Positions 1 to 64,000 of a stretch of DNA of 64,000 nucleotides are shown here, in pieces. This DNA comes from a virus. A program made the position numbers and the translations under genes. Under the pieces are notes generated by a model. That model ran no database searches, had not been told where the DNA came from, and worked only from the letters and a program-made list of their open reading frames with translations. The DNA lies in IMG/VR virus record IMGVR_UViG_3300025000_000061, positions 64,001 to 128,000 of that record. One strand, 5' to 3'. The number at the start of each line of letters is the position of its first letter. The first letter of the stretch is position 1.

Positions 1-13
1 TAATAAAGGAGAA

Positions 14-3000
14 ATGATTATATGTCATTCACATGTCAAATTTGTAAAACGCCTCAACCAGCAAGAAATAAACCACATAAAGTCTGAAACAAGAGATAGG
101 CAATATATTAATTTAGATGCAAATGGTATTGCTAAAATTTCTTCAGGTTATGAGACAGTTAAGGAACAAAATTTATGTGAAAAATGCTGGATAAAAAGGT
201 TTAATGGTTATAATTCTATACGTTCATAATTAATAATAGAAAGGAGAATAAATATGTTAGAGTGGAAACAAGTAGAATTAGAAGATTCAATAAATGATGA
301 AAATGAACAAGAATACAAAACAGAAAAGAAAATAATTAAAGGTGAAATATATTTCTTTCTGAAAAATGGATATATAGAAACTTCTTATAAAGAATATACT
401 GATGCAGAAAAATCATTTGTAAATATGTATCCGACAGAATATGAAATATATGATTTAATGAGTGGAATAGATTTTGCTGATAATGTTGAATGTGGTGGTT
501 TTATAGATTATGATGGTTCGATTGCACAAATATTTGTGGATGACTATAAAAGCAATTTAGGTATTTGGGATCATGGAATACATCAAGGGAAATTTTGTTT
601 AGGGCAATATGATTTTAGAAAGTTATGTGAAAAATATAATATCGAAGTTAATTGGGCAAATAGATAATACATATATACTAGATATAGTAAGCATGTAAGA
701 GATATTCTACTATATCTAGTATTAAAAACAACACAAAATCAGGCTTTTGTCACAATATTTAAGAAAGGGGAGGAATTATCTTGGAAAACAAATATCCACT
801 TAAAGAATGTTATGAATGTAAATTTAATTATTGTTGGATTGATTATGGTGATTGCAAATTTATTGAAGGTTGAATTTATTGAAGGTTGTATATCAAAATA
901 TAAATATAGTTTATCAATTTTAGATTAAATTTAATAGGAGGAGAAAATTATGCAAAAATATAGAAAGATACCTGATATTATTCTAGTAGAAATTTATAAA
1001 CTAGGAATGGAAGATGGATGGACAATTGAGTATTCAGGATTTTATTCTTATTGTAAAGAATTTAAGACAAGACAAGAATGTTTGGATTTTATTAAAAATG
1101 ATGAAGGTAAATTAGATTGTTATTCGGAAGATAGAGAATTAGATATTATATATGAAGATCCTATGCCATTTATTAAAACAACTGAAACTGAATATGATGT
1201 AAAAGAAGGAGATTATATTATTGTAGATGATAAAGGTAAAAAGTTACGTGTTGTTAAGAAAGATATATTTGAAAAGACTTATGAATTAATTGATAAATAA
1301 AAATTAAATATAAGGAGAAATAAAACTATGATAGGTAAATGTGATGTTTGTGGAAAAGAAGAAGAAATTTATGTACGTTCTTCAACTATGGGTGCAATTA
1401 GTTTTGCCTATTGCAAAGATTGTTTACAAAAAGGTTTAGAACCTTACAATGCTGTAGTTGCTTATATTTCTTGTGTTGGTAGATTTCCAGATGATATTAA
1501 TGAAAATTATCAAAATTATGTTAGAAATATTTTAAAGGAATTAGGTATTAGTGAAGAACAATTTATTAAAGATGTAGATAAAATGAATGCTGAGTATCCT
1601 TATTAGGGATTAAGAAAGGAATTTTATATGAACAAATACGAATATAAGATAGAATTTAATTGCAAGAGTAATGAATTACAAAATATTATTGATAAAATAA
1701 CAAATATAATCAAACATGAATTATCTCAACATATAGAAAATATTATGCCTACATTTACAGTTTTAGAAGAAAATGAATTAAGGTATTACGTAAATATTTC
1801 TTATGATGGATTAACTGTAACACAAGAAGAAAAAGAAATACCAATTGATCATCATGTTAATTATGCATGTTGGGATAGAAGTGGTTATGGTGGAGTATAT
1901 GCATATTCAAATAAAAGTATGGAACATGCAGAAGAATTAGCAAGAAAATGTTTTAAGCAAGGAGCAGGGTGTGTTAATTAATAAATATTTAGGAAAGGAG
2001 AAAATATGATAGTTAAAAAGTTTATGGATGTGCCTGAGTGGATTTTAAAATGTGTTGATTATTAAAAATAATTTAATGTTAAAAGTGAGGTGATAATTTG
2101 AATAATATAATTAAACAAATATTAAATGTCATTGGTGATCATGAAGGAAGTAAATTCACTTTAACTATTTGGCCTCCAGATGAGATATACATATCAATTT
2201 ATGAAACAGACGTATTAATTGAAATTAATAAGAAAGAAAAATGTGCTTATGTTAATACTGAAACAATGGAACATCATTTAACTTCAAGTATGTTAGATGA
2301 ATTAAGTCAAATTATTAAAATAATAGATAATAATATTGATGTAGTTTTAGGTTGTTTATAAAACAATAAAATAAAAGGAGAGATTATTATATGAAAAAAT
2401 ATAATTCTGAAATGTGGGGAAAGTTAGGAGAGTGTATTTATCTTAGATTTACTCCTAATTATGTCAAAAAAACAACTGGAAAAGATGCAGAAATTAAATT
2501 TTATTTAGCTGATGATTTTGATAAAAAATTTGGTGGTATGTCCTCTGTTCCTATTGAAGTAGCAGAAGATGTTGAAGGAAAATATGAAGCAGTTTGCGAA
2601 TATGGTATTGAGATTCGTTAAATAAAAAAAGTATATACTATATATTGTAGTTGACTATTATTTTGACTACAATATATAGAAAAATATTAAGATCAAATCT
2701 GAAATTTATTAAAATATTAACTATATTAAAGGAGATGGTTTATTATGACAGTTAGCAAACCTGTTAAAATAGAAACAGAGATTGAAGATTTAACTACGGG
2801 ATGCACTTATATTTACAAAGGAACATTTATTGAGGATTGTAGAAAATATTTTCTATCACTATTTTATGGAAATAGACCTCATAAAATACTTTGGATTAAT
2901 CATTTATAAAATATAAATATAAATATTTTGTAATAAAATTAAAGGAGATAAAATATTATGAAATCAATATTTCAAAAACCAGTACATGAAAGAATTTACT

Positions 3001-3837
3001 ATGTTTATAATTACAGTGATGGTTCTGCATGTGTGAATTATGATGATAAATTCAAAGAACATATAAATATTTATGAAACAGATAAAGAATTTGAATTAAA
3101 TGAAGGAGAAAAAATTTGCATTGAAAGAGAACCACTTACTATTAAAGAAATTATAAAAAGTGTTGATGATAATAGTATTATTTATATTACAAGAGAAATT
3201 GAAAAGATTGAAGATTTAGAATATAAAACTAAAATTGAAACAGAAGTAGAAAATATAAATAAAGAAAATAAAGAATATAAAGAAAAAGATAGAGAAAAAG
3301 AAAAAATAAAAGAGTTTGATAAATTTAAATTAGAAATGCAAAATAAATATTCATTTAAAAAGTACAAATATGGATTTATTGCTTCAGTTGTATTAAGTTT
3401 ATATTTACTAATTAAAGTTATGTAAAAATTAATTTTAAAGGAGAGAAATTATTATGTACTTTATAGAAAATCAAGAAGAATTAATTGGTAAAACAATTGC
3501 CTATGTAAACATGAATCAGTTTGCAGAGCGTATTTTAATTGCAACGACTGACGGAGGAATCTTAACAGTTTCTCAAGAATCGGATGAATATAATACAGAA
3601 ATAGAAATTCATAGTAAAATAAATACTAAATATCATATTCTAAATTGTAAAAAACATAATAGATATATTTATGAAAATTTAATAAAGTATGGAGTATTTA
3701 CCGAAGAAGAATATAATGAATTTGTTGATGAACACAAAAGGAAACAACAAGAACAAGAGAAATTAAGATTAGAAAGACAAAAACAATTAGAATTAGAGCA
3801 ATATTTAAAATTGAAAGCTAAATATGAGAATAATTAA
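14..3837 (+). CDS. Cluster of small hypothetical phage genes (14-229, 254-667, 950-1300, 1328-1606, 1628-1981, 2098-2361, 2391-2621, 2744-2908, 2958-3425, 3454-3837)
   Basis: Each has an AGGAG-type RBS 6-12 nt upstream; 950-1300 carries the common phage motif GDYII...KKDIFEKTYE. Confidence 0.75.
675..722. promoter_or_regulatory. Paired NrdR-box-like palindromes
   Basis: ATACTAGATATAGTAA (675) and CTACTATATCTAGTAT (707), 32-bp period. Confidence 0.6.
728..755. repeat. 28-bp 11-6-11 boundary site
   Basis: ACAACACAAAA-TCAGGC-TTTTGTCACAA. Confidence 0.7.
781..928 (+). pseudogene. Small Cys-rich ORF truncated by a 16-bp tandem duplication
   Basis: GGAGG RBS, TTG start at 781; AATTTATTGAAGGTTG at 857-872 and 873-888 creates TGA; removing one copy restores the frame to TAA at 926-928. 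Confidence 0.6.
2635..2682. promoter_or_regulatory. Paired NrdR-box-like palindromes
   Basis: ATACTATATATTGTAG and CTACAATATATAGAAA, 32-bp period. Confidence 0.6.
2687..2714. repeat. 28-bp 11-6-11 boundary site
   Basis: TTAAGATCAAA-TCTGAA-ATTTATTAAAA. Confidence 0.6.
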
Positions 3838-3856
3838 AGGAGAAAAACAAATATAA

Positions 3857-4330
3857 ATGAGTAATTTAACTTGGGATGAATATTTCATATCTATCGCATA
3901 CATAGCATCATTAAGAAGTAAAGACCCTAAAACCAAAGTAGGTTCATGTATAGTCAATCAAGATAATAGAATTATTAGTACAGGATACAACGGTATGCCA
4001 AATGGATGTGATGATACTCAAATGCCCTGGGAAAGAGCAGATGGTTTAAAAGATAAAAATTGGTATGTGGTACACTCAGAGTTAAATGCAATATTACATA
4101 GTAAAGTAGATTTAGAAGGATGCAAAATTTATGTTACTCTGTTTCCATGCAACGAGTGTACTAAAGCATTAATACAGTCAGGAATTAAAGAAATAATATA
4201 TTTGTCTGATAAATACAAAGATAGAGAACAAACTATAGCATCTAAATTCATGTTAGATAATGCAGGAATTAAGTATAGAAGGCTAGTGTCTGATGTTAGT
4301 TTTGAAGTTAATTTAAAGGTTATTGAGTAA
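3857..4330 (+). CDS. dCMP deaminase
   Basis: HSELNAI and PCNEC zinc/catalytic motifs; GYNG motif. Confidence 0.95.
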   Translation: MSNLTWDEYFISIAYIASLRSKDPKTKVGSCIVNQDNRIISTGYNGMPNGCDDTQMPWERADGLKDKNWYVVHSELNAILHSKVDLEGCKIYVTLFPCNECTKALIQSGIKEIIYLSDKYKDREQTIASKFMLDNAGIKYRRLVSDVSFEVNLKVIE

Positions 4331-4338
4331 AATGATGG

Positions 4339-4367
4339 TTGACAAATAGTTAACAGAATGATAAAAT
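4339..4367 (+). promoter_or_regulatory. Sigma-A promoter (extended -10)
   Basis: TTGACA-17-TAAAAT with AGAATGA before the -10. Confidence 0.8.
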
Positions 4368-4389
4368 AATAAAAGGAGGATAATTATTT

Positions 4390-4608
4390 ATGTTGAATTT
4401 AAATTTACAGTTAGCAAAAGAAATTATTATTAAACAAAATGATGATGGTACACATAGTATTCAAGTAAAAATGGATGTATATGACTAAAATACAAATGAA
4501 TATATAGAAGGAAATTTTATGTTTGCAAAAACAGTAATAAATTTAGATAAAATGGATATAAAATGTTTGGAAGGTATTGATGATAATTTATATACTGTGC
4601 AGTTTTAA
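4390..4608 (+). pseudogene. Small ORF interrupted by an in-frame TAA (4486-4488)
   Basis: AGGAGG RBS and ATG at 4390; the frame continues 39 codons after the TAA to a stop at 4608. Confidence 0.55.
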
Positions 4609-4775
4609 TGAATTGAAATTTAAAATAATTAATAAGGAGGATAAATACTATGTCATTTAAGTTATCAGAAAAATATCTTAAAAGAAAACAAGAAGAATAT
4701 GAATTAAAATATGTTACATTCAAAGGTAAAGAAATACATATCAGTTAAATAAAAGACAGATCGGTAACTTCGGAA

Positions 4776-6752
4776 ATGAAATTTGAAATGAGAATAAATT
4801 CATATGCACAAGATGATCTACCACCTAAATTAACTGATGAAGCATTAATTAATACTGCAAAATATTTTATGTCTCAATGTTCAAGACCAAAATTTCCATG
4901 TACTACTTATGATGAATCTTTGATACATAAGATTTTACCAGAGTTAATTAAAAGATTGGAAGAAAGATTATAAATATAACGTAAAAGGAGAATAAATTAA
5001 AGTGAAATTAATTGAAAAATTACTTGAACTTAATAATGGGAATCAATTTAATGCAGAGTGTGACTGTCCATATAATTATCATAATGGTGAAATACCAGAA
5101 AATACATTTACACCTTATTGCGATGATGATGATGGTAGTGGTTGTGAAAGGTGTCATAATCAAGAATTAATAGATTGAAATAAATAGTAGGATTTATTAT
5201 GAAAAAGAGGAGGAAGTTAAATCAACTATGAGTAAAAAAGATAAAATTATGGAGTTAAAAATAAAGTCTTGCTATTCAATAGGTTGCATAATGGAAGTTG
5301 TTACTGCTATTAATGAATCTAAACTATCTTGTTTTGTTGAAAATAAATTAGACAAAGATAGTAATTATGTTTTGAGTATCTATAAATAATATTAATACCA
5401 ATGATAAGATTTGTAATAAAATTTAGGAGGATTATTATAAAAAGATTTAAAAATCTTGATGAATTAAATTTATATCTTGAAAATATGTATGGTTACGATG
5501 AGGAAGAATCTATTTATATGCTTTTAGAAGATTTCGAAAAAATTAAAAAAGCATTAGAACATATAAATCGTGTTGTTCAAAATGTTGAAAATATTATTGT
5601 TTAAGTTTAGACCAAAGAATCGTTTGATTTAAAAATAAAGGATGTGATAATTTGATTGTAAAACTAATATTATCATTTTTATTTATGACAGTAATGATTA
5701 TCGGAATAATATTTAGTATTGTTGGTATTAAATTGATTTGCTATTTTATTGGTGAATATTATAATGATAAATTAAATGAAAATATTAAAAATAAGATTAA
5801 AATAATAAATAATATAATTAACAAAATAGCAAAAATATTTGATATTATAATCACTATAATAATTGCAATTAGTTTTATAGGAATATTAATACTTATAGGT
5901 TATACAATTTTATTTGCTAAATAAATTATGATTAAAGTTACGTTTGAACACAATATTTCAAAAAAGGAGATTAATATGAGTGATTATATATCAACAAAAT
6001 GTATTAGATTACATACGCAACATCAAGATTTAGAAAGTATATTAAGTTATTTAGGTAAAAGTGAATTATATAATAATCTAAAAGAACAAGATAATTTAGA
6101 CATATATGAAATCAATGAAATATTAGAAAAAGAAAATATAAGAATAATAGAATATAAAAATATATATTACATTGATATTATTTTGCAAAATGAATATGGT
6201 GAGCAAGAAGTGAGTTTATATATATCATTTAATGAGATTAATAATATTATTATTGATGATTTTATTGATAAATACGGTAATGTAGAAATATTAGATATAA
6301 TTATATTAGCACATAATTGGTATAATTGTTGTGAAGAACCTTATAGTTGTTAAATAGAAAAGGAGAGTTAATATGGCAAACACAGATAAATTACAAAAAT
6401 TATTAAATAACTTAACTAAAATTAATTGTCCAATGCTAGAATGTAAATATTGTTTCATTAACGAAGAAAATGATGATTGGCCTGATTGTGAAAAACCCAC
6501 AACAATCAAAGATGGGTATCTTAAATGCCTTGGTTTTAAAGAAATAACTTGCCCATTTTTTGAATCGAGATAAGGAGGATATATTATGGCAGATGTAATG
6601 TTTAAAATTTATAATCATTATGAAAAAGATGGTTTATATTTTATAGAAACAGATTATGGTGAGTTATATACAGAAAATAAAAAAGATTATGATAAAACAA
6701 TTGAAGATGGGTTTATTATTCTTAAATTAGATGAATACGATTATGATATATA
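4776..6752 (+). CDS. Array of small hypothetical genes (4776-4973, 5002-5178, 5228-5389, 5437-5604, 5652-5924, 5976-6353, 6373-6573, 6587-6752)
   Basis: Short ORFs, most RBS-led; starts of two track ORFs revised to 5437 (ATA) and 5976 (ATG) from RBS position; 5652-5924 has two TM segments. Confidence 0.65.
5175..5953. repeat. Four consecutive 28-bp boundary sites separating single genes
   Basis: 5175 TTGAAATAAAT-AGTAGG-ATTTATTATGA; 5392 TTAATACCAAT-GATAAG-ATTTGTAATAA; 5606 TTTAGACCAAA-GAATCG-TTTGATTTAAA; 5926 TTATGATTAAA-GTTACG-TTTGAACACAA. Confidence 0.7.
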
Positions 6753-6779
6753 ATTTTAAAAATTAAAGGAAATAATCTA

Positions 6780-7391
6780 ATGATATTACTATTAAAATTC
6801 TGGACTAGTCAGTTATTTATGGATTATGATACTAGAGTTAAGTTTATTTATAATAATTTTTTAAAACTTAATCTATATAGTTTATTTATATTTGTAAGTG
6901 TTATGATTATAGGATTATTCGTTAATATTCATTATAGATTATCTTTAACTATTTCTATGTTTCATTTATTGTTTGTATTTATGATATCTATGGCTAACAA
7001 TAATGATTATTCTAGAATACTTACAAAAGAAAGAAAAATAAAACTAGAAGAAGAAAGATTGAAATGTGAAGAGCAAGATAGAATAGCAAGAGAGAATGAA
7101 AGAATCAGAAAAGAAAAAATTCATAAAGAATATGAAGATCAACAGAAAAGAATGCATGAAGAATTTATTAAATATTTTTTCAATAATTATTATATTTACA
7201 ATACAAATGATAATTTAAATGCATTGTTGACAATATTAGATTTGCCAATTGATACTAGAGATTTTAACATAATTAATAAGCAACATAGGAAATTAGCAAA
7301 ATTATATCATCCTGATATTTATAAAGACAATGGAATAAAGTTAAAAGAAATTAATGTTGCGTTTGATAAATTAAAGAAAATATTAAAGTGA
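6780..7391 (+). CDS. Membrane-anchored J-domain (DnaJ-like) protein
   Basis: N-terminal hydrophobic helices, coiled coil, C-terminal RKLAKLYHPD...KEINVAFD J-domain. Confidence 0.8.
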   Translation: MILLLKFWTSQLFMDYDTRVKFIYNNFLKLNLYSLFIFVSVMIIGLFVNIHYRLSLTISMFHLLFVFMISMANNNDYSRILTKERKIKLEEERLKCEEQDRIARENERIRKEKIHKEYEDQQKRMHEEFIKYFFNNYYIYNTNDNLNALLTILDLPIDTRDFNIINKQHRKLAKLYHPDIYKDNGIKLKEINVAFDKLKKILK

Positions 7392-7405
7392 GGTAGGATT
7401 AGTAT

Positions 7406-7957
7406 ATGAATTACTATGCTGGAATAGGTTCAAGAGAGACACCAAATGAAATATTAAAATTATTTGAAAAAGTAGGAAAGTTTCTTGCCAAGAAAGGTTT
7501 TATTTTAAGAAGTGGTGGTGCAGGAGGAAGTGATCAAGCATTTGAAAATGGGAATGATTTAGTTAATGGTAAGAAAGAAATATATTTACCTTGGAGAAAT
7601 TTTGAAGGTTCTGATTCTAAATTAGTTGTTAATGATGTAAAAGCATATAAATTAGCAGAGAAATTTCATCCTTATTGGCACAATTTATCTCAAGGAGCGA
7701 AAAAATTACAAGCACGTAATGGTCATCAAATTTTAGGATGGGATTTAAATACACCTTCTAATTTTGTAATATGTTGGACTGAAAAAGGCAAAGGTAAGGG
7801 TGGCACAGGTCAAGGTTTAAGAATAGCAAAGGCATATGAAATACCTGTATTTGATGCTGGAAGGTTTGATAATATTGATGAAATAAGATTGACATTAAAA
7901 GAATTTTTAATTCAGAATTCTAGTTTAGAAGAAATAGATATTAAATTAAAGGAGTAA
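7406..7957 (+). CDS. SLOG-superfamily (DprA/Smf-like) nucleotide-binding protein
   Basis: YAGIGSR, LRSGGAGGSD, ARN, GGTG motifs. Confidence 0.8.
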   Translation: MNYYAGIGSRETPNEILKLFEKVGKFLAKKGFILRSGGAGGSDQAFENGNDLVNGKKEIYLPWRNFEGSDSKLVVNDVKAYKLAEKFHPYWHNLSQGAKKLQARNGHQILGWDLNTPSNFVICWTEKGKGKGGTGQGLRIAKAYEIPVFDAGRFDNIDEIRLTLKEFLIQNSSLEEIDIKLKE

Positions 7958-8147
7958 ATATAAAATTGAAATATATTAGTAAAACTATTAATTATTTAAT
8001 TTCACTATATTTTATTATCTTATTTATTTCTTTATTTTTCGGATATAAACCAACAAATGTAGAAATAGGATGTGCTTCTTTATTTGCTTCAATATTTTTC
8101 TTAGATTATGCTAATAATAAAATATAATTAAAAAGGAGAGATTATTA

Positions 8148-11100
8148 TTGATTGAAAAAATATACAAATATATAAATAAAATAACCAATAGTTTAAAAAT
8201 ACACTTCTTAGATAGTGATGTAAAACAATTATTAATTAATAGAGGTTATATTCCTATAGAAATTATTTCAAAAAATAAAGAATGCTATCAAGAAACATAC
8301 AATGAATATATGTGGACTAATTATTGGACATATTCCTATGAAATAAAAGTAAAAAATATAGATAATTGCAAGTATTATATAATAACCGCTATTCATACAT
8401 TTAGCAGTAAAAATGATAGTGATAGTAGATATTATATAAAAGAAATAAAAGATATTAATGGTGTAATTAAAGATAATAAAACATATTATAATATTTGAAA
8501 GGGAAAGGGGGAATATAACCATGATTGAAAAATCTTGTTATACTTGTATAAGTGCTGGCGTATCAAAAGAAAAGTATCCTTGTGATAAGTGCCACAATCA
8601 GAATAATTGGAGATATAGATATAGTGTTCAATCGTTGTGTTTGGTTGGAGTATGTTTAATAGCTGTTGGGATTATTGTTTTATTGTAAATATAAATAAAT
8701 AATAAAAAAGGAGATAAATACATATGAACAAATACAATGATGTAGATTGTTGCTTTGATTGCGTAAAACAATTTAATGATGAATTATGTAAAAATGATAT
8801 GTATTGTAAAACAAAAAATAATTGTAGTACAAATCATTGTAGTCCTGGTGCTTGTAAAAATTTTGAGAAGAAAGAAGCAATGGTAACTATCACAAAAGCA
8901 GAATATGAAGAATTAATAAAGGATAGTAATTTGTTAGAAGCACTTAGATGTACAGGAGTAGATAATTGGGTAGGATATAGTAGTGCATATGATCTTTTAA
9001 ATGAATAGGATGAAGAGGAGTAAATACATATGAAAGTAAAGATATTGTCTGGTCATAATAAAATTGGTGAAATAGTTGAAGCGAAGAGATATTGCGAATT
9101 AAATGAAGAAGAATTAGAAGAATCATTAGGTGGTTATGGATGGGAAAATGTAAATGGAATATTTATTCAACATAAAAGTAATGAATGGATATATATGTTA
9201 AATGAAGAAGTGGAGATTGTGGAAGAATAATTTTTAGATACTACATATAGTGGATGCAATAATAAAATACCACTATATGTAGATAAACTTTAGAAAGGAA
9301 AGAAAATGAAAAAATACAATGAACCATATCAAGTAAATCAAATATGGGTATCTGAAACTAACCCTGAGCAAGATTTCTTTATTTATTGGGTAGATTATGA
9401 TAGAGTAAGTGATAATGCATATGATTATAATTATTATTCACACATACTTACTACAAAAATAAACAAAGAAGCATTTGAAAATTATGTTGCTAAAAAATTT
9501 AAATGTAATTCATTTGCTGACATAAAAAGAGAAAGCATATATCCTTATTCATGGTGGGGAGAGTATAAACCTAGATCATTAAAACAATTAGTAAAAAAGT
9601 ATAATATAAAATTATTAAAAACTCTTAATTATGAAGTAAATGATTATTGCAATATAGGTAATTATAGTTATAATTATAGTGTTAAAGATATTGAAAAAGT
9701 TATAGGAGAGGTAAGAAAATAAAATAGAAAGGAGATAATATATGGAAATTGGAGATAAGGTATTATTTTCAACAGGAAAAGAAGAATTAAAAAGTAATAT
9801 TGGAATAATCATTGCCTTAAAAAATAATAAATTCATAATTCTTAATAGAAGTTATAATTGTAATACTATTTATACTATTGAAGGGAATTATATTGATAGT
9901 ATAACTAATGTAAATAGAATCAGAGAAGATATAAAAACATATTATACACCTCAAATAGAAGAATTAAAATCTAAATTAAAAACTGTAACATCTGAAGAAA
10001 AAATACAAGAACGAATCAATAAATACAATGATATTAAAAATAGGATTATAGTAAATTGTGAAAGATTAATTGTTTGTTCAGATGACGATGAATTTGATAA
10101 TCGACTAAAGGAAATAGATAAACTGAAGAAACAATTATTTAGCATTGATTTAGAATGTGGTGATATTATCCGAAAAGAAAATGGTAGGATTAAATATGAA
10201 ATTAAAAAACTTGAAATCGAAATGAATGGTAGATTAAATAATATTAATGATGAAAGAATTATTAAAGCATTTGAGTTTTAATAAAAAATACATAAAACAT
10301 TAGCTAGGAGGTAATTTTATGGACTTGGAAACTGCTTGTAAGAATTATGAAGAAGAGTATCATAGAAATGTTGAAGAATTACATCAATTAAAAACACAGG
10401 TACAAAATATGATTGAAAATTTATTTATTGATGGATTCACTACAAATACTAAAAAAATGATGGTTGAGATTTTAAAAAAATGTAGGTAAATAATGTTAAA
10501 ATAAAAGACACATTTGATCGTAAAATCAGAAAGGAATAATATATGAAAATAGCAGAAACATATACATACTATGTTATTTACAATATAACTAAAGAAGAAT
10601 ATTACTCCGATATTGTAGATGTAGGACATTACAGGATTGAATATAAATTTAATAAATTAATTAGTGAAGCAATCCTTTATAATACAAGAAAAGAAGCAAA
10701 TGAAGATATAAGAGAATGGATAAATAGAAACAGTACAGATAAATATATTGTTAAAAAGATTAGATTAGATTATTCTATAAATAATTAAAAAAGAAGAAAA
10801 TAATATGAAAAAATATAAATTAATAAAATCAAAAAACAAAGAAAAAATATTTACTGTTACAATTGAAGCAGATTCAAACGATGGAGATTATATCACAGCA
10901 ACTAGTGATTATAATGAATTAGAATTTGAAGAAATAGTAGATGAATTAATTAGATTAAAGAAATATTATGGTGATTCACATCAATTTGAAGATTTTTATA
11001 ATACTGAATATAATATTGATATTCCATATAGTGAATATGGTAGATGCCATACATTATCTTCTATTGAAATTTATTGTATTGAGAATGGACAATATTATGA

Positions 11101-11866
11101 AGTTGAATTAAATTTAAATGATGTTGTTTTCTGATAATTAATTAATAAATTATAAGGAGAAAATAATTATGGAATTTAAATATGAATCAGTTAATAATAC
11201 AATACTTAATATGTTATATTTGCCTAATCAAATTGAAATTGAATGTGATTTTGTACTTACTAATGAAGATACTATATTTAAAGGTAAATCAAAAATTATG
11301 AGAGGTGAAGAATATATAGAAATTAAAGGTAGTCTAATAGATTATATTACTTCTGTTACTAAAAATTCTAATGTTATTTATATGTCAGACATTCCTAGTG
11401 AATATGAATGTAATCTTAGTAATTTACCAAAAAAGAATATGAAGAAAGATATTATAGATATGGATATTAATATTAAATTTCCTAGAGTTAAAATATCACC
11501 TAATATTGATATTACTATGTCTTATGATACTTCTAATTTAATAGGTAATATTCATCCATTGTATGATTATAAGAGTAGGGATATAATGATTTTAAGTTGT
11601 GATTAATTGGTGTAAAGGAGATATTAATTATGTCAATTATTGATTATAGTTACTACACTATACCATTAAAAAATATTAAGAAACATCAAAAATTTATATT
11701 ATATTCAATAAATAATCTTTCTAATGCTATAGGTTATAATAATGCTGTAAAATTAGTCATGCAATCAATATTAATAGAAATGTTAATGTATGATTGGAGA
11801 TATGTTTATCATTATGATGTTAGTTATTGGTGTGATGAGATTATGAAGTATCCTGTTATAAATTAA
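8148..11866 (+). CDS. Cluster of hypothetical genes (8148-8498, 8724-9008, 9030-9230, 9306-9722, 9742-10281, 10319-10489, 10543-10788, 10805-11134, 11169-11606, 11630-11866)
   Basis: RBS-led ORFs with no recognisable catalytic motifs. Confidence 0.7.
9238..9285. promoter_or_regulatory. Paired NrdR-box-like palindromes
   Basis: ATACTACATATAGTGG and CCACTATATGTAGATA, 32-bp period. Confidence 0.6.
10496..10523. repeat. 28-bp 11-6-11 boundary site
   Basis: TTAAAATAAAA-GACACA-TTTGATCGTAA. Confidence 0.6.
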
Positions 11867-11869
11867 AAA

Positions 11870-11897
11870 ACATCACAAATAATTAGATTTGTGATGA
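11870..11897. repeat. 28-bp 11-6-11 boundary site
   Basis: ACATCACAAAT-AATTAG-ATTTGTGATGA (10-bp perfect arms). Confidence 0.65.
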
Positions 11898-11905
11898 TTT
11901 AGGTA

Positions 11906-11934
11906 TTGACAGAATAATAAAATAAATATATAAT
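11906..11934 (+). promoter_or_regulatory. Sigma-A promoter for the RNA ligase/Pnk unit
   Basis: TTGACA-17-TATAAT. Confidence 0.85.
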
Positions 11935-11971
11935 AAGTATAAATTATCGAGAGAGGAGATAAAAATAATAA

Positions 11972-13270
11972 ATGAGTTATAATGCATACATAGTTAAAAT
12001 TAAAACTATCAGAAAACATTCAAATGCTGATAGACTTCAAGTTGCAACAGTGTTTGGAAACGATGTTATTGTAGGATTGGATGTTAAAGAAAATGATATG
12101 ATGCTATATTTTCCTACAGATGGTAGACTTAATGTAGAGTATTGTAGAGTAAATAGACTTCTTAGAGAAAAAGATGAGCAAGGTAATAATATTGGTGGTT
12201 ACATGGATGAATCAAAATGTCATGTCACAACAATAAAGTTAAGAAATGAAAGATCGGATGGCCTCTTAATGCCAATAAAAAGTTTAGAGAAATTTACTGA
12301 TATAAATACCTTAAAAGAAGGAGATACTATTTCAACTCTTAATGGGATATTAATATGTGAAAAGTATATTCCAAGAGGTAAGAATAGAAATAAAACAGAA
12401 GTAACGCCTAAAGAAAAGAAAAAGAAGAAAACTGATACAATATCTTACCCATTCTTTGAAGAGCATAGGGATACATCTCAACTAGCATATAATACAGCAC
12501 AATTTAAAGAAGGTGATTTATGTGTGATTAGTTTGAAGCTACATGGAACATCGGGTCGTAGTACATATACTATTAAAGAAAAGAAAAAATTGCTTCCATA
12601 TTGGTTATATAAAACATTGCAAATTGTGAAAATAAAAATACCAAATAAAAAATCATGGGACTATATTTCAGGAACAAGAAGGGTAATACTAAAAAATTAC
12701 GATAATGGATTTTATGGAAATGATAATTTCAGAAAAGAATGGCATGATTTTTTTGTTGATAAATTACATAAAGGCGAAACTGTTTATTATGAAATTGTAG
12801 GATATGTAAATGAAAATACAACTATTATGCCTGAATGTAACAACAAGAAAACTAAAGATAAAGAGTTTATCAAACAATATGGAGAAACTACTAGATTTAC
12901 ATATGGTTGTGAAGTAGGGCAAAATGATATTTATGTATATAGAATGACTAAAACAGATGAAGATGGTAAAGTGGTAGAGTATTCAACAAAATATACTCAA
13001 ATTAGATGTGAACAAATGGGAGTAAAATTTGTACCAGTGTTTGATAAATTTATATTTACTACAGTTGATGATTTAATGGAAAGAGTTAATACATATGTTG
13101 ATGGTGTTGATCCTATTGGTAAAAATCATATTAAAGAAGGTATTGTTGTTAGAATTGATGATCGTGAGAAATTTACTGCATTTAAACACAAAAGTTTTAT
13201 GTTCAAACTTTTAGAGGGCATTATTAAAGCAGACGATATTGTTGATATGGAAGAATTGGAATCTGCATAG
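11972..13270 (+). CDS. ATP-dependent RNA ligase (DRB0094/Rnl2-like, N-terminal OB fold)
   Basis: HSNADRLQV N-terminus; nucleotidyltransferase motifs KLHGTS, YEIVG, EGIVV, FKHK. Confidence 0.85.
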   Translation: MSYNAYIVKIKTIRKHSNADRLQVATVFGNDVIVGLDVKENDMMLYFPTDGRLNVEYCRVNRLLREKDEQGNNIGGYMDESKCHVTTIKLRNERSDGLLMPIKSLEKFTDINTLKEGDTISTLNGILICEKYIPRGKNRNKTEVTPKEKKKKKTDTISYPFFEEHRDTSQLAYNTAQFKEGDLCVISLKLHGTSGRSTYTIKEKKKLLPYWLYKTLQIVKIKIPNKKSWDYISGTRRVILKNYDNGFYGNDNFRKEWHDFFVDKLHKGETVYYEIVGYVNENTTIMPECNNKKTKDKEFIKQYGETTRFTYGCEVGQNDIYVYRMTKTDEDGKVVEYSTKYTQIRCEQMGVKFVPVFDKFIFTTVDDLMERVNTYVDGVDPIGKNHIKEGIVVRIDDREKFTAFKHKSFMFKLLEGIIKADDIVDMEELESA

Positions 13271-13282
13271 AATTATAAAATA

Positions 13283-13327
13283 ATTATACTTATATCTTAC
13301 TTTCTTACAATAAGATATAAGTATAAT
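13283..13327. other. 17-bp perfect hairpin after the RNA ligase gene
   Basis: ATTATACTTATATCTTA/TAAGATATAAGTATAAT, 11-nt loop, no U tract. Confidence 0.6.
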
Positions 13328-13345
13328 ATAAAAGGAGATAATATT

Positions 13346-13699
13346 ATGTGTGATTTAGACAAGAGATTTAAAGAAGTGCAAGAATTAAGGGATGAATTAA
13401 ATACATATCATACAGAATTACAAAGTAATCTAAGTGTTGTTGATAAAGAAATAGTAGATTTGGAACATTATATAGAATTTTATAATTTTAATGCATCTCA
13501 AGGATTTAAAGCATATAAAATGTTGCAGGAAAGATTAATTAAAAGAAGAGAGATTAAAAAATCAATTGAGAAATGCAATATTATATGGAATGGTAATGTA
13601 AGAGATTTCGCAATAGGGAAAAGTATAGACAAGCAAATGAAAAGCATTGAAAATAAGAAATATACTGCTAGAGTATTAAAGGAATTATTTGAGAATTAA
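13346..13699 (+). CDS. Conserved helical phage hypothetical protein
   Basis: DLEHYIE...NASQG...RREIK pattern; RBS. Confidence 0.6.
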   Translation: MCDLDKRFKEVQELRDELNTYHTELQSNLSVVDKEIVDLEHYIEFYNFNASQGFKAYKMLQERLIKRREIKKSIEKCNIIWNGNVRDFAIGKSIDKQMKSIENKKYTARVLKELFEN

Positions 13700-13711
13700 G
13701 GAGTTGGTTAA

Positions 13712-14644
13712 GTGGAAAAACCAAAACTAATTTGCCTCGTTGGATTACCAGCATCAGGCAAGTCATTTTATGCAAAACAATTAGCAGAACAATATAGTGC
13801 AAAAATATACTCATCAGATCAATTAAGAATAGAAATGTTTAACGATGTTAATGAATGTGATAGAAATGAAGAATTATTTAAGGAATTAAAATTAAGAGTA
13901 AAAAGTAGTTTATCTAAAGGTGAAAATGTTATTTGGGATTCTACTAATATTTCATATAAAAAACGTAAAACAATATTAGAAGAAATGAGAAAATATAATT
14001 GTGATAATATATGTTATTTGATTGCTACTCCATATGAGAAATGTTTAGAACAAAACATACATAGAGAAAGAAAAGTGCCAGAGCATATCATTAGGAAAAT
14101 GTATATGAATATTAATATACCTCAGACATATGAAGGATTTAATGAAATTAATATTATTTATAATACAAATAATATGATGTTTGATGTAAAAGAATTATTA
14201 TATTCATTAGATTTTATAGATCAAGACAATCAATATCACACATTAACAATCGGAAGACATTGTAGAAAATGTGCTGATAACATTAAAAATATGATGTATT
14301 ATAATAAAATAGTTAATGAAAATTGTGAAAATTTATATTTAGCAGGTTTATTACATGATATAGGTAAATGTTTCTGTAAATCATTTAAGAATAGTAAAGG
14401 CGAAATTACTGAAAATGCTACATATTATCAACATCATTTAGTATCTGCTTATGATAGTTTGTTTTATTTAAAAGATTTAGGTGTGAGTAAAGATGATATA
14501 TTAGAAATTACTAATTTAATTCAATGGCATATGAGATTATTTAATGAAACTGAAAAATCTAAAAAGAAATTTATTAGTATGACTAGTCAAGGATTTTATA
14601 ATGATCTATTGTTATTGCACAAGGCCGATATTAATGCAAAATAA
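13712..14644 (+). CDS. Polynucleotide kinase fused to an HD phosphoesterase (RNA end healing)
   Basis: Walker A GLPASGKS, SSD..R, DSTN; C-terminal H...LLHDIGK...H...HM...D HD domain. Confidence 0.88.
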   Translation: MEKPKLICLVGLPASGKSFYAKQLAEQYSAKIYSSDQLRIEMFNDVNECDRNEELFKELKLRVKSSLSKGENVIWDSTNISYKKRKTILEEMRKYNCDNICYLIATPYEKCLEQNIHRERKVPEHIIRKMYMNINIPQTYEGFNEINIIYNTNNMMFDVKELLYSLDFIDQDNQYHTLTIGRHCRKCADNIKNMMYYNKIVNENCENLYLAGLLHDIGKCFCKSFKNSKGEITENATYYQHHLVSAYDSLFYLKDLGVSKDDILEITNLIQWHMRLFNETEKSKKKFISMTSQGFYNDLLLLHKADINAK

Positions 14645-14647
14645 TAG

Positions 14648-14676
14648 TTGACAATATATTAATAGAATGATAAAAT
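14648..14676 (+). promoter_or_regulatory. Sigma-A promoter (extended -10)
   Basis: TTGACA-17-TAAAAT, AGAATGA. Confidence 0.8.
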
Positions 14677-14705
14677 AATAATAAATAAAAAGGGAGGTTA
14701 ATCTT

Positions 14706-15755
14706 ATAAAAACGAACATATTTATACCTAAAACTATCAAAGTAGGTTTTCAAAATCGTAATGATACATACACAAAGAAACTAGCATACGTTATCTATTA
14801 TGATCAAAAAGGCAAATTAAGGAAAGAAGTTAGCTGGAACGGCTGGAGGGATAATAAAATTGAACCACAAGAATTTGTCAATGAACCAATTTCAGGATTT
14901 GTATTAAATAAAAAAGCAGGAGATTATTCTACTCATTGGAATCATCGACAAGCATATTGTAGAGTATATGACATCAGGGACTTCGAATTTGAAATTACAA
15001 TAGAAAATCTTTTATATATCCTAGAAAACACTTCATCAATTAAAGGGAAAGGATTAGAAGGAGAATTTGTTTATGGATGGGACGGAAAGGATTTATTATT
15101 AATTCCTTGTGATTCACCTGATTATAAAGAAATGGTTAAACTTAACAATTTAAGACATGAAAAGAAAAAGTTTGATAGTAAGAATATGATTTTAGGTGCA
15201 ACATATAAAAATAATAAAAATAATGAATTAATTTATTTAGGAAGATTTTATGAAAGAAATGGTGACAATAAAGAATCAAAATCATACTTCTTTTATGACA
15301 GAAATTCAAAATATAATTATTATAAAGTTACTACTATTAAATCTTTGACAGGAAATATAATTGATATAGTAGATGAAAATTGTATTGAAGATTATTCTAA
15401 TTTAATGGATGAATTATTAAAAAGTAATTATTATTCTACTAGAGAACAGAAATATGATGAATATATGAATTATACATTAATTGAATTTAAAGAAAGTTTA
15501 AATAAACATGCATATTCATATCATAGATACTATGTTCAAGTTGAAGATAAATATGTAAAATATCATATAGAAAGATATAGAGGTTATAGTTATTATAATA
15601 GTGATTATAAATATAATGTTTATGCATTAAGCAAAGGACACAAGGATGAAGTAATTATTAGAGATGCATCAATAGAACAAGTATTCAATAAAATAAAACC
15701 TAAATATTTAGTTACATATGATAAAAATAAAAATATAATTAAGGAGTGGAAGTAA
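14706..15755 (+). CDS. Phage hypothetical protein with probable ATA start (track ORF 15132 is its C-terminal part)
   Basis: GGGAGG RBS, then ATA AAA ACG AAC; open 142 codons in frame to 15132 (KTNIFIPKTIKVGFQNRNDTYTKKLAYVIYYD...SWNGWRD). Confidence 0.8.
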   Translation: MKTNIFIPKTIKVGFQNRNDTYTKKLAYVIYYDQKGKLRKEVSWNGWRDNKIEPQEFVNEPISGFVLNKKAGDYSTHWNHRQAYCRVYDIRDFEFEITIENLLYILENTSSIKGKGLEGEFVYGWDGKDLLLIPCDSPDYKEMVKLNNLRHEKKKFDSKNMILGATYKNNKNNELIYLGRFYERNGDNKESKSYFFYDRNSKYNYYKVTTIKSLTGNIIDIVDENCIEDYSNLMDELLKSNYYSTREQKYDEYMNYTLIEFKESLNKHAYSYHRYYVQVEDKYVKYHIERYRGYSYYNSDYKYNVYALSKGHKDEVIIRDASIEQVFNKIKPKYLVTYDKNKNIIKEWK

Positions 15756-17732
15756 ACATGTTAAACAAACAAAATATAAATGATGAAAAGATTATGCAGT
15801 TAAAATTTCAGATTCAAGAGAAGAAGAAAAGTTTAAAAACTAAGAAAAGATTTACACCTTTAACAAATTGTAATTTAGAATTGGATGGAGTAAGATATAA
15901 TATCCAAGTTCCGAACAAGGAAATATTAACTACTTTATTGGTTAAATTGAATATGTATAGGTTGTCTATTATTGATCCATATTTAGAATTAATAGATGAT
16001 TTTATTATTTCTGGATATACTGTTGATGAATGGATTAAGGATATTAAATTAAAATTGGAAATTTTGAGGTATGAGGAAGAGGATAGAAAGTTGAAGGAGT
16101 TAGAAAGGAAACTTCATCAATTGCTCAGTGTCGAAAAGAAAGTAGAATTAGAAATTGGTGAGATTGAAAGTTTAATTGGTGAATAGTAAATAAATAAATT
16201 ATACCATATAGGGTATGATAATAAATAAACATACCTTATATAGTATAAAATCAAATGAGGTGAATTGATATAGATAATAATATTGATGGATATGCAAAAT
16301 TAATTACTAATCAAAAAGGTGAGTTATTATCTATTATTGAATTAAATTGTAATAATAAAGCATTTCAACAATATTTAGAGGATTCTCCAATAGAATATTT
16401 TAAGGATATAGAATATGATAATAAAAATTCTGCCATTTTAATAACATTTAAATTTAAAAGTGAAATATCATATTCTTATGAGGGCATAGAAGAGTATGAA
16501 GATTGGGTAGAAATAATTGATGAAATATTATTAGAATCTAATTATAAAGATAAGATTATTAATAATGTGAAAGAGTTATTAAATATTTTAACAAGTATTA
16601 AAAACAATACAATTGTATTTCAAAATAATTATTATGAATATAATAATTATTATTTTGAAACAGCAGGAGAGTTAGAGAAATATATTTATGAACAACTTTA
16701 TGATTTTATAAATGATTATGAAGAATATTTTGAAGATGACGATATAATAAATGTGAAATTACATAATGAAATAATGGATTATATTAATAATTATAATTTT
16801 TATTTTAAACCTATTGATATAGAATTAACAGGAAACAATGGTGTAGATTATATTAAGATTACTCAAAATTATAATCAATTTAATAATAATACTGTTTTTA
16901 TTGAAATAGGTTATTGTTGTGTTGTTATTTTTAAGAAAGTTGTTCGTGTTGAGTTTTTGACAGGATTATTTAATAAGATTTTTGTTGAAGGTATTTTAAA
17001 TATTAATGAATAAAAACAATAGCAAATTTATGTTTCATTGTGAATTTAATAGAAGGAGGGAAAATTTTTATGTACACTTATATTATATGTATGAAAAATG
17101 GCAAAGAATATAAAATCAAATGTGATTTTAATTTTAAAGATTTAATTGATAATATAATGTCGAAAAATCAAAATGAAATTAAACTATTACATTTTAATGT
17201 AGTAGATTCCAAAGATAGAATTGTTGCTATAATAGGTGGTGAGGTATCAAGTATTGAGTATTTTGTTAAAATTAATTAGTAAGATTAAAATGTTGTAGAA
17301 AATAATAGTTGACAAGATGGTATTAGAATGATAAAATAATTATAAGTAAAAAAATAAAATGGAGGAATACATATTATGAAAAAGAAAACTATGAGAGTTA
17401 ATATCCAAATGAAGGATGGTTCAGAACTTAAACAAGTTGATATATTTAAAAATAGAGAATTAGGAGATAGTATAGTTTCTACTAAATTAGAAATTGAAAA
17501 ATTGCTTAATTATGAGAATGATAAAAATGTATATTTTGGTGGGAAATATATTCAAGGTGGAATTATTCCCAAGCAAATAAGTAAGTATGAAATTATTGAA
17601 GATGAAAAAGAAATATCATTAGTATTGTTAAATTTTATTAAAGAAAATAATCATGTGTATAATTTTAATTCAAATGATGTAATGAATTTTATAATTGAGA
17701 ATAGACAAGAAATATTAAAAATATTGAGGTAA
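15746..17732 (+). CDS. Hypothetical genes (15758-16186, 16270-17013 with ATA start, 17070-17279, 17376-17732)
   Basis: RBS positions; 16270 extends the 16567 ORF by 99 open codons. Confidence 0.7.
17016..17043. repeat. 28-bp boundary site (degenerate)
   Basis: ACAATAGCAAA-TTTATG-TTTCATTGTGA. Confidence 0.45.
17309..17337 (+). promoter_or_regulatory. Sigma-A promoter (extended -10)
   Basis: TTGACA-17-TAAAAT, AGAATGA. Confidence 0.8.
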
Positions 17733-17746
17733 ATTTAGAGTAGAAA

Positions 17747-17793
17747 ATACTATATTTAGTAATACATATTTAATAAAATACTAGATATAGTAT
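17747..17793. promoter_or_regulatory. Paired NrdR-box-like palindromes
   Basis: ATACTATATTTAGTAA and ATACTAGATATAGTAT, 31-bp period. Confidence 0.6.
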
Positions 17794-17820
17794 TAATATA
17801 AATGCTGAATTTTATAATGA
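17793..17820. repeat. 28-bp 11-6-11 boundary site
   Basis: TTAATATAAAT-GCTGAA-TTTTATAATGA. Confidence 0.65.
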
Positions 17821-17848
17821 AATAATAATAAATTGGAGGGATATATTT

Positions 17849-19150
17849 TTGGAGTTAATTTATGAGACGGATAATGGAAAACTTGTTCATGGTGATAATA
17901 TTGAAGTAATGAAAGAATATGAAGATGATACATTTGATAGTGGTATTTCAGATTTTCCTTATGATTTAAAATTTATGGGTAAGAAATGGGATAATACAGG
18001 ATATTTTTATAAATGGTGCAAAGCAAGAGCAATTCAATTATATAGAATAATTAAACCAGGAGGATATGTTTGTATATTTGGTCATCCTAAGACAAATCAT
18101 AGAATGAAATGTGCTTTTGAAGATGCAGGATTTCAAATTGTAGAAGAAATTGACTGGATTTTTGGTACTGGATTTCCTAAGAATCAGGATATAGGAAAGT
18201 TGTTTGATAAAAAAGCAGGAAAAGAAAGAGAAATTATAGGTAAATATAAAACACCAGAAGGTGGTCAAATTTTATCTACTTATAATAATTGGCAAGATGA
18301 AGATTTAAAAAACGGAGAGCAAGAAAGAAGGATACCTAATATTACATTACCTACAACAGAACAAGCACAAAAATGGAACGGATGGAAAACGTCAGGTTTA
18401 AAACCAGCACATGAACCTATTACAGTATTTCAAAAACCATTAGAAGGCACATATATAAATAATATAAATATACATAATTGTGGTGCAATGAATATTGATG
18501 CTTGTAGAATTCCTACTTCACAAGATGATAAAGATATTATCAATGCAAAAGCATCTAAAAATCCAACAACTAACTATTCAGATAGTGAAAATAAAATATA
18601 TGGTGCATATGCAGAAGATAAATCAATGCCAGCAAATGAGATAGGTAGATTTCCAGTTAATATTATTCTTGATTCTTTTATGGGAGAAATATTAGATGGT
18701 CAAAGTGGGATTACAAAAAGTGGAAAAGTAAAAGAAAATAAAAATGCATACGAAGGTAAATCTAATACAGGATTTTTAAGAGGGATTACTACAATGCAAA
18801 ATCAACATGGAGATTCAGGTGGTGCGAGTAGATTTTTCTTAAAGATTGATACAGATGATTTTGTACCATTTTATTATTGTGGGAAAGCAACTAAAAAAGA
18901 AAAGGGTGAAGGGAATACTCATGTTACTGTTAAACCTAAACAATTAATTAAATGGTTAATAAAATTAGTTACTCCTATTGATGGTAAAACAATTGATATT
19001 ACAGCAGGAAGTGGAACGCATGGATTAAGTTGTGAAGAATTAAATAAAGAAGAAGGATATAATTTAAAATGGATTAATATTGAGTTGTTGAATACTGAGA
19101 AAGAACCATACTGTGAAATTGCAAAAAATAGGATTAAAAGTGTAATATAA
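17849..19150 (+). CDS. N4C/N6A DNA methyltransferase, beta class
   Basis: Catalytic SDFPY near the N-terminus; H.TVKP and DITAGSGT (SAM-binding) near the C-terminus. Confidence 0.9.
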   Translation: MELIYETDNGKLVHGDNIEVMKEYEDDTFDSGISDFPYDLKFMGKKWDNTGYFYKWCKARAIQLYRIIKPGGYVCIFGHPKTNHRMKCAFEDAGFQIVEEIDWIFGTGFPKNQDIGKLFDKKAGKEREIIGKYKTPEGGQILSTYNNWQDEDLKNGEQERRIPNITLPTTEQAQKWNGWKTSGLKPAHEPITVFQKPLEGTYINNINIHNCGAMNIDACRIPTSQDDKDIINAKASKNPTTNYSDSENKIYGAYAEDKSMPANEIGRFPVNIILDSFMGEILDGQSGITKSGKVKENKNAYEGKSNTGFLRGITTMQNQHGDSGGASRFFLKIDTDDFVPFYYCGKATKKEKGEGNTHVTVKPKQLIKWLIKLVTPIDGKTIDITAGSGTHGLSCEELNKEEGYNLKWINIELLNTEKEPYCEIAKNRIKSVI

Positions 19151-19171
19151 AAATACATATAACTATACATA

Positions 19172-19219
19172 TAACTATATGTAGTATGTATTATAATTTT
19201 AAACTACTACATATAGTAA
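19172..19219. promoter_or_regulatory. Paired NrdR-box-like palindromes
   Basis: TAACTATATGTAGTAT and CTACTACATATAGTAA, 32-bp period. Confidence 0.6.
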
Positions 19220-19223
19220 AAAA

Positions 19224-19251
19224 TCATTACAAATTCGCAGTTTTATTCAAA
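19224..19251. repeat. 28-bp 11-6-11 boundary site
   Basis: TCATTACAAAT-TCGCAG-TTTTATTCAAA. Confidence 0.7.
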
Positions 19252-19282
19252 ATATTATCACAAAAAAGGAGAAATTAAATTT

Positions 19283-19696
19283 ATGTATTCAATTCAATCA
19301 GAAATAACATTTAATTCAGCTCATTTCCTACAAAATTATAAAGGTAAATGTAGTACAATTCATGGTCACAATTGGAAAGTTATAGCAGAAGTGCAATCAG
19401 AAAAATTACATAATGATATGGTTATGGATTTTAAGGAATTAAAAAATTATTTAAAAGAGATAGAAAAATTATTTGATCATAAATTAATTATTAAAAAAGA
19501 CAGTCTAAAAGATAATACTATTCAATGTTTAAAAGATGAAGGTTTTGAATTGGCAATTGTTGATTTTAATACAACAGCTGAAAATTTTGCAAAACATATC
19601 TATTACATATTAAAAAATAAATATAATTTAAATGTAAGGAAAGTAAATATATATGAAACTGAAAATAATAAAGCATCTTATTGGGAAGGAAATTAA
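19283..19696 (+). CDS. queD: 6-carboxytetrahydropterin synthase
   Basis: FNSAHFL, CxxxHGH, TAEN motifs. Confidence 0.93.
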   Translation: MYSIQSEITFNSAHFLQNYKGKCSTIHGHNWKVIAEVQSEKLHNDMVMDFKELKNYLKEIEKLFDHKLIIKKDSLKDNTIQCLKDEGFELAIVDFNTTAENFAKHIYYILKNKYNLNVRKVNIYETENNKASYWEGN

Positions 19697-19699
19697 ATT

Positions 19700-20338
19700 A
19701 TGAATGTAATTGAAAAATACATAAGTGTTGAAGGAGAGGGAATATTTCAAGGTTATCCAACTGTATTTATAAGATTTACAGGATGCAATTTAAAATGCTC
19801 ATATTGTGACAGTTTATATGCACATGATGTAGAAAATAGTAGTAAATATAAAATTACTAATATATTAAGTTATATATTAAAAACAAAAATAAAAAAAGTT
19901 ACACTAACTGGTGGAGAACCTTTATGTCAAGACAATATTTATAAATTAATTAATATATTACTATATAATAAAATTAATGTGAATATAGAAACTAATGGCT
20001 CTATATTAATAAACAATATAAATAATAATGCAGTTATAACTATGGATTACAAACTTCCATCAAGTAATATGGAATCATTTATGTTATTAGATAATTTAAA
20101 GTTACTTAAATTAGATGATGTATTAAAGTTTGTTTGCTCAGATGAAAATGATTTAAAAACTGCATTAAATATTATTAATAAATATACTCCACAATGCAAT
20201 ATATATTTTAGTCCTGTATTTAACACTATACAACCAAAAAGAATAGTTGAATTTATATTAGATAATAAATTATTTAATTGTAGAATGCAATTACAAATCC
20301 ATAAATATATTTGGGGCAAAGAAACGAGAGGTGTTTAA
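19700..20338 (+). CDS. queE: 7-carboxy-7-deazaguanine synthase (radical SAM)
   Basis: GEG...FIRFTGCNLKCSYCD, TGGEP, IETNG, QIHK. Confidence 0.93.
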   Translation: MNVIEKYISVEGEGIFQGYPTVFIRFTGCNLKCSYCDSLYAHDVENSSKYKITNILSYILKTKIKKVTLTGGEPLCQDNIYKLINILLYNKINVNIETNGSILINNINNNAVITMDYKLPSSNMESFMLLDNLKLLKLDDVLKFVCSDENDLKTALNIINKYTPQCNIYFSPVFNTIQPKRIVEFILDNKLFNCRMQLQIHKYIWGKETRGV

Positions 20339-20341
20339 TTT

Positions 20342-20980
20342 ATGAAAAATGACAAATGTGTTGTTGTATTATCAGGTGGTCAAGATTCAACAACTTGCTT
20401 ATTTTGGGCAATAAAAAATTTTAATTATGTTGAAGCAATAGGTTTTGATTATGACCAAAAACACAGGTTAGAACTTAGATGTGCAAAAGAAATATGTGAT
20501 AAACAAAGTATTAAATATACTGTACTTGATTTAAGTTTACTTAATCAGTTGACAATTAATGCACTTACAAGAGATGATATTATTCCTGAAATGGTAAATG
20601 GAAAATCTACTGCATTTGTAGATGGTAGAAATCTTCTTTTCTTAACTTTTGCTTCAATTTATGCAAAACAAAAAGGTATAAATAATATTATTACAGGTGT
20701 ATGCGAAACTGATTTTAGTGGGTACTCCGATTGCAGAGATATATTTATTAAATCATTAAATGTAACATTGAATTTAGCAATGGATTATAATTTTGTTATT
20801 CACACTCCTTTAATGTGGTTAAATAAAAAAGAAACATGGGAATTAGCAGATAAATTGGGATGTATTGATATTGTTAAAAATGAAACATTAACTTGTTATA
20901 ATGGAATTGTAGGAGATGGATGTGGTGAGTGTCCGGCTTGTAAATTGAGATTGAAAGGTTATGAAGAATATTTAAAATGA
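20342..20980 (+). CDS. queC: 7-cyano-7-deazaguanine (preQ0) synthase
   Basis: SGGQDS PP-loop, GRN, YSDCR, CYNG...CGECPAC zinc site. Confidence 0.95.
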
Positions 20981-21007
20981 TAAAATAAATAATATTGATT
21001 AAAATAG

Positions 21008-21037
21008 TTGACAAATATATTAATATTGTGTTAAAAT
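21008..21037 (+). promoter_or_regulatory. Sigma-A promoter for the DUF6884/TGT-like unit
   Basis: TTGACA-18-TAAAAT with TG extension. Confidence 0.7.
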
Positions 21038-21065
21038 AAATCAACAAATAAAATATAGAAAGGAA

Positions 21066-21491
21066 ATGAAACTGATTAAAATTGCATTAATTAGTTGTAC
21101 AAAGTTAAAACAAACATATCAATGCGAAGCACAAGAAATGTATTTACCATCACAATTATTTAAAAAAGCATCTTACTATATCAAACAACAGAATTATAAT
21201 AATTGGTTTATACTTTCTGCAAAATATGGTTTACTTAATCCTAGTGATTTAATTGAATCATATGATTTAACTCTAAATAATATGAAATCAATAGAAGTTA
21301 AAAAATGGTCGCAAAAAGTATTTAATCAGTTAATTAATTATGATATTTATGAAATTGATTTTTATGCTGGTGAAAAATACAGAAAATATCTTATTTCATT
21401 ATTAGAACAAAGAAATATTATATGTAATATCCCATTAAAAGGATTAGGTATAGGTCAACAATTAAAATTTTATAAGGAGGCAATAATATGA
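21066..21491 (+). CDS. DUF6884-like protein
   Basis: ISCTKLK...A.EMY.S.LF, ILSAKYGL, AGEKY, GIGQQL pattern. Confidence 0.7.
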   Translation: MKLIKIALISCTKLKQTYQCEAQEMYLPSQLFKKASYYIKQQNYNNWFILSAKYGLLNPSDLIESYDLTLNNMKSIEVKKWSQKVFNQLINYDIYEIDFYAGEKYRKYLISLLEQRNIICNIPLKGLGIGQQLKFYKEAII

Positions 21492-21709
21492 AAATTAATA
21501 ACAAATGGAAAATAAATAAAGGTGATGATGTGACAATTAAAGCACAGGGTATTACTGTAAAAGGAGATGTTTTATCAGCAGAATATTATGAAGATGGTGG
21601 ATGGTATATTGAATTAATTAATGCTAATGTCCCTGGTGGATATAGTTATTATAAACAAAAATATGATGGTGGAAATGTAGTGAATGTTCAAAAGATGGTG
21701 ATTAATTGA
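21488..21709 (+). CDS. Small beta-rich hypothetical protein
   Basis: AGGAGG RBS; overlaps both neighbours by 4 nt. Confidence 0.7.
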   Translation: MKINNKWKINKGDDVTIKAQGITVKGDVLSAEYYEDGGWYIELINANVPGGYSYYKQKYDGGNVVNVQKMVIN

Positions 21710-22515
21710 TTTTATATGTGTCAAAAACAAATGATAAATTAAACACAAAAGAATTAAATACTGAATTTCTTTCTGAATATTTATGTTTAAATCCTAAATA
21801 TAATGTATCTATTAAAAATCCAAATGTTAAAGTATTACTAGATTCTGGTGCTTTCCAAGATAAAGAAAAAGAAAAAAGATTGTCTTTACAAGAAGCATTA
21901 AATAGACAGTTAAATTTTGAAAAAAAAGTAGGTTTTATATCTGAACGTATCGTTGCCTATGATTATATAGGCAACGTAAAAGAAACTATAGAAGCAAATA
22001 AATTCTTAGTAGAAAAGAGAGAAGAATTAGAACCAAGACAATTAGTATTAATGATTCAAGGAAATACTACACATGATTACATACATTGTTTAGTAGAAAC
22101 TTTATTAATAACGAAATCAGAAGATTGTATAGGATTTGGTGGAGTTGCATTGGCTGGTAGAGAAAATAATACTAAATTTAAATTATTAGATGCATTTAAA
22201 ATTGGATTGCCGATAATTTATAATAGTGGGATAAAAAACATACATATCTTTGGAGTGGGTAGTTTTACAGTATTAAAAGAGATTACTAATATAAAAAACA
22301 TATTTAAACAGTTATATATTGATACTGATGAATTAAATATAAGTTGTGATACTGCTGCTTTTGAAATTAGATCGACAATGGGAAGTGTGATAAATTTAGA
22401 AGAAGAGAAATGGGAAAAGGTTTATACAAAAGCACAAAAATACATAAATTATCATCCAGCAGATTTAACTATAGAAAATATTAATAAAGCATTACAAATT
22501 ATAAGTAAAATATAA
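21706..22515 (+). CDS. TGT-fold transglycosylase (DpdA-like), probably a DNA guanine/7-deazaguanine exchanger
   Basis: LDSGAFQ, YD, IQG, FGG, HIFGVG and SCD match the TGT catalytic elements; no C-terminal CxCxxC zinc site; near queDEC. Confidence 0.75.
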   Translation: MILYVSKTNDKLNTKELNTEFLSEYLCLNPKYNVSIKNPNVKVLLDSGAFQDKEKEKRLSLQEALNRQLNFEKKVGFISERIVAYDYIGNVKETIEANKFLVEKREELEPRQLVLMIQGNTTHDYIHCLVETLLITKSEDCIGFGGVALAGRENNTKFKLLDAFKIGLPIIYNSGIKNIHIFGVGSFTVLKEITNIKNIFKQLYIDTDELNISCDTAAFEIRSTMGSVINLEEEKWEKVYTKAQKYINYHPADLTIENINKALQIISKI

Positions 22516-22516
22516 A

Positions 22517-22544
22517 TCAACATAAAACAGTAGTTTTATAGCAA
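22517..22544. repeat. 28-bp 11-6-11 boundary site
   Basis: TCAACATAAAA-CAGTAG-TTTTATAGCAA. Confidence 0.7.
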
Positions 22545-22592
22545 AATAATAATATAATTAAATAAACAAAATAAACTATAATTAATCTGTCG

Positions 22593-22621
22593 TTTAATGA
22601 GAAAGAATTATATGTTATAAT
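22593..22621 (+). promoter_or_regulatory. Extended -10 promoter for the Mom-like gene
   Basis: TTTAAT-17-TATAAT with TG extension. Confidence 0.55.
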
Positions 22622-22634
22622 AATATTAGGAAGG

Positions 22635-23387
22635 GTGAAAAACATAAAAGTAATTAATATTTCAAAAGAAGAAAAATTAGATAAAAAACTATATACAGTA
22701 AAAAATGTTCCTATGGAGACTGTAAAGGAAATTTGTAAAAACAAACACTATTTACATAGAGTGCCACATATTATTGCTAGTTATGGACTATATAAAAACG
22801 ATTTATTATTAGGAATTATAACCTTCGGTATACCACCAAGTCCTTACTTAATGAAAATATGTGGTGAAGAATATAAAAGTAATGTTTTAGAATTGAATCG
22901 TCTTTGGTGTTATGATGAATCTCCTAGAAACTCTGAAAGTTATTTGATTTCACAAGGTATTAAACTATTAAAGAAAGATAAACCTGATATAAAGATATTA
23001 ATTTCATTTGCAGATACGAGACAAAATCATTTAGGATACATATATCAAGCATCAAATTGGTATTTTACAGGATGGTCTATTCCAGGTGGAGGAAGTATAG
23101 TTATTAATGGCAAAGAGGTTCATCCTAAGAATTTAAACAATAAATATGGGACTAGTGATTTAGAAAAATTAAAAGTAATACTTAATACAGAAAATATTCA
23201 TTATCGTCCAAGGAGTAAAAAATGTAGATATGTATATTTTATTAGTAAAGATAAAAGAGAAAATGCATTATTAAAAACATTATGTAAATATGAAATACAA
23301 AATACATATCCAAAAGAATTTCCGAAAGAAACTGAATATAAGACTCAAAAACAAAAACTACTTGATAAAAATGTAGACGGTTTTTAG
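22635..23387 (+). CDS. Mom-like GNAT DNA adenine-modification enzyme (start possibly ATA at 22644)
   Basis: HYLHR, ITFG.P, ELNRLW, ISFAD..Q.HLGYIYQASNWYFTG signature. Confidence 0.8.
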   Translation: MKNIKVINISKEEKLDKKLYTVKNVPMETVKEICKNKHYLHRVPHIIASYGLYKNDLLLGIITFGIPPSPYLMKICGEEYKSNVLELNRLWCYDESPRNSESYLISQGIKLLKKDKPDIKILISFADTRQNHLGYIYQASNWYFTGWSIPGGGSIVINGKEVHPKNLNNKYGTSDLEKLKVILNTENIHYRPRSKKCRYVYFISKDKRENALLKTLCKYEIQNTYPKEFPKETEYKTQKQKLLDKNVDGF

Positions 23388-23447
23388 ACATAGTTTTGAT
23401 TGGGTTAAATTAAATTAACAAAATGCAAAAATAAATATAAATACATG

Positions 23448-23476
23448 TTGCAAAACCAAAATAATAATGTTATAAT
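23448..23476 (+). promoter_or_regulatory. Sigma-A promoter
   Basis: TTGCAA-17-TATAAT with TG extension. Confidence 0.7.
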
Positions 23477-23508
23477 GTTATTAATAAAATTATTAGGAGG
23501 TTTTAATT

Positions 23509-25110
23509 ATGCAAAAATGTGAAGTATGTGGAAAAGAAACAGAAAATTATTGTATTTGTGATAGTTGTAACTCTGCTTATTGTGTTGAACATATAGGTCA
23601 ATTTAATGAATGTCCTTTATGTGGAAAGGAACATACATTTAAAGAGAATTTTTAAAGTATAATAAAAGGAGTGTTAAATATGAGTTATAAAATTTACATT
23701 GGAGATTCTAAATGCACAAAATGTGGTAAGTCTCATAAGAAAATCTTTGAGATTGATGGTAAACCATACGGATCAAGTTGTGCAAAAGATATTATTGGTA
23801 AAGAATTAACTGCTCCTGTATGGTTGTATGAATTAGCAGAACAACATGTGCAAAGTAGAATAAAAAGCAACGATATTGAAAATGTCGAAGATTTTGAAGT
23901 TAATTTTTGGAATGAATTGCCTGATGACAAAAATACAATATTGGGTAGAAGTTTTAATAATTTATTTGAGAGTTATATTTATCATAAAACAATCAAAATT
24001 AAAGGAAAATCAGTAAAAGTTGATTGGCAACATGAAATAGTTGGTTATTTGCATAATAGACATGCAGAAATTACATTTAATACAATCAAATAGTTTAAAA
24101 TATGTTAAATTTGGTTTATCACGTTTTTTATCGATCAAATATTCAATTTAACTCACTTATACTTCCATTTGCTATGTAGTATAAATGTCATAATAAAATA
24201 ACGGTTTTGTCACAATATAGGTAAAATTACGCAATATCGTAATGTATCTGATTTTACCCATAATAATGTCAGCAAACCCTTATAATACAAGGGTTAGAGA
24301 GCATTTTTATACTTAAAATAAAAGTATAAAATAAATATTGTGACAAAAGAAAGATTTTGTTCAAACTTTAAAGGAAAAAGGAGGAAATTATGAACAAAGA
24401 ATACATAAAGTTTTTAAATTTTAGAACAGAATTAATTGAATTATTAGATAAGTATAGATACCAAATATCAGGTACAAATCTTGATGATGGCTCAATGAAT
24501 ATAGAAAATAAAAATGGTATTGCTTATATATTAAGAGATTCTTATTCAGATTACGAAGCATTGGATTTTGACTGGAATATATTATCTACAGATTATATAT
24601 TAAATATGTTCCCAGAAGATAATAATTCGCCTATTAAAAATAACAATATTGGTATATTTACTAATAATTATGATAAAGTTTCTATGTTATTTGATGATCT
24701 ATATAATCAAAATAAAGAAAATGTAAAGAGATTCAGAAAGAGCAAAGAAGAAATAAATTTATTATTAGAAGATGATAGATATTTTGTTTGGATTAAACCG
24801 ATAGATAATTCAAGAGGTCATAGATGTTCAAAAGTTGTTTATATTGATAGGAATTTAACATTAAATGAGTTACAATATAATGTTATGCCTATTTGTTGTT
24901 ATTGTAAAAGAGAAGATGTAAAGGTGTTTTAAATAAATATAAATAAAAATAAGGAGGAAAATAGTATGGTAATGAAACCTGAAGAATTTGATAGTTTATA
25001 TTTATCATTTTTAAATGGTAATGAATTAACTAGAGAGGAAGTTAAAAATTTGTTTGATACTTTTGGAGAATTAATAAATGAGTATAAACGATTATTGGAA
25101 GAATTTAATA
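23509..25110 (+). CDS. Hypothetical genes (23509-23655 Zn-finger, 23680-24093 with CxxC, 24390-24932, 24966-25110)
   Basis: RBS-led ORFs. Confidence 0.65.
24188..24365. repeat. Two 28-bp sites bracketing a gene-less structured spacer
   Basis: 24188 TCATAATAAAA-TAACGG-TTTTGTCACAA; 24338 TTGTGACAAAA-GAAAGA-TTTTGTTCAAA. Confidence 0.72.
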
Positions 25111-25128
25111 AAACCGTAGGAGGGTAAT

Positions 25129-25704
25129 ATGAAAAGAATTGATGTAATGACTGATATTGAAACATTAGGTAAAGATTCTGATTCTACAATATTTCAAATA
25201 TCTGCAATAGCTTTTAATATTGAAAGTGGAGAATACATAGATAAATTTAATATGATTGCTGATATTGAAAAGAATAAAATAATAAATGTATCAGGTAGCA
25301 CAATAAAATGGTGGTTAAATACCGATAAAGAATTATTAACAAAACTACTTAATAATGGAGAATATTCAAGTGAAGAAATACTTAAACAATTTCATATATG
25401 GTTAAATTCATTAAGTGAAGATATGAAGAATGTTTATTTATGGGGTAATGGTATTCTATTTGATAATAAGATGTTACAATGTCAAATGAAAAATATCAAT
25501 TTAGATTATCCTATATTTTATAGGAATGATAGAGATATGAGAACATTAGTAGAATTAGCAAGTCATAAGGTAGGGATTCAAACAGAAAAGGAATTTAGAG
25601 ATAAATATAAAAATCCAGATTTAATTGCTCATGATGCTTTTGATGATGTCAAGGGACAAATTGATATTGTTATTAAATGCCATAATATATTGATGAAAGG
25701 ATAA
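25129..25704 (+). CDS. DEDDh 3'-5' exonuclease (Rv2179c/ExoVIII-like)
   Basis: DIETLG, WGNG..FD, HDAFDD motifs. Confidence 0.88.
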   Translation: MKRIDVMTDIETLGKDSDSTIFQISAIAFNIESGEYIDKFNMIADIEKNKIINVSGSTIKWWLNTDKELLTKLLNNGEYSSEEILKQFHIWLNSLSEDMKNVYLWGNGILFDNKMLQCQMKNINLDYPIFYRNDRDMRTLVELASHKVGIQTEKEFRDKYKNPDLIAHDAFDDVKGQIDIVIKCHNILMKG

Positions 25705-25711
25705 TATAATT

Positions 25712-26695
25712 ATGAACAATTATAAACTTATGGAAGAATATATTCAATGGAGAAAAGATACTGGTAAATTTAGACATGAATTAAGAGATATAATTGTAAA
25801 TGATAATGGTGTAATTAAAACAGAGAAGAAGATGGCATGTGTTATAAATACTTCACCTGAAGATTGGAAAGAGTTTTGTGAAGATAGAGATATAGAATAT
25901 GAAGGTGAAATGAAATTGTTGGCAATGTGTTAGTATGTAGAAAATCTTGACAAATTATCAATAGTAATTACTATATGTAGTATTAAAAATATATAAAAAT
26001 ACTACATATAGTAATAATATCATGATCAAATTCCTCTTTTATATTAACTTGAAAGGAGAATTATGAAAAAATTATTAATCATTTCTTTACTAACTACTTT
26101 TTTATTAACTGGGTGTGGTATGTCTAATAGTAATAATACAAAACAAATGGCATATTTTAAAGATACAGGTGTTGTTATAAAAGATTCAATGGATAGAGAA
26201 TACCATATAATTAAAGACCCAAATGATTATTTGTATTTTCGTACTGATGTAGTATATTATAGTATTTCGCCTGTATTAGATAAAGATGGTAAATATACAA
26301 AAGATATAAATACAATTAAAGAGATGTACAGAATAGAAAAATAAAAAGGAGAAAAAATACATATGATAACTCAATTACCATGTGGCTGTTCAACTATACC
26401 TATCAATAAATTTGCTAAAGTTAAAGAAATATTATTAGCAGGAAAAGCAATTATAACTGATAATCCAAATTATGAAGAATCAGAAATAGTTATGTTCCAA
26501 TTAAAAGATGGAAATGTATTTTCAGTAGTTATGTTTTCAGATGATACTCAAGGAACTGTTAATTTTGATATGAAAAAAGCATTAAATGTTTGTAAAGAAT
26601 TATGGGATGATGGTTATGATTTTTGCTATGGAGAGCATATGAATTTTGTTATTGGTGAAGAAAGTAAAGATAAGAAAGATGAAAATAATAGTTGA
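25712..26695 (+). CDS. Hypothetical genes 25712-25933, 26063-26344 (lipoprotein) and 26363-26695
   Basis: 26063 has signal peptide MKKLLIISLLTTFLLTGC with a lipobox. Confidence 0.7.
25968..26014. promoter_or_regulatory. Paired NrdR-box-like palindromes
   Basis: TTACTATATGTAGTAT and ATACTACATATAGTAA, 31-bp period. Confidence 0.6.
26020..26047. repeat. 28-bp 11-6-11 boundary site
   Basis: TCATGATCAAA-TTCCTC-TTTTATATTAA. Confidence 0.7.
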
Positions 26696-26714
26696 CAGAA
26701 TGATAAAATAATAG

Positions 26715-26743
26715 TTGACAGATTGTAAATAAAAATGTATAAT
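26715..26743 (+). promoter_or_regulatory. Sigma-A promoter for the ligase-macrodomain-PARP operon
   Basis: TTGACA-17-TATAAT. Confidence 0.85.
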
Positions 26744-26772
26744 ATGATTAAATTAAAAAAGGAGGTTATAAT

Positions 26773-28101
26773 TTGCAAGAAATATTAAGTATTGTTAATC
26801 AATTAGCAAGTACATCTAGTCGTTTAGAAAAAGAATCTATTTTAAAGAGAAATCAAGATAATCAATTATTCAAAGACATTCTTACATTCGTTTATAATAC
26901 TTTAGAAGTAAAAACAGGTATTAAACGTAAAAAACTTGAGAAGAAAGTAAAATCTAAACCAACAGTAACTATGAATAATTTTTATGATTTAAGAGATTAT
27001 TTATCTAATCATAATACTGGTTCAGATGAAATAATTGCAAATATTCAACAATTTTTATCTCAGCAAGAAGATAATATAAAAGAATTATATATTCAAATTA
27101 TTCTTCAAGACCTACGTTGTGGTTTAAAAGAAAAAACTATTAATAGTGCCTTTGGATATGAATTTATTTATATCCATAAATTAGAGAAAGGAGAAGTAGC
27201 AGAAGAAAAACATCTTAAATGGCTTAAAAGTAAAGAATTTGGTATATATAGAAAGTTAGATGGGTATAGAAGTGAAATTGAAGTAGGTAATAATAAGGTT
27301 AAGATAATGTCCTCTGGTGGTGAAATATATAAAGAATTAGTCGATATTGAAAAAGTATTATCTGAAACTGATTTACCACATGGAGTATTTGTTTGCGAAT
27401 TATTAGCAGTAGATGATAATAATACAATGTCTAGAATAGAAAGATTTAATAAAACTGGTTCTATTTTAAGAAAAGATGGAGAAAAGCATGGAATAGAAGT
27501 TAATATATTTAATTTTATTCCTGATGACGGATTTTATAAAGGTTATCATCCTATGACTTGTAGAGATAGAAAGAATCTAGCAAAAAAATTGATTGATAAG
27601 ATTAATTCTCCTTTGATTAAAAATATTGATCCTTTCTATATTGGAAAAGATATTGCTCAAATTGATTATTGGTTTGAAAAAATGATGGATCAAGATGATG
27701 AGGGAATTATGGTTTTGCCTTTAGATGCAAAATATTATGGTAAAAAATCATATCAACAAATGTTAAAGGTTAAGACAGAAAAAGAAGCTGATGTGGTTAT
27801 AGTTGGTTTTGAAAAAGGTGAAAAAGGTAAGGAATTTGAAAATACTTTAGGTAAAATAATTGTAGATTATAAAGGTAAACCAGCAAAAGTAATGTGTGGT
27901 TATAAAGTAAAATATAATCCAGATAAATATGATAATAGGATGGTTAGAGATTATATTTGGAATCATCAAGATGAATTGATGGGTAAAATTGTTAAGGTAA
28001 GATATACAGATGAAAATGTTAATGAAAAAGGTGAATTGGATTTAAGATTATGTAGATTGATTGAGTATAGAGATGATAAGAGTGAACCGAGTTATAATTA
28101 A
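26773..28101 (+). CDS. ATP-dependent DNA ligase
   Basis: KLDGYR (motif I), EGIMV, LKVK, C-terminal OB fold ending RDDK. Confidence 0.93.
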   Translation: MQEILSIVNQLASTSSRLEKESILKRNQDNQLFKDILTFVYNTLEVKTGIKRKKLEKKVKSKPTVTMNNFYDLRDYLSNHNTGSDEIIANIQQFLSQQEDNIKELYIQIILQDLRCGLKEKTINSAFGYEFIYIHKLEKGEVAEEKHLKWLKSKEFGIYRKLDGYRSEIEVGNNKVKIMSSGGEIYKELVDIEKVLSETDLPHGVFVCELLAVDDNNTMSRIERFNKTGSILRKDGEKHGIEVNIFNFIPDDGFYKGYHPMTCRDRKNLAKKLIDKINSPLIKNIDPFYIGKDIAQIDYWFEKMMDQDDEGIMVLPLDAKYYGKKSYQQMLKVKTEKEADVVIVGFEKGEKGKEFENTLGKIIVDYKGKPAKVMCGYKVKYNPDKYDNRMVRDYIWNHQDELMGKIVKVRYTDENVNEKGELDLRLCRLIEYRDDKSEPSYN

Positions 28102-28130
28102 CAATAAATAAATTAAAAGGAGGAAATATT

Positions 28131-28550
28131 ATGATTATTAAAGAAGAACAAAGGGATTTATTTTCAGTACCACATGGTTATTATTTTGCTCATTGTATCT
28201 CAGGAGATTTTGCATTAGGTGCAGGTATTGCAGTTAAATTTAACGAGTTATATAATATGCGTAAAAAATTAAAAGAAGTCACAGATTTTGAATATGATAA
28301 TTGTGCAATTCTTATTGATAATGTATTTAATCTTGTAACAAAACGAAGATCATTTCATAAACCTACATATGATAGTTTAAATGAAGCATTAGTAGATATG
28401 ATGGAACAAGTTAAAGAATTAGGTGTTGAAAGAATTGCTATGCCTTTTATCGGATGTGGACTAGATAAACTTTCTTGGAGTATTGTTAAGGAAATGATTG
28501 AAGAAGTATTTGAAGATGTTGATGTTGAAATTTTAGTTTGTTATTTATAA
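28131..28550 (+). CDS. TARG1/OARD1-type (DarG-related) macrodomain ADP-ribose glycohydrolase
   Basis: DLF, AHCIS.D..LGAGIA, LVTK, HKPTY, MP.IGCGLD.L.W; the catalytic Lys/Asp positions of TARG1 are present. Confidence 0.9.
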   Translation: MIIKEEQRDLFSVPHGYYFAHCISGDFALGAGIAVKFNELYNMRKKLKEVTDFEYDNCAILIDNVFNLVTKRRSFHKPTYDSLNEALVDMMEQVKELGVERIAMPFIGCGLDKLSWSIVKEMIEEVFEDVDVEILVCYL

Positions 28551-28563
28551 GAGAGGTGGATAT

Positions 28564-29778
28564 ATGCAAAATCCATTATATTTAGTTAAAGTAGAACCAG
28601 GAGAAAATAATAATAAATATTACCAAATGCTGGATAACGGCGATGGAAATTTTATTTGTAAATATGGTAGAATTGGCAATTCAGGTTATCAGACAAAAAC
28701 TTATCCTATATCTAAATGGGAATCTCAATATAAAAGTAAGATAAAAAAGGGTTATATAGACCAGTCAAGATTAGTTGCGGAAACTATTGTTACTCAAAAT
28801 AAGAAAAAAGAATACCTTGATATTGACAATCCATCTATAGCACAAATTGTAACAAGATTACAATCTATGGCACGACAAGCAATTAAGGATAATTATACTA
28901 TTAATTCTCAGAATGTTACGCAGGTTATGATCAACGAAGCACAGTTAATTTTAAATAATCTAATTGATGCAGATGATATTGAATTATTTAATAAAATACT
29001 AGTTGATTTATTTAAAACTATCCCTAGAAAAATGGGTAAAGTTAAAGATTATTTAGCAAAAAGTGATAAAGATTTTAGTGAGATTATTCAAAGAGAACAA
29101 GATTTACTTGATGTAATGAAAGGTCAAGTTGTTCAACAATCTATAGTTAAAGATGAAAATAATGAAGATGATACATATGAAATGCCAAATCAAACAATAT
29201 TAGAAGTATTAGGATTACAATTTGAAGAAATTACTCAAGATGAAAAAGAATTAATTAAGAAAAATCTTGGTGGTATTAGTGATAAATTTTATCAAGCATG
29301 GAGAGTTATTAATATTAAGACACAAAAGAAATTTAATGAGTTTATACAGAATAATAATATAAAAGAAAATAAATTATTATGGCATGGATCAAGAAACGAG
29401 AATTGGTGGAGTATTATTAATTCAGGATTAGTTTTAAGACCATCTGCTGTAATCACAGGCAAGATGTTTGGATATGGTATTTATTTTGCACCTAAAGCAA
29501 GAAAGTCATTTGGTTACACTTCTTATCATGGTTCATATTGGGCAGGAGGAAATTCTAATTCTGCATTTATGAGTTTATATGATGTAGCATATGGCAAACC
29601 TTACGATGTACATTCTTTTGATAGTCAATATCATAATTTTAACTATGAGTTATTACAAAAGTATTGTAAAGATGCTAATTGTCTACATGCTCATGCTGGA
29701 AGTATGCTTAGGAATGATGAGATTATAGTTTATAAAGAAGAACAAACTACTATTAAGTATTTAGTTGAATTGAGGTAA
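28564..29778 (+). CDS. PARP-family ADP-ribosyltransferase (WGR, helical and catalytic domains)
   Basis: NNNKYY...YGRIG WGR domain; LWHGS, GKMFGYGIYFA, NDEIIVY give a complete H-Y-E triad. Confidence 0.92.
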   Translation: MQNPLYLVKVEPGENNNKYYQMLDNGDGNFICKYGRIGNSGYQTKTYPISKWESQYKSKIKKGYIDQSRLVAETIVTQNKKKEYLDIDNPSIAQIVTRLQSMARQAIKDNYTINSQNVTQVMINEAQLILNNLIDADDIELFNKILVDLFKTIPRKMGKVKDYLAKSDKDFSEIIQREQDLLDVMKGQVVQQSIVKDENNEDDTYEMPNQTILEVLGLQFEEITQDEKELIKKNLGGISDKFYQAWRVINIKTQKKFNEFIQNNNIKENKLLWHGSRNENWWSIINSGLVLRPSAVITGKMFGYGIYFAPKARKSFGYTSYHGSYWAGGNSNSAFMSLYDVAYGKPYDVHSFDSQYHNFNYELLQKYCKDANCLHAHAGSMLRNDEIIVYKEEQTTIKYLVELR

Positions 29779-29850
29779 TATGATTGGTCGGATTGTTGAG
29801 TAAGGTATAATCAAGGGTGAAATAATAAAAATAAATAATAAAATTCACCC

Positions 29851-29879
29851 TTGACAAATATATAAAATACTAATATAAT
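29851..29879 (+). promoter_or_regulatory. Sigma-A promoter for the replication operon
   Basis: TTGACA-17-TATAAT; the -35 overlaps inverted repeat TCAAGGGTGAA/TTCACCCTTGA. Confidence 0.85.
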
Positions 29880-29995
29880 AATGGAGGGTTGAAGGAGGAA
29901 AGACAAAAGAAGAAGGAAAGGATTAAAAAGAAAGGAAAAGTTAAAGTAAGTAATAAGACAAAAAAATTTAAAAGAAAAGGAGAAATGATTATTTT

Positions 29996-30268
29996 ATGGT
30001 AGAAATTAAAGTCAATCCGTACAAATCAGTTGTGGTTTTAGACAGTGAAGGTGAAGAAATCACTATTTCAGAAGGAGATCAAGTACAATTCTGCCTTGAT
30101 TCTGGATTAGTAAAGAAAGGGAGAATCACAAAATTACAAGGAAAGGGTGATAAATTAAAAATACAATTGTTGCCTAGTGAAAAAGAATGTGAGGAAATTT
30201 GGCCTATAGTTGTGATAAGTGATGGAAGTTTGAAGTTACAAGATGATAGTGATGAAGAAGATGAATAA
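29996..30268 (+). CDS. Small acidic-tail protein, first gene of the replication operon
   Basis: RBS; downstream of a consensus promoter. Confidence 0.7.
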   Translation: MVEIKVNPYKSVVVLDSEGEEITISEGDQVQFCLDSGLVKKGRITKLQGKGDKLKIQLLPSEKECEEIWPIVVISDGSLKLQDDSDEEDE

Positions 30269-30336
30269 GGGTTAAGATTTAGTTAAATTAGTAAATTAAT
30301 AAAATAAAATAAATAAAATGGAGGAATATTATACAT

Positions 30337-31326
30337 ATGGCTAAAACTAAACATGGTTTACAAGAAACAGTTGGTGTCTATCAAATTAGAGGAATTGTTA
30401 ATGGAACAGAGAAGGAAAAATTCTATGTAGAAAAGAAAACTAAAACTCAAAAAGATATGAGAATGATTAATTTTGGATTGGAAATAGAACCTAATAAAAA
30501 TATCTATTTTAATCTCAATGGTATGGTTAAAGATGAAGTGTATTTTTCTACCAAAGATAACGAAGGTAAAACTGTTACTGAAAAAGTTAAATGGGACAAA
30601 AGAAAAACATTTAATAAAGAAAATTATAATCTCATAGGTCTTAGAATTGGTCTTGAAAAAGATAATGATGGTAAAAATATTCAAGAAACATTAGTTGAAT
30701 TTGATGCCTGTGAAAAAATTAGTAAATTGCTTAATGATGATATGAGTGTTTTTACTAAAGGCAAAATTGAATTTGGTAGTTTCGATGGAAAAGACAATAA
30801 AGTTCGTACTATAAAATTTATACCTCAACAAATGTCTTTATGTTCTAAAGATATTGATTTTACAGATGAAAATTTTGAAATCAAATCTGATTTTAGTCAA
30901 CAAATAGTTTTTATGGGTATTGAAAAGAAAGACGATGTTTTTATTGTTAAGGCGAAAATTATTACTTATTCATCTATTGAAGAAACGGAATTTATTATTA
31001 AGGATAAAGATTTAGCACAGTTGTTTAAACAAAAACTAAAACCTTACAATGCTATTCAGGTACATGGGCATATTGAAGTAGCTGAAAATGTTGAGGAAAT
31101 AAAAGATGATGATACTTGGGGTGAAAGTGATCCAACTCAAAGAATAAATACCCCTACACGTAGAGATTTAGTTATAACTGGTGCTAAAGGTAAAACTCTT
31201 GATACAACAACTTATACTAAAGAATTAATTGAGGAAGCAATTCAAAAGTTAGAACAATCCAATAATGCACAAGGGGATTGGGGTTCTAGTAATAGTGTTA
31301 CTGATGCAGAAGATGATGAATGGTAG
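30337..31326 (+). CDS. Putative single-stranded DNA-binding protein
   Basis: Beta-rich sequence, acidic C-terminal tail DAEDDEW, position in the replication operon. Confidence 0.6.
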   Translation: MAKTKHGLQETVGVYQIRGIVNGTEKEKFYVEKKTKTQKDMRMINFGLEIEPNKNIYFNLNGMVKDEVYFSTKDNEGKTVTEKVKWDKRKTFNKENYNLIGLRIGLEKDNDGKNIQETLVEFDACEKISKLLNDDMSVFTKGKIEFGSFDGKDNKVRTIKFIPQQMSLCSKDIDFTDENFEIKSDFSQQIVFMGIEKKDDVFIVKAKIITYSSIEETEFIIKDKDLAQLFKQKLKPYNAIQVHGHIEVAENVEEIKDDDTWGESDPTQRINTPTRRDLVITGAKGKTLDTTTYTKELIEEAIQKLEQSNNAQGDWGSSNSVTDAEDDEW

Positions 31327-31390
31327 AAATACCATTCATAAATAAATTATTAATTAATAAAATAAAAATAAATGGAGGAATATTATACAT

Positions 31391-32548
31391 ATGGCAACTG
31401 CAAGAAAAGGTGGCAAAGTTCAAAGTAAAATTCAAATGTTATTGTTTGGACTTCAAGGATCAGGGAAAAGTACTATTGCATCACAATTTTTATATTTAAA
31501 ACGTCCAGATGGAAAACCATTAAGAGTTTTATATTTAGATGGAGAATCTGGCTCAATTGACGATATGCTTGAAGCAATAGAAAATGATAATATAAATTTA
31601 GAAAATTTATATATTGTTTATACTCAATCATTAAAAGAAGTAAATCAATACATAGAAAAAGCAACAAAAAAAGAACCATTTTATGAACTTGATGATAAGG
31701 GAAAAGAAGATTTTGACAAAATGATATTAGATGCAGATGGTGAACAATTTATACCAGATGCTATTGTTGTTGATGGAACGTCAGTTTTAAATTTGGCAGT
31801 AAAACAAGGTATAATTGAATTTAGTAAAAAAAGAGCAAATGTTAAAGCAGAAAGAGATAAATTACTAGGTGAAGAAAAATTCGTAAAAGTTGAAGGAGCA
31901 GGTATTGAATTAAAAGACTATAATACCATTAATTTTAAAGGACAAGATTTAGTATTAACCTTAACTGGAAGTGGATTGCATTATATTGTTACTGCCAGAG
32001 AAGTTGATGAAAAAATATCTATTAAAGATTCTGAAGGGAAAATTACTTCTATTTCAACTGGTAAAAAGATACCAGAAGGATTTAAAGGTATGGGATATAA
32101 TGTAAAAACAGAAATGAGATTGTTTAGAGAAGAAGATGATATGGAGTTAGTTAAAGCACATGTTATTAAAGACAGAACTAAAACATATCAAAACGGTGAA
32201 ATAGTAGAAGACCCTTCATTGTTTGCTTTTCAAACAGTAATTGATAAAACTAAAGATCATAAAGATGTTGTTGTGCAAAATAGATTGCATGATGCTATTA
32301 AACAAGAATTAAAAGAGACTGAAAAAGAAATATTGGGTAACGAAATTGACGAAGAAACAATTGACAAAAATAATATTGATGATATTGAAATATTAAAAAA
32401 TCAATTAATGGATAAATTAAAGTCCTTAAGTCCTAAAGAAAAGGAAACTGCTAAAGAAAAACTTAGAGTTAAGGGATTACCTATTAGTTTTAAAAGTGTA
32501 ACTAATATAGATATTATTAAAAATGCTTTGTTAGTAATGGAAGAATAG
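31391..32548 (+). CDS. AAA_24/Sak4-like P-loop ATPase (recombination)
   Basis: GLQGSGKS, LDGESGS, IVVDG, TARE, KDRT. Confidence 0.8.
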   Translation: MATARKGGKVQSKIQMLLFGLQGSGKSTIASQFLYLKRPDGKPLRVLYLDGESGSIDDMLEAIENDNINLENLYIVYTQSLKEVNQYIEKATKKEPFYELDDKGKEDFDKMILDADGEQFIPDAIVVDGTSVLNLAVKQGIIEFSKKRANVKAERDKLLGEEKFVKVEGAGIELKDYNTINFKGQDLVLTLTGSGLHYIVTAREVDEKISIKDSEGKITSISTGKKIPEGFKGMGYNVKTEMRLFREEDDMELVKAHVIKDRTKTYQNGEIVEDPSLFAFQTVIDKTKDHKDVVVQNRLHDAIKQELKETEKEILGNEIDEETIDKNNIDDIEILKNQLMDKLKSLSPKEKETAKEKLRVKGLPISFKSVTNIDIIKNALLVMEE

Positions 32549-32564
32549 AATAATATATAATATT

Positions 32565-32602
32565 ATATAAGCCAAGATTATTATTTTCTTGGCTTATATT
32601 TT
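32565..32602 (+). terminator. Probable intrinsic terminator/attenuator after the ATPase gene
   Basis: ATATAAGCCAAGA/TCTTGGCTTATAT stem followed by a short T run. Confidence 0.6.
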
Positions 32603-32618
32603 AATAAAGGTGGGAATT

Positions 32619-33056
32619 ATGGCAAAAAAATTTGATAGAAAAATTTTATTTAATTATCTACAAGATAAATATGGTATTACCAAATTACCAAAACATTTCT
32701 TTATTAAAATGTCCAATATTTTTAATGGTAAATTAGATGGTTTATCAAAACCTATTTTACCTGAACATATGTATGATATGTGGATAAAAAAATCTGCTTA
32801 TTTAGACAAGATTAATAATAATAATATTACTAAAGGAAAAAAAATGGATGCATATGTTAGGTTAAATTATGACTTAGCTGTACTAATGTCTAAATATGAT
32901 AATTATTTAGAATGGTTAGATAAACAAAAAGCATTATCTTCAGAAAATGAAAGTTTAAAAGAAAATGTTTCTGTTACTGATATATTATATAAACAAAATA
33001 ATAATGAAGTAATAAATAATAATAGTATAGAAGATTTATTGGATGATTTAATATAA
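32619..33056 (+). CDS. Hypothetical replication protein (possible helicase loader)
   Basis: ATG at 32619 after AAAGGTGG; immediately upstream of the helicase. Confidence 0.55.
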   Translation: MAKKFDRKILFNYLQDKYGITKLPKHFFIKMSNIFNGKLDGLSKPILPEHMYDMWIKKSAYLDKINNNNITKGKKMDAYVRLNYDLAVLMSKYDNYLEWLDKQKALSSENESLKENVSVTDILYKQNNNEVINNNSIEDLLDDLI

Positions 33057-33062
33057 AGGACG

Positions 33063-34661
33063 TTGATATATTTGAATAACGATTTAGGAGATTTAAAAGA
33101 TGTTTTAATTAATGTTCAAAATGAAATGTTATTAACAGGATGTTTCTATAAAGAACCTGATTTATACATAAAATATGGTCATTTTATTAGAAGTAAATAT
33201 GATTATGCTGATGATGCAATGAAATTTTATTATGATTGTTTTGAATTAATGTATAAAACATTTTCTCAAACAGTTGACGAATTTAAAGTAAATACATTTA
33301 TGACACAAGATGCAGAAAGATTTAAAATTTATAGTAATTATGGTAGATACGAAACAATAAAAAAAATAATGGATATTGTAGATACTAACGATGTTGATAA
33401 TTATTTTGAAACAGTTAAAAAATATTCTTTAGCAAGGGAATACCATAGAAAAGGTTATCCAATTCAAAAAATGGTTAAACATCCTCGTTTTCAATCAATG
33501 ACAGCAGAACAAGTTTATAAAACTATTAAAGCAGGAGCAGATAAAGTTAGTACAGTAATATTATGCAATAAAGAAAGTATTGTTATTAATAGTGGAGTAA
33601 GTGATACAATAGATAATTATTTAATTACTCCACAGATGGGTTTAATAACATCTTGGCATATGTTTAATGAAATGTTTAGAGGTTGTAGATTAGGAAAAGT
33701 ATTATTTGATGGTTTATTATCAAATGAAGGTAAAACAAGAAAATTAATGTTATTAGCAGCTTATATAACATTAATAAAAAATGAAAAATTTTTTTTAGCA
33801 AGTAATGAAATGGATGAAGAAGATTTAAGGAGTTGTTTAATAACTACAGTTTTAAATAATAAAGAATTTAAAGAAGTACATGGTATTAATATAACTAAAA
33901 AAGAAAGAGAAGTTGTTCTAGGATTATATAAAGATGACAAAACTAATGAATTTATACATAGATATGCAAATGAAAAGGGAGAATTTATTGAAAGTAAAGA
34001 AGAATATATAAAGAGAGTTGTTAAAAATTCTAAAGAATATCAATTAGTTCAAAAAGTTGCTCAATGGGTTGATAGTAAAAGAGAAACACAATTATTTTTT
34101 AAAGATGTTGGTAATGACTATTCTGATGTAGCATTAGAATTTGAATTTAAGAAACATCAAATGATTTATGGTATTAAATATGGTGGATATGATACACTTA
34201 AAGGATTTCATGTTGATGATTGGCAAACTATAAAACAAACTGCAACAAAATTAAAAGAATTAATGAAAGAAATTGGTATGTTTTTATATGCTGTATTCCA
34301 ATTAACTGATGATGCAGTATTTACAGATATATTTGATTTAAGTAGTAACAATATAGCTAATTGTAAACAAATTAAACATATTGCTGATCATTTAAGTATG
34401 GGTAAAAGATTAAATAAAGAAGATTATCATAAGTATAAATATATACCTATAGGATGTTGGGGGCAAGAAACATTTGAAAATCTTAATCCTAACAAAACTT
34501 ATTATGGTGTAAAAGTAGATAAAAATCGTGGTGGTAACAAATCAGGAATAATGCTTTTTGATGTTAATTTAGATTATAATACATGGGAAAATATTGGAGC
34601 ATTAGTAAAAACAAATTATAATATTAATGAAACTAAAAAAAATAAAAATAAAAAAGGATAA
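33063..34661 (+). CDS. DnaB-like replicative helicase
   Basis: Variant Walker A GLLSNEGKT, SNEM, YDTLK, VFQL, DKNRGG. Confidence 0.85.
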   Translation: MIYLNNDLGDLKDVLINVQNEMLLTGCFYKEPDLYIKYGHFIRSKYDYADDAMKFYYDCFELMYKTFSQTVDEFKVNTFMTQDAERFKIYSNYGRYETIKKIMDIVDTNDVDNYFETVKKYSLAREYHRKGYPIQKMVKHPRFQSMTAEQVYKTIKAGADKVSTVILCNKESIVINSGVSDTIDNYLITPQMGLITSWHMFNEMFRGCRLGKVLFDGLLSNEGKTRKLMLLAAYITLIKNEKFFLASNEMDEEDLRSCLITTVLNNKEFKEVHGINITKKEREVVLGLYKDDKTNEFIHRYANEKGEFIESKEEYIKRVVKNSKEYQLVQKVAQWVDSKRETQLFFKDVGNDYSDVALEFEFKKHQMIYGIKYGGYDTLKGFHVDDWQTIKQTATKLKELMKEIGMFLYAVFQLTDDAVFTDIFDLSSNNIANCKQIKHIADHLSMGKRLNKEDYHKYKYIPIGCWGQETFENLNPNKTYYGVKVDKNRGGNKSGIMLFDVNLDYNTWENIGALVKTNYNINETKKNKNKKG

Positions 34662-34669
34662 TAATTGTT

Positions 34670-35713
34670 ATGGATATAAAAAGATTAAAACAATATATTT
34701 TCAACAATAATAAAGTAGATTATATTCTTTCACAAATTGGTTGTAAAAATATTGTTAGACATAATGATTATTATACATGTGCAAATTATGATGGAGATAA
34801 TACTAAGGCTATATGTCAATATTTTAATTCTGAATATCTGAATTGTATAAATTATACTAGAGATATTAAATACAATAAGACAAATAATCATTCAACTAGT
34901 ATAATAGACCTTGTTTGTTACAATAAAAAAATAAATATTTTTCAATGTGTTAAATATCTTTGTGATATTTTGGGATTAGATTATTATGAAATGGAAAACG
35001 AGGATGATATACCTGAAAGTTTAAAAATGCTTCAAATGCTTTATGATATGAAATCTGGTGAATATATTGAAGAAAATTATAAATTACAACCAATAAGTGA
35101 AAAAATACTTAAATATTATAAACCGTATGTTAATGATATGTTTGCTAATGACAACATATCTTATGAAATACAAAAATATTTTGAAATAGGTTATGACGAT
35201 GAAACTAATTATATAACTATTCCTATTAGAGATGAACTTGACAATTTGGTAGGAGTAAAAGGAAGATATTTTGGAAATAACAATGAAGTTGAAAATAAAT
35301 ATATTGCATTAGAAAGATATGCGAAATCAAAAATATTATATGGATTAAATAAATCAATTAGACATATAAAAAATAGTGGAAAATGTTATATTTTAGAGGC
35401 TGAAAAATCAGTAATGAAATTATTTGGTTATGGATATTTAAATTGTGTTTCAATAGGAGGGCATCAAATATCAAGAACACAATTAAATAAGTTAGTAGGT
35501 ATGTGTATTGATATTATAATTTGTTTCGATAAAGATGTAGAAAAAAATATTATATTAAATGAATGTAAAAAAATAAAAGAAAAAGGAGTAAATAAAGTAT
35601 TTTATTTATTAGACAAAGATAATATTTTAGAAGAAAAAGAAGCACCATGCGATGATCCAAAAAGGTGGGAAATATTATTACATAATAATATTTACGAATA
35701 TAAAGAAAATTAA
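34670..35713 (+). CDS. DNA primase (TOPRIM)
   Basis: IPIRD...VGVKGR, LYGL, EAEKS, FDKD. Confidence 0.85.
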   Translation: MDIKRLKQYIFNNNKVDYILSQIGCKNIVRHNDYYTCANYDGDNTKAICQYFNSEYLNCINYTRDIKYNKTNNHSTSIIDLVCYNKKINIFQCVKYLCDILGLDYYEMENEDDIPESLKMLQMLYDMKSGEYIEENYKLQPISEKILKYYKPYVNDMFANDNISYEIQKYFEIGYDDETNYITIPIRDELDNLVGVKGRYFGNNNEVENKYIALERYAKSKILYGLNKSIRHIKNSGKCYILEAEKSVMKLFGYGYLNCVSIGGHQISRTQLNKLVGMCIDIIICFDKDVEKNIILNECKKIKEKGVNKVFYLLDKDNILEEKEAPCDDPKRWEILLHNNIYEYKEN

Positions 35714-35729
35714 ATAGAAGGAGAATAAA

Positions 35730-37487
35730 ATGGATTATATACTTATAGGGAATAATGATATACATAATATTAAAGAGACAATATTAAAAAATCGTGGTAT
35801 TAAAGATATTGATACATATTTAAATTTAAATCAAAATGTACTTTATGATTATTCATTATTAGATAATATAAACAAAGGAGTAGAATTATTAAAAAAAATA
35901 ATAGAAAATAAATTACCTATATATATAGTAGTTGATTGTGATCCTGATGGGTATTGTAGTGCAAGTATTTTATATGATTATATAAAAACAAATTTAAATT
36001 ATACAAATTTAATATATATATTACAAGAAGGCAAAAAACATGGATTATCAAAAGAAGTAATGAATATTTTATTAGCAGAAGATCAGAAAATAGGATTAAT
36101 AGTATTACCAGATGCAGGTACAAATGATATAAAACAATGCAAAGAATTATTTGATATTGGTTATAGTATTTTAATTTTAGACCATCACCAAAAGGAAGAA
36201 GATAATTCATTCGCCATTGTCATAAATAATCAAGCATGTGATTATCCAAATAAAAATTTATGTGGGGCAGGAATTGTATATAGATTTTTATGTGCTTTAG
36301 ATGATGAATATTGGTTATCAAATGCCAATGATTATATTGATTTAGTTGCTTTAGCTAATATATCAGATGTTATGGATTTAAGAGAATGTGAAACTAAATA
36401 TTTAGTTGATACTGGATTAAATAATATAGTCCATCCTTTATTTTTAGCATTGTTAAATAGACAAAATTATAGTATTAAAAATATAGAATTTCCAACAATT
36501 AATGATATTTCTTTTTACATAACTCCTTTAATAAATGCAATGATAAGAATTGGTACGAAAGACGAAAAAGATTTAATGTTTAAAGCATTTATTAAAGAAT
36601 ATGATGAATTTGAATACAAACCTAGAAAATCAAAAAATAATCCAGAACCAACAATAATTATGGAATCAATTTATGATAGAGTTGCTAGATTTTGTATAAA
36701 TAATAAAAGTAAGCAAGCAAAAATACAAAATAAAAGTGTAGATGAAATATTAACTGTTTATGATGAAAGTAATAAAGTAAATTCAATTTGTTTTATTAAT
36801 GCTACTAAATTTGAAAATGTATCTAAAGATTTAACTGGTCTTATTGCAATTAAAATAGCAGATAAATATAGTAAACCTTGTCTAATATTAAGAAAAGATA
36901 AATATAAAAGTAATGATAGTGACATAATTTTTAGTGGAAGTGCTAGAAATATTAATGATAGTTTTATAGAAGATTTAAAATCTGAACTTGAAAACAGTAG
37001 TTTATTTGAGTCATGTACTGGACATTCTAATGCCTTTGGTACTTCAATTAAAAAAGATAATATACCTATAGCAATACAATATTTTAATAATAAATTTAAT
37101 AATATAAGTAATATAAAAACTCATAAAGTAGATTTTATTTTTGATAAAAATATAAATTATAAAGTAATTAAAGATATATATAGTATTAAACATTTATTTT
37201 CAGGATTTTTAAAAGAACCATTAATAGTAATTGAAAATATTAATGTAGATTTAATGAGTTTCGATATATTTGGTAGTGATGAAAAAAAACATTGGAAATT
37301 TCAAAATGATGTAATTGAATACATAAGATTTAATGTACCAGAAAATGATGAGATGCTTTTATTAGACACTTTTACTTATAGTAATATAATAATGAATATT
37401 ATAGGAAAAACAAATATTAATGTATATGGAAGTAAAACAACACCACAATTTATTATTCAAGATTATATGATTATTAATAAAGAATAG
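35730..37487 (+). CDS. recJ: RecJ-like ssDNA exonuclease (DHH family)
   Basis: DCDPDG, LDHH, DLVAL..ISD, SGSAR, GHSNAFG. Confidence 0.9.
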   Translation: MDYILIGNNDIHNIKETILKNRGIKDIDTYLNLNQNVLYDYSLLDNINKGVELLKKIIENKLPIYIVVDCDPDGYCSASILYDYIKTNLNYTNLIYILQEGKKHGLSKEVMNILLAEDQKIGLIVLPDAGTNDIKQCKELFDIGYSILILDHHQKEEDNSFAIVINNQACDYPNKNLCGAGIVYRFLCALDDEYWLSNANDYIDLVALANISDVMDLRECETKYLVDTGLNNIVHPLFLALLNRQNYSIKNIEFPTINDISFYITPLINAMIRIGTKDEKDLMFKAFIKEYDEFEYKPRKSKNNPEPTIIMESIYDRVARFCINNKSKQAKIQNKSVDEILTVYDESNKVNSICFINATKFENVSKDLTGLIAIKIADKYSKPCLILRKDKYKSNDSDIIFSGSARNINDSFIEDLKSELENSSLFESCTGHSNAFGTSIKKDNIPIAIQYFNNKFNNISNIKTHKVDFIFDKNINYKVIKDIYSIKHLFSGFLKEPLIVIENINVDLMSFDIFGSDEKKHWKFQNDVIEYIRFNVPENDEMLLLDTFTYSNIIMNIIGKTNINVYGSKTTPQFIIQDYMIINKE

Positions 37488-37497
37488 GATGTGAAAT

Positions 37498-40400
37498 ATG
37501 TCAAGTAGTTTACATAATCACTCTATGTACAGTCTCCAAGATGCTTTCGGTACTCCAAAAGAAATGTTAGATAGAGCAAAGGAAATAGGATTAAAAGCAT
37601 TTGCTATCACAGAGCATGGTAATGCTTATTCTTGGGTATATTTTGATAAAATAAAAAAAGAATATCCTAAAATTAAAATTATTTATGGTGTAGAATTTTA
37701 TGAATGTTTTAATATAAATATTAAAGATAAAGATAATAAATATTTTCATTTAATTGCTCTTGCAAAAAATGAACAAGGTAGAAAATCATTAAATGAATTA
37801 ATTACTAGAAGTGAATTTGAAGGTAAATATTATAAACCTAGAGTAGATTTAAATATGTTAAAAAATCATGCAGAAAATTTAATTATATTAAGTGCATGTT
37901 TAGCAAGTAAAATATCTAGAGAAAATGATTATGATAAATGTATAGAATACATTAAAGAATATAAAAGTATTTTTCCATATTTTTATTTAGAAATGCAATC
38001 TCATAAACATGTTGATCAAGAAAAGTATAATCAAAAAATACTTAAACTATCACAAGATACAAATACTCCTTTTACAATCACAACAGACAGTCATGTTGCT
38101 ATTAAAGAACATCTAAAATATCAGGCAAGACATGTGCAAATTGCAAGAGATGCAGATACTATTTCTGAATCTTACGAAGGTTGTTATATACAATCAGATG
38201 AAGAAATTCATGAAATTATGGATAGTCAAATTGGTAAAGAAAATGTTGAATTAGGTTTAAAAACTTCTGATGATATAGCAGATTTAATTGAAATAGTAAG
38301 TATGCCATTTCAAGAACCTCAATTGCCAACATTTCCTTTACCAGATGGATTTAAAACTAATAAAGAATATCTTCAACATTTAACGCAAATTGGTTGGATT
38401 AATAGAAAATATGACAAACGAACAACAAAAGAACAAGAAGTAAGAAAAGAAAGACTGGAATATGAGTTGGATATTATAGATAAAATGGGATATTGCGGAT
38501 ATTTTCTTATAGTATGTGATTATATTAATTTCTGTAAAGAAAATAATTATCCTATTGGTTCGAGAGGTTCAGCAGGTGGAAGTTTGGTATGTTATTTATT
38601 AGGTATTTCTACTTTAGATCCAATTGATTATAATTTGATTTTTGAAAGATTTTTAAATCCAGAAAGAGTATCAATGCCTGACATAGACCTCGATTTTGCA
38701 TATAAAGAAAAAGTTATTGAATATTTAATGCAAAAATATGGTGAATTAAGAGTGTGTCAAGTATTAAATTTAGCATCAATAACACCTGTAGTAGCAATTA
38801 AAGATGTTGGAAGAGTATTAAAAGATGAAAATGGGAAACCACTTATATCTAGTGCGACAATAAATAGTATAAGTAAATTGTTTACTGAAAAAGAATTTGA
38901 TAAATGTATGGAAATTAATGATACTGCCATAAAAAAATATACTAGTGAAATTTATAATGAATTATTTGATATTGCAAAAATGTTAAGTGGCAGAATAAGA
39001 CATGTTTCAACTCATGCAGGAGGAGTTGGAATTGTTGATACTTCAATATTTGATTATATGCCAATGAAATTAGGAGATAAAGGAGAACATGTAATTCAAG
39101 TTGATAAAGTAATGATAGAAGAAATAGGTATCATTAAATTTGATATTTTAGGATTAAATACACTTGTAATTATTGATGGTGTTAAAAAACGTGTTGGACT
39201 TAGTGATTGGGATATAGACCCTAATAATCTAGAATTTTTACATGATGAAAAAATGTATCAATTGCTACAAAGTGGAAAAACAAATAATGTATTTCAAGTT
39301 GAATCGCAAGGAATGAAAGATTTATTATTAAGACTTAAACCAACGTCATTAGAAGATATTTCAGCAGTTTTAGCACTATATCGTCCAGATAGTATGAGTT
39401 ATTTAGAAGATTATATTTATTATAAACACCATCAAGATGAAATTAGATATATACATGAAGATATGATACCAATATTAAAAACTACTAATGCTCAAATGAT
39501 TTATCAAGAGCAATTAATGGAAATAGTAAGAACATTTGGTGGAAGAACATATGGTGGTAGTGACAAATTTAGAAAGGGGATCGGTAAAAAAGACCCCGAA
39601 CTTGTTAAAAAAGAATCTGATAAATTATATGAAGAAATAATAAACAATAATTATGATGAAAAAATAGCTAAAATAATTAGTGATGATTTACGTTCTAAAG
39701 GATCTTATATGTTTAACAAATCGCATTCCGCATTATATGGTGTCACTACACTTCAAACAGCATATTTAAAAGCACATTATCCAGTTGAATTTTATTGTGA
39801 AGTATTTAATGCTTGTGAAGGTAATAATGGTAAACTTAACAAATATTTAGTTGAAGCACAGGAATTAAATATTAAAGTTTTACCTCCACATATAAATAAA
39901 TCAGATTATAAGTTCAATGTTCATGATGGACAAATATTATTTGGTCTTAATTCTATAAATCAAGTTGGAGAAAAAATTGTAGAAAATATTATAGAAGAGC
40001 GTAGTAATGGTAAATATGAAGGTTTAGATAATTTTATGAATAGAGTATTAAATATTTCAATTGCACAATTAGTAATGTTAATTAAATCTGGTGCATTACC
40101 AACAAAAAATAAAAATAATATGTTATTAAGATGTGCTGATAGATATACACAATCAGAAAAAGAATATAAATCTTATACAGATGTTAAAAGTTTACCTTCA
40201 TTACTAGAATTAAAAACAAAATGGGGTATAGATACAGATACTATTAAAGATAAACAAGAAAGACTAGTATTATATAATCAAAAAAGAAAGATAGAACATG
40301 AAACAATAAAATATCAAGAATGGATAAAAAAAATAAATGATAATAAAAAAGAAGCAATAGAAATATTTAAAAATAAGTATATGCAAAATGAACAGTTTTG

Positions 40401-40773
40401 GGAATTCGAAGCACTATCTATTTTTCTTAGTGATAATCCTTTTGTTGATATTGTTCAATATAATAATGAAAATTTTTATGAATGTGAAAATGGTGATGAA
40501 TGTGTAATTATAGGTATTATTTCAAGAATACAAAAGAAAAAAGATAGACATAAAAGAGATTATGCTTATATAAATGTATATGAAAGCAATGGATTATTAG
40601 AAGGTATTGCTTGGTCAAGTGTTTATTCTAAATATATTGATTTAATAAAAAAGAATAATAAACTTGCTTTTTATTCAGAAAAATCTAGTGATGATAATTT
40701 TATTATTAAAAAAATAAAAACAATTAATGAATGGATTAATGATAGAAAATTACATAATGTAATTAATATTTAA
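37498..40773 (+). CDS. dnaE: DNA polymerase III alpha subunit (PHP + Pol C family)
   Basis: LHNHS PHP domain, RGSAGGS, PDIDLD, KFDILGL, FNKSH, C-terminal OB fold. Confidence 0.96.
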   Translation: MSSSLHNHSMYSLQDAFGTPKEMLDRAKEIGLKAFAITEHGNAYSWVYFDKIKKEYPKIKIIYGVEFYECFNINIKDKDNKYFHLIALAKNEQGRKSLNELITRSEFEGKYYKPRVDLNMLKNHAENLIILSACLASKISRENDYDKCIEYIKEYKSIFPYFYLEMQSHKHVDQEKYNQKILKLSQDTNTPFTITTDSHVAIKEHLKYQARHVQIARDADTISESYEGCYIQSDEEIHEIMDSQIGKENVELGLKTSDDIADLIEIVSMPFQEPQLPTFPLPDGFKTNKEYLQHLTQIGWINRKYDKRTTKEQEVRKERLEYELDIIDKMGYCGYFLIVCDYINFCKENNYPIGSRGSAGGSLVCYLLGISTLDPIDYNLIFERFLNPERVSMPDIDLDFAYKEKVIEYLMQKYGELRVCQVLNLASITPVVAIKDVGRVLKDENGKPLISSATINSISKLFTEKEFDKCMEINDTAIKKYTSEIYNELFDIAKMLSGRIRHVSTHAGGVGIVDTSIFDYMPMKLGDKGEHVIQVDKVMIEEIGIIKFDILGLNTLVIIDGVKKRVGLSDWDIDPNNLEFLHDEKMYQLLQSGKTNNVFQVESQGMKDLLLRLKPTSLEDISAVLALYRPDSMSYLEDYIYYKHHQDEIRYIHEDMIPILKTTNAQMIYQEQLMEIVRTFGGRTYGGSDKFRKGIGKKDPELVKKESDKLYEEIINNNYDEKIAKIISDDLRSKGSYMFNKSHSALYGVTTLQTAYLKAHYPVEFYCEVFNACEGNNGKLNKYLVEAQELNIKVLPPHINKSDYKFNVHDGQILFGLNSINQVGEKIVENIIEERSNGKYEGLDNFMNRVLNISIAQLVMLIKSGALPTKNKNNMLLRCADRYTQSEKEYKSYTDVKSLPSLLELKTKWGIDTDTIKDKQERLVLYNQKRKIEHETIKYQEWIKKINDNKKEAIEIFKNKYMQNEQFWEFEALSIFLSDNPFVDIVQYNNENFYECENGDECVIIGIISRIQKKKDRHKRDYAYINVYESNGLLEGIAWSSVYSKYIDLIKKNNKLAFYSEKSSDDNFIIKKIKTINEWINDRKLHNVINI

Positions 40774-40787
40774 AGGAGAGTGAAATT

Positions 40788-43013
40788 TTGAGTTTTATTA
40801 TTAAAGGTTATATTTCTAGACAACAACCATTTTTTCAAAAAGGATCATTTAAAATGTATGGTTTTTGTCCTAATGATACATATTTAGATAAAGTATCTTT
40901 GTCTGATTATGGTAATATTACTATAAAAGGTGAATTACCATCATTAGTTGAAGGTAAAGAATATAAAATAGAAGTAGAATATGAGAAAAAAGGTCAATAT
41001 GAAAGTTATATTGTTAAAAGATTTTTAAATAATCCTATGGATATGAATGAAAACGAAGCATTTAATTTCTTATCAGAACTTGTTGGTATTAATTTAGCAG
41101 ATAATATATTAAGAGCATATCCTGATTTTATAAAATTAATAATACAAGGAAAAGAAAATGAAATTGACACTAGTAAAATTTACGGAGTGGGAGAAGCTGT
41201 TTTAAAAAGAATAAGTAACAAGATTAATCAAAATATTTTGTTTTACAATATAATTAGTGAATATAAAGAATATGAATTAACCTTAAACCAAATTCAAAAA
41301 ATATATGATGCATTTAATTCCTTTGATTTATTAAAAGAGAAAATGAATGAAAACCCATATCAATGTTTATGCTCAATAGCAGGTATTGGATTTACGATAG
41401 CAGATAATAAAATATTAAATAAAAACAAATCATTAATTAAATCAAGATATAGAATGGCAGAATGTATTATGTGTATATTAGAACAAAATGAAGAAAAAGG
41501 ACATACATGGATTAAATCAAATGAATTATATTCTGAATGTAGTAAGTTAACTCCACAATGTATGCAAGAATTTAAAGGTGTACTAGAACATAATGATAAA
41601 ATTTATTATGATATAGAAAATAAAAAAGTATCAAAAAAACAAACATATTACTGTGAAAAAGAAATAGCAGAGCGAATAATGAACATATCATTAAATCCAA
41701 GAGAATTAGATATTGATTATAGTAAGTATAATATGATTGGAGATATTAAATTAACTGATAAACAGATATTATCTTTAGAATATACTTGTAAATATAATTT
41801 TTATATATTGGCAGGATTTGCCGGTGGAGGCAAGACCTTTAGCACAAATGCTTTACTTGATATGCTGGATGATAATAATTATTCATATATACTATTAACT
41901 CCCACAGGCAAAGCAGCTAAAAATTTCTATAAAAATACAAATCGTCCAGCAAGTACAATACATCGTGGATTAGGTTTTAATCCAGCAGAAGGATTTATTT
42001 ATAATGAAAAAAATAAATTACCTTATGATTTTATTATTGTAGATGAGGCAACGATGATTGATGTGTATTTAATGAGAAGTTTATTAAGAGCAGTAAATGA
42101 AAAACATAGTAAATTAATATTTATTTGTGATCCGGCTCAAATACCTAGTGTTGGTTGTGGCAATTGTATTCAAGATATAATTAACAGTAATATATTCCCC
42201 ACTATTTTTTTAGATAAAGTATTTAGATATAAAGATGGTGGATTAGCAAAAATTGCCACTGATACAAGAAATGGAAGTAGTTTTTTGAATGATGATGGGA
42301 TACAAAAATTTGGTGACGATTTTATTTTTATATCAACTTTAAAAGATACATTAGTAGATAAAATAATTAGTGCATATAAAAAAATGCAAAATAAGGGTGG
42401 TTCTGTAGATGACATTATAATCATATCTGCATATAATGTTGGCGATTATGGTACATATAAAATAAATTCACTGATTCAAGATTTAGTTAATCCTTCAAAT
42501 GGTAAAATGGAATTAAGTTATACAAGAAAAAAATTTGAAATTAAATTTAGAGAAAATGATAGAGTGATGCAAATAGTTAATAATTATAAAGCACCTATTT
42601 TTGAACATGAAGATCAAACAAAAAATAAAGAAGAATATACTGTTGTATTCAATGGTGATGATGGACGAATAATAAAAATAGGAGTAAATAAAAAAGGCCA
42701 AAAATATATGGTTGTTGATTTTGATGGACAATATGTTATATATAGAAACGATGATATATATGATTTACTATTAAGTTATTCAATTTCTGCTCATCGTGCT
42801 CAAGGTTCAGGTTATCCATATGTTATAGCTATTACTCCACCAACACATAAATTTTTTTTAAATAGAAATTTATTATATGTAATATATACTAGAACTAAAG
42901 AATTTATGTATAATATTGGTACAATTGATACAATTGACTGTGCATTAAAGAAAAGTGAGAATTTAAATAGGAAAACTCATTTGAAAGAATTGTTAATAAG
43001 ATTAAATACATAA
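40788..43013 (+). CDS. RecD2-like SF1B helicase
   Basis: GFAGGGKT, TIHR, VDEA, Q..SVG, HRAQGS, LLYV..TR; HhH-like IYGVG and GIGF. Confidence 0.9.
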   Translation: MSFIIKGYISRQQPFFQKGSFKMYGFCPNDTYLDKVSLSDYGNITIKGELPSLVEGKEYKIEVEYEKKGQYESYIVKRFLNNPMDMNENEAFNFLSELVGINLADNILRAYPDFIKLIIQGKENEIDTSKIYGVGEAVLKRISNKINQNILFYNIISEYKEYELTLNQIQKIYDAFNSFDLLKEKMNENPYQCLCSIAGIGFTIADNKILNKNKSLIKSRYRMAECIMCILEQNEEKGHTWIKSNELYSECSKLTPQCMQEFKGVLEHNDKIYYDIENKKVSKKQTYYCEKEIAERIMNISLNPRELDIDYSKYNMIGDIKLTDKQILSLEYTCKYNFYILAGFAGGGKTFSTNALLDMLDDNNYSYILLTPTGKAAKNFYKNTNRPASTIHRGLGFNPAEGFIYNEKNKLPYDFIIVDEATMIDVYLMRSLLRAVNEKHSKLIFICDPAQIPSVGCGNCIQDIINSNIFPTIFLDKVFRYKDGGLAKIATDTRNGSSFLNDDGIQKFGDDFIFISTLKDTLVDKIISAYKKMQNKGGSVDDIIIISAYNVGDYGTYKINSLIQDLVNPSNGKMELSYTRKKFEIKFRENDRVMQIVNNYKAPIFEHEDQTKNKEEYTVVFNGDDGRIIKIGVNKKGQKYMVVDFDGQYVIYRNDDIYDLLLSYSISAHRAQGSGYPYVIAITPPTHKFFLNRNLLYVIYTRTKEFMYNIGTIDTIDCALKKSENLNRKTHLKELLIRLNT

Positions 43014-43043
43014 GAATATTATTAAAATACTAAAATAAATATG

Positions 43044-43072
43044 TTGACATATATCCACCAATCATTTATAAT
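43044..43072 (+). promoter_or_regulatory. Sigma-A promoter
   Basis: TTGACA-17-TATAAT. Confidence 0.85.
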
Positions 43073-43191
43073 ATAAATAAAAAATAATTAAGAAAACAAA
43101 TAAAAATAATTAAAAGTGTTGATTTTGCAGAATTATCTAAAACTACATACATCACAAACCCTTATAAATCAACACTTTCTAATTATCAATA

Positions 43192-43219
43192 TTTGCACAA
43201 AATCGATGTTTTGTAACGA
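43192..43219. repeat. 28-bp 11-6-11 boundary site
   Basis: TTTGCACAAAA-TCGATG-TTTTGTAACGA. Confidence 0.7.
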
Positions 43220-43259
43220 TTTACCAAATTAAATAAAATACTTAAAGGAGAATAATTAT

Positions 43260-46200
43260 ATGAAACAAAGAATCACACCACAACAACTTAATGAATTATC
43301 ACCTACACAAAAATCAAACTTATTTAATTGGTGGAAATCAAAAGGAATTAAAATGGGAGATATTTATTATTTAAATGTTAACGGAGAAGAATCTGTTAGA
43401 TGCATTCTTTTTGATTGTGATGGGTTAAGTTTTGAAGGGACGAAAGTAAATTATAAATATTATCCATTATTAAATATTGGTCAAATGATTGAATTATTAG
43501 ATGATTTAAATGCACCTTTAGTCAGAGTAAATGGAGTAAATAAATTATGTGATTTTCTTTGGAAAGAAATTAAAGAGATATTAAAATAAAGTTTATAAGG
43601 AGATTAATTAACATGAAAAAGACAATTGAATTCACAGCAATTAATTCTGGCGATCAAGAATGTTTCTGTTGGAATGTTGATATAGAAACATTTAAAAGAA
43701 TAAAAGGTAGAGAACCAGATGTATTTGATTATGTTAAAATAGATAGAACAGATATTGATAACTATAAACCAATAGGAGATAAAATTAAATTATATCCAAA
43801 TGATATTTTTAAGGGTGAAAAAATTAAAATAAAAATTGAAGTAGAAATATTAGAAGTAATATGTAGTGATTGTGGTAAAGTATTAAAACTATCAGAATTA
43901 AAACCACCTAATAAATATGAATAACATAATGATTATTATTGTGATGATTGTTTAAATACTTGTTCTGTATGTGGAGAATTATTTGCAGATTATTATAATG
44001 AAGGTAAATGTGATAGTTGTGCAGATTAATAATAAAAAGGAGATTAATTTACTATGAATGATATTTTAACTAAACAAATAGATATTATAATGAACAATAA
44101 AAAATCAATTAAAGAAAAAATGACTAAACTATTCAAAGAAGAAATAGAAGAAGATGAAAAACTAAGTAAAATTGAAGACACCTTGAATATATCTATTTCA
44201 ACTTGTAAAACATGTCGTGGTACTGGTGAAATTTCTGATAGTAGTGGTTATGGTGGATGTTCAGTATCATATTATTCATGTAGTAAATGTAATGGTAAAG
44301 GTTATATAATTAAAGAGAAGGGAGAAAATTAATATGGAAAATTTAGAAACACAAGTTTTAAAAAGAATACAAAATATAGATTTAAATATGCTTAATAATA
44401 TTATTGATAAGTTAGCAATGTATGGAATTATATTTTATAATAATTATGGAGAATTTGAGTTTAATAAATTCAAAAATGATTGTTATAAAACACATAAATT
44501 ATTGTATAAAAATAATAAACCAGATCCAGATATAGGAATTAAATATCAACTATGTGATTTTATGAGTGCAATTCAATCTATCGTTGGGATAAGAAATTTA
44601 GCAGAGTTTATGGGTAAAAAATTGAAATATACTATCTATATAGAAAGAAGGTTTTAATCATACGAAAAATTAAAAGTAGTTTAATAGATGATAAACACAA
44701 AGATGATGAAGAAATAGAAAATGAAAAACAATACATAGAAAATGAAGATGATTCAAGTAGTGAAGAATCCACATCGCAAAGCAAATGTCCTAACCTAATC
44801 ACAGAAATAATTAAAACTAAATGGAAAGTAAATGAAGGACTTGAAAGTGAATATGAAATATATATGGAGTATCCAAGAAGTACGTGTAAAGATAATTCAG
44901 TAAAAGGCATAGTCGGTTGTTGCGGTGTTTTAAAATGGTGTGATAAAAAATTAAAGAAAGATAAAAAAGAAGGAAATGAAAAAGATAGTAAGTTAGTAGA
45001 AGAAATTAAGAAGGTTAAGAAAAAACAAAAAGAAAATAATAAAGGAGATTAAATATATGAGAAAAATATCAACAATTATTACAAATGAAGATCAATTGAA
45101 AAATCCTGTTATGGTTTATTCTGTAATTATACAATGGATGCGTGAAGCAGGTGAAGATTTAATAGATACTAATGAAAGTTTTATTAATGGAAAAGATATT
45201 CTTCAATGGATGCTTAATAAAGATATTGTAACTAAAGAAAAATATAATTATATTATTCAAAATAATGAAACTTGGATACAGGATTTATTATTAGGGTATG
45301 AAACTGGATTGTTAAATGGAGAATGTGATTTTCCTTCTAATTATAAAGCATATCAAATTATTTCTGAATATATATCAGAATCAAAAGAATTAAGAGAAAA
45401 ATTTATATATTATTTTTGCACAAGTTTTGATGAAGATAATGGAGATGAAAGTAGAGGATTTATGGGTGGAAGTTATGATGCAGAAGATGGATATCCAATT
45501 TGCTCTCATATTCTAGAATATGACTTACAAACAGATACAATGACAAAAGAAGAATGGTTAAAACAAAAATGGAATGCAGATATTTCATTTACTGATGAAT
45601 ATAATTATTTAAAAGAAATGAGTTTTAAAGAAGCAGATAAATTGAGTGAAGAATTAAATAATTAAAATTAATTAATAAAAAGGAGAATTATCATGAACAA
45701 TTATCTACAAACAATCATAAACAAATACAATGAATTTGATACATATTTAAACACTATCAACATTAATGATTTTAAACAATATTCCAGAGAAGAATTAACT
45801 AAATTCGCAAAAGAATTGCCTTCATATTTTTCATTTAGATATTTAACATCGGAAATAAATGAAATCATTGAAGAAAAGAAATTACAAGAATATCCTGAAT
45901 TACTTGGTGTACATCATTATCCAGAAATAAAAGAATTAAATTTTATATCTGAAGAAGATAAGATTAAACTAGATGATTTTTTAGTAGAATGGGGATGGAA
46001 TTCTTATTTGCATGAATACACTCCTAAATTTCGCAATATATTTAAAGAATATAAACTTGAAATTGTTAATAAAATACTAGACTTTTTAGTATCAAAACAA
46101 ATATTAGATAAATATTATAAGATGTATATATGTTGTGATTATATTATTGTAGATGAAGAAAAAATCAATAAATATTTAAGAGCGTTTGAATTAAATGAAC

Positions 46201-46400
46201 GTATTGATTTATCAGAAGAAGAAAGAGAAGAACATTGTGAATTATATAATAGATTAGATTATCTTAATTTTGTTGATTTTTGTCCTGAATGTGATAATGA
46301 GGTTGAAATTACAAAAGAATTAATCATGGAAACAGTTAATAATCCATCTTATTTGTATAAGATCATTAAACAAAGAGATAAAACTTATGATAATGTTTAA
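43260..46400 (+). CDS. Hypothetical genes (43260-43589, 44054-44332 with DnaJ-type CxxCxGxG zinc finger, 44334-44657, 44660-45052 with ATA start, 45057-45665, 45693-46400)
   Basis: RBS-led ORFs; CKTCRGTG and CSKCNGKG in 44054. Confidence 0.7.
43613..44029 (+). pseudogene. Zn-ribbon protein with an in-frame TAA at 43922-43924
   Basis: CSDC precedes the stop; the frame continues with CDDC, CSVC and CDSC to TAA at 44029. Confidence 0.7.
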
Positions 46401-46418
46401 AGGAGTGAAAAATTATTT

Positions 46419-46793
46419 ATGTATTACTTTGTAAGTATCAAAAATTTCGATAATCAAATTTTACATCCTCGTATACCTAAAAATAGAATGAACAATGAAG
46501 ATGAAGAAATTGAAAGGATATGTGTATCTCAATCTATAGATGGTTGTCTTGTTGCTACATATTATGGTGTAGGAGATATAATTTATGTTCATACTTGTGA
46601 ATCAGATAAAGTCATATCTCCTACACCTGAACAAGTTGAAGATGCTCCATTTACTGGTGAACAATGGATTATTGAGCCAGTTGAAATGAAATTATTTATG
46701 AAGTTAGAAATAACTGAAAAAATTGATAGAGTTATTGGGAATGCTGATTTAAGTATTGATACATATCGTTATCGTGTTTATAATGATGAATAA
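46419..46793 (+). CDS. Conserved phage protein, possibly ADP-ribosyltransferase-like fold
   Basis: PRIP...ED...RICVS.SIDGCL...DA..TGE.W pattern. Confidence 0.4.
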   Translation: MYYFVSIKNFDNQILHPRIPKNRMNNEDEEIERICVSQSIDGCLVATYYGVGDIIYVHTCESDKVISPTPEQVEDAPFTGEQWIIEPVEMKLFMKLEITEKIDRVIGNADLSIDTYRYRVYNDE

Positions 46794-46827
46794 AAGTATA
46801 ATATAATAATAAACAAGGAGTTTAAAC

Positions 46828-47205
46828 ATGTTATACACAACATATTTCAGTAAAATGAATAAACTATCTGACAATGTAAAGAAACTTGCAATCACAAGAT
46901 TTCCACCAAAATCATTTAATCCAAATAAATATCCTAACACTTACGTAGTTAAAGATTTAGCACCTTATGCAGAAATACTTTTAGATTATAAAAAAGATAA
47001 TGATTGGGGTAGGTATATTGAAAGGTTTAATTTGCAGATGCAAAAAGACGAAAAAATGATTGTTTGTTTAGATAAATTATATTTAAAACTATCACAAGGT
47101 AAAGATTATGCTTTAATATGTTATGAAAAAGATTATATTCATTGTCATAGATACCTGATTGCAAAATATTTAGAAAGTAAAGGGATTAAGTGGAAGGAAA
47201 TTTAA
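46828..47205 (+). CDS. DUF488-family protein
   Basis: YTTYF, LAP, Y..RF, LICYEK...CHR motifs. Confidence 0.75.
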   Translation: MLYTTYFSKMNKLSDNVKKLAITRFPPKSFNPNKYPNTYVVKDLAPYAEILLDYKKDNDWGRYIERFNLQMQKDEKMIVCLDKLYLKLSQGKDYALICYEKDYIHCHRYLIAKYLESKGIKWKEI

Positions 47206-47266
47206 AAAATACCATATTACGAAAATACGGAAAACATTATAAATAAAGGGTTTGTAAGCATCAAAA

Positions 47267-47294
47267 TCGTGTCCAAACCGACATTTTGACATGA
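47267..47294. repeat. 28-bp 11-6-11 boundary site
   Basis: TCGTGTCCAAA-CCGACA-TTTTGACATGA. Confidence 0.7.
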
Positions 47295-47449
47295 TTTATT
47301 AGAAAAGTTGGTAAATAATACATAAAATAAATACTCTCTTCCGAAGGATTGTATACTATTACATATTATGCTTCTCTCACCAACTCCTCTAATGGAATTA
47401 TAACCATATTAGGAAGAAAGTATTCTGGTAAATATAAGGAGATGATATT

Positions 47450-49315
47450 ATGGAATTAGTAAGAGCATATAAACTTGAAAAATATATGGAGATAAAAATA
47501 AACAAAAATCTATTTGAAAATAAATTTAAGTTTCTTAATTATCCCAAAAAATATAAATTAGGTGCAGATTTAACACTAGATGCTAATTTATTTTATGGTT
47601 TAAATAATGATGATTTAAAATTTAAAATGATAATAAATATGAAAGAATTTGATAACTTTGATATTGTTGTTAGATTAATTAGTTGGGATTGGTTTGAAAA
47701 GAATTCAGACTATATTATTAGAATTTTAAAAACAAATAAAAATGAAAAAGTAGATTTTCAAGAAGAAATGAAATATTTAAAATGTAGAGTATTATAATAT
47801 TAGAAAGGATGTACCATATATGTTTAAATGGTTAAATAGAAAGTTTACTAAAAACTACACTGAAGTACCTTTATTATTGGTGGAATTTGACTTAGATAAG
47901 TATAAAACAAATGGTGCAAAAAATTCATGCATGATTAGAATTCATCCTGAATTAAAAGGTGATAAATACATTCAAACAGAAATAAATAAAGTTATTGACT
48001 ATATCAGAGAAAATTATGATATGGAAAAATTAAGTAAGTAAATCTTTCATTTATAATAAGTAGGAGGTAATAATTATAAAAGAAATACTTTTAGAAGTAT
48101 GGGTGACTGTAGAATCAAAAGAAATTGCAAAAGAAATTGCACATGATATTCATGAAATATTAAATGATAATGGTATAACTAATAATATAAATGTAACAGA
48201 TGAAAAATATGAAAATTAAATTTTTTAAGGAGATAATATTATGACATTTTTAAGATATTGCCCTTATTGTGGTGGATTAAATCATGAATCAATAGAAACA
48301 GATAACTTATATGAAGAAAAATTTATATGTTTGGATTGTGGTAAAGAATTTATTGATTATAGTTAGTGAGGTATCTATATGACAGATAAAGAAAAACTAA
48401 ACTTTAAAGAAAAATATCAAAATAATCCTGTTGCTTTTGTTGAAGATTTTTATAATATAAAATTACATACTTGGCAGAAAACATTGTTAAAAGCTATAAT
48501 TGCAAAAGATAAAATTGTTTCGCATTTTATTCCTTATAGATATGGGAAAGCAATACTACAAAAAGGACAATTAGAGTACATGAAAGCAATGGAAATGGAT
48601 TTTAATATATTGACTAAAGATGGTATTGAAGTATATGAAAAAGGTATATTAGTTAAAAAATATTAAACATGATGATAATAAATTATATTAAAAAGGGGTT
48701 AATAATATGAATTGTTGTAATAAACAATGTAGTTACAAAGAATTAAATGGTGGAGATGAAATTTCAGATTTTTATTATTGTAAATATGTTGGTGTAACAA
48801 TGGATAGAGGAAATGAGAAATGTTTATTAGATAGATTTGAACGAGAAGCATATCAAGAAGCATTAGAACAATTCAAAACATCTAAAGAATTTGCTTTTGC
48901 TGACGAAAATCTAAGAATGGAAGAATTTTATAATACAGCAATTATAGCACTTGAAAAACAAATACCGATGAAAGTAAAATACCCAATTAATATAAATGGA
49001 AAATGTTATGAATTAGTTACATATTGCTTTTCATGTGGTGAAAAAGTTAAAGATATGAAATATTGTTGTAACTGTGGACAGAGGTTGGATTGGGAGATAT
49101 AAAAATATAAAGAAGGAGGATTAATTAATATGTATTTTGTAAGTTACAGTTGTGGAGGGGAAGAATTATTATTATGTAAATCATATCCTAGTAAAGCAAT
49201 AATATTTAACGATATAGAAAATGCTAAAATTGCAATTTCACAAGAAATTAATAGAGATGAATTTAGATTGAAACATAATTATAAAATATTAAAGATTGTT
49301 TGCGAACAAAAATAA
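47450..49315 (+). CDS. Hypothetical genes (47450-47797, 47820-48041, 48076-48219 with ATA start, 48241-48366, 48379-48666, 48707-49102 Zn-ribbon, 49130-49315)
   Basis: RBS-led ORFs; ALEKQIP...CGQRLDW motif in 48707. Confidence 0.65.
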
Positions 49316-49325
49316 TTAAAGGAGA

Positions 49326-49538
49326 ATGAATAATATGGATACAGTATTTGCTCCCATACTACAATTTGAATATACAAACTGGAAAGGTGAAACAAGTTTA
49401 AGAAAAGTTATTCCTTATAAATTTTGGTTTGGTAGTACAGAATTTCATAAAGAAGAACAATGGATGTTACATGCTTATGATATTGATAAGGGTGAAGAAC
49501 GAAATTTTGCATTGAAAGATGTGATTAGGTTTTTATAA
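49326..49538 (+). CDS. Stand-alone WYL-domain protein
   Basis: YTNWKGE...R.V.P...WML.AYD....R.F.L..V. Confidence 0.8.
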   Translation: MNNMDTVFAPILQFEYTNWKGETSLRKVIPYKFWFGSTEFHKEEQWMLHAYDIDKGEERNFALKDVIRFL

Positions 49539-49551
49539 GGGGTGATGAATT

Positions 49552-52500
49552 ATAAATAAAAATATTCCTATAGAGTGTGAAAATTGCTTATGCTTTAATT
49601 GCAAAAAGAAAAATATATGTAATATATGTATATATTGTTTAAATATAGAGTATCATCCTATTTATGATTGTGAGGAGGTTAATTAATATGGTCAATAAAA
49701 TACTTAAGGATAAATTAGAAAAAAGGATTATTAAAAGTCAAGAAGAAATTAAACAAAATCAAATATTAATAAAATTAATTGATTCATATCCAGATTTAAA
49801 AATATACTCTAATAGATGGAATAAAGAATACTTTTATTCCAAATTAATTAATGAGATAGTTACAGATGTTGAATTTGCTAATGGTTGTGGATGTTGTGCA
49901 GACACTCCTTTATATGCAAAGTTTTTTGTTGATATTGATGGGATTAAGGTATATGCTGATCCTGTTGAAATATGTATAGGAGAAGGTAGTTATAATGGTA
50001 GTGGGTATATTAATACGGAAACATGGAGAGATATATTAGTAGCATTAAGTATTAATAAAAATATATTTAATAAAGTAGAAAAATATTTAGAAGATAATAA
50101 ATTTGAACCATATGAAGATGATGAAGATTAAGGAGAATAAAATAATATGCAAAAACTATTAGTTAATAAAAAAGACAAACAAAATTTCTATTATAAGATA
50201 GATAATTTTATTAATAAAAATATAAAAATTAATCCAGATAGTTATTTATCTAATAAAATAGAATCATATGAAGAATTAAAAAATCGTATTATTGAAAAAT
50301 TAAATAATGCTAGAATTGACGATACTATTTTTATTTATAGTGAAGATGTAATAGATAATTCAAGAATTTATATTAAACCATTTTTAATATTTGAATGTAT
50401 AGGAAAACACAATGTAATTATAGAAGTAGGAATAAGTAAAGATAATTGGTATAGGATAGATGATGACACTGAAGAAAAAATATTAATTTCTAAATATAAT
50501 GAATTAAATATTAAATATAAATATGAATCACAAAAATATGACGATTATGCTTTACACAATAAAATATTAGAATTTTATAAACAAATAATGTTGCTTAATT
50601 TTAATACAAAAATGATTGCTACATTAGATGAATATTTAAAATTTTCATTATATGAAAGTTATAGATATACATCGTATAATTATAAAGATGTGCTTAAACA
50701 AGAATTAAATATTAAACCAAAAAATTATGAGCATCAAAATGAATTAATAAAAAAAATATTACCAAGAATGATTAACAATCTAAAAAATATTATTAAAAAT
50801 AAAAAAATAGATTATGATGAATTAGATTACAAAACTCAATCAATAGAATGGAAAGAATATAAAATATGAGGTGCAGTATATGAATGATAAAATAGATTAT
50901 AGATATAGAATTATAGTAGAAAAACTTAATAGTAAATTAAGTTATAATAAAGATAAGAAAGATATTGATTCTGCTGTGGTGAATTGTATTGAAGAATTTA
51001 ATAAAAATAATAAATATAATTATATTATTAATGATTTATCTGAAGATTATTGGAAACGCAAAGAGATAATATTTACTAATAATTATATTTGCCCTGACGT
51101 ACATATGCTAATTAGTTGGGATACTATATATTGGCAGGTTAAAGAAATATATTATACATATGAAAAATCAGAAATTCAATCATATCAAGATAGATTGATT
51201 AATTTATTATCAGAAATACTTTTGTATTGTTATATGTTAGACATAAGAGGAGAAAAAATACATTTAAATTTGGATTGCAATAAGGATTTATGTATATGGA
51301 ATGATAAAACTATAATAAAAATTATGAGTAATAAAAATGATTATATTAGTATAGAAAATATAGATTTATTATGGAAAAATATTGATGATTATAAGAATAT
51401 ATTAACTAAACTTATGAAGATTAGATATTATTTAAAATCAAAATTGAAAGGTAAGTAATTAACATGAAAACAGGAAAAAAAATAATACTTAAATATTGTA
51501 ATAATATTAAAACTGGTGATATAGATCATTTGCAAGCATCTATAGATATTAAAAATGCGTTAAGGAAAAACATCATTGATAAAACATATTTAATAAGTCA
51601 TTGTCCTAGTGCATTTGGATTAGATGATTTTATTGGTGAATGTGAAAAGGAATATGTATCAACATATTCTAAGCAAATTAAACAATGTAAATTATGTTGG
51701 GATAGAGCATTAGAATATAAAAAGTAGATTATATCAAAATAAGAAAAGGAGGTTTACTTATGGATAAATTAATTAGGCAAGCAAAACAATATATAAAAGA
51801 CAATAATGGTTTAGTAGAAATTAAAGAACTTACAAAATGGAAATCACAAGGAATTATAAAAGGTATTCGTAAAGTAGCATTTTCTTCATTTATGTTTGAT
51901 AAATACGTTATTTTTGCAGATGATACTTATGAAACTATTTGGGTTTAATACTAATATATTTTAAGATTGGAGGTGAATATTATGAACGAATTAATGAGTA
52001 TTATTCTTAATGATGAGAAATTAAATAATATGTATAATACAGATGCGATATTTCATACAGCAATTGAAACAGCAATTATTAATAATTTATCAGTAAAAGA
52101 ATCTCTAATTTTTGCAATTAAGTGTTTATATGAATCTAAAGAAGCATTAATGAAAATATAAAACTGGTTATAAATGGTGTAAGAATTTAATCTTAATGAT
52201 AAAGGAGAGATATAAATATGACTAATAAAGATAAACAAATTGATTCAAAATGGAATAAAAGAATAAATAAACATAAAAGATATAAGAAAATTTATTCATG
52301 GATTATTAAAAAACTTGCATTGCATTTACTTAAAACAAGTAATTATTTAAAAGAGGAAGATTTAATACATAAAGAATTAACTATTACATATAATCCTGAA
52401 GGTTTTGACACCTATCCGTCATGTAAAAGTAATTTAAAACAATGGTGCTATAGTAATAAGAAAAAATATATTGGTAGATTTGCCGAATATGGTGTGTATG

Positions 52501-53176
52501 GAGATAGTGAAGAAGAAGTTTATTTAAATGTTATTAACGTAATATTATTTAAACAATATAGGTATCCATTTTGTTAATTTGAAATTATTTGATTAAACAT
52601 AGAAAGGAGGTTTTATAATATAAAACCATTTATCAAGTATAGAAAGATAATAGGTTATATATTAACTTCATTATCTTTAGCTATTACATTATTTATTGTA
52701 ATATTATTAGCAAAACCAAATAATCTATATACAATGTTTACTATAGGTGCTATATGTCAAGCATGTTTTATAATTGGTATAAGTTTTGTTACAACAGAAA
52801 TGGAGTTAGAGATTAAACAATTAAAAAATAAAAAAAAAGAGGATAAAATATGCCTATACAATTTTGTTTTAAATGTTTTTCACCAACTAATTCAAAATAT
52901 TATGTAAGTATGAAAGTATTATGTGGTGAATGTGCAAAACTTCATGGAGAAGAAGAAATTAAGGAATTAAATAAACAAAAAGAAGAAATTAATAATAAAA
53001 TACAAAATATAAGAAAACAAATAAACGAAGCAATTATAGCAGATTGTAAACATGAAAATGCATTCGACACTAATTATGGATTTGTTACTAAAGATGGATT
53101 TACTACTATATGGAGATGTCCTGATTGTGATTTTACTTTTAATAAATTACATGAATTTAAAAGAGGTGATATATAA
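49552..53176 (+). CDS. Hypothetical genes (49552-49686 ATA start, 49688-50131, 50147-50869, 50871-51458, 51464-51727, 51760-51948, 51982-52161, 52218-52577, 52620-52907 ATA start, 52850-53176)
   Basis: ORFs with no recognisable function, most RBS-led. Confidence 0.65.
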
Positions 53177-53781
53177 TACTTCTAAACGAAAATTATAATA
53201 AAAACGAATCAAGAGAACATTATGAATTAAAGCAAATTTCAAAATACATACTATTTTCAAAAGGTTACAACTGTATAGCAACCGAAGTACAATTCCCTAA
53301 ACAATCTTATTATCTTAGAGACTATGATTGGTTTAATTCTAAAGCAATAACTAAAAATATTATTGATGTAATAGGAATCAAAGGCAATCTACTAAATCTT
53401 AGAGAGAATAATGTGGATGGTTACAAAGTTATGGGTATCGAGGCAAAAGCAAGTTATCAAGATTTTCTAAATGGATTTTGTTGTCAATGTGAATATACAT
53501 ATTTGATTGCACCGATAGGGGTTATACCTGTTGAAAAACTTCCACCCAAAATTGGTCTTATTGAATGCAATCTTGAAAAATATACTATTAAAAATAGAGT
53601 AAATAAATTTGAATTCAAAGGTATTGTTACAACTAAGCAATGCTCAAGCAGAAGAAAAGAAATATATAAAAGGGATGATATTTATAGAGTAGATACTTTA
53701 AATATCTTAAGAAAAATTGCATATCGCAACACTATCAACGATTTATTTAAGAAAAATGAAATATTAATTAAAGGATTATAG
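53173..53781 (+). CDS. PD-(D/E)xK nuclease-fold protein (MmcB-like), ATA start
   Basis: Open 80 codons upstream of the track start; TEV...IDVIG...IEAKAS..DF...TYLIAP...GLI. Confidence 0.7.
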   Translation: MILLNENYNKNESREHYELKQISKYILFSKGYNCIATEVQFPKQSYYLRDYDWFNSKAITKNIIDVIGIKGNLLNLRENNVDGYKVMGIEAKASYQDFLNGFCCQCEYTYLIAPIGVIPVEKLPPKIGLIECNLEKYTIKNRVNKFEFKGIVTTKQCSSRRKEIYKRDDIYRVDTLNILRKIAYRNTINDLFKKNEILIKGL

Positions 53782-53792
53782 AGGAGGAAATT

Positions 53793-55680
53793 ATGGAAAA
53801 TATAACTTTAAAAATTGCAATAGAATCCTACAAATTTGGATTTAATACTACATATGATGGAGATAATCATACTGTCTTATTTGGAACAGAATGTAATCAT
53901 TGTGGTAATTATTTTGAGTATGGTAAAATGGATTATTATTGTCCTAAATGCAGATATGAAAAAGAAGGAATAAAAGGAGTAAATTAATCATGATGCCAGA
54001 AAAATGTCCGTACTATTCAAATTTTAAATGTCCATATGTTGGAATAGTATTTTGTTCTTCACCATGTTTTGATTGTTATGTAGGTGAATTATTATCTAGT
54101 AATGTAGGGATAGATATAGAAAGTGGAGAAATCAAATAATATTAAATAATTAATAATAAAAACTAAATAATAAAAAGGAGAAATGTAATATGAAACATTA
54201 TTCTTGTCCTGTTTGCAATATTATTTCTAGTGAAAAATTGTGGAATGAATCTACAGTAAATAAATATGGATGTGATATTGGATTAATTCAGACAGAAGAA
54301 AAAGATGAATTATTATATGTTTGTCCAGAATGTAGAGAAATAAGTGATGGGTATAAGATTAATTTTGTGTATGAAGATGAATAATAATATAAATAAAATA
54401 AATAAAAGGAGAATAATTAATCATGTATGCAGATAATGAATTTCTTACTGCTTTAACTAACAAGTTATTGGAATTGGCAGATGAAACTACTGATATTCAA
54501 ACAGAGCAAGAATTAAGAAATATGGCAGAATTAGCAATTAATACTTGTGTAATACAGAAAGGGTAAAATAAATATGCTAACAAAACCAAACTTAGGATGG
54601 ACACATCTCCAACTAGATAATTTTTCAGAAAGAGCAAGTTATTTAACTGATGTTCCTAATGACTGTTTAGATTCTTTTATTTATGGTTTAAAAAATAATG
54701 TTCCTATTGCTATTTATTTTGATGCAGAAGGTTATGATTATCATTTAGTTTCTTCATGGAATAGCAGTTATATTATAATGGATAAAATAAATGCAACTAT
54801 TACAATTGATAAAAACATAGAAGAATTAGCAAAAGAATTAATAGATGATATTGAAAATAATTTTGAAGATTGGTTAAATTGGGAATGCTATGATGATGGT
54901 GAGTATGTAGAAACTAATAGAGATGTATTTAAGGAAAAGTTAAGTATATTAAGGTTTGAATTGAACAAAAGAAAATAAGAAAGGAGATTAACTATGGCAA
55001 AATTACACAAATTAGAATTATATATCATAGATTACAATGATAATTATAAAAATTTAGAAGAAATAATACAGGATATAGATAATTCTATAGATTGTAGTAT
55101 TAATCATTTTAATGCACAAGAAGTAAAAATAAATTGGCATGATGAAATAGATTTAAATTATAGTAATTGCCCTGTTGATAATTTTAGAAATTATTTTGAA
55201 GGAAATGAAAATATATTTAAAGAAGAAAAATGTATATACAAAGAAGAATTAATTGTAAATACTAAAGATTGGGCATGTGAATTAATGAAAAATAATAGAT
55301 GTTTTATTGGAGAATGGGATGATTTTTATTTAGGTGATAATAATTATTGGCATTTTGATGGTGAATGGTGCTGTGAATATTTTAATCCAGAAGCAGATTG
55401 TTGTAGACCAAAAAAAGAATAATATTATAAGAATAGAAAATAAATCTTGACATTTTATTAATAGAATGATAAAATAACATTAGTTTTAAAGGAGGTGATT
55501 ATTATACCAGATATTTCGATGTGTGACAATGATAAATGTGAAAAATCATTAGATTGTCTTAGATTTTTAGCAGAACCAAGTAAATATCAGAGTTATATTT
55601 GTGGGATAGAAAGTATTTGTAATAAAGAAAATGGATTTGAGTATTTTTTAGAGGTAAAGAGGTTGAGTAAAGTTGTTTAG
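53793..55680 (+). CDS. Small hypothetical, often Cys-rich genes (53793-53987, 54190-54384, 54423-54566, 54574-54978, 54994-55422, 55504-55680 ATA start)
   Basis: RBS-led ORFs. Confidence 0.65.
55447..55475 (+). promoter_or_regulatory. Sigma-A promoter for the nrdJ-HNH-dut unit
   Basis: TTGACA-17-TAAAAT, AGAATGA. Confidence 0.8.
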
Positions 55681-55737
55681 GTAATAGGATAAATAGAATA
55701 ATAAAATAAATATAAAATAAGGAGGGTTTTATTCAAA

Positions 55738-58050
55738 TTGAAAGTTATTAAAAGAAATGGAGCAATAATTGAATTTGATGAAAATAGAATTATTGATGCA
55801 ATTGAAAATGCCATGAGAGAAACAAAGATTGGATTAGACATTGAGATAAGTAAATTAGTTGCTAAACAAATTAAAAACCAAAATATAGATATTATTCAAG
55901 TTGAGAAAATACAAGATATGGTAGAAGAATTTCTTATGGATACAAATAGAAAAGATGTAGCAAAGAGATACATATTATATAGAGAAAATAGAAATAAAAA
56001 AAGAAAAGTTAATAAAAATTATAATGGATTATTAAGTGAAGAATTTATAAGTAAATATAAACATAAACCATCTCCAATGAATCAATTAGGTAATTTTGTT
56101 TATTATAGAACTTATTCTAGATGGTTGCCAGAAGAACAAAGAAGAGAGTATTGGTGGGAAACTGTAAAAAGAGCAGTTGAATATAATTGTAGTCTTGTAC
56201 CTACTACTAAAGAAGAAGCAGAAAAACTATATGATAATATATTTAATTTACGTCAATTTTTAAGTGGAAGAACATTTTGGGTTGGTGGCACAAAAGTAGC
56301 ACAAAAATATCCATGTGCAAATTTTAATTGTGCATTTGTAATATTAGATAACATTAAAGCATTTGAAGAATTATTTTATTTACTAATGGTTGGAACAGGA
56401 GTAGGAGTAAGAGTATTAAAATCAGATGTAAATAAATTACCAAGAATTAATAATAATATAGAAATTGTACATAAAGAATATAATCCATTATCTAAAAATA
56501 AAAGAGAAGATAATACTTCACTAGAATTTAAAAAAGATATTGCAAAAATTATCATTGGTGATTCAAAAGAGGGTTGGAGTAGAGCATTATTTTATTATAT
56601 GGATATATTAACCAATAATTATTATGAAAATATTAAATTAATTATTTTTGATTATGACAATGTAAGACCAAAAGGAGAAAGATTAAAAACATTTGGAGGC
56701 ACTGCTTCTGGACATGAAAGTATTAAAAATATGTTTAAAAAGATACATATAATTGTTTGTAATTCAAATAAAAAGTTAACTCCTTTAAATTGTTTAGATA
56801 TTGCAAATATAATTGGAGAAAATGTAGTTGTTGGAGGAGTAAGGCGTACAGCAGAAAATGGTTTGATTGATCATAATGATGATGAAGTAATAAATGCAAA
56901 AAATAATTTATATATACAATTAGATGGACAATGGATTGAAAATAAAGAAATATCTCATAGAAAAATGAGTAATAATTCAATATTTTATACTGAAAAACCC
57001 ACAAGAGAAAAATTACATTGGCAAATAGAAAAAATGAGATATTCAGGTGAACCTGCTTTTGCAAATGCTGTAGCAGCTTTAATAAGAAGATTTGATTTCG
57101 AAGGACTTAATCCATGCTTTGAAATTTTGTTGAGATCAAGAGGATTATGCAATTTAATAACATTAAATGTATTTGCATTTGTTTATAATGGAATATTAAA
57201 TGTGGAAGAATTATTAAAAGCACAAATATTATCAGTTAGAGCAGGTTATAGAATGACTTGTGTAAATTTAGAATTACATGAATGGGACTTAGTACAAAAA
57301 GAAGATAGATTATTAGGTTGCTCATTAACTGGTTGGCAGGATATGGTCAATGCAACAAATATGACATTAGATAAGCAAAAAGAATTATTAAAAAAACTTA
57401 AAAATATTGCCATAGAAGAATCGAAAAAATACTCTGCACAATTAAATATGAAAGAACCATTATTAGTTACCACTGTGAAACCAGAAGGGACTTTGAGTTT
57501 ATTACCAGGAGTATCAAGTGGGGTGCATTATTCTCATTCACCTTACTATATTAGAAGAATTCGTATCAATTCAAACGATCCTCTAGTAAAAGTTTGTGAA
57601 GAATTAGAATATCCAGTTTATTATGAAGATGGAGAAACAAAAGAAAATAATAATACTAAGGTAATAGAATTTCCTGTTAAAGCACCACAAGGAAAAACAA
57701 AATATGATGTATCTGCAATTGAACAATTAGAAATATATAAAATGTTTCAAGAATATTATGTTCAACACAATACCAGTATTACAGTTCATGTAAGAGATTA
57801 TGAATGGGATGATGTAGAACAATGGATATGGGATAATTGGGATAGTGTTATAGGAGTGTCCTTTATATCTTTAAATGATAGTTTTTATCCATTAATGCCA
57901 TATGAAACAATCACAGAAGAAGAATATAATAAGAGAATTAAAGAAATGAATTTATTTATACCATCATTGCTTTCAAAATATGAAAAAGAAGAAGTTGAAA
58001 TAGATATTGGTAATGAAGGTTGTGAATCAGGGGTTTGTCCAATTCGCTAA
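55738..58050 (+). CDS. nrdJ: Class II (adenosylcobalamin) ribonucleotide reductase with an N-terminal ATP cone
   Basis: VIKRNG ATP cone; YYRTYSR, NCAF, GGVRRTA, NPCFEI, VKPEGT; C-terminal CESGVCPIR. Confidence 0.93.
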   Translation: MKVIKRNGAIIEFDENRIIDAIENAMRETKIGLDIEISKLVAKQIKNQNIDIIQVEKIQDMVEEFLMDTNRKDVAKRYILYRENRNKKRKVNKNYNGLLSEEFISKYKHKPSPMNQLGNFVYYRTYSRWLPEEQRREYWWETVKRAVEYNCSLVPTTKEEAEKLYDNIFNLRQFLSGRTFWVGGTKVAQKYPCANFNCAFVILDNIKAFEELFYLLMVGTGVGVRVLKSDVNKLPRINNNIEIVHKEYNPLSKNKREDNTSLEFKKDIAKIIIGDSKEGWSRALFYYMDILTNNYYENIKLIIFDYDNVRPKGERLKTFGGTASGHESIKNMFKKIHIIVCNSNKKLTPLNCLDIANIIGENVVVGGVRRTAENGLIDHNDDEVINAKNNLYIQLDGQWIENKEISHRKMSNNSIFYTEKPTREKLHWQIEKMRYSGEPAFANAVAALIRRFDFEGLNPCFEILLRSRGLCNLITLNVFAFVYNGILNVEELLKAQILSVRAGYRMTCVNLELHEWDLVQKEDRLLGCSLTGWQDMVNATNMTLDKQKELLKKLKNIAIEESKKYSAQLNMKEPLLVTTVKPEGTLSLLPGVSSGVHYSHSPYYIRRIRINSNDPLVKVCEELEYPVYYEDGETKENNNTKVIEFPVKAPQGKTKYDVSAIEQLEIYKMFQEYYVQHNTSITVHVRDYEWDDVEQWIWDNWDSVIGVSFISLNDSFYPLMPYETITEEEYNKRIKEMNLFIPSLLSKYEKEEVEIDIGNEGCESGVCPIR

Positions 58051-58090
58051 TAATAAAATAAAAAATAATAAAATAAGAAAGGAGAATAAT

Positions 58091-59017
58091 TTGTCAGCAA
58101 AAATCAAAATTAATATAGAAGAAGTAAAAAGGGAAATGTATAATATTAAAACAATTAAAAAACTTGGTGAAATATTTAATTGTGGTAGAAATTATATGAG
58201 TAAATATCTTTTACAGAATAATTTATACGAAGAATATTGTTCAATACACAACAAACAACCAAAAACTCAAAAAGAATATTGTATTATTTGCAATTCAGAC
58301 AATCAAGTGAATAAATATAAAGGAAAACCATATTGCAAAAAACATTTTAATCATATGGTTAGATATGGTGAGGTTGTAGAAAAAACTATATATGATAAGA
58401 ATGATTATATCTTTGAAAATGATATTGTTAAAATTGTATTACGTGATAAATATCAAAATATAAATGGTTATTGTATTATTGATAAAGAAGATTATGATAA
58501 AGTTAAAAACTATAAATGGTATAAATCATATGGTTATTGTAAGACAAAAAGTATCATTAAAGATAATGGAGTTTCCATACATAATGTAATTATGGATAAT
58601 TTAGAACATATTGATGAGATAATATATGATCACAGAAATAAAGATAGATTAAATAATAAAAAAGAAAATTTAAGATTAGCCACACAACAAGAAAATACTA
58701 TGAATATGGGAATGAAAAATACAAATACTAGTGGAGTTACTGGTGTTCAACAATATAATAGAGATTCAGAATCAAAATGGGATGCAAAAATAACTTATAA
58801 ATATAAACCTATTCATTTAGGTAGATACTTAGATTTTGATGAAGCAGTTATAGCAAGATTAGAAGGTGAAGCAAAATATTTTAAAGAATATTCACCTAAT
58901 TTTAATAAAGATACAAATACTATCTGTTTAGATTATATATCATATGATAGTAAATTACATAGATACATAGAGATGTCATTAGACGGTAAAATACTTATAG
59001 ACAAAACTATAAAATAA
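58091..59017 (+). CDS. Free-standing HNH homing endonuclease with AP2-like DNA-binding domain
   Basis: TTG start after AAGGAG; HNVIM...DHRNKDRLNNKKENLR; NTSGVTGV...W.A.I...HLG.Y...EA..AR. Confidence 0.88.
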   Translation: MSAKIKINIEEVKREMYNIKTIKKLGEIFNCGRNYMSKYLLQNNLYEEYCSIHNKQPKTQKEYCIICNSDNQVNKYKGKPYCKKHFNHMVRYGEVVEKTIYDKNDYIFENDIVKIVLRDKYQNINGYCIIDKEDYDKVKNYKWYKSYGYCKTKSIIKDNGVSIHNVIMDNLEHIDEIIYDHRNKDRLNNKKENLRLATQQENTMNMGMKNTNTSGVTGVQQYNRDSESKWDAKITYKYKPIHLGRYLDFDEAVIARLEGEAKYFKEYSPNFNKDTNTICLDYISYDSKLHRYIEMSLDGKILIDKTIK

Positions 59018-59055
59018 ATAAATAAATAAATAAAAACAAAAGGAGAATAAACTAC

Positions 59056-59541
59056 ATGAATAATAAAATTAACTGTACATTAGACGATCAAAATATAACT
59101 CTTCCCAAATATGAATCAATTTGTGCTTCAGGAATGGATTTAAGAGCATGGAAATATTCAATCCCTCATTTCTTAAAAGAAACAAATGATTTCCCCGAAC
59201 AAGGTCTTGATTTATATCCAGGTGATAGAATTTTAATTAAAACAGGATTACATATTGAATTTCCACCAAATACAGAAGCACAAATTAGACCGCGTTCTGG
59301 TTTAGCATTGAAAAACGGTATTTCAATCGTTAATTCTCCTGCCACAATTGACGAAGATTATCGTGGTGACATAGGAGTTATTCTTATTAATATGGGAGAT
59401 GAACCATTTAATATTAAACAAGGCGATAGAATTGCTCAACTTGTATTCCAAGAAGTTAAAAAATATGATTTAAAAATTGTTGATAAATTATCTGAAACGG
59501 TACGTGGTCAAGGTGGTTTTGGTTCTACTTTAATTAAATAA
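59056..59541 (+). CDS. dut: Trimeric dUTPase
   Basis: GMDL, RPRSG, IDEDYRG, RIAQL, RGQGGFGST. Confidence 0.96.
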   Translation: MNNKINCTLDDQNITLPKYESICASGMDLRAWKYSIPHFLKETNDFPEQGLDLYPGDRILIKTGLHIEFPPNTEAQIRPRSGLALKNGISIVNSPATIDEDYRGDIGVILINMGDEPFNIKQGDRIAQLVFQEVKKYDLKIVDKLSETVRGQGGFGSTLIK

Positions 59542-59555
59542 TTAGATTAATAAAG

Positions 59556-59595
59556 TTTAGCAGAGGTAAACATAAATTAAAAAACCTCTGCTAAA
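59556..59595 (+). terminator. Hairpin after dut (probable terminator)
   Basis: TTTAGCAGAGGT/ACCTCTGCTAAA 12-bp stem; weak U tract. Confidence 0.55.
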
Positions 59596-59653
59596 TTACA
59601 ATAATCACTAACATTAAACAATAATAAATACAAAGAAAAATGGAAATAATATC

Positions 59654-59682
59654 TTGACAAAATATAAAAATAAATGTAAAAT
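59654..59682 (+). promoter_or_regulatory. Sigma-A promoter
   Basis: TTGACA-17-TAAAAT. Confidence 0.8.
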
Positions 59683-59709
59683 ATAAACACAAGAAAGGAC
59701 AAACTTTAA

Positions 59710-62533
59710 ATGGAAGAAAAAGAATCAAATATTTTAAACAATCAAAATAAGCCCAAAGAATTCAAATGTATCAAAGAGAAATGTTTTTTATATTTTAATA
59801 GTGACGATTACTATGAAGTTTGTCAATTAATCAGTAAATATGTGTTATTAGACAAATGTTATGGTATTAAAGAAATACCTAATAAAAAAGAAGAAGTAGC
59901 ATGTAAAATTGCAAATTTAATAAAAGAATTAGACTGTCTTAATGAATTAGAAGAATTAATTAGGATCAATCAATAATAAAATAATAATATAAAATAAAAA
60001 ATATAAAAAGGGGGATACTGATACATGATAACTACAAAAACAACTAAAGAAAACTTCATTAAAAACCTAATCAATAAATTAAATAGTGAGAATGAAGATA
60101 GAATCCATCACAATAAAAAACCAATTGATGTATGCTATATAGTATCAGTAATTGACCAACAAATAGAAAAATGTAAAGAATTTATAGACGATATTACTAA
60201 GCATACATATCACATTAACGGTTATGATGAAGATAATTCTGGAGGTTATACAAATGGTAAAATTAAAATATTAATTGAAAAATCAGACGAAGAAAAAGAA
60301 TCAGAACATTGGGCAGATGCGTATTATAATTATTGCTATTATATAGAATTCCTATATGATGAAAGACATTGGGGATATTGTGAATGTACTCCTGAAGATG
60401 AAGGATACAATGAAAAACATCAATGTTGTGGAAATGGCTGTGATTGGAATTCCCCTGCTTTTAGAATAGAAAAAATAACCGATTTAAATTATTGCACATG
60501 GGATGGTTTAGAAAAAGATTATTGGGAATATCAAGAAAATTTCGATTTAAATGAAAAAAATAAAAATAAAGAAGTAGAAAAATTTAAATTAGAGCAAGAA
60601 AAACAATATTTAAGAGATAGGATTAAAGAATTACAAGATGAATTAGATAGATTAGATAATAAAGAAAAGCAAAAAGAATATGGTAATTTAACAATAGTAA
60701 AATAATAATAGAGAAAAAACAAAGGAGAAATTATATATGTCACAATTAATCGAAACAAATACCATTAATCCTCATATTGCTATTCAAAATCCAGAAAACA
60801 TTTGCTTTAATTGTCTTCAAGAAGGAAATGTACACATAATTCATATTCCTGCACTTAATCATGGTGGTAAATTTCAATTATTTTCATCTCGTCTGCAACT
60901 CTGCCCGACATGCTACAATCTCACAAATCCTATATGGTGGAAGTTAGAAATCATAAAATCATATTCAGAATATAATATGTTGCAATTGAATTACAAATAT
61001 GAATCAGAAATATTAAATTTTATAAATCAAATGCCATTAGCAGGACAGGAATTATTCTATGCTAGATATGGAAATGGTATAAATTGCGATTTAATGCAAG
61101 GTCAAGATTGGATAGATTGTGCGTTAGATAAACTACCACATGAGAAATGTAAAGAGTATGGTTATTACTCTCTAGAAGAAAGAAAAGCATATTATGATAA
61201 ATTTCATATATGCGATAAAGTTAGAATTGTTGTTAAAGATAAAGATAATTATAAAGAATCAAGATGTCCATTTGGTGCATTTGGTAATGATGATGGAACT
61301 TCCGAAGGTCATAAACCACATCATCAATGTTATGAATGTCAAATGTTTGAAACTAGAGATAGTGAAAGTGAGATAAAAGTTATGGATAAAGAAGATTTTG
61401 AGATATATGAGTTAGAAAATAAGTTAGCATTGAAAATATTACTAAAAAAAAGAGAGGTAGATAAATTATATGACTAAATTTGAAAAATATATGAACATTC
61501 TTTTTAAAACATGTGGAAGTATATTTTTACTTTATACTATATTATATTTATTAAATTATTATCAACCAAGTAAAATAAGCATAGCATTTCATATGTTTAT
61601 CATCGGAGTATTTTGTTTATTAGCAAAATTTACAAACAATAAGAAAAATAAAAAGGAGGAGAATATTTAATATGATTAAAGTAATTGAAACCAATTTGTC
61701 TATAGATAATAATGACAATATAGCAGATCATCAATCAAGAGTAATCGAGATAGAAAGTTGGGATAGTTTCATTGAAGAAATAAAAGAATGTAAAACAGTA
61801 ATTAGAAATTCAATCTTAGGTTGCATGAGTGGTTGCACAATACCTAGAGAATCAAAAGTAGAAAATCTTAAATATGATGATAGAACATTGTCATGTGATG
61901 TTTATAATTATATAGGTATGAAAACAAAGAAATTAGTTTATAGAATTTAATTAATAAAACAATAAAATAAAAGGAGAATAAAACATGAATAAAATAATGA
62001 TACTCAAAGCAAATAGTCAAGCAATACATATGTTAGGTGATATCAGTAGAGAAAATGATGAACATATCAGAGTGCATGAAGAAACAGAAACACACTACAT
62101 AGGCAACTTCGAAGAGGGATTAGGATTTATAAATATTGAGTTTAGAAAAGAAGATTGTAGACCATTAACTGAAGAAGAGAGAAAAGAATTAAATGGTAAA
62201 TGGTATAGTATTAATGGTACTCCTTTATATAAAATTTATGTTGACGAACAAGGTGATATTATAAAAGGTAAATGTATAATGAAGAAAGGTATCATTAATA
62301 AGATTACTGATTCTGAAGGTGATAATAAACATTCTGATTGGATTGGATTTAATATAGAATTTCCAGAAGATATTGAAATAGGAGTAAGTATGATTATGTT
62401 TACTGAAAATGTTGGTTATATTACAACATCTAAAGTTACTAATGTAGAGATTATTGATAATGATTATATAATTTATACAAAGAATAGTATTTATTATATA
62501 TCATTACAAAGTTTAAACTTTGTAATCATTTAA
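59710..62533 (+). CDS. Hypothetical genes (59710-59976, 60025-60705, 60737-61477, 61470-61670, 61672-61950, 61985-62533)
   Basis: RBS-led ORFs, several Cys-rich. Confidence 0.7.
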
Positions 62534-62568
62534 AAAACTAATATAATTATAAAAGGAGGTAAATAGTT

Positions 62569-63429
62569 ATTCAATTTAATAAAGAAAACTTAATAAAATC
62601 TCCACTTAATTATGTCGGAGGCAAGTTTAAATTACTTCCTCAAATTCTACCACTATTTCCTGATAATATAGATACATTTATTGATTTATTTTGTGGTGGA
62701 GCAAATGTAGCAGTTAATGTAAAAGCAAATAAAATTATATGTAATGATATTCTTACTGAAGTAATGGTATTTTATTGTGTATGTGAAACATTCCCTCTAA
62801 AATACATAATCAACCAAACAGAATCAGTAATAGAAGAATTTAATTTATCAAAAGATAATCAAGAAGGTTATCTAAAATTAAGAAAACATTATAACGAAGG
62901 AGATAAAAATTGGAAATATTTTTATACTCTTGTGGCACATTCATTTAGTAATCAAATTAGATTTAATAATAGAAAAGAATTTAACATGCCATTTGGCAAA
63001 AGAACATTTAATTCTGTCATGAAAGATAATTTAATTAAATTTGTAGAGAGTATAAAAAATAAAAATATTGAATTTGCAAATTTAGATTTTAAAGAATTTA
63101 ACATTAATGAATTAACCAAAAATGATTTTATATTTTGTGATCCTCCATACCTAATAACTTGTGCTTCATATAATGAAAATGGTGGATGGAAAGAAAAAGA
63201 TGAAATAGACTTATTAAATCTACTTGATAAATTGTATGATAAGGGTATTAGATTTGCACTTTCTAATGTGCTTGAAAGTAAAGGTAATAGCAATGACATA
63301 TTGAAAAAGTGGGTTAAAGACAAGGGATATAATATACATAAATTGAATGTAAAGTATGGCAACGCAAATTATCAACGGAAAGATAAAAGTGATAGTACGA
63401 CATTAGAAGTATTGATTACTAATTATTAA
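62569..63429 (+). CDS. Dam/D12-family DNA adenine methyltransferase (alpha class), ATT start
   Basis: Upstream in-frame segment carries SPLNYVGGK and FIDLFCGG; downstream FNMPFG, CDPPY, SN, EVLITNY; in-frame TAA at 62560. Confidence 0.9.
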   Translation: MQFNKENLIKSPLNYVGGKFKLLPQILPLFPDNIDTFIDLFCGGANVAVNVKANKIICNDILTEVMVFYCVCETFPLKYIINQTESVIEEFNLSKDNQEGYLKLRKHYNEGDKNWKYFYTLVAHSFSNQIRFNNRKEFNMPFGKRTFNSVMKDNLIKFVESIKNKNIEFANLDFKEFNINELTKNDFIFCDPPYLITCASYNENGGWKEKDEIDLLNLLDKLYDKGIRFALSNVLESKGNSNDILKKWVKDKGYNIHKLNVKYGNANYQRKDKSDSTTLEVLITNY

Positions 63430-63453
63430 AATAAAATATAGGAGGAAAATAAA

Positions 63454-64000
63454 ACGAATATTGCAATTATAGATGCGGATTTAATAGGGAGAAAGAAACA
63501 TAGATTTCCTAATTTAGCATGTATGAAATTAAGTGGTTATTATAAAGAACAAGGACATAGAGTAAAATTAATTACTGATTATAGAAATTTATTTTCAGAA
63601 TATATAGTATCACCACAAGAACAAGAACCTAATTTTAATTTCTTAATGCTTGATGATATTAATGGAAAGAAAAATGTAAGATACTATAGAGAACAAGATA
63701 TTATATTTGATAAAATCATCATTAGTAAAGTATTCACAGATACACCAATCCCATTACAAATTAAACATTTAGATATATGTGAATATGGTGGCACAGGGTT
63801 TTACTATGATAAAGCAGAACCTTTACCTGATTATATAGAACATCATAAACCAGATTATAATCTATATGATGAATGGGTAAATGAACAAATTAATAATGGT
63901 GGTAAAAAATTAAATTATAAATATTATCTTGATTATTCGATTGGATTCACCAGTAGAGGTTGTTTTCGTAAATGTCCATTTTGTGTTAATAAAAACTATG
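63454..64000 (+). CDS. Radical SAM protein, truncated by the window end; probable ACG start
   Basis: NIAIIDAD...FPNLACMKLSGYYK; GGTG; TSRGCFRKCPFC (CxxxCxxC). Confidence 0.85.

Follow-up and report, generated by a model that had tools for sequence, protein, structure and literature searches.

Seven tandem box pairs in an SPbeta-like phage genome

The 64,000-nucleotide stretch analyzed here (the window) belongs to a 151,782-bp SPbeta-like phage genome that contains seven tandem pairs of NrdR-type boxes, six of them inside the window and the seventh at genome position 36854, beyond it. We defined a pair by the strict pattern CWANATNTWG-N20-23-CWANATNTWG and scanned the whole 151,782-bp genome; the scan bears out an earlier note on this DNA, which had described six pairs of 16-bp palindromes with a period of 31-32 bp (box starts 675/707, 2635/2667, 9238/9270, 17747/17778, 19172/19204 and 25968/25999). 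All six window pairs are intergenic and stand ahead of plus-strand genes, and the genes downstream of the pairs are mostly small ORFs of unknown function. The pairs and the genes that bear on our argument are as follows:

675..722, no strand assigned: NrdR-type pair 1, cores CTAGATATAG / CTATATCTAG, core spacer 22 nt
2635..2682, no strand assigned: NrdR-type pair 2, cores CTATATATTG / CAATATATAG, spacer 22 nt
3857..4330, plus strand: dCMP deaminase, fourth gene past pair 2 (PF00383, E 1e-25)
9238..9285, no strand assigned: NrdR-type pair 3, cores CTACATATAG / CTATATGTAG, spacer 22 nt
16201..16246, no strand assigned: degenerate pair without T11 and A6, spacer 20 nt, outside the NrdR criteria
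17747..17793, no strand assigned: NrdR-type pair 4, upstream of the methyltransferase gene, cores CTATATTTAG / CTAGATATAG, spacer 21 nt
17849..19150, plus strand: N6/N4 DNA methyltransferase
19172..19219, no strand assigned: NrdR-type pair 5, cores CTATATGTAG / CTACATATAG, spacer 22 nt
19283..20980, plus strand: queD (PTPS), queE-like radical SAM protein, queC
25968..26014, no strand assigned: NrdR-type pair 6, cores CTATATGTAG / CTACATATAG, spacer 21 nt
55738..58050, plus strand: phage class II ribonucleotide reductase (RNR) gene, nrdJ, with ATP-cone, RNR alpha and RNR-II insertion domains

NrdR-type pairs are far too frequent here for chance: the reversed control pattern finds none in the 151,782-bp genome, and 100 Markov shuffles yield none, against the seven observed. 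In all seven, the 10-bp cores are separated by 21-22 nt, which places their centers 31-32 bp apart, the linkers are 15-16 bp long, and positions C4, A6, A8, T9, T11 and G13 are retained in 14 of 14 boxes. The two boxes of a pair are inverted copies of each other, as had been remarked, perfectly so in six of the seven pairs and with one T/G position in the exception at 17747. The degenerate pair at 16201-16246, also listed earlier, is present, but each of its boxes retains five of the six conserved positions and its spacer is 20 nt long, so that it falls outside the NrdR-type set; its hairpin folding is preserved through compensatory changes on both arms.

Correspondence with bacterial NrdR operators

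NrdR is a bacterial repressor that senses DNA-precursor levels; it is nearly universal among bacteria, its DNA motif is conserved across phyla, and the box consensus reportedly goes back to Rodionov and Gelfand in 2005. Each 16-bp box has six highly conserved positions, the same C4, A6, A8, T9, T11 and G13 (PMC13584703), and two boxes, with a 15-16 bp linker between them, have their centers about three helical turns apart (PMC12051234). In every sequence feature that can be tested, namely the conserved positions, the linker and the existence of matching sites at bacterial nrd genes, the phage pairs agree with the NrdR-type identification first made from the window. Bacterial loci with an identical core pair adjoin nrdD, nrdJ, nrdI or nrdR in nine of ten cases, and such pairs lie, with the same spacing, directly upstream of nrdD (six cases), Clostridium moutaii nrdJ, nrdI and nrdR. 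Bacterial genomes of 1.3-5 Mb carry one to five pairs, compared with seven in the 0.15 Mb of the phage.

Location is where the phage departs from this pattern. None of its seven pairs is followed by an RNR gene, so the RNR-promoter setting of the bacterial sites is not shared, and RNR genes are absent from the 58 genes that neighbor such pairs at IMG/VR loci; it is therefore the bacterial sites that tie the pairs to NrdR. Phage nrdJ has a sigma-70-type promoter of its own (TTGACA/TGnTAAAAT, about 55447-55475) with no NrdR box in the promoter region, in line with what the earlier note had reported, and just a marginal NrdR-like candidate lies inside the gene at 55879-55921. Searches for a phage-encoded NrdR found none: TIGR00244 matched only the ATP-cone of nrdJ, and PF22811 gave only an 11-bit match to a generic 41-aa zinc ribbon. 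Our searches of the literature on NrdR together with phage, prophage or bacteriophage turned up no account of NrdR boxes at phage genes other than those for RNR.

A 28-bp dyad at a fixed distance from the pairs

Five of the pairs abut a 28-bp site, as originally described, which takes the form of a dyad with an 11-6-11 layout:

728..755, no strand assigned: dyad after pair 1, 8 nt past the box-2 core, followed by an RBS and a small ORF from 781
2687..2714, no strand assigned: dyad after pair 2, 7 nt past the box-2 core
17793..17820, no strand assigned: dyad after pair 4, 2 nt past the box-2 core
19224..19251, no strand assigned: dyad after pair 5, 7 nt past the box-2 core
26020..26047, no strand assigned: dyad after pair 6, 8 nt past the box-2 core, the best consensus match (22/22)

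Pair 3 (9238) has no adjoining dyad; comparison with a related contig (G004) places its matching dyad at 10496, beyond three extra genes. Among 23 pairs from the phage family, 19 have the dyad 7-8 nt past the box-2 core, on one side only. Shuffled sequence gives about 10 dyad sites scoring at least 19, the phage genome 31, most of them between genes, and more than 20 of its dyads have no NrdR pair beside them. The phage also encodes, at genome positions 47187-48251, a homologue of MrpR/YopR that matches PDB entries 8a0a and 8bj6 (E 6e-15) over residues 20-322, nearly its full length, with no match to PF00589. The precedent of SPbeta, where MrpR acts as a repressor and does not recombine DNA, favors an operator as the function of the 28-bp site, and the integrase-fold MrpR homologue of this phage is probably what binds it.

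The accessory sequences of cer and psi for XerCD bind ArgR, PepA and ArcA, and one of three options offered earlier was that NrdR serves recombination as ArgR and PepA serve it at cer; on this view it would bend the DNA beside a dif-like core site so that a synapse assembles. What prompted the idea, a spacing fixed at 7-8 nt, is real, the 28-bp site has a dif-like 11-6-11 form, and cassette-like indels occur at the modules. However, we found no PF00589 recombinase in the phage record and no canonical tyrosine recombinase at E <= 1, the integrase-fold protein is homologous to MrpR, whose recombinase function has been lost in SPbeta (PMC10516654), and a genome with over 20 active sites in direct orientation would delete itself. 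We therefore regard a recombination role as very improbable.

The same apposition could instead make NrdR a co-repressor that, bound beside the 28-bp dyad, stabilizes or competes with the MrpR-like protein, so that lysogenic silencing would depend on the dATP/ATP state. The 7-8 nt distance, kept across 19 of 23 sites, and the presence of an MrpR homologue are in keeping with such a role, as is the suggestion by the authors of the SPbeta work that specific MrpR-SPBRE binding in vivo may require extra factors (PMC10516654). Yet many dyads are without NrdR pairs, SPbeta itself lacks a strict NrdR pair, and we also infer the binding of the MrpR-like protein to the dyad itself; a co-repressor role thus seems unlikely.

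Conservation in related phages

Five related phage contigs (G001-G005) carry two to six pairs each and no match to the control pattern. SPbeta and phiCD211 have no strict pairs, blastn against a phage collection returned no close relative, and the composite pattern of pair plus dyad start has no match among 401 Clostridia genomes. The 23 family sites have core spacers of 20-22 nt and information contents of 1.5 bits per position in the boxes, 0.4-0.9 in the 3-nt flanks and about 0.2 in the linker. The layout of the pairs is thus conserved among related phages while the linkers diverge; in one relative (L250/L011), the pair orthologous to pair 4 has different cores as well as a different linker. 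Close relatives differ in gene content exactly around the modules.

This conservation bears on a second option from the earlier note, in which the pairs serve mainly to sequester host NrdR on the growing number of phage genome copies, derepressing host nrd operons and raising dNTP supply while phage nrdJ stays outside NrdR control. Seven consensus-grade pairs per phage genome against one to five per host chromosome would suit a decoy, as would an nrdJ with a strong constitutive-type promoter and no pair, and many of the downstream genes are unrelated to nucleotides. A decoy, though, requires no fixed position, whereas these pairs always precede genes and have the dyad 7-8 nt away, on a single side, and their layout is retained in relatives despite linker divergence. 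We judge titration to be an improbable main function; it is likely a side effect, since it would follow automatically from seven strong predicted sites on a replicating genome.

Protein site or hairpin

The pairs can also be read structurally, as RNA or single-strand DNA stem-loops whose likeness to NrdR boxes is incidental and which act as processing or stabilizing elements, as protein-assisted terminators, or as PeSL-like homology patches for cassette shuffling. The hairpins are stable (-15 to -20 kcal/mol, z -2.8 to -6.3), the cores form perfect dyads in 19 of 23 family pairs, the hairpin at 17747 retains G-U pairing on the plus strand, the decayed pair at 16201 keeps its pairing by changes on both arms, and gene indels between close relatives fall exactly around the modules. 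A hairpin arm nevertheless has no need to be a near-palindrome with all six NrdR positions, as all 14 boxes are; box spacing is constant although the hairpin loop ranges over 13-18 nt; box-to-box complementarity drops to chance just beyond the 16-bp box edges; and of 35 IMG/VR pairs in direct orientation, whose boxes are unable to pair into a good stem, 25 still have the 20-23 nt spacing. No U-tract follows the pairs, Rfam gives no family match within positions 1-30000, and terminator scans return nothing at the sites. The edge-limited complementarity and the spacing of non-complementary pairs are more readily explained by a protein site than by a simple hairpin, and we consider a purely structural role quite unlikely. 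Still, the 19 perfect dyads, the rarity of self-palindromic cores (1 of 46 among family pairs) and the compensatory changes at 16201 point to an added pairing pressure that NrdR binding alone does not explain. We rejected the idea that the dyad symmetry stems only from a preference of the NrdR tetramer for inner or outer half-sites, convergent and divergent arrangements being equally common (36 and 39 IMG/VR loci).

Sigma-70 scans of the modules reveal no consistent promoter. Only pair 6 has a recognizable box-overlapping one, in which TTGACA at 25947 is followed after a 16-nt spacer by TACTAT, placing the -10 element within box 1; in the linkers and flanks of the 23 family sites, neither a -35 nor a -10 is conserved. 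We also considered whether the dyad arms, or the TATAGT of box 2, might serve as -35/-10 elements, and discarded this because the spacings misfit across sites.

Discussion

We favor, with moderate confidence, an explanation in which the pairs are host NrdR operators within a composite cassette that gates the genes downstream, including the methyltransferase gene, queDEC and the dCMP deaminase block. This corresponds to the third option of the earlier note, nucleotide-pool control, which fits best because the pairs are always upstream of genes, sit at a fixed distance from the dyad and are conserved in relatives while linkers drift. We propose that each pair is an operator for the host repressor NrdR, joined 7-8 nt from the box-2 core to a 28-bp dyad that is the probable operator of a phage MrpR-like, integrase-fold master repressor. 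With dATP in abundance, an NrdR tetramer loaded with ATP and dATP would occupy the pair and block transcription that starts at the cassette, or reads through it, into accessory and DNA-modification genes; when dATP is drained by phage replication or stress, NrdR would depart and the downstream genes would be released. NrdR binding, repression by that binding and the promoter affected are all inferred from sequence. In Streptococcus pneumoniae, lytic infection strongly induces the host NrdR regulon (PMC6755750), and therefore the signal exists. The phage has thus probably tied its accessory and DNA-modification genes to the host's dNTP state.

By borrowing the NrdR motif, a phage acquires a portable means of sensing dNTP supply and the state of replication. 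Should the sites function, accessory and DNA-modification genes, rather than reductase genes, are wired to host nucleotide pools, a global repressor could be titrated by replicating phage genomes, and a sensor from the host can be joined at fixed geometry to the operator of a phage repressor. A further proposal, to which we assign only a small likelihood, makes host NrdR the working partner of the integrase-fold master repressor: sitting 4-5 bp away from the MrpR-like operator, it would let the dATP/ATP ratio govern whether some of the early cassettes are silenced, and perhaps also the decision for lysogeny. If true, SPbeta-like phages would have in this partnership an input that senses nucleotides and is independent of SOS, and NrdR is a concrete, testable candidate for the ‘additional factor’ of MrpR specificity in SPbeta-type phages.

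Several known systems resemble parts of this arrangement. Like cer and psi, the modules have a putative site for a host DNA-bending regulator on one side of a dif-like core; in contrast to them, they come with no recombinase or recombination junctions that we could find, and their accessory region spans 42 bp instead of about 180 bp. The PeSL cassettes of T4-type phages (PMC2839356, PMC4122927) likewise place a stem-loop-capable element and a second conserved motif between genes in a plastic region, and here too the modules are where close relatives differ by gene indels. PeSLs, however, combine a terminator-like stem-loop with an early sigma-70 promoter, whereas the phage modules combine a predicted host repressor operator pair with a motif not recognizable as a promoter; they lack the G+C-rich stem and U-tract of an intrinsic terminator, and an adjacent sigma-70-like promoter occurs at pair 6 only.

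Another is the SPBRE/MrpR (YopR) system of Bacillus phage SPbeta (PMC10516654), in which SPBRE occurs at about ten promoters; the phage described here also encodes an MrpR homologue and repeats an intergenic dyad some 20 or more times ahead of genes. The SPbeta motif is 15 bp long, as opposed to the 28-bp, 11-6-11 putative MrpR-like operator of this phage, and SPbeta has no strict NrdR pairs compared with seven here. With NrdR operators at bacterial RNR promoters (PMC9110341, PMC12051234, PMC13584703), the phage pairs share two partially palindromic 16-bp boxes, the same six positions, the 15-16 bp linker and identical cores. They differ in lying away from RNR genes, with phage nrdJ left without a pair, in numbering seven copies in 152 kb, in being almost all dyad-symmetric with non-palindromic cores, and in being fused to a second, phage-specific dyad.

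Tandem NrdR-type box pairs

The window spans bases 64001-128000 of an IMG/VR phage record. That record (151,782 bp; GC 24%; CheckV completeness 82%), nearly all of whose genes lie on the + strand, contains pairs of tandem NrdR-type boxes at six places in the window, and a check of the sequence placed all six exactly where the earlier note had them:

Pair 1, 675
Pair 2, 2635
Pair 3, 9238
Pair 4, 17747
Pair 5, 19172
Pair 6, 25968

Each pair consists of two 16-bp near-palindromes whose 10-bp cores (for example CTAGATATAG, CTATATATTG and CTACATATAG) lie 21-22 nt apart. We searched the whole genome with a strict pattern encoding the conserved NrdR-box positions, CWANATNTWG-N20-23-CWANATNTWG, using the reversed pattern and 100 Markov shuffles as controls. 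The strict pattern finds seven pairs, six within the window and one at genome position 36854; neither the reversed pattern in the phage genome nor the shuffles yield any, and single boxes beyond the pairs number 19, as many as chance would give (about 19). The density in the phage, 7 strict pairs per 0.15 Mb, contrasts with 1-5 such pairs in bacterial genomes of 1.3-5.1 Mb. Five related IMG/VR contigs, some with 85-97% protein identity to the window, have 2-6 pairs each (control pattern, 0), and SPbeta and phiCD211 have no strict pairs.

Published NrdR sites comprise two partially palindromic 16-bp boxes with a 15-16 bp linker, and C4, A6, A8, T9, T11 and G13 are highly conserved (PMC13584703, PMC12051234, PMC9110341). 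The phage pairs agree with this description in all 14 boxes and all 7 linkers, which bears out the proposed NrdR-box identity at the sequence level. A search of bacteria, one genome per species, for the cores of sites 5 and 6 as an exact pair gave at least 120 loci (spacer mode 20-22 nt), some of them in genomes of 65-70% GC. Judged by gene context, these core-pair sequences serve as NrdR operators in bacteria, because the next genes at ten tested loci are mostly nrdD (6/10), nrdJ (Clostridium moutaii), nrdI (Streptococcus suis) or nrdR (one MAG), the last three at one locus each; a tRNA synthetase adjoins the remaining one. This reading calls for some caution, as a dispersed Anaerobacillus repeat has the same cores and a 20-nt spacer.

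The Anaerobacillus repeat, with an NrdR-like site at its heart, makes up a MITE- or REP-like family: A. arseniciselenatis and a related MAG (loci L042-L158) have dozens of dispersed copies with the CTATATGTAG...CTACATATAG pair, a 20-nt spacer (ttgcgttaaaccgctcgcaa-like) and conserved flanks. In a Clostridium genus (genomes G011-G029), the linker of one conserved NrdR pair covers the RBS (GGGAGGAA), and box 2 begins right at the downstream gene's ATG, a natural case of NrdR boxes acting downstream of a promoter. No NrdR was found encoded in the phage record itself. The NrdR zinc-ribbon model gives a weak match (11 bits, E 0.08) to a 41-aa CxxC...CxxC zinc-ribbon ORF at 48241-48366, which has no arginine-rich stretch and probably bears no relation to NrdR.

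Protein site or RNA hairpin

The pairs can fold into stable stem-loops (-15 to -20 kcal/mol), and 19 of the 23 family pairs, those of this phage and related contigs, have cores that are perfect inverted copies of each other. Yet the two boxes keep a constant distance across loops of 13-18 nt; complementarity is 20-23 of 23 within the core but falls to chance level just past the 16-bp boxes on either side; and information content is confined to the boxes and their immediate flanks, with none in the linker. Moreover, a direct arrangement of the same cores, from which no good stem can form, is as frequent in IMG/VR (40 loci) as each of the inverted arrangements (36 and 39), and 25 of 35 unique direct sites keep the 20-23 nt spacing. 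All four observations point to a site that protein would bind as double-stranded DNA. At the pair sites we found no U-tract, terminator-like match or Rfam family.

Only 1 of 46 cores is a perfect self-palindrome, and core asymmetry is mirrored in the partner box, on the inner or outer half-site alike. In a degenerate pair at 16201, NrdR positions are lost and pairing is kept through changes in both arms. Templated correction of quasi-palindromes could account for these observations; alternatively, so could a two-fold symmetric tetramer preferring symmetric DNA. The pairs may also have a secondary structural role.

An adjoining 28-bp dyad

Exactly 7-8 nt past the box-2 core, 19 of 23 family pairs have a 28-bp dyad of 11-6-11 layout (consensus near TCATGAyAAAA-N6-TTTTrTCATGA), always on the gene-proximal side and followed by the RBS. 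Four window pairs show this spacing; for the pair at 17747 the dyad lies at 2 nt, and that at 9238 has no dyad. Genome-wide we estimate about 20 or more dyads (31 at score >=19 versus about 10 in shuffles). The composite pattern had no match in 401 Clostridia genomes.

A 354-aa phage protein shows homology along its length to MrpR/YopR, the master repressor of SPbeta (E 6e-15; PDB 8a0a, 8bj6); it matches a PHROG integrase family and no Pfam integrase. In SPbeta, MrpR binds the repeated SPBRE element at about ten promoters; its fold is that of an integrase, but it no longer acts as a recombinase (PMC10516654). Because of this precedent, the dyad is most likely an operator of the MrpR-like repressor.

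In the related contig G004 (L245), an NrdR pair is directly followed by the dyad TTAAAATAAAA-gacaca-TTTGATCGTAA. In this phage (9284-10540) the same dyad lies at 10496, separated from the pair by three extra genes (9306-10489), and AGAAAGGAA at the RBS is common to both junctions; the stretch looks like a cassette insertion. Two further dyads at 24188-24365 lie near a palindrome, AAACCCTT-N7-AAGGGTT, in place of an NrdR pair; the dyad seems to combine with differing upstream partner motifs.

Downstream genes and proposed regulation

Genes following the pairs (+ strand)
Small ORFs of unknown function
A block ending in dCMP deaminase
N6/N4 methyltransferase
queD, queE and queC
A small lipoprotein-like ORF, ahead of ligase, macro-domain and PARP-like genes

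As the earlier note had observed, there is no NrdR pair upstream of the phage class II RNR gene (nrdJ), whose promoter is strong and of sigma-70 type. A marginal NrdR-like pair lies within the nrdJ coding region (55879-55921: CAAAATATAG, 23 nt, CAAGATATGG), with the six conserved positions in both cores, W12 off in box 2 and no dyad symmetry; about 0.02 such pairs per window are expected from composition. At 58007-59017, a 336-aa ORF that carries an HNH_3 endonuclease motif overlaps the 770-aa RNR ORF at the latter's 3' end; the RNR ORF does not match the Pfam RNR barrel domain, and a homing-endonuclease element may interrupt the RNR gene. Genes for an ATP-dependent DNA ligase, a macro-domain protein and a protein with WGR and PARP-catalytic domains follow one another at 26773-29778, downstream of a perfect TTGACA-17-TATAAT promoter (26715), a layout that suggests a phage module for ADP-ribosylation and DNA repair. 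The intergenic stretch before the gene at 13346 contains a perfect inverted repeat of 17-18 bp (13283-13327; ATTATACTTATATCTTA...) that has a 7-11 nt loop and is not NrdR-like.

Strong TTGACA-17-TATAAT promoters lie at 4339, 11906, 14648, 17309, 21008, 26715 and 29851; none of these is at a module (a box pair with its adjoining dyad), and only at pair 6 does a TTGACA place the -10 within box 1. Modules start 10-20 nt past the upstream stop codon with no terminator between, so that transcription from upstream promoters probably passes through most of them, as in the probable series P17309, gene, pair 4, methyltransferase, pair 5, queDEC. Such read-through favours a model in which NrdR would act in the modules as a repressor or roadblock, jointly with the MrpR-like protein: adequate dATP would hold the downstream cassettes off, and falling dATP would release them. 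The host NrdR regulon is induced in lytic infection of S. pneumoniae (PMC6755750), placing the NrdR signal within a phage's reach. Titration of NrdR by hundreds of replicated phage sites is plausible as a by-product; the suggestion that the pairs are recombination accessories found no support.

By sequence, the phage sites are like bacterial NrdR operators and belong to the same kind; bacterial operators, however, lie at RNR promoters, and the phage pairs do not. What is new, and what we did not find described in the literature, is an NrdR-type pair fused with a phage-specific dyad and placed at non-RNR genes.

Follow-up and report, generated by a model that had tools for sequence, protein, structure and literature searches.

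The locus described here lies within a 64-kb stretch of phage DNA (the window) belonging to an IMG/VR virus record of 151.8 kb that is 82% complete and has a G+C content of 24%; the carrier is a large phage of gut-type Clostridia. Three genes on the + strand, at positions 26773-29778 of the window, encode in order an ATP-dependent DNA ligase, a macrodomain and a PARP, and head a series of DNA-replication genes. The genes and their flanking elements are as follows:

26715..26743, + strand: sigma-70 consensus promoter, TTGACA-17-TATAAT, 12/12 match, ahead of the ligase gene
26773..28101, + strand: ATP-dependent DNA ligase of the T4/phage type, 442 aa (Pfam, phrog_114, 6rau)
28131..28550, + strand: TARG1/OARD1-type macrodomain, 139 aa (Pfam Macro, human TARG1 chains)
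28564..29778, + strand: compact PARP, 404 aa, with WGR, helical and ART domains (Pfam PARP/WGR, AF2, Foldseek)
29813..29851, + strand: inverted repeat AGGGTGAA / TTCACCCT with a 23-nt A+T loop, 3' of the PARP stop
29851..29879, + strand: second perfect sigma-70 consensus promoter, just past the PARP stop, opening the next unit

A preliminary description of this DNA had proposed its phage origin, the identities and positions of the three genes and a single consensus promoter ahead of them, and all of these are borne out, by the virus record, by domain matches for each product and by the perfect promoter at 26715, the next of which is at 29851. The 64 kb contain four perfect sigma-70 matches, where 0.11 would be expected, and an element, AGTTGACAGA, is duplicated by the ligase promoter, at 26690 and 26713. 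Because the next perfect promoter directly follows the PARP stop, the ligase, macrodomain and PARP genes constitute a bracketed unit. The inverted repeat, the 3' arm of which abuts the -35 element of the promoter at 29851, is no canonical terminator, and a terminator scan detected no intrinsic terminator. The unit behind the second promoter begins with ORFs of 90 and 329 aa and an AAA_24 RecA-like ATPase, followed by primase, a DHH protein, DnaE and RecD2.

The ligase gene starts with TTG, preceded by an AGGAGG Shine-Dalgarno sequence, and its product matches Pfam DNA_ligase_A_M (7.5e-11) and phrog_114 (1.3e-71). Its nearest solved relative is 6rau (1e-15, residues 7-420), and T4 ligase (6dt1) also aligns. 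Motif I (KxDGxR) is intact as K161-x-D163-G164-x-R166, with K161, G164 and R166 invariant across 10 divergent PARP-adjacent ligases that are 25-81% identical to that of the window. The score for DNA_ligase_A_N, the N-terminal DNA-binding domain, is slightly below the cut-off; the protein combines a nucleotidyltransferase carrying the motif I lysine with an N-terminal DNA-binding domain, as phage/T4-type ATP-dependent ligases do. The 82%-complete record was also searched for an NAD-dependent ligase, a second macrodomain and a gene of the NAMPT/NAPRTase family (NAD+ supply), none of which was found in it.

The PARP matches Pfam PARP (2.2e-23) and, above the cut-off, WGR (8.3e-6), as well as PARP2 (6usj, 9e-13). 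Its domains are a WGR domain (about residues 5-67), a helical regulatory region (about 90-240) and an ART domain (about 242-403) that holds the H274/Y307/E386 triad. The WGR domain, helical linker, H-Y-E triad and PARP1 motifs claimed in the preliminary description are thus all found, including HGS (H274-G275-S276), GKMFGYGIYFAPKARKSFGY and DEIIVY, and H274, G275, Y307, K314, Y318 and E386 are invariant among 54 PARP representatives of 37-54% identity. The AF2 model (pLDDT 92.3, pTM 0.88) places helices at 90-110, 120-134, 139-152, 168-197 and 225-241, between the WGR and ART domains. With this model Foldseek retrieves the PARP1 WGR-CAT on a double-strand break (4dqy_C and 4opx_C; E 1e-20, TMq 0.66-0.67) and also PARP2 (6x0l_P), with approximately 470 columns aligned to the DNA-break-bound PARP1/PARP2 chains. 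In HMMER, residues 135-322 align with the PARP1 catalytic fragment, helical domain included; Pfam PARP_reg gave no score on the PARP at E<=0.01. The position aligned to the PARP2 tyrosine two residues before the catalytic glutamate, which we take to be Tyr986 in PARP1, is a nearly invariant Asn in the phage PARP family, so that the chain-forming ability of the phage enzyme is uncertain. The WGR motif reads YGR, with Tyr first, and at least 90% of the family members keep its G35 and R36; PARP3 uses the arginine of this motif to detect the 5'-phosphate at a nick (PMC4992063). Judged by sequence and model, the protein has the domains and residues of a clade-1 (PARP1/2/3-type) PARP, and it is predicted to depend on DNA breaks.

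The macrodomain matches Pfam Macro (1.2e-5, above the cut-off) and is a lone small domain that resembles TARG1 over its full length, the human TARG1/OARD1 chains 4j5r, 2eee and 2l8r matching residues 8-137 at E 2.5e-26. The close likeness to TARG1/OARD1 suggested earlier therefore stands: the quoted motifs HCISGD, TK, HKPTY and MPFIGCGLDKLSW are all present, and the catalytic pair is retained as K71 (VTK) and D112 (GCGLD), aligned with the TK and GCGLD of TARG1, in which the catalytic residues are Lys84 and Asp125 (PMC8120803). Among 87 members of the macrodomain family the lysine is kept in 84 and the aspartate in 60, with Asn or Gly in its place in 24. TARG1 strips Glu/Asp-linked ADP-ribose and also the ADP-ribose that PARP3 places on phosphorylated DNA ends (PMC5725667). 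The protein matches models of DarG as well (PADLOC, 7.5e-15; NCBIfam, 1.7e-12, at 47 bits against a 250-bit cut-off), within the limits of residues 64-136 on positions 70-142 of 329. As a candidate DarG antitoxin it was rejected, as it is without the C-terminal DarT-binding domain and is flanked by ligase and PARP genes. A search of the genome for DarT gave no signal, and its controls were likewise silent.

The label "eukaryote-like" that the preliminary description gave to this module agrees with the sequences. The rarity it implies does not hold: the compact PARP family comprises 667 clusters at 50% identity (E<=1e-30) and the macrodomain family 1704 clusters at 90% identity. A recent transfer from eukaryotes to phages appears unlikely given the size and depth of these prokaryotic and viral families. 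A scan of viral contigs with the distant PARP representative P0239 and the N-terminally extended P0156 gave no match.

A neighbourhood survey covered 95 related loci, 91 of them informative for macrodomain presence, and it is clear that the macrodomain and the PARP belong together: both occur in 86 of the 91 (about 95%). In 75 of the 95 the macrodomain is directly upstream of the PARP, at a gap of -16 to +27 nt (typically 9-13 nt), and the remaining pairs comprise 10 loci with an insert of 0.4-1.3 kb and one in which the macrodomain is downstream. No alternative eraser was detected by Pfam in the loci that lack the macrodomain. A nonsense codon in the PARP of one lineage (L008/L009) indicates that the enzyme is dispensable at least there. 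The frequency of this pairing bears on whether the macrodomain is chiefly an anti-defence protein, erasing DarT-type DNA ADP-ribose or other marks and signals made by the host, with a separate role for the PARP. Such an activity would accord with the DarG matches and with the reversal of DarT adducts by TARG1 (PMC8120803; PMC8501950), and TARG1-like macrodomains are also encoded by cultured phages lacking a PARP (Bacillus phage G, LP65, LpeD, Fnu1-3 and LC76P1), so that the eraser can have PARP-independent uses. However, the near-constant company of the PARP argues that its product is the main substrate, and the 139-aa protein is without the C-terminal domain of the 329-position DarG model; we regard this explanation as improbable.

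The ligase is a facultative neighbour of the pair. It adjoins the pair in 32 of 95 loci (14 ATP-dependent enzymes and 18 NAD-dependent LigA), is nearby without being adjacent, within 8 kb, in 11, and is lacking within 8 kb in 52; all five complete relatives without an adjacent ligase encode LigA 12-36 kb away. The preliminary description had proposed a three-gene repair unit and a survey of its co-conservation, and the outcome is divided, in that the pair is conserved and the third gene is not constant. A pair whose ligase is distant or not nearby in so many relatives needs no adjacent ligase, and the idea of the ligase as an obligate third partner was rejected. Its association with the pair nevertheless exceeds chance, because two classes of ligase fill one slot, and distant phages repeat the arrangement: ATP- and NAD-dependent enzymes have been swapped in situ within the window's own clade, as judged on a quick IQ-TREE tree, and in Cellulophaga phi4:1 and one further contig (L097) the PARP is followed by one small ORF and then an ATP ligase. 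Ligase adjacency could also reflect ordinary clustering in a replication module. Replication and nucleotide genes surround the pair in essentially all loci, among them DnaE (46 loci), primase, ERCC4, NrdD, ThyX and guanylate kinase. The module in the window includes a 3'-5' exonuclease, primase, a DHH protein, DnaE and RecD2.

These surroundings are relevant to a second explanation, in which the PARP is an enzyme of host take-over or counter-defence, the macrodomain shields phage components or adjusts the modification, and the location among replication genes carries no functional meaning. An action on host proteins, in the manner of phage ARTs, was proposed for jumbo-phage PARPs by Iyer, Aravind and co-workers (PMC7824862), phages commonly deploy ARTs in this way (PMC8120803), and the strong host-type promoter is consistent with early or middle expression. 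Nevertheless, the PARP retains a WGR domain with its conserved arginine and an autoinhibitory helical domain, neither of which a constitutive host-modifying ART needs, and the replication genes are a constant feature of the loci. Furthermore, no defence-system model (PADLOC) matches the PARP or the ligase, and the earlier suggestion that the module counters restriction or CRISPR nicks, DarTG or other NAD-based defences is neither supported nor contradicted by the evidence. We consider host take-over rather unlikely. The same PADLOC result for the PARP weighs against an abortive-infection or exclusion module of prophages, in which the PARP would be switched on by free ends on the DNA of a superinfecting phage, with NAD+ depletion or PARylation of targets as the consequence and the macrodomain as a safety catch, as in toxin-antitoxin systems. 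Relatives do exist as proviruses or prophages (G001, classed as a provirus, Ruminococcus sp. YE282 and isolates of Lacrimispora amygdalina), and the eraser-first gene order recalls antitoxin-toxin operons. Yet the pair is co-oriented with and embedded among lytic replication genes, not in a moron or lysogeny region, and many carriers rely on an NAD-dependent ligase, immediately beside the pair in 18 loci, so that NAD+ depletion would hurt the phage itself; this possibility seems to us highly unlikely.

One plausible explanation, which we favour tentatively and as a whole hold to be possible rather than probable, is that the unit is a nick or 5'-phosphate break sensor that forms a cycle with its eraser and is tied to phage DNA replication and sealing. 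Its conserved core would be the ADP-ribose writer/eraser pair, to which a nick-sealing ligase has become attached in the window's lineage, presumably co-transcribed with the pair from the strong host-type promoter. The helical domain would restrain the PARP until its WGR domain meets a nick or break with a 5'-phosphate in phage DNA that is undergoing replication or recombination. The activating sites, among them Okazaki fragments not yet ligated and nicks that nucleases or recombination leave behind, would also be ligase substrates. The active PARP would then use NAD+ to place ADP-ribose on its own acidic residues and/or on the DNA end or gap, which may mark or shield the lesion. The TARG1-like macrodomain, encoded upstream with its own ribosome site, would remove Glu/Asp- and DNA-linked ADP-ribose, thereby resetting the sensor and freeing the 5'-phosphate, and the nick could finally be sealed by the ligase. 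The break-sensing domains, the WGR arginine, the DNA-dependent activity of bacterial homologues, the TARG1 match, the tight pairing, the replication setting, the ligase link and the human cycle at Okazaki fragments all point to such a cycle. Counting against it are the many loci in which the ligase is distant or not nearby, the loss of the macrodomain aspartate in 24 of the 87 relatives, the TARG1-like macrodomains of phages without a PARP, the Asn two residues before the catalytic glutamate and the nonsense codon in L008/L009. The DNA dependence, the substrates, the choice between mono- and poly-ADP-ribosylation and the coupling to the ligase are predictions of this model.

The ligase link would also fit a protective role, in which the PARP caps phosphorylated ends, either of linear phage DNA or of replication intermediates, with ADP-ribose against host exonucleases and the macrodomain removes the cap ahead of ligation or circularisation. 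Terminal DNA phosphates are modified by PARP3, and the adduct is resistant to phosphatase and has been suggested by the authors of that work to protect from nucleases (PMC5725667). The proposal is purely analogical, however, and since the PARP is not known in the virion, incoming DNA would have unprotected ends until the enzyme is made. To our knowledge, no compact PARP of this family has been reported to modify DNA, and we judge end-capping very improbable. The sensor and eraser cycle that we prefer has a more specific form, in which large Clostridia phages would run a replication-coupled cycle of DNA ADP-ribosylation: a PARP2/3-like sensor would mark 5'-phosphorylated nicks and gaps on nascent DNA and a TARG1 orthologue would clear the mark for the ligase, as the prokaryotic-virus counterpart of human PARP1-TARG1 surveillance of Okazaki fragments and possibly its evolutionary source. 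This version strikes us as doubtful.

PARP signalling at DNA breaks is usually deemed a eukaryotic invention, with prokaryotic relatives as rare curiosities. The compact PARP is a member of a very large family, which in one big group of Clostridia phages is tied to a human-type TARG1 eraser and often adjoined by a ligase. Phage PARPs and viral TARG1-like proteins were known previously; the conserved macrodomain-PARP pairing and its link to a ligase appear to be undescribed in the literature searched, in which functional work on any phage PARP was not found. If the pair does act on nicked, replicating DNA, it would provide a minimal and genetically tractable three-protein system in which ADP-ribosylation triggered by DNA breaks, and its removal, could be studied; prokaryotic PARPs would gain their first physiological role, and the eukaryotic PARP/TARG1 system a concrete candidate origin. 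The cultured prophage carriers Ruminococcus sp. YE282 and L. amygdalina are possible experimental entry points.

Comparison with known systems is instructive for both members of the pair. With human PARP2 and PARP3 and the WGR-HD-ART core of PARP1 (clade 1) the phage PARP shares the domain order and H-Y-E triad, the motifs HGS, GxMFGxGIYFA...KS...Y and E-I/Y-IVY and, within the WGR domain, NNNKYY and GR. It differs in its length of 404 aa, without zinc fingers, BRCT domain or N-terminal tail, in the tyrosine that opens its WGR motif and in the Asn-for-Tyr replacement, and Foldseek aligns it with the human enzymes at approximately 16-21% sequence identity. The PARPs of Herpetosiphon aurantiacus and Clostridioides difficile CD160 are likewise compact prokaryotic proteins of WGR-(regulatory)-catalytic layout, and carry out DNA-dependent auto-PARylation in vitro (PMC5966428; PMC8120803), whereas the activity of the phage enzyme is predicted. 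The cellular erasers described for these two enzymes are PARG and MacroD (PMC5966428; PMC8120803), unlike the TARG1-type macrodomain that directly precedes the phage PARP within a replication module. Phage PARPs have GenBank annotations and have been mentioned in earlier papers (PMC4245714; PMC7824862), and those of Cellulophaga phi4:1, Aeromonas Aeh1, Klebsiella FBKp34 and Xanthomonas XacN1 are homologous WGR-PARPs; the WGR-PARPs recovered from annotated phages are 24-33% identical to that of the window. In contrast to the window phage, they have no detectable TARG1-like macrodomain directly beside the PARP, a weak macrodomain lying 2.4 kb upstream of it in FBKp34, and no record in the cultured-phage collection was matched by both the PARP and the TARG1-like macrodomain searches. 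The ORFs that follow the PARP in phi4:1 (gp030) and FBKp34 (gp112) were considered as hidden macrodomains, which Pfam, BLASTP and the family HMM do not support, and they have no homology to the post-PARP ORFs of loci L085, L026 and L097.

The phage macrodomain corresponds to human TARG1 (OARD1/C6orf130) in being a single small macrodomain with a catalytic Lys and Asp. Bacterial TARG1 sequences number about thirty in a published review (PMC8120803), against the 1704 clusters found here, and as Fusobacterium mortiferum FmTARG1 illustrates, they can de-MARylate, de-PARylate and deacetylate OAADPr (PMC8120803); the setting of FmTARG1 is one of polymorphic toxins and immunity, whereas the phage macrodomain is paired with a PARP. 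DarT-DarG also sets an ART writer and a TARG1-like macrodomain eraser side by side, but the phage writer is of the PARP family, with WGR and helical domains, and is part of a lytic replication module. At Okazaki fragments awaiting ligation in human cells, DNA ADP-ribose is deposited by PARP1 and cleared by TARG1, and the mark becomes stronger when LigI or FEN1 is knocked down (PMC11102865). The likeness of the phage locus to that cycle is an analogy of parts and context, known here from genes: homologues of its writer and eraser, together with an ATP-dependent ligase, share one transcription unit within the phage's replication module.

The window spans bases 64001-128000 of an IMG/VR virus record (151.8 kb, 82% complete, about 24% G+C). 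It carries the three genes of the unit, each preceded by a Shine-Dalgarno sequence and spaced by 29 nt (ligase/macrodomain) and 13 nt (macrodomain/PARP), in the following arrangement.

26715-26743: sigma-70 consensus promoter, 12/12 match, ahead of the ligase
26773-28101, + strand: ATP-dependent DNA ligase, 442 aa (Pfam DNA_ligase_A_M, 7.5e-11; phrog_114, 1.3e-71)
28131-28550, + strand: macrodomain, 139 aa, TARG1/OARD1 match
28564-29778, + strand: WGR-PARP, 404 aa (Pfam PARP, 2.2e-23; WGR, 8.3e-6)
29813-29851: inverted repeat AGGGTGAA...TTCACCCT, 8 bp, with a 23-nt A+T loop
29851-29879: sigma-70 consensus promoter, perfect match, 3' of the PARP stop

The three genes, identified by Pfam, phrog and structure matches, and the promoter at 26715 all lie where the preliminary description had placed them; the closest solved structure for the ligase is 6rau (1e-15, residues 7-420), and T4 ligase (6dt1) is a further structural match. 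Because perfect promoters are rare in the 64 kb (4 sites observed versus 0.11 expected) and stand both before the ligase and after the PARP stop, the ligase, macrodomain and PARP genes constitute a promoter-bracketed unit. A scan for canonical terminators at the end of the unit found none, only the 8-bp inverted repeat, the 3' arm of which abuts the -35 hexamer of the promoter at 29851. Immediately 5' of the ligase promoter lies a 25-nt element (AGTTGACAGAATGATAAAATAATAG, 26690-26714) that duplicates the promoter's -35 region and recurs with 2 mismatches at 4348-4372; its role may be that of an operator or of an additional promoter.

The conserved core of the unit is the macrodomain-PARP pair. 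The comparison covered 80 viral contigs and 15 contigs of bacterial genomes or MAGs, with PARPs 38-90% identical to that of the window and macrodomains located with a family HMM; as many of the contigs are almost identical, the locus counts are not counts of independent events. Named carriers are mainly Clostridia, among them Oscillospiraceae, Lachnospiraceae, Ruminococcus sp. YE282 and Lacrimispora amygdalina. The position of the macrodomain in these loci is as follows.

75 loci: immediately upstream of the PARP, at a spacing of -16 to +27 nt (9-13 nt in most)
10 loci: upstream, with an insert of 0.4-1.3 kb
1 locus: downstream of the PARP
5 loci: absent, flanking DNA present
4 loci: locus end too near to judge

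The preliminary description envisaged a single repair unit of all three genes, and as a matter of co-conservation this holds for the macrodomain and PARP, found together in 86 of 91 informative loci, and only in part for the ligase, which 52 loci lack within 8 kb.

Several loci depart from the common arrangement. Eight of the ten non-adjacent upstream macrodomains are separated from the PARP by 0.8-1.3 kb of extra DNA (inserts in L005, L024/25, L065, L068-70 and L090), and in the other two (L008:5935-7164 and L009, one lineage) the apparent gap is due to one in-frame stop in the PARP, at codon 104, which is Arg in the window; this PARP is otherwise intact (83% identity), and the stop reflects either a nonsense mutation or faulty assembly. 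Homing-endonuclease genes of the HNH-AP2 and GIY-YIG types adjoin the PARP (L023:1796-2512; L021:2300-3079). In two loci that lack a macrodomain, the PARP is followed immediately by ORFs of 156 and 193 aa that are homologous to each other (L085:9210-9680 and L026:2498-3079; 38% identical, with a common C-terminal GIAKC...KIAYNRA motif); these give no solid Pfam match and may represent an alternative partner. PARP-bearing phage-like contigs are also binned to distant phyla (L097, in a MAG labelled Candidatus Nanoarchaeia; L093, Absconditabacterales; L088, Treponema); these assignments probably reflect faulty binning or phage contigs and not real hosts.

Adjacency of a ligase to the pair is frequent, not constant, and involves two classes of enzyme. 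On the PARP tree, a quick maximum-likelihood version, 14 rows have an adjacent ATP-dependent ligase (the window, its clade relatives, L087, L021, L097 and Cellulophaga phage phi4:1), which in L021 and L097 follows the PARP; these ligases are very divergent, at 25-81% identity to that of the window, with K161, G164 and R166 of motif I invariant. Unexpectedly, the gene immediately upstream of the macrodomain in 18 other loci encodes an NAD-dependent LigA of 660 aa, with adenylation, OB and BRCT domains. Minimum changes on the tree are at least four for NAD-ligase adjacency and at least seven for ATP-ligase adjacency, and within the window's 21-row clade both classes are found in the same slot, from which it follows that one replaced the other in situ. 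That either class fits this slot suggests that what is linked to the pair is the sealing function, not contact with a given ligase protein. In all five complete relatives without a ligase within 8 kb, LigA is encoded at a distance of 12-36 kb from the PARP, and an ATP ligase is absent; a search of 33 larger viral records without an adjacent ATP ligase gave a single weak ATP-ligase match (E 7.9e-5, 84 of 425 model positions), and no NAD-dependent ligase was found in the window's own record, which is 82% complete. The frequent absence of a ligase near the pair, with LigA kept at a distance in complete relatives, indicates that the ligase is the phage's general nick-sealing enzyme. The pair could alternatively be read as a prophage abortive-infection module; depletion of NAD+ as its purpose is disfavoured because many carriers rely on an NAD-dependent ligase encoded beside it. 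Cellulophaga phage phi4:1 (L001:4989-8035) and L097 (8001-10975), both of distant lineages, have in common the order PARP, one small ORF, ATP-dependent ligase; the small ORFs (154 or 180 aa) are mutually non-homologous, and no macrodomain is detectable in them.

The PARP aligns with PARP2 and PARP1 at 9e-13 to 3e-12 (HMMER), and has in common with them the NNNKYY and GR motifs of the WGR domain, LLWHGS, ITGxMFGxGIYFA...KS..Y and the catalytic E-I-I-V-Y. Across 54 representatives (37-54% identity) H274, G275, G299, G303, Y307, K314, Y318 and E386 are invariant, and the WGR motif retains its G35 and R36 in at least 90%; it is by the Arg of this motif that PARP3 recognises a 5'-phosphate at a nick (PMC4992063). 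Aligned with the Tyr that lies two residues ahead of PARP2's catalytic Glu, the family has a nearly invariant Asn. In a confident AlphaFold2 model (pLDDT 92.3, pTM 0.88) a beta-rich N-terminal domain is followed by a helical middle domain and then by the catalytic (ART) domain, and the model's top Foldseek matches are 4dqy_C and 4opx_C, PARP1 WGR-HD-ART chains on a double-strand break (E about 1e-20, TMq 0.66-0.67, about 470 columns aligned), with 6x0l_P, PARP2 bridging a break, also among the best. The bacterial PARPs of Herpetosiphon and C. difficile CD160, which share this architecture, exhibit DNA-dependent auto-PARylation (PMC5966428).

The macrodomain matches human TARG1/OARD1 at 2.5e-26 (residues 8-137), versus 2.4e-7 at best for other solved macrodomains. 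The catalytic pair of human TARG1, Lys84 and Asp125 (PMC8120803), corresponds to K71 (VTK) and D112 (GCGLD), which are kept in 84 and 60, respectively, of 87 family members taken from related loci, D112 being otherwise Asn or Gly. A chiefly anti-DarT function is one rival reading, in favour of which cultured phages without a PARP carry TARG1-like macrodomains alone. DarG models also match the phage macrodomain, over the macro core only and far under the curated cut-off, and DarG's second domain is missing from it.

The surroundings of the pair are those of DNA metabolism. A Rv2179c-like 3'-5' exonuclease lies upstream of the unit in the window, and downstream of it are the following genes.

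31391-32548: AAA_24 RecA-like/RadB-like ATPase
34670-35713: DnaG-like primase
35730-37487: DHH-family protein
37498-40773: DnaE
40788-43013: RecD2-type helicase

Among the relatives DnaE recurs as a neighbour in 46 loci; others that recur are an ERCC4 nuclease, NrdD, ThyX, guanylate kinase and a PAPS-reductase-like protein. With DnaE, primase, nucleases and helicase as neighbours, the pair is part of a replication and recombination module. The PAPS-reductase-domain protein is 3' of the PARP in 18 loci (e.g. L040:9691-10611). One relative, L032, encodes a Thg1-like tRNA-His guanylyltransferase (12017-12832; 1.9e-30) and, immediately upstream of the macrodomain, an SPFH/Band 7 protein (6440-7390, +). 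In a related 205-kb phage, a gene about 1.8 kb 3' of the PARP (L064:10995-13412, +) encodes an 805-aa protein matching Pfam MVP_shoulder (6.5e-13) and, weakly, the Vault repeat; the closeness of this major-vault-protein-like gene to a PARP is of interest because PARP4 is a component of eukaryotic vaults.

The best-supported reading, which we hold tentatively, is that the pair may drive a sensor/eraser cycle where replicating phage DNA carries nicks or 5'-phosphorylated breaks. Binding of the WGR domain to a nick or break would lift the autoinhibition imposed by the helical domain, the active PARP would modify itself and/or the DNA end with ADP-ribose, which the TARG1-like macrodomain would remove, and the ligase would then close the nick. 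There are precedents for every one of these steps. PARP3 mono-ADP-ribosylates terminal DNA phosphates, with TARG1 among the reversing enzymes (PMC5725667), and in human cells DNA ADP-ribose at unligated Okazaki fragments is written by PARP1 and erased by TARG1, the mark being raised by depletion of LigI or FEN1 (PMC11102865). Capping of DNA ends against nucleases is a rival to such a cycle, as is host take-over via protein ADP-ribosylation, a role put forward for jumbo-phage PARPs (PMC7824862).

A full-text literature search returned no description of a conserved phage TARG1-PARP gene pair, of its place in a replication module or of its association with both classes of ligase, nor any functional study of a phage PARP; in the cultured-phage collection no record has both a PARP match and a TARG1-like macrodomain match. 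The separate components are familiar: phage PARPs were reported earlier from Aeromonas Aeh1 and Cellulophaga phi4:1 (PMC4245714) and from a few jumbo phages (PMC7824862), they are already annotated as such in GenBank records, and viral TARG1-like proteins have been noted (PMC4245714). A review puts bacterial PARPs at 72 and bacterial TARG1s at about thirty (PMC8120803); the families described here comprise 667 PARP clusters at 50% identity (E<=1e-30) and 1704 macrodomain clusters at 90% identity.
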